A DNA stretch of 61,875 nt, counting the filler, from Jimgerdemannia flammicorona (taxonomy: Eukaryota), in assembly GCA_003990765.1 (NCBI GenBank). It is 3 parts of 3 records of this genome, joined end to end, with 100 filler letters (N's around TTAATTAATTAA, not from the genome) between each part and the next. Parts side by side here need not be neighbours in the genome. Positions count along the whole stretch, not along the records: positions 1 to 20,564 come from RBNJ01001651.1; positions 20,665 to 41,220 come from RBNJ01001652.1; 1 more part is not named here. The stretch is one strand, 5' to 3'. Positions 1 to 61,875 of this stretch are shown piece by piece. The position numbers were made by a program, and so were the translations under genes. The notes beneath the pieces were generated by a model, which was not told the DNA's origin, did not search any database, and saw only the letters and a program-made list of their open reading frames with translations. Within the stretch, counting starts at the first letter, position 1. Each line of letters opens with the position of its first letter.

Positions 1-1230
1 AAAAAAAAAAAAAAAAAAACAGAGAGCGGATTTACTTTAAGAGTGGTTTGTGGGTTATTAAATAGGTTTATTCGCTATTCATAATATTGCTATACTAGGA
101 GTATTTGTGTGAAGGGGTATTGTGGGAAAGTACTCAGGAGTTGTGTTCGGATTGTTCAAGTCTTTCAAGTCTTTCAAGTCTGTTTGAGTCTGAGATTCTG
201 AGGTCTGGGGGAGGGGGTATTTATACTAGTGAGGGGCTATCTGGACTATGCTGAATATGGATGTAGTACTAAGTGCCTTGCTGAGTCGGAATGTAGTCAT
301 GTAGTACAAGTGTAATCTGACATGTCAAGAGATCGTCTGACTGCTGAGTCAGTTCACAGTCATGTCGTATAAGGCTAATCTAACTATACTATGACTGCTA
401 GGCTATTTATAGATTTAGGCACTGTCTGGTTAGTCCTTGATGACATCACTATTGATGACATCATCACTGGCAAAGTCTGAGCAGTTTTTTCTAACATTAT
501 CAGTTTTCAAGATGTCGTCACATCTATCTCTTGTAAGATTAAGGCTGTCCTTGGTAGCGGTAGTTGTACAAGGATAACAGGTCTTGGTTCTCTTTTTTTT
601 TGGTCTGCTGGTGCATTTGCAAGGACTGGCCATTCTCGTCTAGGGCGAGGGCTCCCAATGTCGTGGCTGGGGGTTCGAACCTCTCGGAAATGATATTTTC
701 TGTAATCCGAGGCAATTTCTAGTAGTAATATCTATCACATGGATGGCTTGAGATTGGTTTTGACGTTGTTGGCTTTCTTGAGTTTAGATGAAGTGTCCGT
801 CACTCTCCAACGGAGGTGACACAGATAAAGTGAACAGAGTTGTTCAAATGCGTTTTGCTTCTACTAAGTAATGAGGTCTTGTATAGTCATGGTATATCTT
901 GGTCTTGAGTTGATAAGTGCAGTTTGTGAACCTTTTGATGGGTGAGATAGGGTTCTTCTTGTCTTGATTTGAGTTTGGTACTTTCAGTTTCTTTTGTGAT
1001 AGTACAGTACACCAAACTAGCTATAGCAGTTCAGAGTCAGTCTTATAGTTGTAGTACTTCTTCTAGTATTCTTGTATCTTGGCAGTGGGTTCTCGTGCTT
1101 GCTGGGTATTTGTGTAACCAGATGATCTTCTTGTTTTGTAGTCTCGCATGTGGTTTCCGAATTAGTTCTGAGGATACCATGCGATTTTGGTGGCTTGGAG
1201 GTTGTGCGCCTACAAGAATACTGGTATAAT
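1..1230 (-). mobile_element. 3' remnant of a Ty3/Gypsy element (degenerate integrase C-terminus, downstream region, LTR-like segment)
   Basis: The minus strand around 900-1060 reads as a decayed integrase tail (QEY*KKYYN...LVW...KLKSRQEEPYL...FTNCTYQLKT, GPY/F-like, across frameshifts). A GTATAAATA TATA-like motif lies at ~217-227, as in the other LTRs. CpG-poor. Confidence 0.5.
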
Positions 1231-2354
1231 TCAGTATCACATCAGAATACTGGTACTGGAACAATTTTGTATCACCTCAGAATGCCAGTGCTGGCATTAT
1301 TCAGTGTAATAAAGAACTTAGAGCAGAAAGTTCAGGATCATGGGGGCTTCATCCTCATCATCACTAAAGGAGATAATATCTATGAATTTGTTATGTTTGC
1401 ATGCTTCAATATCATGTGAAATGATGTCATCACTGATGACATCATCACATTCAGTGGTGAGAAGAAGGTCTGGGGCTCTCCAGTCTATGAGATTCTCTTC
1501 TACAAAATAGGGGACAAATGTGGGGTCTTGGGGAGATCTAACCTGAATGCTTGGGCCTTGGAATACTGAGATCAATCCTTGTAGAAATTGGTCTGGGTTG
1601 TCTTGGAGAATGGGGTACCAGAAGTCTTCTACTTCATCACTATTGAGAGTGATAGTGGACTAGACTTCTATAGCCATCCTGGCTTCTAGTACATTGATAT
1701 GGTGGGATGACAGGTCTCTGAAATCTGAGACTCTAACATACTCCAAGTTGGAGATTGACCATGGTGCATGCCTGAAGATCTGATGGATCTTCTTAGCTGT
1801 CCTTGTTTCATGTATATCCATGAGAGTGACATCTTGTAGCACTTGAGTGCTAGCCTGTGGGAACTCCCAGCAGAGAAGGTTTCCTATTTCATACTCCTGC
1901 TATATTTGGAGGTATTTGGTAGCAATGGTGATCCTTGTTTCCATTTTACAGTGGTAGAGAATAAAGTGATAGAGATCTGCAGTACCCAGATTGACACTAG
2001 GAGTCCTTCTTGAGTGGGTCCTCATGGCTCTTCTGATGTCTTGAAACATCCTTTCCTCAACTGAGATGCCTTGGTGATTCCTTGACCTTGAGGTTTGGCA
2101 GGCAGCAGGCATTTTGTTTATAGTAAGTCTTTGAGTTATTTTGGGATTAGTGGTTCTTATTGATTACTGCTATTGCAGTTCCTTGATTCTTCTTTTATAT
2201 TCTTCAGGATGCTTATACTGTAGTCATAATGACTCACAGTTGGTCATCATTGCTTATCTCATATGTCATATAATCTTCTTGTGCTCTGATCTGGTGGCTT
2301 ATAAGGAAAGACTATCTCCTATACTGATGTCATCATTCTGGGATCACTGTTATA
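1230..2354 (-). repeat. Truncated inverted copy of the long LTR of the 2365-11171 element
   Basis: The reverse complement from 2354 (tataacagtgatcccagaatgatgacatcagt...gtctttccttataagccaccagatcagagcac) aligns with the LTR starts at 2365 and 9599. Similarity is lost below ~1230. Confidence 0.85.
1318..2112 (-). pseudogene. LTR-embedded accessory ORF, unknown function (265 codons, in-frame stops)
   Basis: ORF-track pieces 1900-2112, 1660-1842 and 1318-1575 are in one frame, separated only by TAG stops: MPAACQTSRSRN...QEYEIGNLL...TAKKIHQIFRHAPWSISNL...DDEDEAPMILNFLL*. Confidence 0.75.
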
Positions 2355-2364
2355 ATATTTATAA

Positions 2365-3917
2365 TATAATGGTGACCTCAGAATAATGATATCAGCACAG
2401 AAGACAGTCTTTCCTTACAAGTCACCAGATCAGAGCACAGGAAGATTATATGACATAACTCATCTGGGCTATAAAATAAGTAATAATGATCAACTATGAG
2501 TCATTGTGACCATAAGACAGACATCTCAAGGAATATAAAAGAAGGATCAAGGAACTGCAGTAGCAGCAATCTAAACAAAGCTTACAGAAATAGTTCTAAA
2601 GACTTATTATATATAAAATGCCTACTGCTTGCCAAACCTCAAGGTCCAGGAATCACCAAGGCCTCTCAGTCCAGGATAGGATATTCTAAGACATCCAAAG
2701 AGCTATGAGGACCCATATAAGAAAGACTCCTAGTGTCAACCTGAGTACTAGTGACCCCTATCATTACATCCTCTACTACCATGAAATGGAAACAAGAATC
2801 ACCATCACTACTGAATGCCTCTAGATATAGCAGAAGTATGAAATAGAAAACCTCCTTTACTGGAAATTCCCTCAGGCCAGTCACCAAGAAATACAAGATA
2901 CTACCCTTATGAATGTATGTAAAATAAGAATAGCTAAGAAGATTCATTACGTCTTCAGGTATGTATTATGATCAATCTCCAACTTAAAGTACACTAGGAT
3001 CTCAGACTTCAAGGAACTGTCAGCTCACCACACCAATGCACTGGAGACCATGGTAGTTACAGAAGCCCAGTCTACTATCATCCTCAACAGTGGTGAGATA
3101 GGAGAGTTCTGGAATCCCATCTTCGAGGACAATCCTGATCAATTCCTATAATAATTGATCTCAGTATTCCAAGGCCCCAGTATCTGGATTTGATCTCTCC
3201 AGGACCCCACATTTGTTTCTTATTTTGTAGAAGAGAATGTCATAGATTGGAGAGCCCCAGACCTCCTTGTTCTCCTCACTACTGAATGTGATAATGTCAT
3301 TGGTAATGATGTCATCCCACACAATATACACAAAGTATATGAAATACATAACATATATAATGAGATAGATGAAATATTCACAGATCTCATCTCCTTCAGC
3401 AGTGATGAGGATGAAGTCTCCATAGTCTTGAACATTCTGCTTTAAGTTCTTGGTAATACCAGATTTAATCAGCATCCTTTTCCTGTATAACTATTATTCT
3501 TCTGGTATTCTTTTTCTATACTACTGAAATTCTACTAATATCCTGAACTTGGTATAACTATTTATATAGATACTTGAACCTATACTTACAACCATAGTTT
3601 TCTGTGTTTCAGTATTTTATTTAGTTATTAGAATTTATATTTAGCTTTATAACTTAGCAACTATTGAATTATATTTTGTATAAATATCCCTCTTATTTTC
3701 TTTGAAATAAAGTCAGTTTCAGTTCACTTATACTCAATTCTATACAAGCAATCTAAGAGATAACAAGACAGTTTAAAGATAAGAAGTTTGAGGACTATAA
3801 GACCTTGGGAAGGTACTCTAATAAGAACTTGCTTATAACAAACTTATAGTTAGTCTGAGAGATATACCTTAGAGAGAATCTGATATATTTAAAAGACTCA
3901 GTGACTACTATATAATA
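2365..3917 (+). repeat. 5' LTR (~1553 bp)
   Basis: Aligns end to end with 9599-11171. The termini are decayed to TA...TA. TATA-like GTATAAATA at ~3678. Confidence 0.88.
2618..3445 (+). pseudogene. LTR-embedded accessory ORF, 5' LTR copy (276 codons)
   Basis: ATG at 2618 (MPTACQTSRSRNHQG) to TAA at 3445 (LNILL*). Same 828-nt length as the 3' LTR copy; interrupted by nonsense transitions. Confidence 0.7.
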
Positions 3918-3973
3918 ACTTAGTGCCCATTGACTAGTGATTTAAGATGAATCTCTTACTTTCAAGCTAAAAA

Positions 3974-6900
3974 ATGAATAACTACCACAATAACTACTCT
4001 GACTACAAGAGTCACTCTTATAAGAATTCAAGATAAGATAGAAATATACCCCCCCACATTCTATAGATATACTACTGAAGAGTTAATCCTGACCTTTATA
4101 GAAGACTTTGAACAATTCACTACTATATAAGCCCTTGATGTAGATGTACAATTGGCCCTTCTACCTGTCAGCCTCAGAGAACCTACCAGAGATAAGTTCA
4201 ATATAGCTATCATTGCTGATGCTAGTGCAGCCAAACTAGCCAATATGAAGAACTTTCTCAGAACTATATACTATACTGAAGAGATCAAGCAAGCTCTCAA
4301 GAATTAACTCAATACTATCTGTCAGAAACTTAGTGAAGATCCTAACTCATTTTATACCTAAATCTGCTATCAGATTGTCTTGACTGACTATGATGATACC
4401 CTTAAGGAATAAATAGCAGATTCAACCTTTCTCAAAGGAGTTCATCCTAAAATTGCCCTAGCAATCTGGTCTACCTCAGCTGCTCTGACCCTTGACCAGA
4501 AAGTGGTCTTTGCACACTACTAGATACTCTGCTGAATACTTAATAGAGAAAATAACTAGTATTAAGATAGTACTATCAAAGCCAATCAGTATTATACTCA
4601 CTATAGTTGTAAATAGACAACTATTCTCACCTACTCCCAAGACAGCCAAAGCTGACCCAGTGGAGAAACTCACCAAGCAGTTTGCTAAGATGACTACACA
4701 CCTTGGTAATATTGTTAGAGAAGTCTGAAGCACCAATAGGAGACCAGTATAGAGATTTACAGTTACTACAGAAGAATACAATATCATATGCTTCAGATAT
4801 AAAGAAAAAGGCCACTATATAAAGAGTTATATGATGGAAATAAAACACAAGACCCAATCTAGTAATGCTATAAGAACTAGAGAATAAACCAATATAGTAG
4901 TTATTGAGAAGATTGGTGATACTGATGATGAAGAATACTATAAAGAGTCTGAATTCTATCCTGTTACTGAAGATACCAGAACCCAGTCTAAGCCCTATGA
5001 CAAGAAGAACAACAATAAGCCAGTTGGAAGTCCAAAGAAGACTCCAGCTATTACTATTCAAAGCAAGATCCAATCTGAGGAGATTGATCAAGATATAGAG
5101 TTAGATAAAGCTGCTTACTAAATTATTGAAAGCACTACTCTAGTCTCAGGAGAAAGTGAAAGCAAGAAAGAATAGAAGCTGCACAAGACTAAGATCCACT
5201 AGTATTATATCTACAAGAACCTTAAGGAACAGAAGGTCAATACTACTTTTGAACAACTAGCCAAAGTCTCTGCCTTTAGATAGCAGTTGAGAGTAGGACT
5301 TACAACTACTATCAAGAATCAAGAGTATAAGATTGTAGAAGCTCATAATACACAAGAAGAATCTGAAAACTCAGGTGAAGAATCTGAAGACTAGCACAAG
5401 ATATCAGCCTATATTCTATATTAGATTGAAGATTGTATCTTTGATACTATCATTGATACTAATACTAGAGGATGACTCATGAGCAAGAAGGCAATTGACT
5501 ACCTAGGCTGAGATATTGAAGAGTCTATCAAAATAGTCTATGTTACAGTAGATAGCATACAAGCTACCTCTCTAAGCAAGATCTGAGAAGTCCCCATCAA
5601 GATTAGAGGAGCTACCATCTCAGTAAACATAATTGTTATAAGTGCTACTAACTATAATATTCTCATTAGCAATCAATGGCTTCACAAGGCCAAGGCTATT
5701 ATTAATCTCAATGCCCAGAAGATGCAGATCAACTATAGAGAAAGAAAGGTACAAGTCTCTATCAATATTTATAAAGAAGTACTATCAGACATAGAGAAAG
5801 GAGATGAAGAAGATATAGAAGTCTTCATACACTTGATATACAAGAACAAGAGCAAGACACCCAAGCTCACAGATGAGTAGTAGTATAATAAGATCATTAA
5901 TGGCTATATTCTTCAAGAAAGATGTCTCCATGGTACCAGGATGTACTGCTCTAAACATCTGAATGACTGCTGGTCCTATATCAGTAAAGTCAGAAAAATC
6001 TACCAATAAAAGTATAAGCAAGAAGCTGCTGAAGTAAAAAGGGAAGCCAAAGAAGATGACCAGCCCCCAGAGCTTCAAGCTGATAGTGATGATGAGGAGG
6101 AACAAGAACCAGACATCACTCTCAAGATCAAGAAGTTTTACCCCAAAGCTAAGATCCCAGAATATAAGACTGAAGGAGCTATAGAAATGGACCTTGCTAG
6201 TATTCAAGATGCTACCCTTGAGCCACAGACAACCACTCTACTTAATATTGGAATCAGAGTCAAGTTACCAGAAAACTATGCTGGAATCATCAAGATCAGG
6301 AGCAGTCTGGCCAAAAGTGAAATCTCAGTTGAAGAAGGAGTAATTGACCCTGATTATATCAGTGAGATCTTCCTCATAGTTAGGAATTACAACCCCACCA
6401 CTCTATTCAAAGTCAAGAAGCATGACAGGATTGGTTAGATACTAATCTATAAAGTCAAAAAGCCTAAGATCACTGAAGCCATTGAACTCATTAAGACTAA
6501 GAGAGAAGAACAAGATTTTGGATCTACTGGAAGAGGAGCTTATACTGCCACCAAGATTACCAAACTCAAGTACAAGAAAGATAAGAACCAGAATAAGCAC
6601 ACATATATCATTAGAGAAAACTTTCCTCTAAAAGAACAACTTCTCAAGATCCTGCACCAGAATGAAGAAGTACTTACCATAGACTTCAGAGACATCTATA
6701 ATTAAGAACTCAAGTACTATCATAAAGTTGATACCAGCAATACCAAGCCCATCTACCAGAAAGCCAGACCTATACCACCTATCTACAGAGAATGACTGTA
6801 AGCAGAACTCAAGGAAATGGAAGAAGCTAGAAATATCAAGTAAGCTATTAGTCCCTGGGCTTCACTTATTGTCCTTATCCCAAAGAAAGGAAGCAAGCCT

Positions 6901-9263
6901 GAAGAGTTTGCTTCAAAACTCTACATTGATTACAAGAAGCTCAATGCAATTACTAAGAAGGATAGGTAGCTCTTATCAAATATTCAAGAAATCATTACCA
7001 CTCTCAGAAGTAAAGTCAAATACTATACTACCTTAGATCTGTTCTCAGACTTTCATCAGATTGGTCTCACTCAAGATACTAGTGGAAAATCAGCCTTCAT
7101 CATACCTGATGTCACCTATGTCTACCTGTGAATACTATTTGGAATATACAATGTCCCAGCAAGTTTGCAGCAAATGATAAATAGAGTCTTCAGCAATGAG
7201 ATTAGAAAATGACTCTTTATCTATATTGATGATGTGATCATCTTCAGCAATACTATAGGAATATGTCAACTATATATAACTAGCTCTCAAGAAGCTCAAG
7301 GAGTATGGCCTCTACATCAAGTCTAAGAAGTGTAAGTTTATAGCTCAGAAAATTGCCTATCTAGGACACCTCATCAACCAGCCTGGAATTTATATAGACC
7401 CTATGAAGGTTGAGGCTATTGTAGCCTACCCAAGACCCAGAACAACTACAGAAGTCCATACCTTTCTTGAACTGGCCTCTTACTATAGAAGATTTATCAA
7501 AGGATACTTCAATATTGCAGTATCTATCTATAAGCTACTGAAGAAAGAGATCAAATTTGAATAGACCAAGAAATATCAAGAAACCTTCAATAAACTCAAG
7601 ACCAGATTGACTCAAGCACCCATCCTTAGAAGACCAGATTAAAACCTAGAGTTTATCTTGCAGACAGATGCAAGTACTATAGGACTTAGAGTAGTTCTAA
7701 CTTAGAAGAAAGATAGATATAAATATGTCATCTCCTATAAGCCAAGATACCTATAGAGTAGAACAGAACTATAAGTCATATAAGCTTGAATGCTTAGCAG
7801 TAGTTTGAGTAGTAGACAAGTTCTACTACTACCTAGCTGGGAAATACTTTACTTTTCAAACAGACCATTCTGCTCTCACCTAACAATTCTACACTCTGAA
7901 CCCCAAAGAAATATATGCCAGATGGATCTACAGACTGCAAGAATATAACTATACTATCAAGTACTGCTCAGAAAGAACTAATACCAATGCTGATGTACTC
8001 TCAAGGATACTCTGAAACACTCTCATCAAGACTGTTCAATATGAATAAGGAACTATACTATAGATTAATCAGCTATCTTGGGCAGCAGAAGATGCCAAAC
8101 TATCTCAAACCCTGAACTATCACCATTATCAACTAGACTTGGAAATAATTTGAACTAGACAATATTATACTCAGAAAAGGAGAAAAGTTTGTAGTACCTG
8201 AACATAGAAAGTATCAAGTAATGAAGGAAGTATATGAACAAGGACACCTAGGAGGAACCAATATATATGATAAAGTGAGAAGAACTATGTAGTAGTCCAA
8301 GATAAAAGAAGACCTGTACCAATTTGTTAAAGGGTGTAATAAGTGCCAAAAACAGAAACAAGTAGGTATCCAGGTTATCAAGAATTGAGCCTATTCTCTT
8401 CCACTACATCACAATGGATATTATTAGACTACTATCAGTAATACTATCAGAAAACCACTATATTATAGTTATCATAGACCTCTTTACCAAATGAATAGAA
8501 GCAGGAGCATTACAAGAAGCCAATGCTCTCTCTATAGCTGACTTCCTGTACTGAAAAATCATCTGCTGCTATAAGACACCAAGGCAAATCACCACAGACC
8601 ATGGTACAGCATTTGTCAATAGATTCTATAAGATAATGTATTAGAAATACAAGATCCAGCATATCAAGACTACTGCATATCATCCTCAAGGAAATGGACA
8701 GACAGAGAGAACCAATAAGACTCTTAAGAACATTCTGATAAAGATCTCAGACATATATGACAATTGGGATAACTATCTCCCAACTGCCCTCTCTATCCTA
8801 TGAGACATATAGTCACAGAGTATATACTTTACTCCAAGAGAACTGCTCTTCAGAGAAGAAGATTCTAATGGAACCTCAGCTATAAATCTAGACCTAACAT
8901 GGAGATAAGTTGACTCAGAAATCTAGAGACTATATCAAATCAGGAAGAAGGCTGAAGATTATATCATCAAGTCACAAGTACTGATAAGAAAGAATGCAGA
9001 AAAGAATTACAAGACCCTAGAACCCATCCAAATCAGAAAAAAAGTTCTACTATATTGAAATATAGTAGAAGTCTCATAATTGCAAAAACTGGAGCCCAAA
9101 TGAGAAGGACCCTTCTACATACAAGATATTAAGAGAACTACCTTCTGGCTTAGAAAACTCTCAGAAACTATATGTAGTACCTACTATAGTATATAGGAAT
9201 AGACTCAAGAAGTACCATAAATCTATATATATAAGAGAAGCAAAATATAATGACTATCTGTAA
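3974..9263 (+). pseudogene. gag-pol polyprotein pseudogene (Gag-PR-dUTPase-RT-RNaseH-IN)
   Basis: Recognisable motifs: SPWASLIVL, LYIDYKKLN, LDLFSDFHQI, YIDDVIIFS, FLELASYYRRFI, LQTDAS, ADVLSR, AYHPQGNGQTERTN, KLEPK*EGPF. Many stops and several frameshifts. Confidence 0.9.
6120..6535 (+). pseudogene. dut: Trimeric dUTPase domain within pol
   Basis: MDLAS...RSSLAK...GVIDPDY.SEI...DRIG*ILI...R.EQDFGSTG match the five dUTPase motifs. Confidence 0.9.
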
Positions 9264-9564
9264 GGTTCTAGTCTGTGAATTATAACAGCATATCCCATAA
9301 CCAGCAGGCAATCCATCTGGACTATTCTCTAAGAGATATGGCACCAGCAACTACTCATCCATAAGACTTTTGAAGTCAGAAGAGTTTGAACCATCAACTG
9401 ATTGATCAAGATTAGAATCAGACTCTTGCTCTATATGAAGGGAGCAACTCTTCACCATTATGCCAAAATATATAGAGAAGATACTAGCCCATAAATATCA
9501 CTTTTCAACCCTCTGCCAGAGGTTATGGGATCAGCAAATTTTTCAAGACTAGACTAATGAATAA
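9250..9564 (+). pseudogene. Putative small accessory ORF overlapping the pol stop (105 codons)
   Basis: ATG at 9250 to TAA at 9564 in one frame (MTICKVLVCEL*QHIP*PAGNPSGLFSKRYG...LCQRLWDQQIFQD*TNE*). The five internal stops could each be single transitions from CAA, TGG, CGA or CAG. Confidence 0.4.
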
Positions 9565-9598
9565 GAATATTCAATAAGATCCTTATTCAGGAGGAAGA

Positions 9599-11171
9599 TA
9601 TAATAGTGATCTCAGAATAATGACATTAGTACAGGAGATAGTCTTTCCTTATAAGCCATCAGATCAGAGCACAGGAAGATCATATGGCATAACTCATCTG
9701 GGCTATAAGATGAGCAATGATGACCAACTATAAGTCATTATGACTACAAGAAGAAATATAAAAGAAGAATCAAGGAACTATAGTAGCAGCAATCCAAACA
9801 AAGCTTACAGAAATAGTTCTAAAGATTTACTATAAACAAAATGTCTGCCACTCACCAAACCTCAAGGTCCAGGAACTACCAAGACCCCTCAGTCTAGAAT
9901 AGAATATTCTAAGACATCAGAAGAGCTATGAGGTCCTATATAAGAAGGACTTCTAACATCAACCTAGATACTAGTGACTTCTATCATTATATTCTCTACT
10001 GTTGTGAAATAGAAACAAGGATTACCATTACTACTAAATGTCTCTGGATATAGCAGGAGTATGAAATAGGAAACCTCCTCTACTGGGAATTCCCTCAGGC
10101 TAGTCACTAAGAAATACAAGATACTACTCTTATAGATGTACATGAAATAAGAATAGCCAGGAAGATTTATCAAGTCTTCAGGCATACACTATGATTGATC
10201 TCCAACTTAGAGTATACTAGGATCTCAGACTTCAAGGAACTGTCAGCTTACTGCACCAATGTACTGAAGGCCATGGTGACTACAGAAGTCCAGTCTACTA
10301 TCACTCTCAATAGTGATGAAATAGGAGAGTTCTGGAATCCCATCTTCAAGAACAATCCTGATCAATTTCTGTAACAATTGATCTCAGTATTCCAAGACCC
10401 CAGTATCTAGGTTAGATCTCCCCAGGACCCTACATTTGTTTCTTATTTTGTAGAAGAGAATGTTATAGATTGGAGAGCCCCAGATCTTCTTGTTCTCCCT
10501 ACTGCCAAACATGATGACATTATTGATGATAATGTCATCTTATGCAATATATATAAAGCATATGAAACATATGATATATACAATGAGACAGATGAAATAT
10601 TTACAGATCTCATCTCCTTCAGCAATGATAAGGATGAAGCTCCTATAGTTCTGAACATTCTGCTTTAAGTTCTTGGTAACACCAGATTCTACTAGTATCC
10701 TTTTCCTGTATAACTGTTATTCTTCTGGTATTCTGATCTTGTGTAACTCAGAAATTTTCTGGTATTCTTTTTCTGTACCACCAAAATTCTACTGATATCT
10801 TGAACTTATGCAATTATTTGTACAGATACTTGAACTTGTACTTACAACTGTAGTTTTCTATATTCCAGTATTTTATTTGATTATTGAAATTTATATTTAG
10901 CTTTATAACTTAGCAATTATTGAATTATATTTTGTATAAATATCTCTCTTATTTTCTTTGAAATAAAGTCAGTTCTAGTTCACTTACACTCAATTCTACA
11001 TAAGCAATCTAAGAGATAATAAGACAGTTTAAAGATAAGAAGTTTGAGGACTATAAGACCTTGAGAAGACACTCCAATAAGAACTTGCTTAATAAATTTA
11101 TGCTTAGTCTAAAAGATACATCTTGGAGAGAATTTGATATATTTGAAAGACTCAGCAACTATTACATAACA
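9599..11171 (+). repeat. 3' LTR (~1573 bp)
   Basis: Follows the polypurine tract, aligns with 2365-3917, and ends ...cataACA. Confidence 0.88.
9841..10668 (+). pseudogene. LTR-embedded accessory ORF, 3' LTR copy (276 codons)
   Basis: ATG at 9841 (MSATHQTSRSRNYQD) to TAA at 10668; colinear with 2618-3445. Confidence 0.7.
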
Positions 11172-13600
11172 ATAAGTATATTTTCAAGTTTGTGAATTTA
11201 TATTTACTAGTATATACTTATTTAGCATATACTTATTCTTTTATATAATTATAGCTAGGTTATATTATCTGGTCTGATATTTTACTAAGAACTTTCAACA
11301 AAAGAGAGTATAAGAAAATATATATAAAATAGCTCAGGATGATTAATAAGGTTTATAACCATATTGATCTACTTGAGATTGAAAAAAACAGTTTATAATC
11401 TATGTAAAGATATTGACTCAGATGAAGATAACAAGATAATCAACATCTCCAATATTCTTCTTTCATTAAATAAGAATGATCTAATCTAAAAGAGAGATGA
11501 GCAGAATATAGAAAAGAATATATAGTAAGAGAAACTATTTATAGAAGAAGAAAGTATTTATAAAAGAGAAGTATCTATAGAGAGAAATGTTCATGAGAGT
11601 GTTTGTAAACAAAAAAAGAAATAAAATAATCTTTTTTGAAAAATTTACCTTATGTTTATCTATTATTTACAAGCTATTCATATCTATAGAATATAAGTTT
11701 ATGCTTATATTAAAGAGTTCATATCTGTTGAATATTAGTTCATACTTATATTAAAGAGTTCATATCTATCATTAATGAAAAATATTTATATCTATAGCAA
11801 ATATTGGAATATATATATATATATTCCTATCTGTAAAATATATTTGAGTTTATAATATACTATTATGAATATATACTAAAATTTATAGATCTTTGACAAA
11901 TATACTTAGAACTGAATTATTTTTTCATGATAATGAAATAAGTTTATATCTATAGCAAATATTTGATATATATATATATATTTATCTATAAAATATACTT
12001 AAGTTTATAATATACTATTATAAACATATATTAGAATTCATAGATCTCTGATGAACATACTTAGAACTAAATCATTTTTTTGTAATATAGTTTGAGTAAT
12101 AAGTTGATAGTGGTCTTTTTTCAGATACTATTATCTCAAGAATAATATAATATATATATATATATAGTTGTTCTTTTTATAATATTACTAAGATAAATAA
12201 ATTTGATAACTAATCTGTTAATTAATAATCTTAATAGAGTTATTACTAGATCTTTTATAATAATTTTCAGTAGACTCAATGATCTTAATAGTGGGTTTAT
12301 AATAGTACTAGGGGCTACCAATATCAGACTCAGATATTTCTTTAATTACTTTTCTGGATTAGAATAATATATTAGGAACTTTACTAAGTTCAATAGTCTA
12401 TAGTTCAATATTAAATTATTTTTACTTATATATAGAGGACTTAATAGTAAAGATGGAATTTTCACTAATTGGTATAATATTTCTTATAATTTAGGAAAGT
12501 CTTAGCTTTGTAGTAGAGAGAAAGTTTAAGAAATATTCATTTATAGCTTTGATGGATTCTTATATGTATTTCTTATAAAAATAACTATTAACTAGCTTTT
12601 TGAACTCTTTTTTAATATCTTTAATATAGATAACTTCTTTGTTAGATATTATAAATATATTGAATACTTTTTATATAGTCTCATTGTTGAGCTTATTGAA
12701 TTTCTCTTAGCTGATATGGGTCTCAGTTTATTTAGTAATAATTCTATTGACTTCTTTAGTTTAGTTCTAGAGAGTAGTCAGGTTGAAGATATTTCTTAAT
12801 TATCACTATTAGTATTAATAATACTGAGTAGATTCTTGTGAGATTTTTTGTATTTATAGTAGATTTTTAAAAGAGCTTACTTATATAGATAGAGAAAACT
12901 TCTACTGCTATCAAATTATAATACATAAAACTATATACTAATAGAATTAATATATTACAGATAATTTAAGATAACTATCAGCCCTAAGTTCTGAGTTCTA
13001 TAAAAAAAGTACTAAGTTTTAAATACCTATTACTAAGATATAGTTCAAGTATCACTTTTAGGTTCTTGTATTAGGTAGAGATATATACTATACTTATACA
13101 TATCATATATTAGTTGATCAGTCTTAAAATTATTAATAAGTTGGATCTAAAAGTTCTTAATAAGAATACTTCTTTATTCTTAAGAAGAGAAAGTAGAGCT
13201 AAGGTTACAATATACTCAGTACAGAGAATATTTATATAGATTTAGAATATAGTATATTAGATATATCTACATATCTACAGTTATACTATATATAGTATCT
13301 ATGACTATTATGTTGAAATTTCTATTATAAATTTTATTGTAATTTTTATTAATATTTCTATTATAAATTCTGTTGGAAATTTCATTATAATTTTTAGTAA
13401 CTTATTATTATATAATGAATTATTATAAGAGCTTACTAATAAAAAACTATTAATTAAAACTATTAATATAAAATTATACATATGAAAAACTATTAATAAA
13501 ACTTACTAATATAAATATATTGATAATAAAGACTTATTAATAGATATAAACTATAATGACTTAATTAATTTTTATTTTATTAATAAATATTTACATATTA
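11172..13600. repeat. Extremely AT-rich, CpG-free decayed repeat region with local duplications
   Basis: No CpG seen. Internal tandem duplications at ~11695-11770 and ~11775-11930 vs ~11930-12080; TTATTAATA-like units at 13400-13560. No family assignable by eye. Confidence 0.5.
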
Positions 13601-14432
13601 TTATTGATAGAGGCTCAATGATATAGGATAGAGAACTGTTGATGATCAATGGACATGGTCAGTTAAAAAAGCAAAAAACGACTTTTTTTTATCATTAATG
13701 TGTGACTGCATTCGTGCTAGAGGCACTGAAGAAGTCACGGGAACAAGAATCGAGTCTTCTGGGTCCGAAGCACGGACATAACCTGTTGAAATATACTTAT
13801 CCTAGCAAAAACATAACCTGTATGAAATATCACGCAGAATTTTCCGAAACTCTGCAAATTTATCAATACTGCTCAAGGATTTCTGAATGGTTAATAATCC
13901 CCATGATCAATAGCGGTGAGCATGAGCGATGAGCGACGGTTGAAGCTGATTTAGATAGCAAACAATACGCACGGAGGATCTTCCTCTGGGCTTTGCTGGA
14001 TGTAGCTGCCTTTAGGGGCCTTGGTGGCTTAAAGGTTTAGGGTCTTCGGGTCTTAGGGACACCAGTTGGACATATGATTTAAAGCATTGGTCCCGAAAGT
14101 CACTTAGGCAGATGTCAATAGAATGAAATCGGAGTTTCCAAACTATCATATTAACATAAGACACCCCCGAGAGTTGGGGGAGCGTCCATTGTACATATTT
14201 CTCGATTATGCGAGTTTAGCAAAACAAACAATAACATATGCTCAGGGTTATTGTTAAACCGCCCGCGTGCGAAAGCTCATTTCGTGTTTAGGAAATAACA
14301 TCGGCAAAGCACTTATTATATTGACCATTACAATAGTCATCGCTGGGAATATTTATGCAATTCTTGAGAGGTTTGGATGCGGCACTTGAATTATTACCTG
14401 AATATTGTGACCCGACTTACTTTTAACATGAA

Positions 14433-14579
14433 GGAAGGTTGCCGACAATAATCGAATTATTCCACCAGGGAGGAAGGTTGCCGACAACAATCGAATTATT
14501 CCACCAGGGAGGAAGGTTGCCGACAACAATCGAATTATTCCACCAGGGAGGAAGGTTACCGACAACAATCGAATTATTC
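14433..14579. repeat. 39-bp minisatellite, 3.8 copies
   Basis: ggaaggttgccgacaacaatcgaattattccaccaggga starts at 14433, 14472, 14511 and 14550 (partial); only two substitutions among copies. Confidence 0.95.
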
Positions 14580-15365
14580 ACAAGTACCATAAACAAACAT
14601 TTGGTAATTCTAAATTGAATTCCCCAACATCGATCTCGGCATTGACGATGCGTGGTTACACATATAAGTACAACCGCTCTTTTGCTTTTTATCCAACTAA
14701 CCATGGATACACAAACGTATAAACATGTCAAGTTCACAATTTTTAGTGGTTGAGAAATTTCATGCATGCGATAAATAGAGGGTATAGAAAGTGTTTCCAA
14801 CAATGTTATAATAATTCCATCTCTCCAGAGTAACAGTTAATTGATAACGGATTGTGATTACCGAGTCATTGGTTGAACCGTGTGGCGTAAGTTCAATAAA
14901 GCGTGAGCGTACATTTAAATGCTATGACAGAAAGCCTGTCACACTGCGGATACCTAATTGTGGGATTTTTTTATTTTTTTTTTATTTTTTATTTTTACGT
15001 AAAGCAATACAAATACTACGAAATTCGGCTATTAGCACGCGATTCGGATATGCGGATGATCTAATTGCTAAAGGGCCCATTAATTCAATGAATTTAAGCC
15101 TCATTGGGAAGATTTCTGTTGAACAATGCTTGTGTGGACTGAGTTATGGTTGTTATTTTTGTCAAGCCAACTATAAATGACCACAGTTGATTCCTTTTGT
15201 AACAATAAGGACTTGTAGACTCCACCGCAATAACGCCACCATCCAACTCATAAATAAATATAGCTAAAACGCTTCGTTAGGCCATGCTTGTTTTGAGCTG
15301 AATCATATGCGGGCTGTTCCGTTATCTAAGGGGAACATTTGGTCATGCGTGAAATTCATTAAAAA

Positions 15366-15366
<1 letters not shown>

Positions 15367-15400
<34 letters not shown>
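15367..15400. repeat. (AAC)n microsatellite
   Basis: About 11 AAC units. Confidence 0.95.
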
Positions 15401-15763
15401 TAGTTGGGCTATGCTCGCTTAGCGCCGGATTGTTTGGTTTGCTTTGTTTATTCCAATCCAAAAAAAAAAATAAAAACCAATTGTGCGATCGCGCTCGATT
15501 GTATGCATGCAGGGAGATTTTGTCGATTGCTTCAAACCACGCTGTTGAAGATAAAACAAGGTACACGCAATAAAAAAAAAAGGGTCACATTGGGCGTTAT
15601 TCTTGGAAGAGTGTATCAATCAATGCTCGAAATACTTCAGTTTGGTTAAAAAGTCCCAATTTGGAAGTCGGCCGGAATCTTGCCGGTGTGCGGTGTGTGA
15701 CATCATCCCAGTGAAATTACCGATGCCGAAGGTTACTTTTTGTACAAAAAAAAAAAAGAAAAA

Positions 15764-16149
15764 TTTGTTGCCACAGGGTCTCCCTTCAGCTATGGCTCTT
15801 TATTTAATTTATTCCTTGCCAGATATTTCAGTCAACTCTAAACCACTATGCATGCTAGGACCTTTGGTGCAATAATTTCTTCAATGCGACGGGAATGAAA
15901 TAATTGCAAACGAGGAAACCCACGGGGTTGGTCCCAATTATTATACAGATGAGTTGCTAATTATAAAATATATGTGTATTCCAAAAGAAGACTTTTGTTG
16001 CCACAGGGTCTCCCTCCAGCACAGCTCTTTATTTAATTGATTCCTTGCCAGATATTTCAGTCAACCCTTAACCACTGTGCATGCTAGGACCGGGGTTGGT
16101 CCCAATTATTACACAGATGAGTTGCTAATTATAAAACATATGTGTATTC
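15764..16149. repeat. Tandem segmental duplication (15764-15981 vs 15994-16149) with a ~60-bp indel
   Basis: tttgttgccacagggtctccct...gcatgctaggacc[indel]ggggttggtcccaattatta...tatgtgtattc occurs twice. Confidence 0.9.
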
Positions 16150-16910
16150 TGCGCCACGAAAAGCTTCGGTACAAGTTCGTGTCTAGAGACACTTGACTCA
16201 TTGAGTCGCAGTAAAGACGCAACTAGACCTAAGTGAATTAGCCGATCTTTGTGAAGCCATTGAGCCCCACGGCTCTGGAAAACAATGTGGTGACTTTTTG
16301 CAATTTCTAAGTGAAGAAATTCCGGGAATGTTTTGAATTAGGGCAGCTACGGATTCAATTGAGTCAGACTTGCTGACGATCTACGTGAATGCCGCGCCTT
16401 GTGGGGTATTCCCCAATACAGCATGCCTTTGCTCCAAATCTGTCCCTTAATCTGGATCGACACTGCGCCCTGAAATGGCTCGTTCTTCCCAGGCCCTGAG
16501 TGCTAGCCCACGGAACCTCATAAGTCGGATCTTTTCCGACCTGCCTAATTTAGCCTATTTTGCGCTCTTTTGGAAATATTAGGAGGAGTGGCGTTACACA
16601 CCTAGGTGCGGACGACATGAATGAGGTTGTTACACAGAGTGGCGGTGTGTTGTGTTGTGTTGTTGGTCATACAGGTTGAATCCTCCGGACACGTCGGGAT
16701 CAGGGCATGCTAGTGAATCCTTTCGACTAGCGTTGTTGCAAAGAAGCGCATGATCTAGTGCATCACTGAATTGCTCACAACGTGTTGTGGCTGTGACGCG
16801 GACTTTGTATCGAACTGCGCACGTCGATCCTTTCGACCGAAATAGAGTGAGAATCGGATATATATCGCGGCAGGCCGTCATTGTGGGTTTACCAGCTCTC
16901 GAACAAAAAA

Positions 16911-17258
16911 ATGAGTTCAATAAACTTTCGATCTCAGCCGCCCGCGTGGGACAGCAAAAACTACCCTGAACCAAGGGAGAGGAGGACCGAAGAAGTACAA
17001 ATCGTTCCCGACAACAGAGTGCACCAGGTTTGCTGGCTGTTTGCTCAATCAAGCGGGTGGGTTCCTTTCGATTCACACAACGTCACCTCGATCGAGACTT
17101 GCTGGAATGATGGCATATCCACAACTCAGCTTGTCGATTCCCACTTCGTGGGACGAATCTCAGTGAACTTGGAAGGAGAATTATTCTTGCAGGCTTCTGG
17201 GACCAAGATTTCTATCCTTCGCGCTCTCGTTTCAAACTTTTATGTCTCTTTCATGTAA
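16911..17258 (+). CDS. Small WWE-domain-like protein (~115 aa)
   Basis: VCWLFAQSSGWVPFDSHNVTSIETCWNDG matches the W...GW.PY/FD....IE..Y/W..G WWE pattern. First ATG at 16911; additional exons are possible. Confidence 0.6.
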   Translation: MSSINFRSQPPAWDSKNYPEPRERRTEEVQIVPDNRVHQVCWLFAQSSGWVPFDSHNVTSIETCWNDGISTTQLVDSHFVGRISVNLEGELFLQASGTKISILRALVSNFYVSFM

Positions 17259-18464
17259 ATAACAGCATGGACGCATTTTGCGGATGGAACTTTAAACAAG
17301 ACTTGGCTATATCATTGCCAGTCTTTTATTAAGATTAACTGTTTAAATTTGTTGCTATATATGCTTCCCATGTCAATTAATACCTATGCATTTACTTTAC
17401 ATATTGTTGAGTCGTTTTATTGCACTATATAGATCAAAATCTGTTCATAGATCCGGATTGTCAAGGAGACGGCGTTGTGGAAAATTATTTCCTTATGAAT
17501 ATCTCATCCTAAAATAAACTGCAACTGCCATCTAAAACTACACAAATTGCTCTGGTAAGGCAATATTTTGGATTGATACATTCAATATCTCCTAAATATT
17601 TTGCAACTACCACAGATCAGAACACTAATTTTTGATACATAATCAAACCCAATAAGTCACATTCTTCCTCATTCAAACCAACTCACCATCGCAATACTCA
17701 TCACACATCCCCGACTGTGAAGAAGAATAAAATAAATATAAAATATAAAATAAAATAAAATAAAATAAAAGGGAGGGGGAAAGCGAAAATGGCGCCTTCT
17801 CAATACTCGGCAATCGTAATGATCCCCAAAAATTGTCCGTTCACCACATGAAACCGCGGTTGAACCCCGAAGTGGTGCACATATTGGTAATGTGAACACC
17901 ACGTTGTAGACGAGGACGAGGCACAGTGACGTAAGGTGGGGCACCTCGGGATTCCACAAACTCCGCGTGCGCTAGGTTGCTTACGAGAGACATTGGGAAG
18001 TGTCCGAATCGCTCAAATGAAAATTGCGCCGATAGGTGGAGCTGCGCCTTCCGGCATTATGACGGTCTCTGGTCGATTACAGTTAAGGTCCCTTTATTTA
18101 TTTGCAACAATATGCAGGTGCTGCGCATGCGGGTAAAGTTCTCGGACTGGAGACAACATGGTCCATTAAAAATGCAGCTAATATTTTGGCAGCATACAGT
18201 AACTACTCGTGAAAGCACAAGTAACCATATTCTGTTAACAAAAAATACTGACAGCGGCGAAAGTTTGGCACTCTCAATTTTCCCACTTGAGAACAGCGTA
18301 ACAAGGAATGGTGCATCAAAGATGTAAGTTGGGGCAACGGATTTGGTTTACTGGAGATAGCTATTTGTCCGTATAAGGGATGGAACCAAGCTGATCTAAC
18401 TATGGGTTTCCGCAATGTGACTTCTCTTTCTCCGGCTGAGACAGCAAAAAAAGACCACAAAAAG

Positions 18465-18511
18465 GGGCACCACTGGGAATTGAACACGGGACCTTTCGCA
18501 CCGAAAGCGAG
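18465..18511 (-). pseudogene. Truncated 3'-half copy of the adjacent tRNA-Pro gene
   Basis: The reverse complement ctcgctttcggtgcgaaaggtcccgtgttcaattcccagtggtgccc covers the anticodon arm to the 3' acceptor strand, with the anticodon changed TGG>TCG; no D arm or 5' acceptor strand. Confidence 0.85.
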
Positions 18512-18610
18512 GTTTTGGGTTTCCGTTCTGTGACTTCTCTTGCTCTGATCGTTTACCCAGCTGAGTGAATCGTAGGACAGCAAAAAAGACCAAAAAGTAA
18601 AAATAAAAAG

Positions 18611-18682
18611 GGGCTCCACCGGGAATTGAACCCGGGACCTCTCGCACCCAAAGCGAGAATCATACTACTAGACCATGAAGCC
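18611..18682 (-). tRNA. tRNA-Pro: tRNA-Pro(TGG)
   Basis: GGCTTCATGGTCTAGTAGTATGATTCTCGCTTTGGGTGCGAGAGGTCCCGGGTTCAATTCCCGGTGGAGCCC: cloverleaf with A/B boxes, followed by a T5 Pol III terminator. Confidence 0.95.
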
Positions 18683-19898
18683 ACCAAAGATTGACGATAT
18701 AGAAAAGTCAATAAGAATATATTTTTTAATCTTGAAATTAGCAGTCTTAAACCCACCCGTTTCGGATATTACACGGCCATCGAGTGGCTCGTGGCTTGGT
18801 CTGTCCACCGATACATCGAGTGGCTTGTGGCTTGGTTTGCCATACCATCGGATTCAGTCCCGTTTCGTTGTGTTGCGACATATGTCACCATCCTTAACGC
18901 CCAACGTCAAACTTAATCTGCTGATATTAAAAGTACAGGTTGCACCATCCAACTGCTGTACGACCAACGGCCCCGAATATCCGAGCCAGAAATCCGAAGT
19001 TTGCATCGTTCGTTCCCAACGTCACGATCCCCTTCGCACGCTCACCAGACATCCCATCGATGGTGTGATTCCAAGGATTAGTGTCCAATCTACTCGGATA
19101 TGAGACCGAAGGGCAGGGCGGGCGGGCCGAGTTGTTAATCGATCTGGCCGTTGACAATTTAGGCGTGGGACATGGTTATTACTAAAAGATGTTTGCTTCG
19201 AACGAGAGGGAACCATGTACAGTATCACTCTGGCTATTCATCCTAATATCAAAATATCAACATATTGTAAGCTTTGGGAGCGCCACTTATCGTCAGCGAG
19301 TGGTAATGCATTTCCCACTCGTTCATCATTGGCCGCCGATCGTTGAGATTGGCTACTCGACGTAAACCATCCGCAAACCCTATTTGTAGGTCGGCTTACT
19401 CATTCCGGGATCAACTTTCATAATGGTATTCCGCTAGTTATATTGTATTCGATTGATAGCACAAAGGACTGGTGGGACTTGTAGTGGATTACGTCCACAG
19501 AACACATACCTGCGTATAGACTAGATCATCGAATCCGCAAAGCATGTTTCCAGATCCTAGCCAAATCTCACGAGAATCAGATAATTACATCAAGACAGTT
19601 ATTATTATTTGTCCACTCATAATGCGGCAAACCGCAAGACGATATACCATGATATATCTATGATAGATTGACCCTCGGAGAGACCTTATCGCATGCGAAT
19701 AAAATCGAAAGAAACTTAGCAAAGCAGCTCTGTCGACTACGTGATCTCGTATCGTCAGTATTTAAGGGCGATGGTGCATAAGATGAAACCGACAGAATTG
19801 AGGCATAATAAACAAAACCCAAACCGTAAATTGTTCATGGACTCACACCCGCATGATATAAATGGCCTTTACTATACAACCCATCACCTTTTTACCCA

Positions 19899-20455
19899 TC
19901 AAATATTCTCTCCATTACCCCCCAACATGCCAACACCTGGCATATCAATTGGATTGGCGAAGTTTGGTGTCTCGTGGTCATGACGGCACTCTTCCCACAG
20001 GCTCATCCTGTAGAGAGTCACCATGACGAGTAGGTGCAGCAGCATGGAGTAGACGATGAGGAAGTTGCGCGACCACCGGTTGGCGAGGAAGAGGCGCGTC
20101 AGCGACAACGTCACCTTATCGGCCGGGTTGAGCGCGTTGTAGCGTCGCGACTCTTCCTGCAAATTGGAATTGGGGCGGCCGGTTGTTTGTTCAGTACCCT
20201 TAAAACATTACCCCCCGCCCCGAAAACGTTCTCTCCCACCGGGTACGAACAAACCTTGCGATGGAACTCAGCGAACGGGTTCATGCTCTCCTCGTAAATC
20301 CTGCCGTACTTGTCCGCCGGATCCTCGCCGGCCCCAGGACGACTCCTTGATGACGAAGCGGTCGTGTACGCCGACGACGCCGCTGCGGTAGCCTTGTTCG
20401 TGTTGCGGTATGGCGACGCCGCAATATCGTTGTCGTTGTCAGACGCTCCCGCCCA
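19899..20455 (-). CDS. COY1: CASP/Coy1 golgin, last two exons (20255-20455, 19899-20156); 5' part lost at the assembly spacer
   Basis: Spliced translation KYGRIYEESMNPFAEFHRK|EESRRYNALNPADKVTLSLTRLFLANRWSRNFLIVYSMLLHLLVMVTLY is the CASP C-terminal domain, with the conserved Tyr/His in the TM helix. GT-AG intron at 20157-20254. Confidence 0.85.
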
Positions 20456-20564
20456 CTGGGATGAAAGAATCGGAGTGAGACGTGGATTTCGACGCCAGGT
20501 AACAAGGTAGCACGCGCAAGTTCCCCTCTTAATAACAATATATTACAGGCCACCATAAAAAAAA

Positions 20565-20664
20565 NNNNNNNNNNNNNNNNNNNNNNNNNNNNNNNNNNNN
20601 NNNNNNNNTTAATTAATTAANNNNNNNNNNNNNNNNNNNNNNNNNNNNNNNNNNNNNNNNNNNN
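20565..20664. other. Assembly spacer (44 N + TTAATTAATTAA + 44 N)
   Basis: The 12-mer has stops in all six frames; an identical structure occurs at 41221-41320. Confidence 0.97.
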
Positions 20665-21065
20665 ACTGTTTCCCAATGATGTCTTCTCACTTTCTCGAAG
20701 TCGGTAGGGGTTACTCCTCTCAGGTGGTCTATCGCTGCTTCATCTTCTCGGAATAACTTGTGGATCCTTTTGGCAATAGTGATCTGTGAGTGGGAGAGTT
20801 GACACTCGGCAATCCAGTCCTCCTTGGTCTTTGCTGGATCCTGATTGAGCACCTGTCCAAGCTTGAAGTACTCTTGGAACTCTGTGCGATATTGATAGGC
20901 TCTAAAGTGTGAGATCTGAGAGAGATGAGTCTGCACAATACTCTGAATATCCTCATAGTATAGCTCTATGGTCAGAGGCTCGGTGGTATGCCATTGTCTT
21001 TCGATGGCTCTTTGGGCAGCACTAGTGATCTTGAGTGTCATCACGGTACTTTTGTTACTGGCCAT
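20665..21065 (-). CDS. Accessory ORF downstream of pol, unknown function (open until the gap)
   Basis: The ATG overlaps the end of pol. About 134 uninterrupted codons; QEYFKLG...IAKRIHKLFR...IDHLRGVTPTDF resembles the LTR-embedded ORF. Confidence 0.75.
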
Positions 21066-24000
21066 GATATTTCTTAAGTCAGTTTCGGTGAATGGTGGTG
21101 GGGATTATTGTGCCTGAGGGTTTTCGTAGCCAAAAGGTGGTCCCTTTTATATCTTGCACAAGGTAAGGTCCTTCCCACTTGAGCTCCAGTTTTTGTGACC
21201 ATGAAGCTTCTACCATGTTCTGATATACCAGGACTTTGTCTCCTAGTGTTATAAGAATGTCGCTGATGAGCGGCAGTAGTTGGTGATCCTTCTTGGTGAC
21301 TGCATTGAGCTTTCTGTAGTTGACACAGAGCCTTGGGGCAAATTCTCCAGGTTTGCTTCCTTTTTTCGGGGCTAGTATAACTGGTGAAGACCAGGGGCTG
21401 CTGGCTTCTTTGATGATACTGGCTTCTTCCATCTGCTTGATTTCTTCTCTGAGCCATTCTCGGTAGGCTGGTGGAACAGGTCTTGCCTTCTGATAAATTG
21501 GTTCGGTATCTCCAGTATCTATCTCATAATAGTAGTGTGGGGTCTTTCCCTTGATATTCTTGAAATCTGTGGCAAGGACATCCTTGAATTTGTGGAGTAT
21601 TTTCTTGAGTTTCTCCTTGAGTGGGAATTCGTCTCCAATGGTGTAACTGTGCTTGCTCATGTTTTCCTCCTTCTTATGCTCAAGTTTGGTGATCTTGGTG
21701 CTGGCGAATACTCCTCTTCCTGTAGATCCAAATCCTTTCTTTCCTCTTTTCGTTTCCTCCAGATTCTTGACTTCTATGATCCTTGGTTGTGTGATTGGGA
21801 AGATCAACATCTGTGCCAATCAGTTCTTCTTCTTGACTGGGAATGGAATTGTAGGATTGTGGTTCCTAGCAATGAGTAGAATTTCTCCCATATAGTCTGA
21901 ATCAATGACTCCTCCTTCGATTGTGATTTCGCTTCTAGCCAGGCTGCTTCTTGTCTTGAGAATCCCGACATGATCCTTTGGGATGGTCATCTCCAGTCCA
22001 GTTGCGAGTAGGGTGGTTGTCTGGGGTTCGAGTACAGTTTCTTCTACTGTAGCGATGTCCATTCTGGCTGTGTTTTCTGACTTGTATTCTGGCAAGACTG
22101 CATCAGAGTGGATCTTTCGAATCTTGACCTTGATTTCTTCTTCATCATCACTGTCCTCCAGGAGGGCTGGTGGTTCATCATCTTCCTCCTTCTCTTCTTC
22201 CCTGATCTATTTTTCGAGAGCTTTCTGGCTTCTTTCCTGGTAGATCTTCCTGGTTCCGATGGTGCACTGGTAGCAATCATTGACATGCTCCATACAGTAC
22301 ATCTTGATTCCATGAGGGCAGACTCCTTGTGGGGCATAGCCTTCTGCGATCTTCTTGCACCATTCTTCTTCACTCATCCATCCAACTTTCTTCTTCTTTG
22401 GGGTAGTCACCATATAAGCTTCCTCTTGCTTGCTCTCTTCTTCCTCCATATCGGGCAGGACTCCTTTGTTGATGTTGATGGGAATTCGTATCTTCTGTCC
22501 CCAGTAGGTGATTTGCATCTTCTGGGCATTGAGATCGATTACTGCCTTGGCTTTATGAAGCTATTGATTGCTGATGAGGATGTCATAGTTGGTGGCATTG
22601 GTTACGATTATATCTACTGGGATTGTTGCTCCTTCGATCTTGATGGGAACATCTCGGATCTTTCCCAGAGGTGTGGCTCTTGTGCCATCAGCTGTGACGA
22701 ATACTAGCTTAGTTGCTTCTTCTACATCCCAACCTAGGCAGTCTGCTGCTTTCTTACTGAGGAGACATCCTCCTGCTCCTGTGTCAATGATGGCTTCAAA
22801 GACTCGATCCTCAATTTGGTATGTTGCATAAGCAGAGGTTTTGCGATTGTCCTCACTTTCTTCTCCTGAGTCCTCTTGAACATTATTGGCCTTGGTTATC
22901 TTCCATTCTTATTCCTTGGTTGTTTCGGCAAGTCCAAACCTCATTTGCTGTCTGAATATTGGGATTTCTGCAAGCTGACCAAAGGTTGCATTGACCTTTT
23001 GTTGACTAAGATCCTTGAAGATATCATACTTGAAGGTCTTGGTCTTGCAAAGCTTCTTTTCTTTTTCTCCTTCACTGGCTGGAGTGGTTCCTTGGATGAT
23101 ATCTTGAACTGCTTGCTCCAACTCGATACCCTGGTCCATCTCTTCAGCTTGGCTTTCTGTGTCAGTTTCCATCCACTTTTCCACTGAGTTCTTCTTGGGT
23201 CTTCCTGGCAGTCTCTTGTAGGGTTCTTTGCGAACATCCTTCTTGGTGGTCTGAGCAGAATAGGCCTCCCATTCCTCTTCATCAGATTCTCTGATTTCTT
23301 CAAAGGTGATTGTATTGGCCTGCTCCTTATTTTGTGTGGCATTGCTTGGTTGAGCCTTGTGTTTGGTTTCACTCATACATTCGTAGGAGTAGTGGCCTTC
23401 TTCTCCGCAAGTATAGCAGGTGCCTTTCTTCTTGTCTGAGGTGGCGGTGAACTTCTGGACAGAGTGGCGGTCTCTTTCTCGAATCTCCTTTACCACATCT
23501 CCCAGGTGGGTGGTCATTTCAGCAAACCTTTTGGCAAGTTCCTCCATAGGGTCGCTGTTCTTTTGCTGCTCAGTAGCTTTTGGCTAAGGTGTGTTTTGAT
23601 TGATCATTGTGGTGGGGATCACACTGGTTGCCTTGAGTGCCTCGATTCTGACTCCTATAACTCTCTCCATTATATGGTCTTGTGGGTGTCTGGCTATCCA
23701 GTATCGCTGAGCATAGGTGACCCTCTGTGGCAGATCCAGAATCACTAGTGATGAGCGGATGGCCATGGCTATTTCTAGATGGACTCCTTTTATAAAGGTT
23801 GCTTCAGCTACTTGATCTCGGGTAGCAGCAGCATAATCTGCGAGAATTATCTAATATCGAATTCTGGTATAGAATGTGTTTGGATCCTCACTCATTCCTT
23901 GGCATGTTGTGTTGAGCTGATCCTTCAGGGCTTGCTTGATCTCATCTATGTAATATGTGTTTCGGAGCCAGGTCTTCTGTGCTGTCAGTACAGCATCAGC

Positions 24001-24251
24001 ATCATTTCCTGCATGGGTTGTGGCTGTGAATGCTGCTCTGGCAGGACCTCATAGGCTGAAGGGCATGAGGGCTACTTGCTGTGCTGCTGTCAGAGTCCTT
24101 ACAGTGGCATACTGCTCGAAGTCATCAATGAAGGTGATGATTGATTCATCTGAGGTACATATATCTATGGAATACTGGTGGTCTCATATCCATCTTGTCT
24201 GGGTATTGGAGCTCAGTTTGTATGGTTGTTTGGGTGGTGGTGGTTGTTCAT
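21055..24251 (-). pseudogene. gag-PR-dUTPase-(RT/IN fusion) pseudogene
   Basis: ORF-track fragments 22909-23547, 22207-22518, 21820-22095 and 21079-21819 are colinear. dUTPase motifs RSSLAR, GGVIDSDYMGEI, AQML and RGKKGFGSTG lie at ~21716-22125. Confidence 0.9.
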
Positions 24252-24307
24252 TGTTCAGCTTGAAAGTGAGGAATTCGTCTTGAATCACCAGCCAATGGGT
24301 ACTAAGT

Positions 24308-24766
24308 TGTAACATAGTGGACGCTTACTCTTGAAAGTATGTCGGATTTCTGTATCTTGAAAACTTGACTGTTCTGACTCTCACAGAGTCTCTTGAAGTG
24401 GCAGGGGAGGGTGGGTGAGTTCGAAGTATATCTGCCCACAGGTTTACTAGTTTCTTTGCTATCTCTTTACTTTTGAACTATTTCGATCTGAGGTTTATTC
24501 ACTCGAAGATACTGGGTTATTTATACAAGTTTGCTAGCTATGAGAGAGTGGCTAAGTGATAAATGAGTCATTTGGACTTTGTTGAAATATTTGGACAATG
24601 TCTAAATGCTATACTAAATCGGGGTATTTGATTTGGATAATGTCTAAGAATTTAGACAATGTTAAAATCGAGGACTGCTAACTATAATGCTATACTACTT
24701 TGGGAATGGGTGCAATCAAGTGTCTATTCCCTATTTCCTTCTTCCAAATCTGGCTGTACCATCACA
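24308..24766 (-). repeat. 5' LTR (459 bp, TG...CA) of the deleted Gypsy element
   Basis: The minus strand begins TGTGATGG and ends TTACA, contains GTATAAATA, and is followed by the same acttagt.cccatt leader as at 3918. Confidence 0.75.
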
Positions 24767-26460
24767 ATATATAGCAAAGAAGTTTATCTTATAGATTCTA
24801 ATATAATACAGTATATAATAGCTCACTATATATAGTTCTCTATATGAGAAGTTTGAGTATCTCATACCTATCAAACTAGGTGACAATAATGTTATTTATA
24901 CTCAAAGTAAGGGAAATATTGGTATATATCTATATAGAAAAGTTGATGAACTCTTAGGTATCTTTGTACATATACTATATATTTCAGATATCAGTAAGAA
25001 TCTCTTCTCAATCAGTCAGATAATGGCTTGAGGAGATAAAGAAGTAAATATATAATCAAATAGTATAATGGTAATCAATCTAAGAAATAATAAGGAGTTA
25101 ATATATATATTGAAAAAGAGAAACCTATATATAATTAATGATATATCAAGTAGCATATTATCTACATATTCTACTATAACCAAAGAGAATCTCTAATATA
25201 TATGGTATGAATACTTAGAATATATTGGCAAGATGAGCTTAGAATAAATAATAAGGAGTAAATCTATATAAAGATTACTGAACTATATAACACTAGACTT
25301 TAGATTTTATGATAGATATATAGCAATAAGACTTTATGGCAACTTTCAGGAATATATAAAGCAAGTGATCAGTATTTTCAATATAATATATACAGACATC
25401 TGTAGCCCTATACAAATAGCAAAATACTCCAGAAAGAAGTATTTTATTACTTTTATTGATAATTATACTTGCAAAGCCTATATATACTTCCTTATAGTAA
25501 AGAATGAGATATTCAAGAAATTTTAAGAATTCAAGACAACTGTGGAGAATGAAATGAGATATGAGATATATGAACCCTATGCTCAGATAATGGTAAGAAA
25601 TATATCAACAAAACCTTCAAATACTTTTTGAAGAAGTATGATATTTAATACTCTATAACAGCTCTCTATATATTTAAGCAGAATGGTATAGTAGAGCACT
25701 TTAATTAAATAATAGTAGAGATAGCTTGAATGATGATGAATATAGCTAGTTTACTATATACCTTCTAGACTGAAGTAGTAAATATTGTAGTATATATCTA
25801 AAATTATTATATTTCTTGAGCTTTAAGTAAAGACTCTAGTAGATCTGGCAAATCTGATAATAATAATTAATAATTTAAGAGCAATAGTGATCTTACCCCT
25901 AAAGAATCATGAAGTAGATCTAAGCCAGATATTTCACACCTATGGATATTTGAGAGTGAGGCTTATGTCTTAGATAAGAATAACAATAGAGATAAATTTG
26001 AGCCTAAGATAGATAAGCATATATTCCTTAGATACAATAGAGTGGTATATAGATTATAGAACTTATAGAAATATCATATCATCATCTTATGTAATATTTA
26101 ATTTAAGAAAATTAAGTAGAAAATTCATATAGAAGTTCCTATTCTGACCAATCTAACAGTATAGCTAGTAATAACTATGTCAACTTCAAAGATAAGTAGA
26201 ATCATGTCTACATCAGTATCAGTGCAACCTATACCCATACCAATGAGACTATTAGAGGCAAGAATTATGGAAATTACAGATGAGGACAACAATGAGAATA
26301 TCTCTTTAAAAGACAAGAAAAGTGTAAGTCTAGACTATATAACAAGATCAAAGCAGATTTAGGAGGTTATTAGAATAAGTCTAAGGAATCCTATTATAAC
26401 AAATATCACATAAACTATACTTACAAGTGTACTTACATTACAATGACTGGTAAACCAGTA
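24767..26460 (+). mobile_element. Ty1/Copia relic, protease to integrase part
   Basis: Decayed motifs: WYEYLEY (from WHxRLGH, ~25203), TDICSP (HTDxCGP, ~25393), YFITFIDNYT, QNGIVEHFN, F*TEVVNIVVYI. Confidence 0.75.
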
Positions 26461-29400
26461 AACTATAATATTCAGGTTATAAAAACTTCTAGCAATACTT
26501 ATAATATTATTTTTAAAGAATAGATATTAGAATCATGGCAACCAATAAGTACTTTAAGGTATATGCTGGGCAGGATGGCTCTAGTACATTTGACTAGCAG
26601 TATGTAGGAAGAAGTCATGGCTTAGAGAGAAGCATGCAGGACTTACTGGCTAGAGAACATAGGAGTGGGGGAGATAGGGATGAACTTTGCTGATAAGATG
26701 AAGGGGGAATATCAATCAACTGAATTGGAGAGTTGGCTGAGAAAGGACAAGGAGATAGTGAGGGCTGTGAGATCTGGAGGGGTGGTCTATAGTGGTGAGA
26801 GCAGTAGGGCTAGGGAAGTAGTAGCTAGGAGAAGTAGGACTGCTGATAGTAAGGAGACTGCTAATCTGAAAAAAAAATCTATATACATATGACAGTAGAT
26901 AGTAGATCTGAACAGAGGGTAGATACAAGGTCTGGAAATCTGGCAGATAGTATAATGGAACTAGTGGTAGCACTATTACTTAAGATATCAAGGTTGGAAT
27001 TTGTCATTATATTGTATTTCTGGGGCTTAGCAGTTATAGTATGAATGATTCCAGGACTTCTAGTCCAGAAGGTAAAAGGGGCAGCTTCAGTGAAATTCTT
27101 GAAAGATTTGGAAGGAGTGGAGGTAGGTTTTGAGATAGAGAATATGCTGCTGGAAGCAATAGAAAAGAGAGTGGCAGTTGGGGGGGTGGCAATCTCTATA
27201 GCTCAGTACTTATACTGAGACCTCTAAGTAGTATAGTTGATAGTGGTAGATATATCTATGGTGTCAAAAGAGATGGTCAAGGGGTTGATTGTGGAGGCTA
27301 TTAAGGAGTATAGAGATATTATAGATATTAGATTTCAGGTCTAGAAAGGCATAAAGTTCAGAACAGGGAATATGAATATCAGAGTATGACTGGTAGACAA
27401 GAAAAATATAGAGAAAGCAAGGGACTGGCCAGCAGTCCTCAAATAGGGATCTGTGGAGTACAAGGTCTGGAGAGTAAAAGAGATATCAGAGGAAGAGAAG
27501 GACTTGCTGAAGATATTAGAGGATCTGGCTGGAGCCATTAAGAGGAGATATTTGGCCTGAAAAAAGTTTGAGGCCAAGACAGTAGTGGAGATCATAAATG
27601 ATAAGAAGGTGTGACTAGATTGGATAGCTTGGGAGAGGGTACAGAGAAGGTATATTCAGAAGGATCTATTGGTAAAGTTGGGAGAGAGAGCAAAGGGGAG
27701 GACCATCACTATAGATGTTGGATTGAGAGCAAATATCTGAGCTGAGAAGAAGGGAACAGAGCTAGTGGAGACCCTGGGGGAGAGTGGTGGCTTAGGAGAG
27801 AGTATAGTAGTAGAAGATGAAGAGATGATTAAGAGGGAGCACTCATAGTTTGGGTGTCAGCAGGGGCCAGAGGGGATGACAAACTGTAGGATATGCTAGA
27901 GGAGAATTGAGATGAGTTGGCTAGGATAGATAGTAAGAGAGGGCAGATGAAAGGGGATAAAGAAATAGCTGTAGAAAATACTGGTAAATGTGGTGGCCAT
28001 AGAGCTGGGGGGAGAGAACTTTAGGATACTTAGTGAGAGATACTGGGGAGAAATTCTGCAAGATAAGGAAGTGCTATGGAAACTCCAAGATGAGATTACA
28101 GTGGCTTTACTGGAAGTTGAAATACATTAAGTAGATGATGAAAGAGAGGTGGTACTTTGGGAAATTGTGAATGACTAGGCTGTATATCTGTGGGGCCTGA
28201 GAAAGAGACTGGCAAAGTAGTAGATAGTATGTGAGGAGTATCTGACAGATATAGAAGTCATGGATGGTACAGATTGTCAGAAGATCTTAGAGGCATTGGA
28301 GGCTTAGTAGAGAGAGGCAGATGAGCTTGAGGCAGAAAGGAACCTAGATATTGCTAGTGATATAGTGAGTATGGAATTATAGAGTGAGCTGCTGTTCTTC
28401 AAAAAATCATTATTCAATATGAACAGTATAACTAGAATCTTCTCTTTGAATGTAAAAGACTACAAGGAGTAGTGAGACATAGAAATATCTTCTTCTGGGC
28501 TAGATGCAGACTTGTTCTTGCTATAGAATATTAGATATGATAGAGATTTAAATACTCTAGACTAGATAAAGGAATGGTGAGGTGGGGTTATTTGGCATAG
28601 ATGGGTGGGTATTTTGGTTAGAAAGAATAAGGGAGACATTGGGGACATTGAACATTGGGGGAACAGGGTAGTGTAGGGAGTTTGGAAGAGACCTGGCTAG
28701 AGACCCTTGATGGTTGAGTTGTATTATTGTCTAGTGAAAAGGAGGGAGAGAGTGGAGTAGATTCGAGAGCTATAAGAGTCAGGGGCATTGATGGAGGCAA
28801 GGATTGACTATCTAGATAGAGACTTTAATATAGTATATAATGGAAAGATAGATAGAACTGATGGAGGAAGGAGGATGGCTGATAGGTATAGTAGTATAGA
28901 AGCCTGGAAGGAAGTCAAATGTCTGCATTCATTAGATGATGCTGGGAGGCTTAGATGGGAGATTATAGGGTCTATACTCATTGGATAATGAGGCTGGGCT
29001 CAAGGATTGACTAGATATTGACTGTGGAATGCTGTGGAATTGTCATCTAAAGGTCTTTGGAAATTATTTGGTATCTATATTCAGATCACTGGAGCCTTCT
29101 TGGAGGGGAGTGCTTTGGGGAAAGTGGGGAGGGGCCTGGACATTGGTGCCTAAATACTTTATTGCTAGGAGAGGCTCTCTTGTAGAATACATAGGTGATA
29201 GACATTAGCTCTAAGATTCTTAGCTAGAGAGTAAAGGGGCAGATAATTGGGGATTATTGAGAGAGATTGAAATTAGTTGTGCAATAATACTGGGGGAGGC
29301 AAGAAGAATGGATAGTGCTCAGAGAAGAAAGTGAGTAAGGTGGGCCTCTCAGAGAATAGTAAGGTTGTTGGTATCATAGGCAGATCTGTTGAATGATAGT

Positions 29401-29478
29401 GAGGAGGGGTAATATTCAGGTTACACAATCTTTGGCAACACTTTCAACACAAGTTTCTGGAGAAAAGCTACTAGTATT

Positions 29479-31508
29479 ATGGCAACCAATGAGCATCCGG
29501 AGGTATGTACTGGGCAGGGTGGCCCTGGAGCATTTGAATGGCAGCAAGTGGGGAGAGGCCCCGGCTTGGGGGGAAGTATAAGGGGCCTGCTGGTGGGAGG
29601 CCATGGTGGAGGAGGGGGTAGAGCTGGAGGTCAAGGGTCTGGCAGGGTGAGCTTTGTGGAGAAGATGAAGGGGGGTCGGCAAGGGGCTGGACTGGAGAGC
29701 TGGCTGCGAGGGGGGAAGATACCGGTGAAGGCTGCCAGACAGCAACCTCTTGGGGGTACCTCTCTGGAGGGCCATCGGGGTGGAGCTGGGGGGGTAGCGG
29801 CTGAGGCGGAGACTGCTGATGGGGGTGTGATGGGCGATCTGGAAAAAAATCTAGATGGGACTGCTGATGGTGAGCCAAATGGTGGGAAGAGCATGAGGCC
29901 AGGGGACCTGGCAGATGGTGTAATGGAACTGGTGGTGGCTCCATTACTCAAGAAGTCGATCTTGGTATTCGCAGTCACGCTGTGTTTCCGGGGCTTAGCG
30001 GTGACAGCGAAAATGGTGTTGGGGCTTATCGCTAAGCAGGTGGCTGGAGCGGCTTCGGTGAAGTTCCTGAAGGGACTGGAGGGGGTGGAGGTGGGTTTTG
30101 AGGAGGTCAAACTGCTGGAGGAGGCACTGAGGGTTGGGCTGGTAGTTGGAGAGGTGTGTGTTCCAATGGCAAGGTGTTTGAAATGGGATCCAAGGGTGGT
30201 CCAACTGCTGGTGAAAGGAGTCCCCATGGTGACGGCGATAGAGACAAGGAAGAGAGTGGAGGATGTTATGGCAGAGTATGGCGAGGTGGTGGATATCAGA
30301 TTCAGGGTCTGGGAAGGGACCACACTCAGGACTGGGGATGTGGATGTGAGGATTCGGCTGGCCAGAAAAGAGGCTACTGGGAAGACAAGGGACTGGCCTT
30401 CGGCGATGGTTTGGAGTGCATTCCTATACAAGGTGACATGGGTGAAAGGAAGTGAAGAAGAGGAGGAGAATTTGTTGGAAGCACTGAAGGAGCTGGATGG
30501 GGCTGTGGAATGGCACGCCAAGGCCTGGAAGACTTTCAAGGAGTCGACACACCTGGAGATAGTGGATGGGAAGAGGATTCGAGTAGACAAGGTGCAGTGG
30601 GAAAGAACTCAGGGGCGGAAGAGGCAGAAGAATCTGCTGGCTAAACTGGGGGGTGGACCACTGAAGGATGCGAGCATGAAGACAGATGCAGAAGGGGCCA
30701 GAGCGAGTATCTGGGCTGGTGAGAGGAGTGGGAATGATGGGGCAAAGATAGGGAAGGCAAAGGAGGTGACAATTAGCGACCCATATGCAGATGGCACCTT
30801 GGAGGTTTGGGAGGAAGTCTGGGAGAACTCCCCCACCCCTTCCCCTCTTATCAGGCATGGCCCGGCTTCCAGGAACAAATCTGGGGAGGATGTGACAATG
30901 CTGGGGACCCAGCAGGTGAAATTCAGCATTCCGGAGGTAATGGATGGGGACCAGGTAGTGGCAGCTGGGGAGGAGGAACTGGTGGATGTCCCGGAGGTGT
31001 GAGATGAGAACATGAGTGCTGGAGCTGACACCATGATGCTGGATAGAGGGAGGCCGGTGACCCCTGGTGGAAAGGAGGTGGGAAACCTACTTTGGATGTG
31101 CCGGATGATGAACAACCTGGCGGCAGAAGAGCTGGGGGGGTGGACTTGCATGGGATGGGTGACGAGCACTGGGTGAGAATTTTGCATGAGGAAGGAGTGG
31201 TGATGGTACTGAAGGCAGAAATTCTCGCAGTATATCTGGAGGAGGAAGGGTATGAGGTGGACAAGGAGAGGGAGGCAGAGTTGGCGGTTGTCACTGGGGA
31301 GAAGGCTGAGTACTGTTGGAACAGGCATCATGGGCTGCAGCTTTGGCAGGAGGCTTGCATCGAGTACAGAGAGGAGTTTGAGGAGAAGGCTGATGAGGAG
31401 ATGAATGAGCTGTTGGCTGGACTGGAGGCTCAAAGGGCTGAAGAGGAGGAGGTGATGGCTGAACACAATCTGGACATGGTACAGGAGGAGATGGGCATGG
31501 AGCAGTAG
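29479..31508 (+). pseudogene. LINE ORF1 (~676 codons; one stop at 31000, 1-bp deletion in the G-run at ~31134-31140)
   Basis: The 507-aa ORF contains an RRM-like segment (LLVKGVPM...AEYGEVVDIRF...TGDVDVRIRL). Comparison with the older copy joins 31003-31508 to it, and the terminal TAG is shared by both copies. Confidence 0.75.
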
Positions 31509-31538
31509 GGATTGATTGCGAACAAACTATATTTCATT

Positions 31539-34500
31539 ATGAACAGTACAACTAACATTTTTTCTTTGAATGTGAATGGGCTAAGGGGCACAGTTAGATG
31601 CAGGAACATTTTTATTTGGTTGAAGGGATTGGAGGCCAATCTCTTCCTCTTGCAGGATGTCAGGTGTAAGGATGATTCTGATAGGATGGAATGGACTAAG
31701 GAATGGGGTGGTATGGTGATTTGGAACAGCAAGGTCGGGATTCTGGTTTGGAAAGGCAGAGGGGAGATACAGAATGTGAGGAGCTGGGGGGAGAGACTGG
31801 TCTGGGGTGAGTGGATTCATGCAGGTTGGGAGCCAGTTACAGTTGGCTCCTGTTACTGCCCTGCTGTGTGGGAGGAGCATGTGGATTAGGTGAAAGGGCT
31901 CCTGGAGAGTGGGATCCTTGCTGAAGCTGGGTTGGATATACTTGGAGGCAATTTCAATATGGTTCGGGATGTATGGCTGGATAGAACCAATGGAGAACAG
32001 GGTGCTGAGAGCAGGAGTGGGGGGCTGGCAATGTGGGAGGAGGTCGAAAGGCTAGGAGTGCTAGTGGATACTGGTAGAGAATACTGGGGGGACAGGAGGG
32101 TATATACGCATTGGGCTGGAGGTCTGGGAACAAGGATTGACTGGATTCTGTTGGCCAACTATTGGGGCCGCAACGTTTGGAAGGTGCTAGAGGTAGAATA
32201 GTGTCTGTGGTCAGACCACTGGGGCCTTTTGGGACAGGGGTGTTTTGGGGGAAGTGGTGATGGGCCTGGACATTGGTGCCTGAATTCCTCCTTGTTGGAT
32301 GATGAGTCCTAGTGGGAGGAGTGGGCAAATGACATTCAGATGAAGGTGGTGAATTGGCAGCAAGAAGGGGCCACAATTGGGGTTCGGTGGAGGAGGATGA
32401 AGGAGATGGCCAGGATGTATTGGAGTGAGGCTGGCAGAGTGGCTGGGAGGCAGCAAAGGCAGAGAGTGCATTGGGCTTCTACTAGATTGGCTAGGCTTCT
32501 GGAGGAGTGGGCGAGTCTGGCAGTAGTGGAGAGAGAAGAGGATTGGAGAATAACAAGGGTAAAGATGGAGGTTGGGGAACTACAACAGGTGTTGCGGGAA
32601 GAGGAAGAGTCAAGGGTGCAAGGCCTGGTGGTATGGCTTCATTAGCAGGGGCTGGAGGAAGGGGAGAGGCCTTCTAAGTTTCTTATGAGGACACTTTGAG
32701 CAAGAAGGGTATAGCAGCAGTGGGAAGAGGTACTTGACTCAGATGGTAGACTAGTGCATGGTGTACAGGATATCCTTGGAATGCTGAAGGTGTGATGGAG
32801 TGGATTGTGGAGTGAGGAGGAGGGTGGGGCAGATGCTACAGCCATTGAACAAACATTAGAAGATTGGCACCCTCCGTGAGCTAAGGGATTAGGTGACCTG
32901 GTGATGTCTGTAAAGGAGGATGAGATCCACCAGGTTCTTGCTGCGACAGTCTCAGGTACGGTGCCTGGGGAGGACGGCCTCCCCTGGGACTTCTGGAAGC
33001 GAATGGTTGGAGTCCCGGGCATATTGGGAGAGTTGATGGTACTGTGTGACTCCATATTGCAGTCAGGGAGATGGGTGGGGGAGCAGGATCTTGGGCTGGT
33101 GATACTGCTTTATAAGAACAAAGGCAGGCAAGAGGATTAGAAGAACTGGCAGCCGATAATGTTGCTAGATATAGACAGAAAGTTGGTGACTAAGGTGGTG
33201 GTCGCAAGGCTGCAGAAAGTGGCCCAGCAAATTATAGGAGTTGAGCAGAGGGGCTTCATAGGGGGTCGGCTTATTTGAGATGGCATGGCCTGGGTGCATG
33301 GAGTTATTGAGGGTGCTTGAGCCTGTGGACTGGATGGGCATCTTGTCTTCTTGGACCAGGAGAAGGCTTATGACTGGGTGCAGCGAGTCTGGCTGGTGAA
33401 AGTGTTGGATAGGATTGGGTTTCCAGTCCCATTTCGGGTGGTGATGGTCAGCCTACTGGAAAGGAGTAGGGCTGTGCTCGTGTGTAATGGGCATAGAGGG
33501 GTAGCATTCCCTCTGGGTAGGGGAGTGCCCCAGGGGGACCCACTGTCTCCCATTTTGTATGCACTTTCCTTGGAGCCTCTAATGGACTGAATTTGGCAGA
33601 GGATTGTGGGGCTTTCTATCTATGGAATTGGCTGGAAAGTTGGAGCCTTTGCAGATGACATGGTGGTTGGTTTGGGAGTAACTATGGATGTCAAGGAGCT
33701 CAAGGAGACAGTGGAGTGGTATGAGGAGAACTCTGGGGCAAAGCTGAATTGGCATAAGTGTGAAACAATGGTGTTAGGCAATGGACTGGTGGGCAGAGAG
33801 GTTATTGGAACAATTGTCCCCACCGGAGAGGCGGTGTGGTACTTGGGCATATATCTGTCAGTCTATGGGTCTGTTCTGCCCAGACTGTGGTGGGAGCAGA
33901 GGATTGGAATTTGGGAGGAGGACCTGTGGGGTTGGGGGGGAAGACACTTCTCTCTGGCAGGAAGGATCTCGATTTTGAATGTATCCTGGCTGCCGAAACT
34001 GTGGTATTTGGCTTATCATCTGGACTTTCCAGCCTGGGTGGTGAAGCAATTGGTGAAGGTGACCAAGAGATGGATTTGGGCTAGCAGACAGAGTCAGATT
34101 GGTTGGGAGATGCTGTCCCTACCGGTGGTGAGAGGTGGTCTTGGGCTGGTGGACTTCCCCAAAAGACTACACTGCTTGAGGGCATGGTGGCTTAGGAGGA
34201 CAGTAGAGTTGCATGGAGGGGGTTGGGTTCCCCTGCTGCAGAAGGTATGGGAGAGACAGACATTACCAAGAGGCTTGACTGGTGATCTTCTTTCATTAGT
34301 TGGGCTTCAGAACACTGGGCAACTGCGATATAAAGGCTTCTGGTGGGGGATAGCTGAGGGGGCATACCATATTGGTATTCGCTGGCAAGGGGATGAGGGG
34401 GAGAGGCCTTGGGGCCCGGCGATGTGGAGATGGGATGGCATTCTTCTGGGAGGCATGCCTTTACTGAAGTTCGACATTGGTGATGGAATCGAATGCCAAA

Positions 34501-34583
34501 GGGGACTAGGCCAGGATCTGTGGCCTAGTGGTTGGCAAGGAGTCGGAATTGGGGAGGAGTGGGACTGGCAGGGGGTTGTCTGA
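31539..34583 (+). pseudogene. LINE ORF2: APE endonuclease + reverse transcriptase
   Basis: IFSLNVNGL, FLLQD, GGNFN, RIDWIL, SDH; GERPSKFL, PGEDGLP, DQEKAYDWV, GVPQGDPLSP, FADD, YLGI, GGLGL. Scattered in-frame stops. Confidence 0.93.
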
Positions 34584-36479
34584 GGGGAGAAGATTCAGAG
34601 GATACTGTTGATGACAAGTTCTGAGATAGCACTGGGAGAAGATAGCTTATCTTGAATTTTGGAAAAAAGATAGCAGGAGTTGAGCTAATTTTGGAGAAGA
34701 TAATGGAGATGTGTGAGAGAGTTATTAGTTCAAGAGAGTGGATTATAGGGTAGCACTTAAGTCTTATGACTCTGCTGTTTAAGAATAAGGAGAGAAGAGA
34801 GGAGTAAAAAAACTAAAGACTGATCATACTTCTAGATATGGATTACAAGTTGGTAAAAAGATACTAGTAGTAAGACTGCAAGGAGTAGCTCAGCAAGTAC
34901 TGGGGGCTTAGCAGCAAGGATTTGTAGAGGGATATCTGGTCAGAGATGGGACTACCTAAGTATATAGCATCATTGAAGAGGCTTGTGTCACTGGGGTAGA
35001 TGGATGATTGGTCTTTCTAGACCAGGAGAAGGCCTATGACAGAGTCCAGCAGGTGTGATTGAAAGGAGTGCTAAAGCATATAAGGGTTCCCCCAGGGGTC
35101 CAGCAGGTCTTGGTCAGTCTGCTAGAAGAGAATCAGGCAGTAATTTTAGTAAATAGCTAAGAGGGATTTCTTTCCCTCTAGGCAGAGGAGTGCTGTAGGA
35201 GAATCTACTATTATCAATCTTATATATGCTATCCCTAGAGCCTCTTTTGGATAGGGTTTGACAAAGAGTGGAGGGGTTAGATATTCTGGGGTTAATTGGA
35301 AGATGGGGGTCTTTACTGATAATATGGTATCAGATTAGAGTTAGCAGAGGATATAGTGATACTAAGAGATACAGTAGAGTAGTATGAGGGGTACTTGAGT
35401 GCTAAGCTCAACTGGCATAAGTATGAAACTTTGATATTGGAAAGAGAGATAGTTGATAGGGACATAATTAGAACAATTATCTCTATAGGAGAGGCTATTC
35501 ATTATCTGAAGATCTACTTCTCAGTATATAGCTCTCTGTTATCTTACAGATAGTGGGAGTATTTGGCAGAGTGGGAGAGTACTCTTTAGGATAGAGTGAT
35601 CATTATATATCTCTAGTAGAGAGGGTGATGGTACTGAATATATACTGATTGTCTAAGCTGTAGTATCTGGAATATTACTTGAACTTTTCAGCATAAGTAG
35701 TCAAGAGATTATTAAAGATGGCCAGGACCTAGATATGGGCAGAGTGAAGAAGTCAGATTGGCTAAGAGATATTTTGATCTTACTAGTAGACCAGAGAGGA
35801 CTGGGTCTAGTGGATTTTTCTAAGTACCTTTATTACTTATGGGTATGATAGCTGAAGTGAGCTAGTAAGTTAAGGAGCAGAGAGTGGATTTCTCTTATAC
35901 AGAGAGTATGGGAGGCCTGGTTCTCCCCCTGTGGTACAACTGGGTATCTACTGTCACTGGTAGCTTTGAAGAAGAGTCAGAGGATGTGCTTTTGAGGATT
36001 CTAGTGAGGGATGATCAATGGGGTTCACCATATTGATCTCTAATAGTGGGATGATGAGGAGAAGGAGGACTGGGGATCTCAGATATAGAGGTGAGACCAC
36101 CTTCTGTTAGATAGAGTACCAGTAGAGGACTTCTGCTTAGAGGATAGCATGGAGTGTCTACAGGAGTATAAGAGGGATCTGTAGCTAGAGATATGGCAGA
36201 GGGTGGAGATTGGAGAGAAGTGAGATTGAAATAATATTTGGTTGTAGAGTAAGCAAGTAGTGAGATGGATTTCTTTCAAGTTTTGAGTAATATGGTAAAG
36301 ACTCCTATAGTATAATATAATGTTGAACTACTGGCCAGGTTACTTGGTGGAAGAAGGTACCTGGGAGTGTGAGGAGTGTTTGAATATTAAGCTAGAGAGG
36401 AGAGTAATACAGATGTCTGAATATTGGCTAGGAGAGTGTGAGGTGATAGAGGACTTCTGAAGTATAATTGAGGAGCATA

Positions 36480-37804
36480 CTATATATCTATTACAAGTTA
36501 CATATATATATCTAGATCATATTTGAATAATTCAGTATGAGCAAATATAAATCTGTTAGAACACCTATAGAGATATCTGTAAGACTAAAGAAGTCCAATA
36601 CTATGTCCAAAGATAATGACATTTTCTATTGAGATCTCTTATATATCTTATGCTTGAGATGAGGCCCAATATATTATATACAGTCAACAAAGTAGTACAG
36701 TACTCATTCTGTTATAATAATTTATATTAGATGGCAATTAAGTATATCTTCAGATATATCAAATATATAGCATACTGTATACTATATTTAAGTAATGATA
36801 ATGGATCAAGTGGGAACATTATAAGATTATCTGATATATATAATACAGACTAGGCTGGAGATCTTGATGATCAGTACTCTATAACTAGATATCTTTTTAA
36901 AATTAGTAAAAACAGAGCTATTTTATAATAAATATATAAATAATCTTCAGTAGTAATGTCATCTATATAAGTGGAGTATCAAGTATTGTTGATAGTAATG
37001 AAGGAAGCTATATAGTTTTAGAAGCTACTAAAGGAATTGAGATACAATCAACAGTACTCTATACTACTTCAATAAGAGAATCAGTCTATGATTGCTATGG
37101 CAAAGAACCATATATATCATACTAGAACAAAGTATATTAATATACAGTATCATTTTATATAAGAATATATGAAAAATAGTACTATATATCTAAAATATAT
37201 CCTAATAGAGTATATAATAACAGATTCATTGACTAAAGCTCTTTCAAAGATAAAGTTTAACTTATGTAAGACTCATGAGTAATTCTGTAACAGGTAACTC
37301 TATGTCAATAGGAACTATATGTCAATAATCAATATTCAAGTATTTCAATAGAGATCACAAAACTTTTCAAACTTCTAAAAGCCTTCCACCATATCTTATA
37401 TATATATTTCTATATTTCTGCATATATTACATATATTTCTATCAATATTGCTTATATTCTTTTATTCTAGATCTATATTACCAGTCTTTTGCTATATTTC
37501 AGATCTATTTTCATACTTATAAGTAGGGAATTTTGATCTTTTCTATTTATCTAGATAGCATCTAGTTGATGATATTTTAGCTAGTCTTTTATTTATATAT
37601 TCTGTATATTCTAGAATATATCTTATTGAGCAGGAATATTGAAATATCTTAGTTATAGCAACTCAACATATAGTGGTGCAGCCTGATCCTAACTATATCA
37701 TTATATAAACATTATCAATATATATAAAAGTACATAAGTTAGCATTAATAAATAATATTCTCTTCTTTTAATTTTCCTCTCTACTCTTCTAGTATTTCAC
37801 AACA
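36480..37804 (+). mobile_element. Ty1/Copia relic, RT C-terminus/RNase H and probable 3' LTR (37637-37804)
   Basis: SLIYLMLEMRPNI, TD*AGDLDDQYS, RTKYINIQYHFI and DSLTKAL are Copia RT/RNase H motifs. A purine tract is followed by TATTG...CAACA (decayed TGTTG...CAACA). Confidence 0.78.
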
Positions 37805-37809
37805 GTATT

Positions 37810-38560
37810 CATGGACTTATCTTTCTGTAAAAATTGGCTATATCTAAATATATTAGAGGCCATGATGGTCTGTCCATAAGGTAAATGTTTTGCTGAGAAG
37901 AAAATATCTCTATACTTACAGAGATCAGATGACAGTAAGGAGTTCCTTATCTTGTATAGTATAGTTTCTTTTATATTTTTTAAGTTTTTAGGATAGATAG
38001 GCAATAGAATATTTATATTGAGTTAGAATAACTATTTGAGATATCAGTGATAACTATATAGAGTTTAGTTAGATTAGGACTAATCAAAATTAGTATATTA
38101 GTCAGTATTCTCTTAAGGATATTTATAGTTATAATAATTTCTTCTATCTATTTTTTGTTAATATTGGCTCTCTTCTTAGCAAGGCTTATAAGTGGGGTAG
38201 TAATTACAAAAAATCCTTAAATAAATCTCTTATAATATTCTACTAGTCTATTGAATCTTTATAGAGACTTAAGGGTCTTTAGGATGAGCTAATTGTGGAT
38301 TGCTTGAGTCTTCTTGAGATTGACAGTAATACTATTTTCTGAGATAATTTATCCTAGATATTCAATTTTCTTCTTAAAGAAGTAGTATTTCTTTTTTTTT
38401 TTTTACTGAGAGCTTATATTTATAGAGTATATTAAAAATTATTCATAGGTGTTGTTGGTAAATAATACTACTTATACTATACACCAGAATATCATCCAGA
38501 TAGACCAGATTGAATACTTTGATATATTTATGAAAAATGTCATTTATGATCTTTTCTTCA
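37810..38560 (-). mobile_element. Ty3/Gypsy RT-RNase H fragment
   Basis: The minus strand gives ctggtctatctggatgatattctg = LVYLDDIL at ~38484-38508, followed by K.IEYLG*IIS. Confidence 0.7.
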
Positions 38561-38564
38561 GTAT

Positions 38565-40030
38565 AATTCAGATTACAAAACTTCTGACAATACTTTCAAT
38601 ATCATTTTTAGAGAAAAGGTGATAATAATATGGTGACTGATGAGCAATTCAAGGAGCATGCAGAATAGGGCAGCTTTAGTACATTTGACTGGCAGTATGT
38701 GGAAAGGAGTTATGGCTTGGAGGGGAGTCTATTGAATACTCTCTCTGATAGATAAGAAGGTAGAAGAGGTGGGTCTAGCAGACAGAGGCCTAGGAGAATA
38801 AGTTTTATAGACAAGATCAAGACAGAGCATCCAGCAACTAGATTGGAGAGTTGGCTGCAGAAGGGCAAGAAGAAGGAGAGGGCTGCAGGGCCTGGTAGAG
38901 GGGCCCATAGTAGTAGTAGTAATAGGGTTGGAGGAGTAGAGGCTGGGGGGAGTGAGACTGCTGATAGAGGAGGAACTGCTAATCTAAAAAAAAATTCAGA
39001 TATGATAGCTGATGGTGGAACTGAGCAGGGAGAGTTCCAAGGCCTGGGGATCTGACTAATAGTATAATGGGCCTAATAGTGACACTATTACTCAAGAAAT
39101 TAGTGTCTGAATTTGTCATCATATTGTGCTTCTGGGGCTTGGCAGTTATGGCCAAAATAGTTCTAAGGCTTCTGACTCAAGAGATGAAAGAAGTGATATC
39201 AGTAAAGTTCTTGAAAAATCTAGAAGAAGTAGAGGTGGGCTTTAAAGAGGAAGAGTTGATATTGAGAGCATTGGAGAAGAGAGTGGTAGTAGGAGGGGTG
39301 GTAATCCCTATAGCTTGGTGCTTATGCTAGGACTTCTAGATAGTATAGCTGATAGTGGCAAACATATCTATAGTGAAGAAGAAGGAGGCCAGGAGACTGA
39401 TTGTTGACATTATCAAGTATAGAGATATAGTAGATATTGGATTCCAGGTTTGGGAAGATACAGAGTTCAGGACTAGAGATGTAGACATTAGAGTAAGGCT
39501 GGTGGACAAGGAGAATACTGGGAAAGGAAGAGATTGGCTGACAGTACTGAAGTGAGGACCAGTAGAGTATAAGGTCTCAAAGATGAAAGGAATGCCAGAG
39601 AAGGAGAAGGACTTGCTGGAGATATTGAAAGACTTGACTGGAGTAGTAGAGAAGATACAGCTGACCTAGAAGGAGTTCAAGACTAAGATAGTGATAGAGA
39701 TGATAAATGGCAAGAGAGTATAACTGGATCAGACAGTCTGAGAGAGGGTACAAGAGAGGTAGTATCAGAAAGATTTATTGGCAAATCTGGGCAAGAGAGT
39801 GGTGGGAGAGAATACTGATGAAAGAGTTGAATCAAGGATTAGTGCTTAGACAGAGAAGAAGAAAGTGGCTCCTACAGTGGCCCTGAGAGAGGGTGGAGGC
39901 TCCAGGTAGAGTACAGTGACTGAGAATAAGGTGATGGTAGAGGAGGCACACATATAGTATAGTGTGCCCACAGGAGGGAGAGGACTCAATGAGCTGTAGG
40001 ATATACTGAAGGAGGACTGAGATGAGTGGC
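38565..40030 (+). mobile_element. Third LINE copy, 5' UTR and part of ORF1 only
   Basis: Colinear with 29411-30900 (LLKKLVSEFVIILCFWGLAV..., FRTRDVDIRVRL). Confidence 0.85.
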
Positions 40031-41220
40031 CCCTTTCTCTGCTACCTTACTGGTCACAAGATTTGATAGGCAACCTTCTGAGTCCCCTTTCCCCTATTAT
40101 TACTCCCTCTACCTCAGATTGGTTTGCTGTGCCTGCATGGGCATAGTAGAAGGAGGGCAATGGTGATGAGTTGCTCCTTTATTAGTGTCAGATCAGTGTC
40201 TTCTCCACTTTTTCATAGTTTCTGGTGTCTTCGGCTATATCTGGAGTATATCTGTTTTGGTGCAGCACCTTCTTCCTTTTGCCATCACCAACAAAGTATT
40301 GTCTCGGTGTGTCTTGGGCTATGTAGGAAGTCGGCTGACCTTAGGCATCAAGTGCTCAGTATAGATTACCTGCAGGTCCTCAGTGCCTGTAGTGGGGCCC
40401 TCTGGCTTTGGTGAGCTTTCTGGTGAGCATGGTTCTGGTGTAGGTGACTGTTTTTTGGGGTGGTGTTGGGATGGGAGGGGAGATGGCCATCACAGATAGA
40501 AGGAAGGGTAATTATGGTGAACCAGTGGAGTGCTAGGCTGGGGGCAGTCATTAGGGCTGGGGTGGACAATATCTCAGTGGGGCCTTTCGATTGGCTAGTG
40601 GGGGGTGGGGTGGTGCAGGGGCCAGTGTCCTGGCTGTACTCAACTGGAACTGGGAGCTGACGCAGCAACATGATCGAGGCCTGCAGGCTTGGGGAGTGGG
40701 GCCTTCCTCATTTGGCAGTACCCAACTGGAACCAGGAGCTGATACAGCAATGTGATTGAGGCCCACAGGCTCAGAGAGTGGAAGTGGGGTCTCTTCAGGC
40801 CCTAGCCCATGTGTAAGTCCTTTGAGGGAGGTGCTATATATAAGTCCTTTACTCACCCACTTTAAATCTACTTTGCTCTCTATTGGTTGGTTGGGGGGTT
40901 TTTTTCTTTGCCTTGGACTTTCTTTTGGGGTTCGGGGAGCTATTCTTTATTCAGTCCTGGTGCTGCTAGATCTGATGCATAGGTGTGCTCTCATGTGTAA
41001 ATGATGATCCAGCCCTAGTGAGCAGACAAGTCTAGTCTATGTTGTGGGGGTCGACATAGCTGGTGTTTGACAGGCATAGCTAGAGCAGTGGGACTGTTGG
41101 ACAATTTAGTAGCCTAGGTTAATGGGGGGATATTGTTTAGTGGGTGGTGGGGGAGGGTTTTGGCCTATATAGTCTAGGTTCCCTTCCAATAAAAATCCGC
41201 AGGACTATGAGTCCATTAAA
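40030..41220. repeat. Unidentified CpG-depleted, GC-rich repeat fragment
   Basis: Very few CpG despite high GC content; strong G/T skew on the plus strand; no recognisable domain. Confidence 0.35.
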
Positions 41221-41320
41221 NNNNNNNNNNNNNNNNNNNNNNNNNNNNNNNNNNNNNNNNNNNNTTAATTAATTAANNNNNNNNNNNNNNNNNNNNNNNN
41301 NNNNNNNNNNNNNNNNNNNN
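41221..41320. other. Assembly spacer (44 N + TTAATTAATTAA + 44 N)
   Basis: Same structure as 20565-20664. Confidence 0.97.
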
Positions 41321-44300
41321 TTTTTCAGACAGATAGTCACTCTAGTAATATCGATCGATTAACAGTAAACATAATAATAATATATGCATGAACTTGCCTC
41401 GATCATTATAGGTTTCTGTCCAGCACACCACTTTCTTTAACTGGCTCCCACGAAGTCACTTTTGTCGACGCTTTTGGCGAGTAGCGTCCGCTTCCAATGC
41501 TTCATACGGCCACTGGTGACATTATCAAACTCTCAGCCTTTTCCAGTGCCGTCCTTCCTAGAGCTACGGTGTGTGTCAGCATCCCCCTGACTCCGACGCC
41601 CACAATAAGTACCTAATGCCACCCAGTCGTAAATACTACGGGTGTTATATGCATAAATTTAGGTATTGACTGCGCCGCTCCGCCTATTATCTGGACGTTG
41701 TCACAGCCGTTTTTGTGTAGCTTTGGGATTCAGTTTTCAGTGGTTGATGATAAGGGTTTCCCTCTTCAACTGCCCCACACCCATTTCTTATTCCCAAACC
41801 CGCCATAGAATATCGCAGAAGACTTCTCTTTTTTTTTTTTTTCTCTCTCTCTCCCGACGGCTCGCGACGAGTTGATGGTAAGGAGTGGCAATTCGCTAAA
41901 ACCGTATGATTTGTATTTCCGTGTTGCTTGTCTTTTTATTTTTTTTGGTTAGTATTTTTGGCCTGAATGAATAAATGAGATACAGCATAGCAACAACAAT
42001 AATAAACAAATAATAATAAATATATAAAAAGGGGGGGGAGGGGGGGGGGAATGCATAAGGTTTAAACAAGTAAAAAAAGCAACGTGATTTGGCACCTAAA
42101 TATGGTGTGGTAGTGAAATATTCCCATTGTTAGAAAAACATATATCTTCAGGCAATTAGACCGGAAACGTGACCACGATGCTTTTGAACAACTGGCTCAT
42201 CAAATTTGTCAATGAAGACTGAGACGACGGAGGGCAGTCTGGTACTTGCAATACGGTCCGATTCTGTCATTGGCCGAAACCCCCTTTTCTCCTTTGATTG
42301 GACCCGTTAGTCGTCATTAAAGTGGGCGCTCTCAATTCCATTATTGTTGAGGTAAATATTGCGTTGATTATTTGTTGCCTTCCGTTATGTGGTCTTCTCA
42401 CATGACGAAATCGATGTTACACACCCAATATCTATGGTTTCATAATGTCGAATGCACGTGCTTCGTCTTGCTCGATGTTACATGCACGCACAGATCTCAC
42501 GCACTTACTAGGTTTGCGGAGAAAAAAATGCTGCCGAAAAAATAAATAAATAAACGATGCTCATCCCAACGGATGCCTCAGAAGAGGGACCTGTAATTTG
42601 ATATTCCCATATATCGTAAAGTGAAACGTGACGCATAGTCGAGTGTGTTTTTGTAAGCCATCATATGCGAACCTACAATGCTATGCTCGTAAAATACATG
42701 TGATTGAACTTTAAAACATTCTTCGGGTTCGAAATGGGCCGATCAGACCATACTTGACGCTGGAGCATTTGATTGCTACCATGGTTCAAAATACACGAAG
42801 TTCGCAGGATTGTCAAGGTTTGCGCATTAACATGTGTATGTGTGTTGAATGAGGTTAGCCCCTTCTTCTCTTTCCCACGGAAGCTAGCACATATAGAGTC
42901 AGGTAACAAACATGTTGATGGGTTAGTACCCATTCAATGCTAAATTAAAGATCTGATGACCTACATATATATAGCACCAGTCCATTAAAAACGTTTTCTG
43001 TTTTCGTTTTTGGGCTTCCTCACACCCCATGTTCCCACGCGACCAAGTCTCGATCCAATCGTGGTCGGCGCCAGTAGTAATCAGCAGAAACAGTCGAGTC
43101 AGATCGATGCCAGCATTCCAATTGTTCAGTTACCTCAGAAGCTCAAACGGGATGCATTTTCTCAAACCAATATGTACCGATTATGCCCTTTTCTGGCCTC
43201 CCACCTCGACAGCGCCGGATTTCTGACTCATAATTCCTCTTTATTTATGCCTTTCAGGCCGCGCCGGTCACCAACCGCGCCTCCGCCGATGAGCCAGAAT
43301 GGTATTTCTTTGGTGCTTGAAGATAAAGATCGACATGAGCTGACATCGATAATATATAAATTGTCAGACAGGGGCCCAGGAGTCTCAGATATTTCAGAGT
43401 CTGTGGGATGTCAAAACTGTCGGTTAGAAGCCATTGTGACGTTGCATGTTCTGGGGCTAAAGTTTTGTCGATCTGTGTGGCCGTGCCGGCTCGAGAACGT
43501 TTGATCGGGCGTTATGTGGTCAGTGTATTTATTTATCTTTTTGATAGTGTCTCGTCTTGCCATATGAGAAGGCATGCCGCCAGACCCACGAAGCCAAGTA
43601 TACTCCTACAATATCTAAAAACAAAAATAAAATCCCAAAGCAACGTGTCAACATATCTATCGGAGAATTATGATTTTCAAGATTATCTCGACGTATGTAC
43701 AATATTGCTAAACCTAAAATTAGCAATATATGTAACACAGCAATACACAGATCGGTGCGTGCTTAGTTACAAGACCGGAACGCAAGAATTTCCGGTGCGG
43801 GGCCGTCCGACTGACGATCTCACCCTTTATGCACATTCCCTTTTACGATGAGCCGTTCTCAACATGCGATCATCAGCGCTGGAAGGCGCGAAGGCACTGT
43901 GGGGAAACGAATGAGATAAAATTATAACAGATTGTACAGGTCGTTTATGCAGTTAAACTCCACCTGTAACGAGTCAGAGATGTGTCCCCGATGACAGAAG
44001 AGAAAGGCAAGCCAATTGAGAATGCATCCCCGAATGAGCGGGGGTGGTAGTGGTGTGACAAATATATATGGCGGTGCGATAGAAACTCGGCGGTCCAAAG
44101 CGTTCGCTCGGCGAAGATGGGCCATGTGACCAATGGACCAATGGCGAGACATAAGATTTTGCGGGTACACGGGATGTCGGAAGTCTGGTATTGGGTAATT
44201 TGCATATGTAAAGTGTACTGTGTGAGTGTATTGGCGTGAGTGTATTGTATTGCGTGGGGATGTGTCTGTGCGCAAGGTTGGACTAGACTTGTAAGGAAAA

Positions 44301-44357
44301 TATCACCATTGAAAATGTATGTCGCGGAGTGACAGCGAGCTGGGAACACAAGAGGGG

Positions 44358-45804
44358 GCGGCAACAGTCACAGACCCAAGTGGCCGGATACACATGACTC
44401 GAGTTGCACCAGCCTAGCCATAAGATGCGATAAATGAAAATGACATATTAATAATAATAATACAAAAACTCAAGGGTGATAGATCTCAAGAATTGGCTCA
44501 ATTGATGTCTGCACATACTGAAGATGTTTAACTGTTCTTGTATTATTGCTATTATCTAAAATCCATCAAAAATAAATTACAAAATCTCATTTATTTTTAA
44601 TTATAAATTTTCAATCTCTCTATTTCTTAATCTCAAACTTATAAACTCTAACTACTTTATAATACTTATATATATATGCTAAATATCTAGTCTAGCAAAT
44701 ATATCTTGAAAACATTATCAGAAAAATATATTAATACAATATTAAGTAATATGAAAAAAAAAAAAAAAAACAATAATACTCATTATTGATTAATTCTGAT
44801 AAACTTTTTCTTTCTTAATATAAAGAATATCTCATCAGAAAGAAATTGTTAAAGAGAGTATAAATTTTAATAAAAATAATAATAATAATAATAAAGAGTT
44901 TATAAATATAGAATTATAATTTCACTTATTGGATATTTTGATTCAGTAATAAATAATAATAAATGTAATAATAAAAAAAAGTAATATAATGATCTTAAGC
45001 TTATTATATTATAATTTTATAGTATTAGTAATTATTACTTAAAGTAAAAAGTAATAAATATTAACAAATTTTTTATTTTATTTTTCTATATTATTAATAT
45101 AGTTTTTTATAATATAACTCTTGATAATTAAAATAAAAATAAGCTCAATTATCTATTATATATTTTTCTTATATTTAGCTCTCTTTATCATCTTCTTAGT
45201 TATAAAATTAAATACTTTAATATATATATAAGTATGTTGAAGTAGAAGAAATTCTAATAAATTAAATTTTAACAAAATATAGATTAGAATTATAAGTATT
45301 TATTTTCCTATACTTCTTAGATTTGATATGTTCTCAATATATACTAGACCGGTAATATTTTAAAGGATAATACATATATATACTGTTTATTCATCTCTCT
45401 TTACTAAAAAAAACTATCTAAATAGTGACTTCAAATATTAGTGATAGGTGGCTAATATTTGTCAAATTTTTCTTATAAAATTTTGAAGGATTTTGAAATG
45501 TTAAAAAGGTGGAGACAGTTATGTTGAGCCATTGAGTGAGATAAAGAGAAGGGGTGTAAGGTTAAGAGTTTCAAGATTTTAAGGTACAGTTTATTGTAAA
45601 CAACTAAGAGTCCTTATATACAATGAGGAGCACAGCACAAGGCAAAGTCTGAGTAAGCAAGGAAATAGAAGAAACGATTGAGAAAGAGGTAAAAAACAGA
45701 TGACAAGGATAGCTTGAAAGTTTCTGCGCCGCGGCTGTTGAACCATATGCCTTGTGAACCTGAGTCACATGTATCCGGCCACTTGGGTCTGTGGCTGTTG
45801 TCGC
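44358..45804. mobile_element. Degenerate TIR-bounded DNA transposon (~1.45 kb)
   Basis: 43-bp terminal inverted repeats at 44358-44400 and 45762-45804 (39/43 identical) enclose an extremely AT-rich interior. No clear TSD. Confidence 0.75.
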
Positions 45805-46890
45805 TCTAGCGAACCCCCAAGAAAGGAATAAAGGTTGTCCGTGAATCTTCTGCTAGTTCCTTCCGTCACTTCCGCGGGTGGGGATTAGAAAATTTCCGGG
45901 TGCAGAGTAACGTGGGCAAAAGCGGTTGGTCGATCCGCTTTGCCCGATTGCAAGTCCCGGGCCGAGGTTGGAGATCGCGCAAGGATATGGAAGGGCGTCA
46001 AATAATGGTAGAAAGTGGTCTGCTATTCAATCACCATGGTCTCCGCCTCTTAGAAGGCCATAAGTCCACAAAATTATTGCTATATATTCCTCGCGTGCGG
46101 TTACCACGCGTCGTTGATATGTTCCGTATCTGTAGAGAGAAAAAGAAACGTTGGGTATATACTTTTGCTCGATTGCAGAAGGTCTACATGGACGGGGGTT
46201 TCTGGAAAGGAACAGGAAATTTCAGATGAGTCAAGCAATGGGCGCGGTGTAAAGAGTGCTGTAACGGTTTTTGATTGAATTCTACAGCTAGCAAGGATTT
46301 GCGTGCAAACGAGCGAATGGCAGATGATCGTCTGGAAAGCGCGCAACCGCCCTGACCTGGGCAGTTACTGCTTTTCCGCTGCAGGGTGTGGGGGTGGTGG
46401 TGTTGCGCAGCGGGCTTTGGCTACACAAGCGGCGAGGCGGCGAGGCTGCGAGGCGGCCATCCAGCACCGAGGTGTGACAAATTGGGGTAGCCGGATAAGG
46501 AAGGTCTGGAGAAAATTAAGTGCTGCGTGATGGTGATACAACCAGAGCAGATATATAGTTACCGAACAACCGTCGATTCCGAACAACCGTCGATTTTGGA
46601 TTGGGAGCAACTCTTCACTGAACCATAACCATATATCCCCCCACTCATGCGAAAATAGCTCACGTTCTTCGTCCGGACCTATTTTTCCTCTTGCCATCGT
46701 GTCCTGTAAACCTTTGTCCCCTACTTCCCGAAGAAGGCGAACCACCACCACCACCACCACCATCCACCTCTTCCCCGCGCCACCTCTTGCATTAGAGCTC
46801 CCGCTTACCCGCGTGGCCCTCCCCTCGCCGTTCACTTTCAGCCCTCAGTATCTCAACATCCAAGGGAATTCACCCATTGGCATAATAACC

Positions 46891-49251
46891 ATGACGAACC
46901 TTCGTTGGCTGATCGCAGCCGCCGTACTCGGTCTCGCGACCCTGCGAACGGACGCCGCCCCTCCTGTAAAGGAAGTCGCCTCCTCTTCCCTTTCCTCCGT
47001 GTCTTCCGCATCTTCAGCATCATCGGCACCCGCACCCTCCTCCTCCTCAACAGCTTGTGAGTAACCAACACCGGTATCTCGGGCGGGCTCTTCGCTCACC
47101 AATGTCATTGTGCTGACTCCCACGGCTTTCGAAACGCTCTTCTTTTCATTTCCTTCGGCCAGCTACACTCTGTCAAGCCTATCCCGCGAACGGCACATGC
47201 GCAGTGAGTATTCCGCTTTCGTCACACGAAATTTTGTGAGCTCCAAAACGGGAGCCTCCAGAAATTGCTCCTAGACATGACATAACTGACGAAAAAACTC
47301 CATTCCCTCTAGGGCTACGTCACCTACCCTTTCGCCCTCGGCTCTATGTCTTTCGCCGCCCTGGAGGCCAACATCTCCAGCCTCATCGTCCTCAAAAATC
47401 TCATCGGCTTGTCCAACCCCACCTGCGTCGACAATTTCTATCGCTACGCATGCAGCTTCGTCTACCCCAAGTGTGGCGCGGCGTCATCCGCAGGTCCGAA
47501 AAACCCATCCATTTTTGGCATTCCGGAATCCGGCTTACCTCCGCTACTACTCATTCGTTCCGCTACTTCTTTGTTTGTTCCGCACCCCTATTTCACTCGT
47601 CGATCCCGATCAACAGGCCAGGTCGTGTACCCAGCCTGCAAGTCCGCCTGCAAGGATGTCATCAATACCTGCACCACCACCCTGACTCAGCTCGGCCAGC
47701 AGGCCCAGCTGCCCAACTGCGCCACGGCCGTTTCCCCCACCATCGAGAAGCCGCTTCAAGACGACGGCTTGTGCAACTACATCGCCCCTGAAGTTGGTAT
47801 GTCATTGATTGATTCATTTACCTAACAATCCGGTTTTATGCAATCAGCAACTCACACATCCTTACAAAAAAAAAAAAAAACTCTCACAGTCTCCACAGCA
47901 ACCACCACCAACAGTACTAACGTTACCTCAGCGGGGCTTGATCTCAAGTCGCTCCCTGTCGGCTACGTCCTGTCCACGTGCCCTCCACCCTTCGTGAAAG
48001 ACCCGGCCGCGCAGTCTGGGACCAATCTTACGTCGAGCGCGCAGTACTGTAAATTCGGGTGTTGCATCCCGTGCCCAGCTCAGAACCTCTTTTATAAGAA
48101 GGACTGGCTCGACTTCGGCTTTCTTTCCACCAACATCGTGCGTGCCATCTCCACTGTCACCTCGGGCATCCTGCTCGTTAGCTACCTGGTCCTACCTGAG
48201 AAGAGGAAGCACCCTTCCGTCCTCATCTTGATGTCCAGCTTTGCTATCTTCTTACTCTCTGCAGTCGTGTTTTTCGTCGTCGGGAACCCCAAGAGGATTC
48301 AGTGCGCGAGCGAATTCCTTCCCAGCACTCAGTCGAACAATCTGTTGTGTACCATTCAAGGTGTGATATTCCCTCCACATCACATTTCCTTTTTTTTGCC
48401 AAAGAATTCCGTGTTCCATTTAGCGTACTGACGCATTCTCGTGACATCCTCCAGGCGCCTGGCTCATTTTCTCCTCCTTTGCGACGGCCATGTGGATTTG
48501 TGCATTGATCATCAACCTCCACGTCCACACGGTCTGGAACTCTAACCTACTCGTGAACCGCTACATCTTGATACATCTCCTCTGCTGGGGCATCCCCGCG
48601 GGCATCACCGCCACGGCGGTAGTACTGCAAGAAATCAAGTGGGAATTCGCGTCGCTCTGCCTAGTCTCCGTCGACCAGATCTTCAATCTCTTCTTTTACC
48701 CATTGGCCATCATCATCTGCCCAAGTTTCCTCATCCACATGGCCACCTTCTTCCATATCGCCCGCATCTCCATGAAGGAGGGCATTGAATCCGAAATGAC
48801 CCAGTCCCGCTCCTTCACCTCTCAGAGCATCGCTCCCCCGCGCATCTCCCATCGCCGCCACGTCATCACCGCCGTCCGCATCCAGTGGCGCGCTCTCCTC
48901 ATGGCTGTCATCGCCGTCGTCACTGTCGTCTTTTACTGGCTCTTCTACTTCACCCAAGTAACAAAGCTCACTACCCTTCGCGACCAGCCAGAACTCATCC
49001 TCGCCTGGATCGCATGTATGATGACCACGGGCCAAACTCAGGATACGTGCCACGATGCAATTTCCCCATACCTTCCCCCATACCCCGTCATGATTGCCGC
49101 TGAAACGGCCGTCTCCCTCGTCGGCTTGTGGCTGTTCGTCATTTTTGCGAAGAGGTCTATCTGGGTTGAATGGTCGGACTGGTGGTACGAGGTCAGGCAG
49201 AATATGAAGACTAAGGGCGAGAAGTCAGAGGATCAGTTCTTAGCACTGTAA
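46891..49251 (+). CDS. Frizzled/Smoothened-like (class F) GPCR with signal peptide and cysteine-rich domain, 611 aa
   Basis: Exons 46891-47056, 47163-47203, 47313-47493, 47617-47796, 47890-48360 and 48455-49251 (all GT-AG; 1836 nt in frame). CRD motifs CVDNFYRYACSFVYPKC and PACKSACKDVINTC; linker CCIPCP; TM motifs KRKHPSVLIL, LCTIQG.W.....ATAMW and HLLCWGIP. Confidence 0.88.
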
Positions 49252-49930
49252 ACGGATGAGAGAGTGGTACCCTTGGATACGATGAGGTTTGGATTTCGAC
49301 CCGGCGGTCGTGCTGGTGGAGGTGTCGGTCTTGTATATTGGAAGCGCATCACATTTCGAAATGTATACCCTGCTACGGGATGATGGGAGGCAAACTGTGC
49401 CGTGCGGTTTCAGAAAAAGCAGATAAAAGGGAGGGAGGGTCCGAGTTGACCTCTCGATACGTCCCTCCCAACCCCGCGCCACCATATTGGATATGCTTTT
49501 TGTATTTTTCTCTGTATTTTATTATGTTTATATCATGTAATGGTTTGGGTCGCCTCGCGCGCTTGCATTTCTCGGCGGCGATCGGCTCTAGCTCTCTTGT
49601 GTGAGAATCACAGCCGCCTATCATATTATTGTACGCAACATTTTGCGACTGTCCGCCTCAGAACGCTTCCGCGCGACTTTTCTGTAGTTGTTGCAATATA
49701 GATATCAGTTTATATGCCCGCAATTATCTCGGCACTCCGAACATTTCTGCGCATTTGCACTGCACCAAAATCACCACCCTACCTGTGGAAAGAGATGATT
49801 TTGTCCCGCCTTTTCAGCAAACTTGAACAATTGAGATGATATACTGCGTATATCACCTCTTTTTTTCTTTCGTGGAGACATCTTCACTAGTTCGTTTTGC
49901 GTTAGGCATCATTTCGTTTTTGTGTGCATT

Positions 49931-49961
<31 letters not shown>

Positions 49962-52639
49962 CGTATGCACCGTCCACATAACGAACCGATCGACATACTG
50001 GCTATGCCCACCGGGCAGATATATTAGACAGAGGACGGATTTTCTGGAACTTAGAATGGATTGCGATCATTAAAGCTATACATAGTTCTACGAATCGCTC
50101 TCCAAAAACCATGCTGTGCTTAAAATTTGGCATGACAACGCGGTGACGAGCATTATTGAAAATGCCTTGGCGAAAATGCCTTGGCGAAAATGCGATAGAT
50201 ATGTATGTATATATATACATCGGCGACCGCGCGTCGCCGGATACGGTCGCTAAAGTTATCGCCGGTAGCGTTCGACTAATCCCTTTAGAGAAAAAGACGC
50301 GGCCGTAGGCGCGGTGTTTTAGAGTCCCGCGGGAGGGGGGAGAGGATATTAAAACGGCCTACTTCGATACGGTGGACATAATTATCCTCGCCAAGACGCT
50401 TGCAGTATTTGATTTAGTCGACCAAACCACCGGAATGACGCGACGGGGACTATCGGGCGGGATGGTTGGACACGCATTTATGGGCCTGGGAACTGTCATT
50501 TTGACTGTCTTGCACAAGAAGGAACTTGTAGAATGCCCTTGCCGAAGCACCGGAACTGGGACTATTCGAAAGTGGGAGTATATTTGATTTGGCGATGGCT
50601 CACATCGCGACATTAACTAGTATGCAAGAATGACGGCATGGCGACCCTGGAATCGCTCAAAACGGAGCACACAAGCGCTCTGGCCGCGATTTAGTCTCAG
50701 CACAGCGCATCAAAGTGAGTTGCACTCTATCGTTGCTGATAAATGATTTCTATCTAGGAGAGTTTAGCATACCTTGCTCTAACAAGCACATAATGAAAAC
50801 AATGTGCACGGGAACTGAAATAGGGACAACTAGATAATATATCATCCTATCTTTTTCATTATTCATCGTTGATCGTGTATATGCTGCTCGTCGGTGGCAC
50901 ACTCCGCGAATGGATCTAAGAATACGAGAAAGTTCACCGCTAGCCGAGAGCCGAGCAAACCTAAAATCCGTGAGATTGAATGGCTCACATCTGGATTGCC
51001 CAAAAGACAGTCAAGTCGCGTGATCATAAGTGGGAAAGAGATGGATGAGATAATTAAAGAAAAAAAATCCAGTGTGTCTATTTCTGGTACCTGATATGTA
51101 ATGGAATCGATTCAAGTGACGACCTTTTGTTATCATAGTCGCACAGATATGGCCTGTTTTAAATACGATCGAATCATGTCGTCGCATCTTCCCAGACTCC
51201 ATACGACAGTGCGGCGCCGACCTCACCAATATGCACTGCCCCCGGTGATCGTATCCCCGCCTAGATAGGAGTAACCGCGGCCCACCGTATCCTCAAGTAG
51301 TCAATATGCATTGAGGTCTCCGTGCACATTCCTGCCTCGGGTGTGTAGTTCATAGCATCTTGCAAGTTAAAATGAAAGGTCAACTATTCTGTCCACATTA
51401 CAAAGCAGTAATGAAGGAAATAACTCACCTACTAGCATTACCTCGTCTATCAATCGCCTCCAACACTATAGCCGTCATGACAGAAAGTAAAGGTATCAAT
51501 TCTGCGAAAACGAAGAGACTGAGATTTCAGCTGGAGGCGCACTTACAGACTTACGGGAATAATACCTTAACCGCTTGGTGGGGTTCTTGTGGATATTCAC
51601 ATGCGCACCCTGCTCCAAGATGTTTTCGAGTGCACAAGAGAGGAATGTACACGCGTCCCCTGAAGAACGGTAAAACAACGCCGACTTTGTGAAGGTGTTC
51701 TCCTTATGTCCTTTGTTCCATAGAATCGTTCGGGTGCTTGTTCCATCGATATGTTCGTTGTCTCTATTTGTAGTTAGTGGTTTGCGGGGGGTCGAGTTTT
51801 CGTGGTGTTTGGCTTAGGATATTCGGCATCCAACACATGTTACTTCTTTTTTTTTTTTTTCTCCTTTTGCTGCAAACGAGGAGAGACTCGGCATCCGACA
51901 TCTTTCATTGATGCACAAGCAGATTTTTTTTTTTTTTTTAATAAATAAATAAATAAATAAATCGGAGTGTGGTTAACATTACCCAATTTTCGTCCACACA
52001 AGTTTTTCGCGAGACGACGTTGGGCAGGCCACCGGCGCATCACGACCCAAACAAGTAGCCGCAACCGCAAACTCCGTGCACGGTCGATTTTCTCAAGGAC
52101 ATTTGGATTACGATGAGAAGCAGAAGCAAAAACGGCTTGTGGGTACACACCCAAAAGACGAGAATTGTGCACGAGTGTGATGGCGCAGCCGATGGATAAC
52201 ACGACGTGATTCATGAGAGGCGTCGTTTTGTCCAGTGGATTTTTGACCTTTGTTATATCCATAACGGATGTACTATTGCTACATACGTTGAGAAGTTGAA
52301 TCCCAGGACGTGTAGGTTTGGGGAGTTGGGTCTACTTGCAGGACATGCATTCCGCAAAATATTGGCTTGGCTGGTTCTTGTCGACCTTTCCGAGAGTCGC
52401 CATCCACGCGATTTGCGACGACGCCGTTGGTAAGGGATAGAACAACGACCGCGGACTCAAGTAATACTTTAGTGGATGAATTGTACTTTTACTATTATTA
52501 TTTTTGTATAGTTCACCGTGACCACTATAGCTATTCATATAAATGAACAAATACATTTGTAGTAGTTGTTCATTCGTGCTTGGCGTGGTGCCTTTGTCTT
52601 TTGATTCACCGTTTTTTAATAACACTCCGTCCTATCAAC

Positions 52640-53740
52640 GTCATTACGCGCTCCTTGACCCGATGCCCGCCGCGGTTGTCGGGCGATCATGGAGTATCTG
52701 GGGCCGTAGCAATTGTAGGCGTCGTTCAGGATTTTATCCTCTTATAATGCAAATAAATAAATAAGTAAACGATATGAGGTTACGTTGTGACAACACGTAT
52801 TTATAGTCGCTTGTACCAAAATTTTCAATCATTCTAACAACAAAATATACCTTCTTCCGTCCATGGGCCCGTCACCAGCTTTAGATTCAACGCCCTGTTG
52901 TAATGAAAGGCACACTGCCGACTTGAACGTTGGATACCAGTCGCTTTGCTAACCTCAGAAGCAATGACTTCCCAGTCATTTGGATGGCGCTCGAATGCAT
53001 CGAGAATCGCCTTATCATCTTCCTTGGTAAAGCGAACTGTCGGGGTGGATGACGAGGACGAATGGGTGCAACATCCTTCTAGGCAATCCACGGAAAAAAG
53101 GAAAAAAGAAAGAAAAAAGCTTTAGGAGGGTTCATATATTACCTCCTATGGTCGACGTTTTCGGACTATTGTACTTATTCCAACATTGTCATCGGTTCCG
53201 TGTCCCAACTTTCTGAGAGATGGTTTGCCAATTCGATCTGACATACGTCTGGACGGCGGTTAACAGCTCCTTCTCCTCCGCAGGCGATCAGGGCCCAACT
53301 TTTTGGCGTGGGTTCCCCACAGCTATCCAACTATCGGACAACTGAGAACAGGATCTATTTGGAAAGTATCGTTCGGTGAGGAGCCTCCAGCTGCAACCGT
53401 GTTGGCCCACTTTCTCTCGCAGGAGGCGGTTTCATCCTCGGTCCAACCGAGAAATCTGTTACGAACAGCTTCCGGATCAGATCATGCGCTATCGATGGCA
53501 TGCGTCTGACGAAGCGCCTAGAACAGGAGACTGGCGTACGGCCCTGGAGGGTTGAAGCAACAGCCGTCCAGTTGTTGCCGTATCTCATTTGGGCTTCTGT
53601 GACGATGCGGTCTTGGACCAAAATCTGATGAGCCTTGGAGCTGAAGGCCGAGCGGAGGCGGTGAAGGAGCGAGCGGAAACGGTGAAGGAGCGTAATTGTG
53701 CGAAGGATTGCTTTACGAAATGAAACGTGGCGAGGTACAC
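52640..53740 (-). pseudogene. Multi-repeat Myb/SANT protein, apparent pseudogene
   Basis: Five repeat starts: FWS..DRIVTEAQMRYGNNW, GWTEDET/LLREKVGQHGCSW, GP*SPAEEKELL...NWQTISQKVGTRNR*QCWNKY, RFTKEDDKAIL...DWEVIA, and GPWTEE|EDKIL. Frameshifts and TGA stops are present. Confidence 0.75.
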
Positions 53741-55719
53741 TACGCTAGTCAAACAAGCGTGTTTGTGGCTTTAGCCCATATAGAGTCTCGAACCTGAATG
53801 ACGTCACCATTTCAATACGCATGGGTATAGCTTTTTCTCCGAACCCTAACCATATGCGGTAAAGGCCCACTTCTGAAATTATATACATGTGCTATCAGCT
53901 TCGATGCCGCATGGCAAAACGCGAATGAAAACAGAAACCAAACTGCAAACCGTTACCTTTTCACCCGTGGCTAGTATATATACAAAGATGAGACCTCTCC
54001 TCGACCTCAAAAAAAAAAAAAAAAAAAAAAAGGGAGGGGAGGGGGGGTATCGGCAGAACTGAAATTTTTAGCAACAAATATACATAAATATCCAACCAGA
54101 CACACAGCTTGGCAATACGCCGCCCACATACAAGTATCCAATCCAACGATGACTAGGCCTGCACACGGTTCCCGCTCACAGTCGAGGCTGGCGGTGTGGC
54201 GACGAAAATGAAACTCGAGGCGTCACGAATTGAAGTCATATGCGGTCTGGTGGTTATATTTGAGTCAGAGTCAAACATGTGGGTTCCATTGCGAAATGCG
54301 TGGCGAAGGGAACCCTTCAGCATGTTGAGGTTGTATGTTTGGCCTCTCAGTCAGGCCTTTTATGAAATCAATAAATGGCGAGATGACAGTTGGGGTAATA
54401 ATCGCCGATGTCTTGATCATGGTCGTCATCCAGATCATACAATTTATCGATACCGCCAGCAAGCTCGTTGGTAACAGTCGCTTGTCTTTAGACTCGCGAA
54501 ACCATGTCACTTTAATAGGATCCTGATGTTGCCCGCTGTGCTTTGGGACGTGGTTACGTGGATGAGCTTCTGGTATGTTTTATTTCATGCATAGAGCAAG
54601 CACGTCCGCCTTTTTTTTTTTTTTTGGCTCTTTTGAAATATAGGTCATGTAGCCGATAGCCCTTGTAACCAAGCAGGGTCAACACAACATTCCGCCTGTC
54701 CACGATTTTGAGCGTAATACTTGACCCCTAACAATGGCGAGCGGGTTGTCCAATCACCGATCTCAGACTTTACACGTCTGACGCTCTGCGTCTCTCTGCG
54801 TTTCCGGAAACCGAAGCCCTTCCCATTTCCATCGCGCCCTTTTCCGTTCGAGACGTTGGGATTTTTGGTGGGAAGCGGCTACACAGATGAGACGCCCGTA
54901 TGGGGGAGTATGGGGTCCGGAAATTGTGTACACAGAAACGAGGGTAGTGATCGGTCAAGTGGATGCAGAAACTTTTAATTCCTTGTTCACATACATTCTT
55001 CTGCATCTCATTAGAAACGACACGAAGAACGAACGGCCAAACACGTCAGTGCCTGGCGCATGAGTCTCCCTTTATGTCTGTTTGTACGACGGTTGATCTT
55101 CCTTGATTGGCCGGCTCACGAGATCTTCATCTGGGGTGGTTCATTGCAAGGGGGACTCCACGGCGGTTCCGCTTGGGGGGGCTTGTTGAGGGGTGAGAAT
55201 GCTTTAGCAGGAAACGAATGGTAGGCGGGGTTTGCAAGGAGAGAGCGGGCAACATGCGGTTCTCTTCAAGGGTTGCTGCGGCTGTGGAGTGTCCGAGGTT
55301 GGTCAGACCACGCGAGGAGTCTCGCACAAAAAATTTGGGGGCCTCGATCGGTGTCCCCCAGAATTGGTCAAGTATAAATGTCGTGTCAGAATCCGCTTCC
55401 ACGGGTTTGTACTTTTACCTCCCCGCTGCGATAACCACCGAACCACGGAAGCGCGCCTTCAGAGGTCGACCCGCGTTGCACAGCCCATGAACGAATAGAA
55501 ATAGACTCATATATTCCGACCACACGCGCGTCTGATACTTGCAAGCCACTGAAGCCACCAAACGGTCGTACCCTATAAATACAAAAATCAAAAGGTATTA
55601 ACCCACACCTACTCATCACAGTCCCGAGATCACCGTCCCTGTACTGATCTCATCCACAATGTCAACCTTCCCCTTTCATCATAGACCCTGCAGATTCCAT
55701 TCCAGGCTCCGACCACGTC

Positions 55720-56140
55720 ATGTCCGACAACAATGATGAAGACGTAAGTACTCTACCTTGCCCATATCCTTTTGCTTTGCCTCGCGTTCTCCCCCTCGAA
55801 CGCCACCACGTCCGTTCCGTCCTCGCGACGACGTCCGCGCCAGCCTCCCAAACCTGAAACCTCACGAAAGTCACAGTGTCGTATGACGTCACCTTTCTGT
55901 GGTGGCTTCGCCGCGGATGGTGACGCAAAAATAAATATAGTTGTCCAAATACTAAATAATCGACATTAAATGTTAATGAATACAACGATCCTCTCCCTCT
56001 CTACTATGTGTACTTTCAGACTGCCTGTGTTATCTGCGGCGGCACCAACTCGACAAAAAAAAACCAGATCGTATTCTGCGATGGCGGTGGTGTGTCAACG
56101 ATATAATATCTTTATATCTTTTTGCTGTACCGTTAATTCT

Positions 56141-56176
<36 letters not shown>

Positions 56177-59100
56177 TTTTTGTTTGGTTCCGTCGATATC
56201 TAATTCTTGTCGACATCTTCCCCGACGACAACGCATTAGCGGACTGCAACATTGCCGTCCACCAAAGTATGTATGATTAATCTACATTCTGCAATGGTTG
56301 ACCACCAAATTCAAGCAAAGCCCCCCTCTTTCAACCAATATCCCCTCTTACCCATCTCCCATCTAGAATGCTATGGAATCGACGTTATCCCTGATGCCGA
56401 CTGGCTCTGCCAGCGCTGCCAGGACCGTATTTCCGTGACGCAGACTGTGAGTTCCCATTTCCTCCACATTACTCAATCTTCTTTTTCTCTCTTTTCACAA
56501 AGATTCATCTGACCGTTCACTGTCCTCTCCTTACCCACAGAAAGTCATCTGCTGCCCCAAATCATCATCACCGAACGGCGGCGCCTTCAAACGCACCGAC
56601 GTCCCAAACCAGTACATACACGTCGAGTGCGCCATCTGGAATAAAGACATCGACCATACTAAGGAACCGTTTCACATCAACACGGCGCTCGTTGGAGCGC
56701 AGGTGGGCATTTGGGGTGGGCAAGGATGGCGTTGGCTGGGGTTAGGTGTGGAGTTTGTGTTTCCATCGTGCATTGTCGTACATCTATCTCCATCTCATTC
56801 TACCTTCCTTTCACCACCACCAGAAATGCCACATCTGCAACAATACTAAAGGCCTCTGCCCCCAATGTCAATACGGGCCCGGGTGTACGAACTACATCCA
56901 TATCACCTGCGCAATCGAACAACGCACGTTCAACCCGCGCGATAAGGACGTGCTCGTTCTGTGCGGCGACCACCTTAGTGCACCTGCCATGAGCAGGAGC
57001 CCGTCGATCGGGTCCAGTTCGTCGGCAGTGCCTGCCACAAGGGGCAAGAGGCGGCGCGTGAGGAGGGTGGAGACGGACGACGAGGCGACTGATGAGGAGG
57101 AGGAGGGGGACGAGGAAGAGGAAGCGGAGGAGGAGGAAGAGGACGAGGACGAGGACGAGGACGAGGAACAGGTCACGGACAGCGACGTGTCGATGGGGAC
57201 TACCGAAAGCGCCAAGGCAAAAAGCAAGAGCAAGGAGAAGGAGCCCGTCAAGGCTGGCGTTAAGAGGCCCCGTGGTAGACCGAGGAAGGAATCGGCTACC
57301 TCGACCCTCAAGGCCACGGCGTCCAACGGGACCAAAGCGCGCGCGAGGCCCCGCGACGACGATGACGACAACGACGACAACGATAGCGGGTCCGACGACG
57401 CCGATCTTGGGAGTCGCATGGGTGACAGGCGCGCACCGGGCGTCACCGCCCTCGCCTCCTCTTCCACCTCTGCCATCCGCGGCAAAACCATCCCCACCGG
57501 CGCGGCCACCACCGCCCAGAGCAGCAACAAACTCAAGGCCATGCTAGCCAGCAAGCGCGCCCGCAAAGATTCCGGCGGCTGGCAGCCCAACGCTGTGGGT
57601 CCCTCCCCCGCCGCCGTTGGAGCTTCATCCTCCGTTGCGCCGCTTGTCCTTTCAAAGTCTCTCCCGGCTAAGCCCCCAGTCACGGCTAGTAGTGGCGCCA
57701 GTCTCTCGCAGGTACTGCCCAACGTCGCCGGAGCTTCCGTGCAGGTGGCGTCTCCCGGCGCTCCTACGTTGCAGCTGCAGCAACAACCGCTCAACACAAT
57801 CATCGCCGCACCACTAAAGAGGCCAAGCCTGGCTCCGGCACCCAGCATGGTCGCTAGGGCGAACATGTCGCCTAACGCTACGCCATTGAGCCCAGGGAAT
57901 GCTGCGGGTGCTGGCGCGAATGTGCCCACGTCGACTGGGTTTAAGAGGGCCGGAGGCGGGATGGGGATTGGTGGTGGGGCGGGGTCGGGTGCTAGTGGCG
58001 GCCCGGCGGCCGCGTTGGATCTTGATACGGTGAGCTATGCGGTCTCTTCTAACGTGTTGTTTGTGTTATCCGTATTTATATATATTATATATATCACCTG
58101 ACTAACCTGGCCGATGACCGCATAGAAATGGAGTATGTCCCTCCCTCCACCGATCCACCAGACACCCTCGCTCGGTTTTGGCTCCTCTTCCGCCGGCGAC
58201 GCCAACGGGAGCAAGCCCGGTACACCGAGGTACACTGACAAACGGTTTCAGCTTGGATCGGCGGCGGGGTCGGGTGGCGCGAATGGTGGACCAATGCAGG
58301 TTGGCCAGGGTGGCCAGGGTGGCCAAGGTGGCCAGGGGATGTGAGTATTCCCTGTTTCGTTCGTGGGCGGTATGACAATGTCAAAGACGGTACAGACGAA
58401 GAGATTGATTGGGGATTCGATTGACTGAGCAACTTATGCAAAGCATTTGTTTTCATTTTCAAAATACAAACAGGGGGCGGAGGGCCGAAATACAGGAGTT
58501 TAGCGAGCTTCTGCGAAATTTCATGGAGGTTAGGATGGCGGGAGTTGAAAATACGCTGTCAAGTGAGTATGAACTGCAAGTTGTAATTAGTTTCTCTGAA
58601 TGCCCATAGATGTTGACAGACTCCAATGTGCCTTCACCCTTCCATTCCGTTCCTCAGAAATCAACGCTCAAACCTCCGCCCCGGTCAACTCCGCGACCAA
58701 TGAGCACGTCACGCAGATCATCAGCCTCCAAGCGCAACTGCGCACGGCCGAAGTAGACCGAGAGCGGTTGCAGGCGACGTTGAACTTGGAGCGGGAACAG
58801 CTGGGACGGCTCAAGGCCGAGCTGCGCCGCGGCCATGTTTTGCGCCAGAATGTCAGCGTCGTTTTCGGGAGTATGAACTTCCGCCTTCCCCAAACCGGGG
58901 AATTCGCGTCAGACCGACTAGACGATTACGCCCGCGAGCTCGCCGCCGTCTTCAGGAGGGCCCCTGTCCCACCCGAGCAGAGAGAGAAGGTCATTGCGCG
59001 AGTCGTGAGGGAGGTGGAGGCCGAGACCGCTCTGGCTGCGCGTGAGAACGGGGCCGGAAACGGGAGGCCCGAGAGCGAGAGTAGGAGGGAAGTGCAATAC

Positions 59101-59289
59101 GAGGAAGAGGAGAGCGTGGAGGAGGAGGAGGTAATGGAGGGGAGTAATGGGCATGCAAACAGTAATATGAATGGGACCAGAACACCCATTCTCGCCCCGG
59201 CGACGGTTCACATGCACAAAGGGAAGTTGCACGAGAACATTAATGTCGATACACCCATGGGCGGGGAAGCCAGGGGAACCGGGTCGTGA
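55720..59289 (+). CDS. PZP (PHD-Zn knuckle-PHD) chromatin protein with acidic tract, AT-hook and C-terminal coiled coil, ~833 aa
   Basis: Exons 55720-55743, 56020-56086, 56240-56266, 56367-56446, 56541-56702, 56824-58029, 58126-58340, 58474-58562 and 58658-59289 (2502 nt in frame). Motifs: CVIC...NQIVFCDGADCNIAVHQKCYG...WLCQRC; GAFKRT...IHVECA; CHIC...GLCPQC...HITCA; KRPRGRPRK. Confidence 0.88.
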
Positions 59290-59949
59290 GTTTTTGTCAT
59301 CGGTTTTCGGTTTAAGAAAAGGGGGGAAAAAACATTGAGACATTACGTGTTTGGGCGTAGGTTTGTGGCGTGGCGTTGGGTATCGCGTCCCGGCCTCCTC
59401 ACCTCGCTTACTATGTAGTATAGTATAGTATTCCCTGCCAAAATCATACGTAGATGCATAACTTGCGTACATATATATATATTATGTCTGTGTTTACGTA
59501 TGTTCGCTTCCGTTCGCTTTGCTTAGCTTAGCATCGTGTAATTAGTACCGTTTTCTTTACCGCTTTGGTGTATGTGTTGTAAAAAATGTATTCGCGGCTT
59601 GTAAGCTAAGCGTAGAATTACGTATCAATCGAAAGAAAAAAAAAAAACTCTATCTGTGACTGCAAGCAGTTCGGTCAGGATAGAACACTGAAAGTCTATG
59701 CCACCTTCACTCCATTTTGTCCAATGTATATATATATATATATATATACCTGGCGATTTATTTTTATGCTTCCCCGCACCGATCAAAAATAACCCATTGG
59801 ATAAAGACCATCTCCTTTCCGACGTGCCAGGATAGCTAAACTCGTTCGTGAATTGGCAATACGAAAGTTTGCGCTCTGTTTCCCTTGATTTTTTTTTTAT
59901 CTCTTGGCTTCTGCTTGAAAGTGCAACTCTGTCTTGCTGTCAGCAGAAG

Positions 59950-60292
59950 TAGATTCATTATACAAAACTGACATGCAATATAACTATAATATAACTGGCA
60001 TCATTAACAATATCCTGTATCTACATATCTACAGACTATTTGTTAGTATATCCATAATATAGTTCTCTATCAGATGAACAAGTCTATCAGAAAAATATAA
60101 GATTACTAATAGAATTATATATAAGAATGACAAAATATATATCTCAAACTCCAATAACCTTTACTTTAAGATCCTCAAGGAAAACTATGACTCTCTTCTC
60201 ACTAGTTATATAGAATATCAGAAAACCATCTATAATATGTATTTGTTATTACTTTTTTTGGCCTACAATGAATTAAGATATCAAGGAATATA
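59950..60292 (+). mobile_element. Gypsy integrase zinc-binding region fragment
   Basis: KILKENYDSLLTSYIEYQKT...FWPTMN*DIKEY is a decayed HD...GH.G..KT...YWP.M..DI motif. Confidence 0.6.
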
Positions 60293-60518
60293 CAGTGACA
60301 GTCAAAAGTGTACTAATGTTTGGTTATTATTAATATTTTAATTATATTATACCTCCAATCTAAATTCTATTTAATCAAAATTTTAAACATTAATAAAATA
60401 GCCTTTAAACTTTTAAATAGTATGTGCTTTATTATATTTAGATAATTATAGACATTAATATAACCATTTTAAGTTAAATTGTCCATTGGTTCTATTTTGG
60501 CCCTTCTCAGTATATAGA

Positions 60519-60592
<74 letters not shown>

Positions 60593-61807
60593 ATGCATAC
60601 ATTTTGCATGCTATTAATATCCAAATTTTCACCATTATTGTTTCAGACATTCTTTACAACTCTATGGTGTTTTCATGCAATATTATTGTTCTGATTTTCA
60701 AATTAGACCACTTAACATTTTCCTCAATAACTTAGTGAGTTTTCAGTCGATTTTGATGATCCTGGTGCCATTGGAAAGTCATTCTCAAGAGCTTTTCAAA
60801 GATACCAAGTACGTTAAAATCGGATGAAAATTCACCGAGTTATCAAGGAAAATGTCCAACTTGCCAAGTCCGAAACGAACATTTTCCTCAAAATCTCAGT
60901 GAATTTTCATCCGGTTTTAACGTTTATGATATCATTGTGAAGCTCTCTATAATAGCTTTCCAATGACACCAAGATCATCAAAATCGGATGAAAACTCACT
61001 GAGTTATTGAGGAAAACGTTTGGTGGTCTAATTGGTAAGACAACAGCAAGTATCAATAACATAAAAAGAACTCTCAAAAAGGCCAATATATGTATGTAAG
61101 CAAAAAAAAAACCGCTTTTGCTGCCTTGTCACATCAAGGCACAATACAAATTTGCAACATAAAGATTGAACCATGATAGCTATAAATGGATATAGGCAAG
61201 GCGCAACCTTGAAACCGAACTATGTGACCAGAACTCTAAAATTCGGTGGCCTCAATAACTCAGTGAGTTTTCATCCGATTTTGATGATCTTGGTGTCATT
61301 GGAAAGCTATTATAGAGAGCTTCACAATGATATTATAAACGTTAAAATCGGATGAAAATTCACTGAGATTTTGAGGAAAATGTTCGTTTCGGACTCAGTG
61401 AGTTGGACATTTTCCTTGATAACTCAGTGAATTTTCATCCGATTTTAACATCCTTGGTATCTTTGAAAGGCTCTTGAGAATGACTTTCCAATGGCACTAG
61501 GATCATCAAAATCAACTGAAAACTCACTAAGTTATTGAGGAAAATGTTAAGTGGTCTAATTTGGAAATCAGAACAATGAAACTAAATTGATATTGTGTGA
61601 AAACACTATAGAGTTGTAAAGAATGTCAGAAATAATAATGGTGAAAATTTGGATATTAATAGCATGCAAAATGTATGCATCAAAAAAAAAAAAAAAAAAA
61701 AAGGTCTATATATTGAGAAGGGTCAAAATAGTACCAATGGATAATTTAACTTAAAATGGTTATATTAATATTCATAATTATCTAAATATAATAAAATACA
61801 TACTATT
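60293..61807. mobile_element. Foldback-like non-autonomous element with long inverted arms (~60415-61012 and ~61250-61807)
   Basis: The arms mirror each other, including a poly-T/poly-A tract. The left end TA|CAGTGACAGTCAAAAG resembles a Tc1/mariner terminus. The right arm is cut at ~61807 by unrelated purine-rich sequence. Confidence 0.8.
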
Positions 61808-61875
61808 CAGATATGGAGTGCAGGCTGGTGGGTGAGGGGGATCGCTGGGAGGGCTTGAGATCTCAGCTAGTGGGG

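Follow-up and report, generated by a model that had tools for sequence, protein, structure and literature searches.

An Open Reading Frame in the U3 of a dUTPase-Bearing Ty3/Gypsy Element of Jimgerdemannia flammicorona as a Probable Accessory Gene

Gypsy Elements and Long LTRs of the Window

The window, that is, the whole 61,875-nucleotide stretch of Jimgerdemannia flammicorona DNA analyzed here (GCA_003990765.1), is composed of three contigs joined via N...TTAATTAATTAA...N linkers. It carries a Gypsy retrotransposon, here called element 1, whose 5′ and 3′ LTRs are termed LTR5 and LTR3, and a third LTR copy on the minus strand, termed the inverted LTR (Table 1). A Pfam search placed RVP_2, dUTPase, RVT_1, RT_RNaseH(_2), Integrase_H2C2, and rve in this order along the pol of element 1. 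This is the PR-RT-RNase H-integrase order of Ty3/Gypsy elements (Metaviridae) with a dUTPase between PR and RT, and together with the LTR pair, polypurine tract (PPT) and PBS it bears out the Gypsy identity proposed by an earlier sequence-only reading. The internal region is RIP-degraded and spread across three frames, and the PBS-like TTAGTGCCCATTG directly after position 3918 was apparently changed by RIP from TGG.... When the element is bounded as TG(2370)...CA(11171), the 4-nt ATAA is found at both flanks, a match that could be due to chance in such AT-rich, RIPped DNA.

Table 1. Coordinates of the features discussed in the text, counted along the window.
Feature	Position	Strand	Remarks
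LTR5 (5′ LTR, element 1)	2364..3918	+	direct repeat with 9598-11172, 83% identity; ends ± ~6 nt
LTR3 (3′ LTR, element 1)	9598..11172	+	direct repeat with LTR5
Internal region, element 1	3919..9597	+	PBS-like TTAGTGCCCATTG, gag, PR, dUTPase, RT, RNase H, integrase
Polypurine tract AGGAGGAAGA	9589..9598	+	immediately 5′ of LTR3, direct reading
Inverted longer LTR, sister subfamily	1..2354	-	head-to-head with LTR5; runs off window start
LTR ORF copy in LTR5	2618..3445	+	275 codons, 7 internal RIP stops; A5 profile match E 1.6e-96
LTR ORF copy in LTR3	9841..10668	+	275 codons, 7 internal RIP stops
LTR ORF copy in inverted LTR	1318..2112	-	264 codons, 2 internal stops (residues 71, 151); best preserved
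Upstream TATAAAA, LTR5	2534..2540	+	84 nt 5′ of ATG; inside AATATAAAAG block
Upstream TATAAAA, LTR3	9757..9763	+	
Upstream TATAAAA, inverted LTR	2193..2199	-	
Promoter/terminator module, LTR5	3678..3711	+	GTATAAATA 3678-3686, AATAAA 3706-3711, 19 nt later
Promoter/terminator module, LTR3	10934..10967	+	GTATAAATA 10934-10942, AATAAA 10962-10967
Element 2, deletion derivative, dUTPase-Gypsy	20665..24770	-	cut by contig end
Distant LTR ORF homologue, element 2	20667..21065	-	starts 11 nt before pol stop; open 133 codons to contig edge

All three LTRs contain the same ATG-to-stop frame, the LTR ORF, and its coordinates and lengths (828 nt in LTR5, 828 nt in LTR3, and 795 nt in the inverted LTR) were reproduced as first read; the length gap is explained by frame-keeping indels of 6, 12, and 15 nt. 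The other five frames of the three stretches hold 9–31 stops each, and a stop count as low as that of the ORF frame was reached by 14, 1, and 0 per 2000 shuffles for LTR5, LTR3, and the inverted copy, respectively. The ORF lies wholly within the LTR and 5′ of a module of GTATAAATA and AATAAA, in LTR3 as in LTR5. This module is common to LTR5, LTR3, the inverted LTR, the metagenome contig L001 described below, and the short LTR of element 2, and it marks the U3/R boundary, which bears out the proposed location of the ORF in U3 and of a separate main LTR TATA downstream of it. In LTR3 the ATG follows the PPT at a distance of 243 nt, so that the ORF of element 1 is not a post-pol ORF. Since the ORF is present in both LTRs, reverse transcription puts the gene at both ends of every new insertion. 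Of the LTR layout given by the sequence-only reading, the long LTRs that repeat the ORF stood, while their bounds had to be corrected to those in Table 1.

The inverted LTR, which is lightly RIPped, belongs to a sister subfamily with a larger LTR (at least 2.35 kb, vs. 1.55 kb in element 1). It is 75% identical to the element 1 LTR from the LTR start to ~40 nt past the ORF stop, where homology is lost, and the TATA/AATAAA module is regained ~1 kb further on, with GTATAAATA at 226-218 and AATAAA at 72-67 on the minus strand. The third copy had been counted together with the other two long LTRs; it does have both ORF and module, but it does not simply represent a solo LTR of the element 1 family. 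It could be a solo LTR of the sister subfamily or belong, as 5′ LTR, to an element beyond the window.

Decay of the Open Reading Frame by RIP

The three copies carry 16 internal stops in total, all of them RIP-type transitions, in agreement with the view that the frames were broken mainly by nonsense transitions. Fifteen correspond to Gln, Trp, or Arg in intact homologues, and the remaining one (residue 179 of LTR5) is CAA in the sister LTR. A total of 211 transitions and 7 transversions separate LTR5 from LTR3, with CpA/TpG as the dominant context (62 of the 96 C/T differences lie before A, and 38 of the 67 G/A differences after T), which is the pattern of RIP, where duplicates differ almost only by C-to-T/G-to-A with a CpA preference. 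Between these two LTRs no frame was favored (pN/pS 0.51, 0.55, and 0.68), and the differences at the three codon positions numbered 53/35/42. Decay of the ORF after insertion was neutral and caused by RIP, and the three copies of the window are all dead. Position 1662, a stop in the window, is covered by 14 contigs of an independent DNA run, and all of them have a Gln codon there.

The stop at residue 71 is common to all three copies, and LTR5 and LTR3 share four stops. These shared stops reflect either parallel RIP at TpG/CpA hot spots or transposition of an element whose ORF was already broken; in the latter case, the gene would be dispensable in cis.

Relatives and Purifying Selection

Intact relatives of the LTR ORF were found in metagenomes at 28–80% identity, as gene calls on 0.8–1.6 kb contigs and hence as a set biased to open frames. 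Six of 331 candidates were intact or partial proteins with 54–80% identity, two of which begin with MPA... and end in LNFLL, and the inverted copy shares 80% identity with the intact protein P0001. An exhaustive profile search over 1,835,955,588 representatives returned five clusters for the whole family, down to 28% identity. An open 323-codon copy lies on the metagenome DNA contig L001; this contig stops short of the LTR ends, so that outside the window the one pointer to LTR residence is its TATA/AATAAA module. The gene resides in U3 in element 1 and in the sister LTR, and probably on L001 as well.

Between subfamilies, dN/dS (Nei-Gojobori) was 0.20–0.29, with a saturated dS (1.7) for the inverted copy vs. 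L001, and pN/pS was 0.37–0.41 in the ORF frame vs. 0.79–1.44 in shifted frames. The inverted copy and L001 differ at 93/64/130 sites by codon position, and none of 2000 shuffles was as open as either of them. With a synonymous excess specific to the frame, and with the frame open in copies that have diverged, these comparisons establish, on codon evidence, the LTR ORF as a selected protein-coding gene kept open by purifying selection between subfamilies. Two expectations of the sequence-only reading have therefore held: dN/dS is not ~1, and the frame-specific selection, the shuffles, and the lack of a Pfam match speak for an accessory gene and not for a composition accident or a nested TE domain. 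Taken as a whole, we consider it probable that the LTR ORF is a genuine accessory gene, wholly in the U3 of a dUTPase-bearing Ty3/Gypsy element in a RIP-competent fungus.

Transcription Signals and Possible Expression

A TATAAAA had been noted ~80–85 nt upstream of the ATG in all three copies, and we find it in each of them (Table 1). The AATATAAAAG block around it is identical in all four aligned LTR sequences, including L001, which is only ~59% identical at the protein level, and the spacing from TATAAAA to ATG is 65–85 nt. TATAAAA is also a frequent word in AT-rich, RIPped DNA, and L001 is the sole non-RIPped sequence backing the conservation.

We give roughly even chances to each LTR being a self-contained unit in which transcription would start from the conserved TATAAAA ~65–85 nt before the ATG and end at the LTR AATAAA, 260 nt past the stop codon, to yield an mRNA of ~1.15 kb with the genomic RNA left uncut. 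The AATAAA comes only ~19 nt after the genomic TATA and would therefore lie at or before the genomic RNA start, in which case the genomic RNA would escape cutting there in the 5′ LTR. The one run found to hold LTR ORF sequence is a DNA soil metagenome.

A less probable alternative, though one to be taken seriously, is that the ORF is real and in U3 but without its own promoter, and is expressed like retroviral accessory genes from a spliced or 3′-coterminal subgenomic RNA of the genomic transcript, the upstream TATAAAA being a chance word or an unrelated U3 element. TATA-like words are indeed common in this DNA (GC 0.34–0.35), and the homologue in the sister element overlaps the pol stop with no room for a promoter, so ancestral expression must have been from genomic RNA; however, AATATAAAAG is the longest invariant run 5′ of the ATG in four aligned sequences including the non-RIPped L001, and the TATA-ATG spacing is held at 65–85 nt. 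Considerably more doubtful is an arrangement where the upstream TATA drives the genomic RNA and the ORF is not in U3 but forms the first cistron of a long R/U5 leader before gag. Conservation of the upstream TATA would fit, as would the precedent of some plant Gypsy lineages with upstream ORFs preceding gag, but the GTATAAATA-AATAAA pair (spacing ~19–20 nt, U5 ~170–200 nt) has been retained also by the short LTR of element 2, which lacks the ORF and has no other promoter-like module, and a genomic RNA from the upstream TATA would run into the AATAAA after 1.1 kb, still within its own 5′ LTR.

Element 2 and the Origin of the U3 Gene

Element 2 reads in the order short 5′ LTR (~24770-24330), gag, PR, dUTPase, RT start, integrase C-terminus, and accessory ORF. 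No ORF was found in the short 5′ LTR, and the 3′ LTR is beyond the contig edge. The accessory ORF, in sense and directly after pol, is a distant homologue of the LTR ORF and the only member placed post-pol: the A5 HMM matched it with 15.5 bits (E 1.9e-5, 84 six-frame chunks), the HMM matches are reciprocal, and hhalign gave 79.9% with the sequence alone and 90.6% when two profiles were aligned, over 108 colinear columns, the homology thus being a 90.6% probability and not a certainty.

Since this distant relative sits directly after pol, the LTR ORF looks relocated and not newly captured into the LTR. It seems fairly likely from this arrangement that the gene started out as an accessory ORF behind pol, the state still seen in the sister element, and later became part of U3, a step in which the PPT, LTR border, and promoter would have come to stand upstream of the ORF.

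Protein Features and Possible Function

That the protein is helical toward its N terminus and acidic at its tail had been suggested, and both features are seen in the predicted model and the charge profile: a helical domain is predicted at residues ~61–160 (block pLDDT 63–87), and the last 70 residues carry a charge of -8 to -17 in the A5-family members tabulated. This tail also has bulky hydrophobic residues (DLISF, LNFLL). The first 50 residues carry +4 to +7 in close members, a basic patch not retained in distant ones. The most conserved stretch, FWNPILQDNPDQF...FQGP...PYFVEEN.IDWR, is not modeled as a fold. No Pfam family was found for the window copies at E up to 1, and a scan of 11 family members, with the cutoff relaxed to E 10, picked up only ATG5_HBR (in 3 of 11, best E 0.028) and NpmA (in 1 of 11, E 0.026); the PDB gave no sequence match at E up to 10, and the fold search no match.

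Tentatively, the product may be a nuclear regulatory or adaptor protein, in which the orphan helical domain would serve to bind nucleic acids or a protein partner and the tail would work as an acidic activation domain raising LTR transcription in trans. The protein might instead be an antagonist of silencing (quelling/RNAi, RIP, or meiotic silencing) or a Gag- or integrase-binding cofactor of assembly or targeting, an option which we regard as unlikely yet worth stating: fungi capable of RIP and RNAi put their TE families under strong silencing pressure and the conserved stretch resembles a binding interface, but Pfam, PDB, and fold searches gave no similarity to known suppressors or Gag/IN-binding proteins, and RIP destroyed all three window copies. 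That the frame is no functional element gene at all, but a host gene fragment transduced into the LTR or a stretch open by chance or DNA constraint, is very improbable, for although no match came from the Pfam, PDB, or fold searches, the ESM Atlas model is of poor quality (pLDDT 0.35) with a best feature score of 0.83, and the three local copies are all broken, such a frame fits neither the non-synonymous deficit seen solely between subfamilies, nor the shuffles (0 of 2000), nor the TE linkage of all relatives with visible context (LTR signals on L001, pol beside the element 2 homologue), nor a family of only five clusters among 1.84 billion representatives, which is unlike a host gene family.

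Combining a regulatory protein with the LTR signals, one may speculate that the LTR is a free-standing promoter-ORF-poly(A) cassette, derived from a post-pol gene, whose trans-acting factor would activate the LTRs of the family or blunt silencing. If so, solo LTRs would keep the cassette, so that live elements could go on obtaining the factor from dead insertions, a resource shared by the whole family.

Comparison with Known Systems

Among the closest parallels in layout is sag of MMTV, the superantigen gene of a betaretrovirus, whose frame of ~300 codons is likewise described as lying wholly in the U3 of the LTR, so that each provirus carries it at both ends. The LTR ORF has no sequence relationship to sag (no Pfam match), comes from an intracellular Gypsy retrotransposon of a fungal host, and encodes an acidic protein in which no hydrophobic membrane segment is seen by eye. 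In foamy-virus tas/bet and HIV/SIV nef, an accessory gene 3′ of pol extends into U3, and foamy viruses have a second promoter dedicated to the accessory genes and a transactivator with an acidic activation region. The likeness is an accessory gene that is 3′ of pol and reaches U3; the difference is that the whole LTR ORF together with its putative promoter stands behind the PPT, inside the LTR. Pfam scans and the PDB search gave no homology to Sag, Nef, or Tas families.

Among retrotransposons, aORFs between pol and the 3′ LTR are described for plant Athila, Bagy2, Grande, RIRE2, and Retand and for Boty of Botrytis (PMC7264820). Like the LTR ORF, they are family-wide, conserved orphan ORFs of Gypsy elements, and the element 2 homologue, in sense and directly post-pol, is exactly of this kind; the cases treated in the relevant passages of that review are internal and none is inside the LTR (PMC7264820), in contrast to the LTR ORF, which is part of U3. 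Fungal Gypsy elements with a dUTPase between PR and RT, as in element 1, include Tmt1 of Tuber, PosPlaTy3 of Postia, and elements of Phanerochaete, which are compared here by description only, and a figure legend in the same paper marks an “add. ORF” without assigned function in some fungal elements (PMC2864245). If the cassette reading is true, the same step that placed sag-, nef-, or bel-type genes in complex retroviruses would have been taken independently in a fungal retrotransposon.

The host element and its decay

Element 1, whose 5′ and 3′ LTRs (LTR5 and LTR3) both carry the ORF, is a Ty3/Gypsy element with its dUTPase placed between PR and RT. Read with X at stops, the sequence between the repeats yields the Pfam order RVP_2, dUTPase, RVT_1, RT_RNaseH, Integrase_H2C2 and rve; a PBS-like TTAGTGCCCATTG lies downstream of the 5′ LTR, and the 3′ LTR is immediately preceded by the purine run AGGAGGAAGA. 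The PR-dUTPase-RT layout is known in fungal elements, e.g., Tuber Tmt1 and Postia PosPlaTy3-5, and an “add. ORF” is marked for some fungal elements in a figure of the same source (PMC2864245). LTR5 and LTR3 differ by 211 transitions and 7 transversions, the C/T differences standing before A in 62 of 96 cases and the G/A differences after T in 38 of 67. This is a RIP signature, and all three ORF copies in the window are RIP-inactivated relics.

Coordinates of the LTR signals, repeats and host genes in the window
Feature	Position	Strand	Remark
Upstream TATAAAA	2534-2540, 9757-9763	+	
Upstream TATAAAA	2199-2193	-	
GTATAAATA	3678-3686, 10934-10942	+	
AATAAA	3706-3711, 10962-10967	+	
Direct repeat (LTR pair)	2364-3918, 9598-11172	+	83% identical
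Partial inverted repeat copy	1304-2354	-	75-76% identical
Host gene, 7TM receptor (cAMP-receptor/secretin-like)	47826-49248	+	
Host gene, Myb-domain protein	53358-53744	-	
Host gene, PHD-type zinc-finger protein	56746-58098	+	long acidic and Ala/Ser-rich tracts
Host gene, C-terminus of CASP (Golgi) protein	20114-20542	-	

The LTR ORF is a gene

The three frames translate as the sequence-only reading had proposed (828, 828 and 795 nt), with 7, 7 and 2 internal stops in LTR5, LTR3 and the inverted copy, a minus-strand LTR of a sister subfamily; the other five frames over the same stretches hold 9-31. Mononucleotide shuffles were equally open in 14, 1 and 0 of 2000 trials, respectively, and the indels between copies (6-, 12- and 15-nt blocks) amount to 33 nt. 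Intact homologues have Gln, Trp or Arg at 15 of the 16 internal-stop positions, and the remaining one is TAA against CAA in the sister LTR. At residue 71 a TGG>TAG change is common to all three copies, and LTR5 and LTR3 have four stops in common; RIP may have hit TpG or CpA sites in parallel here, or the copies may descend from an already broken parent.

Relatives were found among metagenome proteins by a word-seeded search (6 of 331 candidates, at 54-80% identity), one of them with 271 residues sharing the MPA... start and the LNFLL end. Since these proteins are gene calls on contigs of 0.8-1.6 kb, the set is biased to open frames. Scanning JGI metagenome contigs gave 395 pattern matches and one relative, a DNA contig (L001) of 1345 nt with an uninterrupted frame of 323 codons, and the viral_contigs scan gave no relative among 65 pattern matches. 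Searching 1,835,955,588 representatives exhaustively with a HMMER profile returned five clusters, the most distant at 39% and 28% identity to P0002, an intact protein of the long type. A look through sequencing runs gave no RNA run with the sequence and one DNA run, a soil metagenome (contigs), with a small share of it (0.06 of the words); 4292 contigs of this run aligned to the sequence, 306 of them at least 99% alike. Relative to the window, A>G (195) and T>C (234) in this run outnumber C>T (139) and G>A (109). Position 1662 is where the inverted copy's TAG at residue 151 begins, and 14 of 14 covering contigs have a Gln codon there; it is one of 40 listed places among the 743 that differ, a list without residue 71 (position 1901).

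Nei-Gojobori dN/dS for the inverted copy was 0.20 against L001, with dS saturated, 0.29 against LTR5 and 0.26 against LTR3. These values between subfamilies are below the value of about 1 that the sequence-only reading had set against its own proposal. As a control for RIP bias, pN/pS was recomputed in three reading registers, with a 95% bootstrap range for the ORF frame.

pN/pS in three reading registers, with the 95% bootstrap range for the ORF frame in brackets
Comparison	ORF frame	+1	+2
Inverted copy vs L001	0.41 (0.34-0.51)	1.00	1.44
Inverted copy vs LTR5	0.39 (0.28-0.53)	0.79	1.01
Inverted copy vs LTR3	0.37 (0.28-0.48)	0.80	1.10
LTR5 vs LTR3	0.51 (0.37-0.73)	0.55	0.68

Between the two LTRs of the same element no reading frame is favoured, and differences at the three codon positions number 53/35/42 there, compared with 93/64/130 for the inverted copy against L001. 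Constraint in the ORF frame between subfamilies, and none between LTR5 and LTR3, therefore indicates selection during lineage divergence; decay of the ORF after insertion is neutral. On its relatives, its substitution pattern, the nature of its stops and the independent DNA run, the LTR ORF is a gene, and the proposal of an accessory gene is supported by the selection tests together with the relatives.

Signals and place within the LTR

The TATAAAA that had been reported upstream of the ATG is present in all three copies. A second pair of signals, GTATAAATA and an AATAAA ~19-20 nt away, is common to the window LTRs, L001 and the short LTR of element 2 (a second dUTPase-Gypsy element, minus strand of 20665-24770), and is followed by a U5 of ~170-200 nt in those LTRs whose end can be seen (window LTRs and element 2). 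A TATA box ~25-30 nt before the start site would put the AATAAA of the 5′ LTR at or before the first transcribed base, the usual way in which retroelements escape premature polyadenylation. On its spacing and its sharing, this module is the promoter/terminator of the genomic RNA, which places the ORF, upstream of it, in U3.

Of the invariant blocks ahead of the ATG in a four-sequence alignment that includes the non-RIPped L001, the upstream AATATAAAAG is the longest. A transcript starting from AATATAAAAG would run on to the AATAAA of the module, which lies 260 nt beyond the stop codon. Judged from sequence, the LTR would carry every signal for a predicted mRNA of ~1.15 kb, and could be an autonomous gene cassette.

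The inverted copy

The sequence-only reading had counted three long-LTR copies. All three do hold the ORF; the third LTR, however, is of a different, longer type. From the LTR start it matches until ~40 nt beyond the stop codon, followed by ~1 kb of unrelated DNA, the ACTTAG...GTATAAATACCCC promoter block (226-218), an AATAAA (72-67) and the window edge. It is only lightly RIPped, with a TpA/ApT of 0.66 against 0.97 in the other LTRs. With no Gypsy pol on the minus strand of 11173-20564, it is not a 3′ LTR whose element was split by element 1, and must be either a solo LTR or the 5′ LTR belonging to an element beyond the window start.

Its tail (1-1310) gave nothing by tblastx against the rest of the window, only homopolymer-run and short low-scoring matches there by relaxed blastn, and nothing in Pfam, tRNA and Rfam searches. 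At 430-480 on the minus strand, the extra 1 kb encodes ...SDDVINSDVIKD before a stop, like the DDVI(S/G)DDVI of the ORF tail, and this piece may be a duplicated fragment. The same 1 kb has a T-loop-like word, GGTTCGAACCC, at ~690-680, where ARAGORN called no tRNA.

The predicted protein

Intact long members are acidic (pI 4.5-4.9). The first 50 residues carry a net charge of +4 to +7 in close members, a feature that distant members lack, and among the tabulated members the charge of the last 70 ranges from -8 to -17, with hydrophobic motifs DLISF and LNF(L/R)L in that stretch. The most conserved stretch reads FWNPILQDNPDQF...FQGP...PYFVEEN.IDWR. AF2 gave a pLDDT of 44.7 with 11 sequences and 57.1 with 20, the latter model showing a helical domain at ~61-160 (block means 63-87) and a disordered tail.

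A TE domain brought in by a nested insertion had been raised as an alternative to a gene of the LTR's own; Pfam found no family in the three window copies. Eleven members searched against Pfam at E up to 10 gave just two families, ATG5_HBR in 3 of 11 (E 0.028 at best) and NpmA in 1 of 11, both rejected as noise. PDB sequences gave no match at E up to 10, and Foldseek with the second AF2 model gave none against PDB at E up to 0.001. The best Z in a wide VIA-align search with that model (5.9) fell short of the noise level given for helical models, and the ESM Atlas gave a best feature score of 0.83, a best structure TM of 0.33 and a pLDDT of 0.35 for its own model. No function is thus assignable by likeness from Pfam, PDB, Foldseek, VIA-align or the ESM Atlas. 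Tentatively, and from composition alone, we favour a nuclear regulator, in which the acidic, hydrophobic tail might serve as an activation domain on the LTRs of the family; a silencing antagonist or a cofactor of Gag or IN is about as likely.

A probable post-pol homologue in element 2

Searched over the window in six-frame translation, the profile of the LTR-ORF family (A5) has one match besides the three LTR copies; it lies on the minus strand at 21041-20688 (15.5 bits, E 1.9e-5 over 84 chunks). As the N runs are contig linkers, this match lies at a contig edge. It falls in element 2, where gag, PR and dUTPase are followed by the opening portion of RT, fused to the integrase C-terminus by an internal deletion that starts early in RT. 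Element 2 is thus a non-autonomous deletion derivative keeping gag, PR, dUTPase and an accessory ORF, and it is free of RIP (GC 0.46, TpA/ApT 0.58). The accessory ORF starts with the ATG at 21065, in an 11-nt overlap with the pol stop, and stays open for 133 codons to the contig end; the 3′ LTR of the element lies past that edge.

The kinship was found from both sides. The element 2 ORF as a single sequence matched the A5 profile at 79.9% probability (E 1.4e-5), and its own family profile (A7) matched A5 at 90.6% (E 1.3e-6) over 108 colinear columns from near both N-termini. BLASTP against the most distant A5 member gave E 6e-5 over an AxRxHxxFR...AIxHLxGVT motif, and the reverse search with A7 had the three LTR ORFs as its next-best window matches, all in frame (E 0.013-0.02). 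A near-length search found 11 relatives of the element 2 ORF among 13 candidates, and no longer ones appeared among 57. Two relatives (153 and 121 residues) share a terminal ...VEAWEFE. The common end ...QYK.IQ.VEAWEFE of P0011 and P0018, both related to the element 2 ORF, is aligned by MAFFT to the ...TITLNSDEVEEFW... stretch of the long family; this short form may be truncated, or may continue past an intron or frameshift.

Element 2 appears to have a 5′ LTR of only ~440 nt (~24770-24330), edged by a sharp change to RIPped, AT-rich DNA, and there is no ORF match inside it. In the element 1 lineage the ORF lies in U3, because the polypurine tract, the LTR border and the TATA are all upstream of it. 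We consider it somewhat probable that a post-pol accessory ORF was the original form of the gene family, or is another of its forms, and that the gene was absorbed into U3 in the element 1 lineage, though the change may have run either way.

Surroundings of the LTR ORF

Each linker (20565-20664 and 41221-41320) consists of two 44-N runs flanking TTAATTAATTAA, of the six-frame-stop type. The window therefore comprises three contigs (1-20564, 20665-41220 and 41321-61875), their adjacency at the linkers being an artefact of the joining. The inverted LTR and the 5′ LTR of element 1 stand head-to-head, 8-20 nt apart (2340-2376), around the AT-rich spacer TTATAATATTTATAATATAA, and form a long imperfect palindrome of ~2.1 kb (1312-3451); the arrangement could be due to chance or to LTR-end-targeted insertion. 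A 4-nt ATAA flanks element 1 as a possible target duplication. The very AT-rich 11173-14000 (GC 0.23), with tandem repeats of period 155 nt at 11773-12087, is probably an older, fully RIPped repeat that received the element insertions.

A direct repeat of 1.25 kb at 70% identity (26470-27690 and 38566-39799) surrounds a strongly GC-skewed region (0.39-0.47; 26000-40000) with a non-LTR-type reverse transcriptase on the plus strand (RVT_1, E 1e-24, ~33140-33850) and long ORFs lacking Pfam matches at 29413-30999 and 33591-34580. Near the window end (60416-61807), a cluster of repeats, inverted as well as direct (300-600 nt, 78-85% identity), looks like a further repeat family or a foldback structure. 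For the GPCR-like ORF (48445-49248) the three closest ESM Atlas clusters (scores 0.95-0.92) are Eukaryota, most often Ascomycota, and the analysis accordingly took a RIP-competent ascomycete to be the most likely host.

Comparison with known accessory genes

LTR retrotransposons are usually pictured as gag-pol machines whose LTRs are purely regulatory DNA, and accessory genes in U3 are taken as a hallmark of complex retroviruses. An ORF lies inside U3 in MMTV (sag), nef and the bel genes of foamy viruses overlap U3, and foamy viruses have a dedicated internal promoter. Full-text searches of the openly accessible literature returned no case of an LTR-resident ORF in retrotransposons, only that of MMTV; reports on crapaud, Salpingoeca TEs and Talaromyces “LTR ORFs” were irrelevant. 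A review (PMC7264820) places additional ORFs of LTR retrotransposons either ahead of gag or in the stretch that separates pol from the 3′ LTR.

The presence of genes would matter for TE annotation, since long LTRs and solo LTRs may hold them. It would also bear on whether TEs of RIP- and RNAi-competent fungi encode regulators or counter-defences, and on how accessory genes get into LTRs. Set beside the retroviral examples, the fungal Gypsy lineage described here has a selected orphan protein gene within U3, and its sister lineage appears to retain the post-pol homologue, so that both stages of the move can be compared.

Follow-up and report, generated by a model that had tools for sequence, protein, structure and literature searches.

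Known systems of transposon decay

RID-dependent RIP of the Pezizomycotina, as in Neurospora crassa, is confined to repeated DNA, is dominated by C:G to T:A changes on both strands with few indels, generates many nonsense codons and has CA>TA as its largest single class, and all of these properties recur in the Jimgerdemannia repeats described here. The context order of Neurospora RIP is CpA > CpT > CpG > CpC, whereas in our repeats CpG is the fastest to decay and is fully lost, CpC is changed as readily as CpA, and CpT is spared.

In Basidiomycota, arbuscular mycorrhizal fungi and vertebrates, methyl-CpG decay gives a bimodal distribution of CpG observed/expected (o/e) values that separates repeats from genes, and we see the same here, together with the TpG/CpA excess of young copies; however, plain CpG decay does not account for at least 183 of 212 transitions between a pair of LTRs, and these vary with the 3′ base. 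Horns et al. 2012 reportedly described TpCpG hypermutation of Pucciniomycotina transposons, which is CpG-centred with a 5′ T. It shares with our locus a RIP-like transition bias in non-ascomycete transposons, but in the present repeats the 5′ base has a small effect and most changes are at non-CpG sites.

The mutator of the ascomycete Zymoseptoria tritici provides a precedent for non-CpG methylation driving transposon decay; in the parts of the source available to us it is described as a Dim2-dependent, mitotic CA>TA mutator of repeats, DNMT-linked, acting outside meiosis, with >95% of mutations C>T (PMC8016269). It resembles the present case in its confinement to repeats, but >98% of its C>T changes are at CA and CG is spared, while in our repeats CG is the first to go and CC is affected as well. 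Outside Dikarya, a RIP-like decay has been claimed for Entomophthorales (Zoopagomycota), in the sections of that article available, from dinucleotide indices alone, including a composite RIP index signal (eLife 2024, PMC11105155); our locus invites a similar claim, although here the indices fail and the alignments carry the evidence.

Repeats and comparator DNA in the window

The window, the whole stretch of 61,875 nucleotides analysed here, consists of three contigs of ~20.5 kb joined by artificial 100-bp N spacers (Table 1). A preliminary description had placed the hypermutated region at 2365..40030, a range that spans an artificial junction because of the spacer at 20565-20664; position 20665 is thus a contig end and not the true start of a copy. 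One gene in the window is 100% identical to a protein of Jimgerdemannia flammicorona (Endogonales), a direct observation that places the host in Mucoromycota, the possibility on which the preliminary description had based its inference, and not among the ascomycetes. J. flammicorona is a mycorrhizal fungus.

Table 1. Repeats, genic comparators and spacers of the window.
Feature	Position	Strand	Remarks
LTRx, older partial or solo LTR, same family as old gypsy-like element	1304..2354	-	outgroup; no CpG from 1401 on
5′ LTR, old Ty3/gypsy-like element	2365..3918	+	begins TATAAT; GC 0.35
Internal region, old Ty3/gypsy-like element	3919..9598	+	CpG o/e 0.00
Protease, old gypsy-like element	5587-5877	+	Pfam RVP_2
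dUTPase, old gypsy-like element	6010-6435	+	Pfam dUTPase
RT remnant, old gypsy-like element	7280-7561	+	weak Pfam RVT_1 match
Polypurine tract, old gypsy-like element	9589-9598	+	
3′ LTR, old Ty3/gypsy-like element	9599..11172	+	aligned to 5′ LTR, 1544 sites
Old unclassified repeat	11173..13550	.	CpG-free, GC 0.20; tandem ~153-bp unit at 11773-12080
CpG-normal genic comparator	13600..20564		CASP-type gene on minus strand
Artificial contig spacers	20565..20664 and 41221-41320		
Younger gypsy-like relative, cut by contig start	20665..24766	-	CpG o/e 0.31, GC 0.45
dUTPase, younger gypsy-like relative	21823-22206	-	
Protease, younger gypsy-like relative	22564-22908	-	
Gag zinc knuckle, younger gypsy-like relative	22912-23583	-	
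Copia-type fragment	24767..26465	+	CpG-free, GC 0.27
Pol_BBD; weak integrase (Copia-type fragment)	24822-25028; 25272-25523	+	Pfam
Old LINE copy 1, 5′ part	26466..29409	+	CpG o/e 0.01, GC 0.41
Young LINE nested in old LINE 1	29410..34583	+	CpG o/e 0.20, GC 0.54
Young LINE ORF1; endonuclease; RT	29413-30999; from ~31890; 33321-34580	+	
Old LINE copy 1, probable 3′ continuation	34584..36230 (end approximate)	+	CpG 0.00
Old unclassified repeat DNA	36231..38565	.	CpG-free, GC 0.26-0.33
Old LINE copy 3	38566..40030	+	70% identity to 26470-27690
Unclassified, to contig end	40031..41220	.	GC-rich (0.50), CpG-poor (0.12)
CpG-normal genic comparator	41321..59900		Fz/7TM receptor, Myb, PHD genes
Young inverted-repeat pair	60416-61012 and 61250-61807	.	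CpGs retained

The presence of related copies is borne out (LTR pair 83%, third LTR 76%, LINE copies 64-70%, gypsy internals 65%). The segment 2365-11172 is a Ty3/gypsy-like element with protease, dUTPase and RT (Pfam); by self-BLAST its LTRs are 83.4% identical over 1590 columns, and the inverted third LTR, LTRx, is 75.8% identical to 10682-9599, and a three-way LTR alignment was made. The 65% figure is that of the younger gypsy-like relative against the internal region of the old element. The LTRs do begin with TA at both 2365 and 9599, but as the third LTR likewise starts with TA, a TG>TA change at these termini is no more than plausible. Segment 34584..36230 has 59% identity to positions 3506-5159 of the young LINE in a transition-tolerant local alignment; the ORFs of 36231..38565 gave no Pfam matches. 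The tandem units at 11773-12080 differ by 15 transitions and 3 transversions. All of the evidence comes from one window, with alignments for two transposon families and composition for ~21 kb of old repeats.

CpG depletion and its gradient

The repeats are starved of CpG (o/e 0.00-0.33) and the genes are not (about 1.0). By kilobase, o/e is 0.00-0.04 at 2001-13000, 25001-29000 and 35001-40000, 0.17-0.33 in the young copies (21001-25000, 29001-35000) and 0.83-1.29 in genic DNA; between 1207 and 13679 there are just two CpGs, at 2950 and 3124. Of the abrupt borders that had been proposed, the one at ~13600 stands, with CpG back to expectation in the first 200 bp, but that at 44400-45700 carries little information, because this DNA is so AT-rich (GC 0.12-0.29) that CpG is barely expected. 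The proposed gradient among copies is evident at both ends: young copies have CpG at 0.20-0.31, an excess of CpA/TpG (1.25-1.29) and low TpA (0.60), while old ones have CpG at 0, TpA at 1.0-1.2 and CpA at about 1 or below, and GC falls from 0.45-0.54 in the young relatives to 0.20-0.43 in the old copies. The young LINE ORF2 is Trp-rich, with 75 TGG against 5 CGG codons (Arg CGG>TGG), and has 13 in-frame stops and no frameshifts.

Transitions beyond CpG

The spectrum, context and strand symmetry of the changes are observed directly in the alignments. Over 1544 aligned sites the LTR pair differs by 212 transitions (96% of substitutions), 9 transversions and 4 indel events (against 221 substitutions, and thus few, as had been noted); the K2P distance has a transition part of 0.16 and a transversion part of 0.006. 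In short duplicates lying within CpG-normal DNA the differences are 11 transitions to 7 transversions, a ratio distinct from that of the LTR pair (Fisher p = 3e-5); this in-window baseline comprises only 18 substitutions, possibly under selection. The decay extends beyond CpG, as claimed, with 183 single transitions as compared to just 14 TG/CA double differences, the class left by plain CpG decay, and TG>TA and CA>TA form the largest class (100 of the 183).

The 3′ neighbour has a strong effect. Taking as context share the differing sites among sites with a C in at least one copy, the LTR pair gives CpA 100/219, CpC 41/98 and CpT 21/223 (CpA versus CpT, OR 8.1, p = 3e-18; CpC versus CpT, OR 6.9, p = 9e-11), and the old LINE pair CpA 89/153, CpC 58/104 and CpT 49/178 (OR 3.7 and 3.3 versus CpT). 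The per-site rate order is CpG >> CpA ~ CpC > CpT, and the 5′ neighbour has little influence. The direction can be read from the outgroup LTR: where the 5′ and 3′ LTRs differ by a transition (149 sites), it carries C at 93 and T at 52. Both strands are changed alike (share changed in LTRs, C 0.36 and G 0.31; in LINEs, C 0.52 and G 0.47), and four tests for strand-coordinated runs found none (p = 0.42, 0.024, 0.74, 0.95). The conversion of Trp and Gln codons to stops is seen in the old LINE copies, each of which has 11 in-frame stops (in 410 and 416 codons compared); 6 and 5 of these face Trp codons, and in each copy 3 face Gln or CGN-Arg codons; the example quoted earlier, GAACTGGTGGTGGC in the young copy and GAACTAGTGGTAGC in the old one, is present in the alignment.

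Confinement to repeats

It seems improbable that CpG alone is targeted, with methyl-CpG decay in repeats added to an ordinary, genome-wide AT-biased neutral mutation. Unique intergenic DNA is AT-rich too (GC 0.12-0.32 at 13400-13600, 44400-45600 and 60000-60600), so that AT pressure is general; also, the context effect is weak in distant young-versus-old alignments (CpA 0.36-0.40, CpC 0.29-0.33, CpT 0.29-0.32), and a published k-mer screen lacks repeat-specific AT enrichment. In that screen, the genome-wide supplement of Badet & Croll 2025, AT-rich tetramers are at 0.76-0.81 in annotated transposons relative to other non-coding DNA, so that most annotated transposons are not AT-enriched, and the species is labelled 'no_rip'. 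However, 9 transversions at the ~11:7 baseline predict a few tens of transitions, as compared to the 183 non-CpG ones, and the 3′-base dependence is strong.

Composition also argues against a CpG-only account. The relative abundance rho*(CpT) lies at 1.34-1.69 in every one of the 20 CpG-free 1-kb windows and at 0.71-1.21 in each of the 26 CpG-normal ones, with Spearman r = -0.93 over the full set of 61 1-kb windows. Old repeats (11.6 kb, GC 0.275) have CpT at 1.50 and CpG at 0.00, whereas GC-matched unique DNA (3.3 kb, GC 0.27) has CpT at 0.91 and keeps its CpG at 1.01; the signature of surviving CpT is thus absent from both CpG-normal and GC-matched unique DNA. We note that rho*(CpT) is already about 1.3 in the young copies and in an unrelated metagenome LINE (L001), so the excess may be partly intrinsic to the elements. 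Non-CpG C>T hypermutation, confined to repeats by composition, is nonetheless confirmed as real, and such RIP-like decay of old transposon copies is unreported for this fungal group.

Comparison with RIP

The RIP-like reading holds insofar as C>T change beyond CpG is confined to repeats, but RIP in the strict sense is not supported, because CpG disappears before the other contexts and in full, and CpC is struck as hard as CpA. Canonical RIP, in which premeiotic bursts by a RID/Masc1-type enzyme are triggered by homology on duplicated DNA in each sexual cycle, is accordingly quite improbable, even though the transition excess, scarcity of indels, predominance of CA>TA and TG>TA, mutation of both strands, sharp border of a repeat-confined signal, and stops opposite Trp and Gln codons are all as expected of it. 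The classical indices do not bear it out: of the 12 repeat segments, 11 have a negative composite index, the exception being 11173-13550 (CRI +0.33). Coordinated runs are not found, copies just 59-70% alike are still decaying, and repeats make up about 73-77% of the genome, many of them 95-100% identical to one another, which efficient RIP would prevent. The screen's 'no_rip' score points the same way, and Mucoromycotina are reported, in the portions of the sources at hand, to lack RID (PMC8298701, PMC7862722), and the literature also describes them as free of a RIP signature. A genome defence by non-CG methylation, the other possibility raised in the preliminary description, fits better than RIP proper.

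A possible role for methylation

We infer, with about even confidence, that repeat-directed methylation of cytosine, at both CpG and non-CpG sites, followed by deamination, is the most likely cause. Integrated transposon copies in this genome undergo C:G to T:A hypermutation on both strands, ending at the repeat border; CpG would be heavily methylated by a DNMT1-type enzyme, and CpA and CpC more weakly by a second activity, perhaps a DIM-2-class enzyme such as is reported in Mucoromycotina, with spontaneous or enzyme-promoted deamination of 5mC acting chronically over the lifetime of a copy and not in a single burst. Phycomyces (Mucoromycotina) has, in the available parts of the source, a single DNMT1 alongside a single Dim-2-class enzyme, with mCG at 2.2%, mCHG at 0.3% and mCHH at 0.5% (PMC7862722). 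According to a review, DIM-2 prefers CpT (PMC13297926), and we found no methyltransferase preference in the literature that matches a context in which the 3′ base may be A, C or G and T is disfavoured.

This context lends something to an alternative that is independent of methylation and depends on repeat chromatin, through a heterochromatin-recruited DNA cytosine deaminase or through poor or context-dependent repair of U:G and T:G in which CpT is best repaired; we consider it rather unlikely. The inverted-repeat pair (25 transitions, 3 transversions) matches the LTR pair in transversion divergence (3/547 and 9/1544), yet it has only a third as many transitions and keeps its CpGs, suggesting that intensity varies among loci whose transversion age is similar, as would be predicted from chromatin state, although the transversion counts behind this comparison are tiny. 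AID/APOBEC-type enzymes are guided by the 5′ neighbour, which has little effect here. Since C and G sites are changed alike, pre-integration editing of single-stranded cDNA is ruled out. A dUTPase, which limits uracil in DNA, is encoded by both gypsy-like elements, a hint only in favour of this alternative; the full loss of CpG is most simply due to methylation.

Layout and CpG content of the repeats

The repeats, genes and artificial spacers of the window are listed in the table below. The window consists of three contigs of about 20.5 kb each, and anything that seems to begin at 20665 or 41321, or to stop at 20564 or 41220, is truncated by a contig end; the range of 2365–40030 given in the preliminary description crosses one contig junction. 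Pfam scans covered 125 of 153 genic and 100 of 164 repeat-region open reading frames, the remainder, mostly overlapping opposite-strand frames, being left out by hand. The two contig-end stretches probably represent additional repeat copies whose decay is still at an early stage.

Features of the window, in order of position
Feature	Position	Strand	Description
Contig-end stretch	1–1303		CpG 0.43; no recognised domain
Older inverted LTR	1304–2354		Same family as the old Ty3/gypsy-like element, which it adjoins
Old Ty3/gypsy-like element	2365–11172		LTRs of ~1.55 kb (2365–3918, 9599–11172), protease, dUTPase, RT remnant; from self-comparison and Pfam
dUTPase domain of old element	6010–6435	plus	E = 2e-15
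AT-rich CpG-free tract	11173–13550
Genes	13600–20564 and 41321–59900		CASP-type, Fz/7TM, Myb, PHD
Baseline duplications, tandem or near-tandem	14432–16149 and 18459–18657		53–110 bp, 90–97% identical; CpG-normal CASP-gene region
Artificial spacers	20565–20664 and 41221–41320		Four N runs; each 100 bp is 44 N, a 12-base AT motif and 44 N
Younger gypsy relative	20665–24766	minus	Truncated by contig end
dUTPase domain of younger relative	21823–22206	minus	E = 3e-15
Copia-type fragment	24822–25523
Old LINE	26466–29409, probably resuming ~34584–36230		Interrupted by the young LINE
Young LINE	29410–34583		Nested in the old LINE; ORF2 at 31047–34580
Third LINE copy	38566–40030		Old
Contig-end stretch	40031–41220		CpG 0.12; no recognised domain
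Fz/7TM receptor gene	47313–49248	plus	Exon 48445–49248 (268 aa)
Terminal inverted repeat	60416–61012 / 61250–61807
Poly-T in the inverted-repeat arms	60521–60591 / 61682–61702		71 nt in one arm, ~21 nt in the other (plus-strand positions)

Per-kb observed/expected ratios bear out the bimodal CpG content noticed in the preliminary description, with 0.00–0.04 in old repeats, 0.17–0.33 in the young copies (the gypsy relative and the young LINE) and 0.83–1.29 in genic DNA. The proposed abrupt border near 13600 is also upheld: two CpGs survive in the 12.5 kb of repeat DNA at 1207–13679, at 2950 and 3124, both in the 5′ LTR, and past 13600 CpG is back to expectation within the first 200 bp. A further border had been placed at 44400–45700, but the sequence there is so AT-rich that hardly any CpG would be expected, and this border is therefore uninformative.

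CpG loss accompanied by an excess of TpG and CpA, a feature of methyl-CpG decay, is restricted to repeats, the genes having a CpG ratio of ~1.04. The composition of the young copies (CpG 0.20–0.31, CpA/TpG 1.25–1.29, TpA 0.60) is the first stage of a decay gradient, and GC content is 0.20–0.43 in old copies versus 0.45–0.54 in their younger relatives. ORF2 of the young LINE keeps a single frame over 3.5 kb with no frameshift and has 13 in-frame stops (seven TAG, six TGA); tryptophan makes up 6.4% of its residues, with 75 TGG codons against five CGG, a profile that decay of CGG to TGG, and then of TGG and CAG to TAG, would give. Part of the young profile may nonetheless be intrinsic to active element lineages rather than the result of decay after insertion: among 186 candidate metagenome stretches there is one locus related to the LINE (L001:1-3199), with a reverse transcriptase 40% identical to that of the window, and its composition is like that of the young copies (CpG 0.20, CpT 1.30, TpA 0.56). 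This locus is too distant to polarise changes and was used for composition only.

The host is a member of the Mucoromycota (Endogonales) and not an ascomycete, the alternative left open in the preliminary description, as the Fz/7TM receptor exon is 100% identical to a Jimgerdemannia flammicorona protein (NCBI naming); its 103 other relatives are from Mucorales, Umbelopsidales, Mortierellomycotina and one glomeromycete. A protein search with a Myb exon yielded no informative taxon. The receptor gene has a weak match to the Frizzled cysteine-rich domain followed by a 7TM region, and several of its 104 relatives across Mucoromycota have Pfam Fz, Frizzled and family-2 GPCR domains.

Substitutions between repeat copies

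The two LTRs of one element are identical at insertion, so that differences between those of the old gypsy-like element arose later. Over 1544 aligned sites there are 212 transitions (123 C/T, 89 A/G), nine transversions and four indel events, corresponding to Kimura two-parameter components of 0.16 for transitions and 0.006 for transversions; as in RIP, transitions between once-identical copies far outnumber transversions and indels together. Ordinary CpG decay acting on both copies produces sites that read TG in one copy and CA in its partner. There are 14 such double differences, against 183 single transitions at sites that are non-CpG in both copies, and the excess of transitions is thus not at CpG only. 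From these 14 pairs and the per-copy loss we infer arithmetically roughly 57 ancestral CpGs in the LTR, in which case CpG decay accounts for about a quarter of the transitions. The substitution-by-context table therefore sustains the earlier claim of decay beyond CpG.

The mutated cytosines are distinguished by their 3′ neighbour. Counting sites with a C in at least one copy, strands collapsed, 100 of 219 CpA, 41 of 98 CpC and 21 of 223 CpT sites differ between the LTRs, such that CpA and CpC both depart strongly from CpT (odds ratios 8.1, p = 3e-18, and 6.9, p = 9e-11) and not from each other (1.2, Fisher p = 0.54). Per-copy loss is ~0.30 for CpA, ~0.26 for CpC, ~0.05 for CpT and essentially 1.0 for CpG. 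The same context pattern is seen when each LTR is compared with the older inverted LTR, and an independent family, the pair of old LINE copies, gives 89/153 CpA, 58/104 CpC and 49/178 CpT (odds ratios against CpT of 3.7 and 3.3). The effect of the 5′ neighbour is slight and inconsistent, and a CHG-type symmetry is ruled out, as 24 of 60 CAG but four of 40 CTG sites differ.

The direction of change was read from the older inverted LTR as an outgroup, majority-rule polarisation of the three LTRs having been discarded because parallel changes confound it. Of 149 transition differences between the LTRs that the outgroup covers, 93 have C (or G) in the outgroup, 52 have T (or A) and four have some other base, in a setting where T/A sites exceed C/G sites by ~1.7 to 1; the 52 T/A sites fit parallel C to T changes at hot sites. 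Alignments of young against old copies (59–63% identity, transition-tolerant scoring) give 0.29–0.40 C to T and 0.10–0.21 T to C changes per site with a weak context effect, and we regard these alignments as close to saturation, with a possible bias from the scoring. C and G sites have similar changed shares, at 0.36 and 0.31 respectively for the LTRs and 0.52 and 0.47 for the LINEs. The process therefore acts on integrated double-stranded DNA, and no strand-coordinated tracts survive four runs tests (p = 0.42, 0.024, 0.74, 0.95). Editing of cDNA by an APOBEC-type enzyme before integration is excluded by this strand symmetry and by the weak 5′ effect; moreover, the existence of differences between the LTRs of one element means that the changes post-date integration.

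The terminal inverted repeat retains CpGs and has 25 transitions and three transversions, with changes at approximately 9/24 CpG, 9/71 CpA, 3/30 CpC and 4/50 CpT sites, three TG/CA pairs having been reassigned by eye. Its transversion divergence equals that of the LTR pair (3/547 and 9/1544) whereas its transition divergence is one third, which hints, on small counts, that mutation intensity varies between loci. We note also that the poly-T tracts of its two arms differ in length.

Confinement to repeats

If CpG, CpA and CpC are lost selectively, the cytosines that remain should be those in CpT. The symmetrised CpT/ApG odds ratio is 1.34–1.69 in all 20 CpG-free kb, 0.99–1.38 in 14 intermediate kb and 0.71–1.21 in 26 CpG-normal kb (Spearman r = -0.93 over all 61 1-kb windows), and CpG loss combined with the CpT-survivor signature occurs in 20/20 repeat kb and 0/26 CpG-normal kb. 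Each class of old repeat, taken separately, shows the CpT excess (1.50–1.66).

One alternative is that CpG decay is simply joined by ordinary AT-biased drift. However, unique 100-bp pieces with a GC content below 0.36 (3.3 kb, mean 0.27) have CpT 0.91, CpG 1.01 and TpA 0.95, whereas old-repeat pieces selected in the same way (11.6 kb, GC 0.275) have CpT 1.50, CpG 0.00 and TpA 1.15. AT-richness therefore does not explain the signature, and we consider CpG decay plus such drift improbable. Four short duplications in CpG-normal DNA, a tiny baseline possibly under selection, have 11 transitions and seven transversions, as compared with 212 to nine in the LTR pair (Fisher p = 3e-5). All three indirect tests agree, and the hypermutation appears to be confined to repeats, as judged by composition.

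Relation to RIP and other mutational systems

Canonical RIP would account for the dominance of transitions, the scarcity of indels, the involvement of both strands, the restriction to repeats (seen here in composition, with a sharp border at 13600), the nonsense codons, and CA to TA as the largest class of change. The order of contexts is different: the CpA dominance of RIP is absent, CpG changes fastest and is wholly lost, CpC is hit like CpA, and CpT alone is spared. The classical thresholds for RIP are a high TpA/ApT, a low (CpA+TpG)/(ApC+GpT) and a composite index above 0. The composite was positive in one of 12 repeat segments (11173–13550, +0.33) and from -0.01 to -1.07 in the others; CpG decay replenishes the CpA/TpG pool, so that the substrate index stays high, and published index and k-mer screens would miss such a process. 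The supplement of Badet & Croll 2025 lists J. flammicorona as 'no_rip': it counts 23 k-mers as enriched in the non-coding DNA of the species but finds no k-mer enriched in its repeats, and it gives AT tetramers of 0.76–0.81 in annotated TEs relative to other non-coding DNA. These genome-wide values are evidence that most annotated TEs are not AT-enriched and hence that efficient RIP is absent. PMC8298701 and PMC7862722 describe Mucoromycotina as without RID, with none in Phycomyces. We regard canonical RIP as improbable, and of the RIP-like interpretation offered earlier we retain a non-CpG, repeat-confined process outside Dikarya but not membership of RIP, given its context order and indices.

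Mutational defence against TEs has been seen as an ascomycete speciality, with a CpG-centred variant in some basidiomycetes: Badet & Croll 2025 limit RIP-like signatures to Ascomycota, and Dallaire et al. 2021 report none in Mucoromycotina. An index-based suggestion of a RIP-like process has been made for Entomophthorales (PMC11105155), and we found no prior claim in the literature of RIP-like mutation for Jimgerdemannia or Mucoromycota. In Zymoseptoria the Dim2 mutator changes C to T at CA and spares CG (PMC8016269), whereas here CG is fully lost and CC is also hit.

Possible mechanisms and implications

Methylated repeats classically leave a footprint in which CpG is lost entirely and the borders are sharp. 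Our preferred explanation, which we give about even chances, is cytosine methylation targeted to repeats and followed by deamination, in which CpG would be methylated heavily and CpA and CpC more weakly, with deamination of the methylated cytosines yielding the C to T changes. This route is favoured by the CpG footprint together with the DNMT1 and Dim-2-class enzymes reported in Mucoromycotina and the low non-CG methylation of Phycomyces (PMC7862722), and by the Dim2-dependent, mitotic, repeat-confined C to T mutator documented in Zymoseptoria (PMC8016269). Against methylation as the cause, a context of 'not CpT' agrees with no methyltransferase preference that we found; DIM-2 prefers CpT according to a review (PMC13297926), and the Zymoseptoria mutator leaves CpG alone. 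A chromatin-linked deaminase or context-dependent repair seems rather unlikely. No entry for Jimgerdemannia was found in the supplement of the CDCA7-HELLS paper.

The observation of hypermutation is confirmed and extended here, with evidence from one window. We tentatively propose, though we think it on balance doubtful, that Endogonales may carry an unrecognised repeat-targeted cytosine mutator, a functional analogue of RIP outside Dikarya, that mutates C before A, C or G and spares CpT; it would have evaded screens because CpG decay refills CpA and TpG and because heavily mutated copies drop out of repeat annotation. If so, mutational silencing at the DNA level either predates Dikarya or arose again, and it would be clear that screens based on indices and k-mers overlook such a process. 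It would also bear on how transposons age and are inactivated in a genome of 230–240 Mb that is three-quarters repeats; two reviews (PMC7928374, PMC10386755) put its size at about 240 Mb and its repeat content above 77%.

Both gypsy-like elements carry a dUTPase domain between the protease and reverse transcriptase, which may be relevant in a host that deaminates repeat cytosines.
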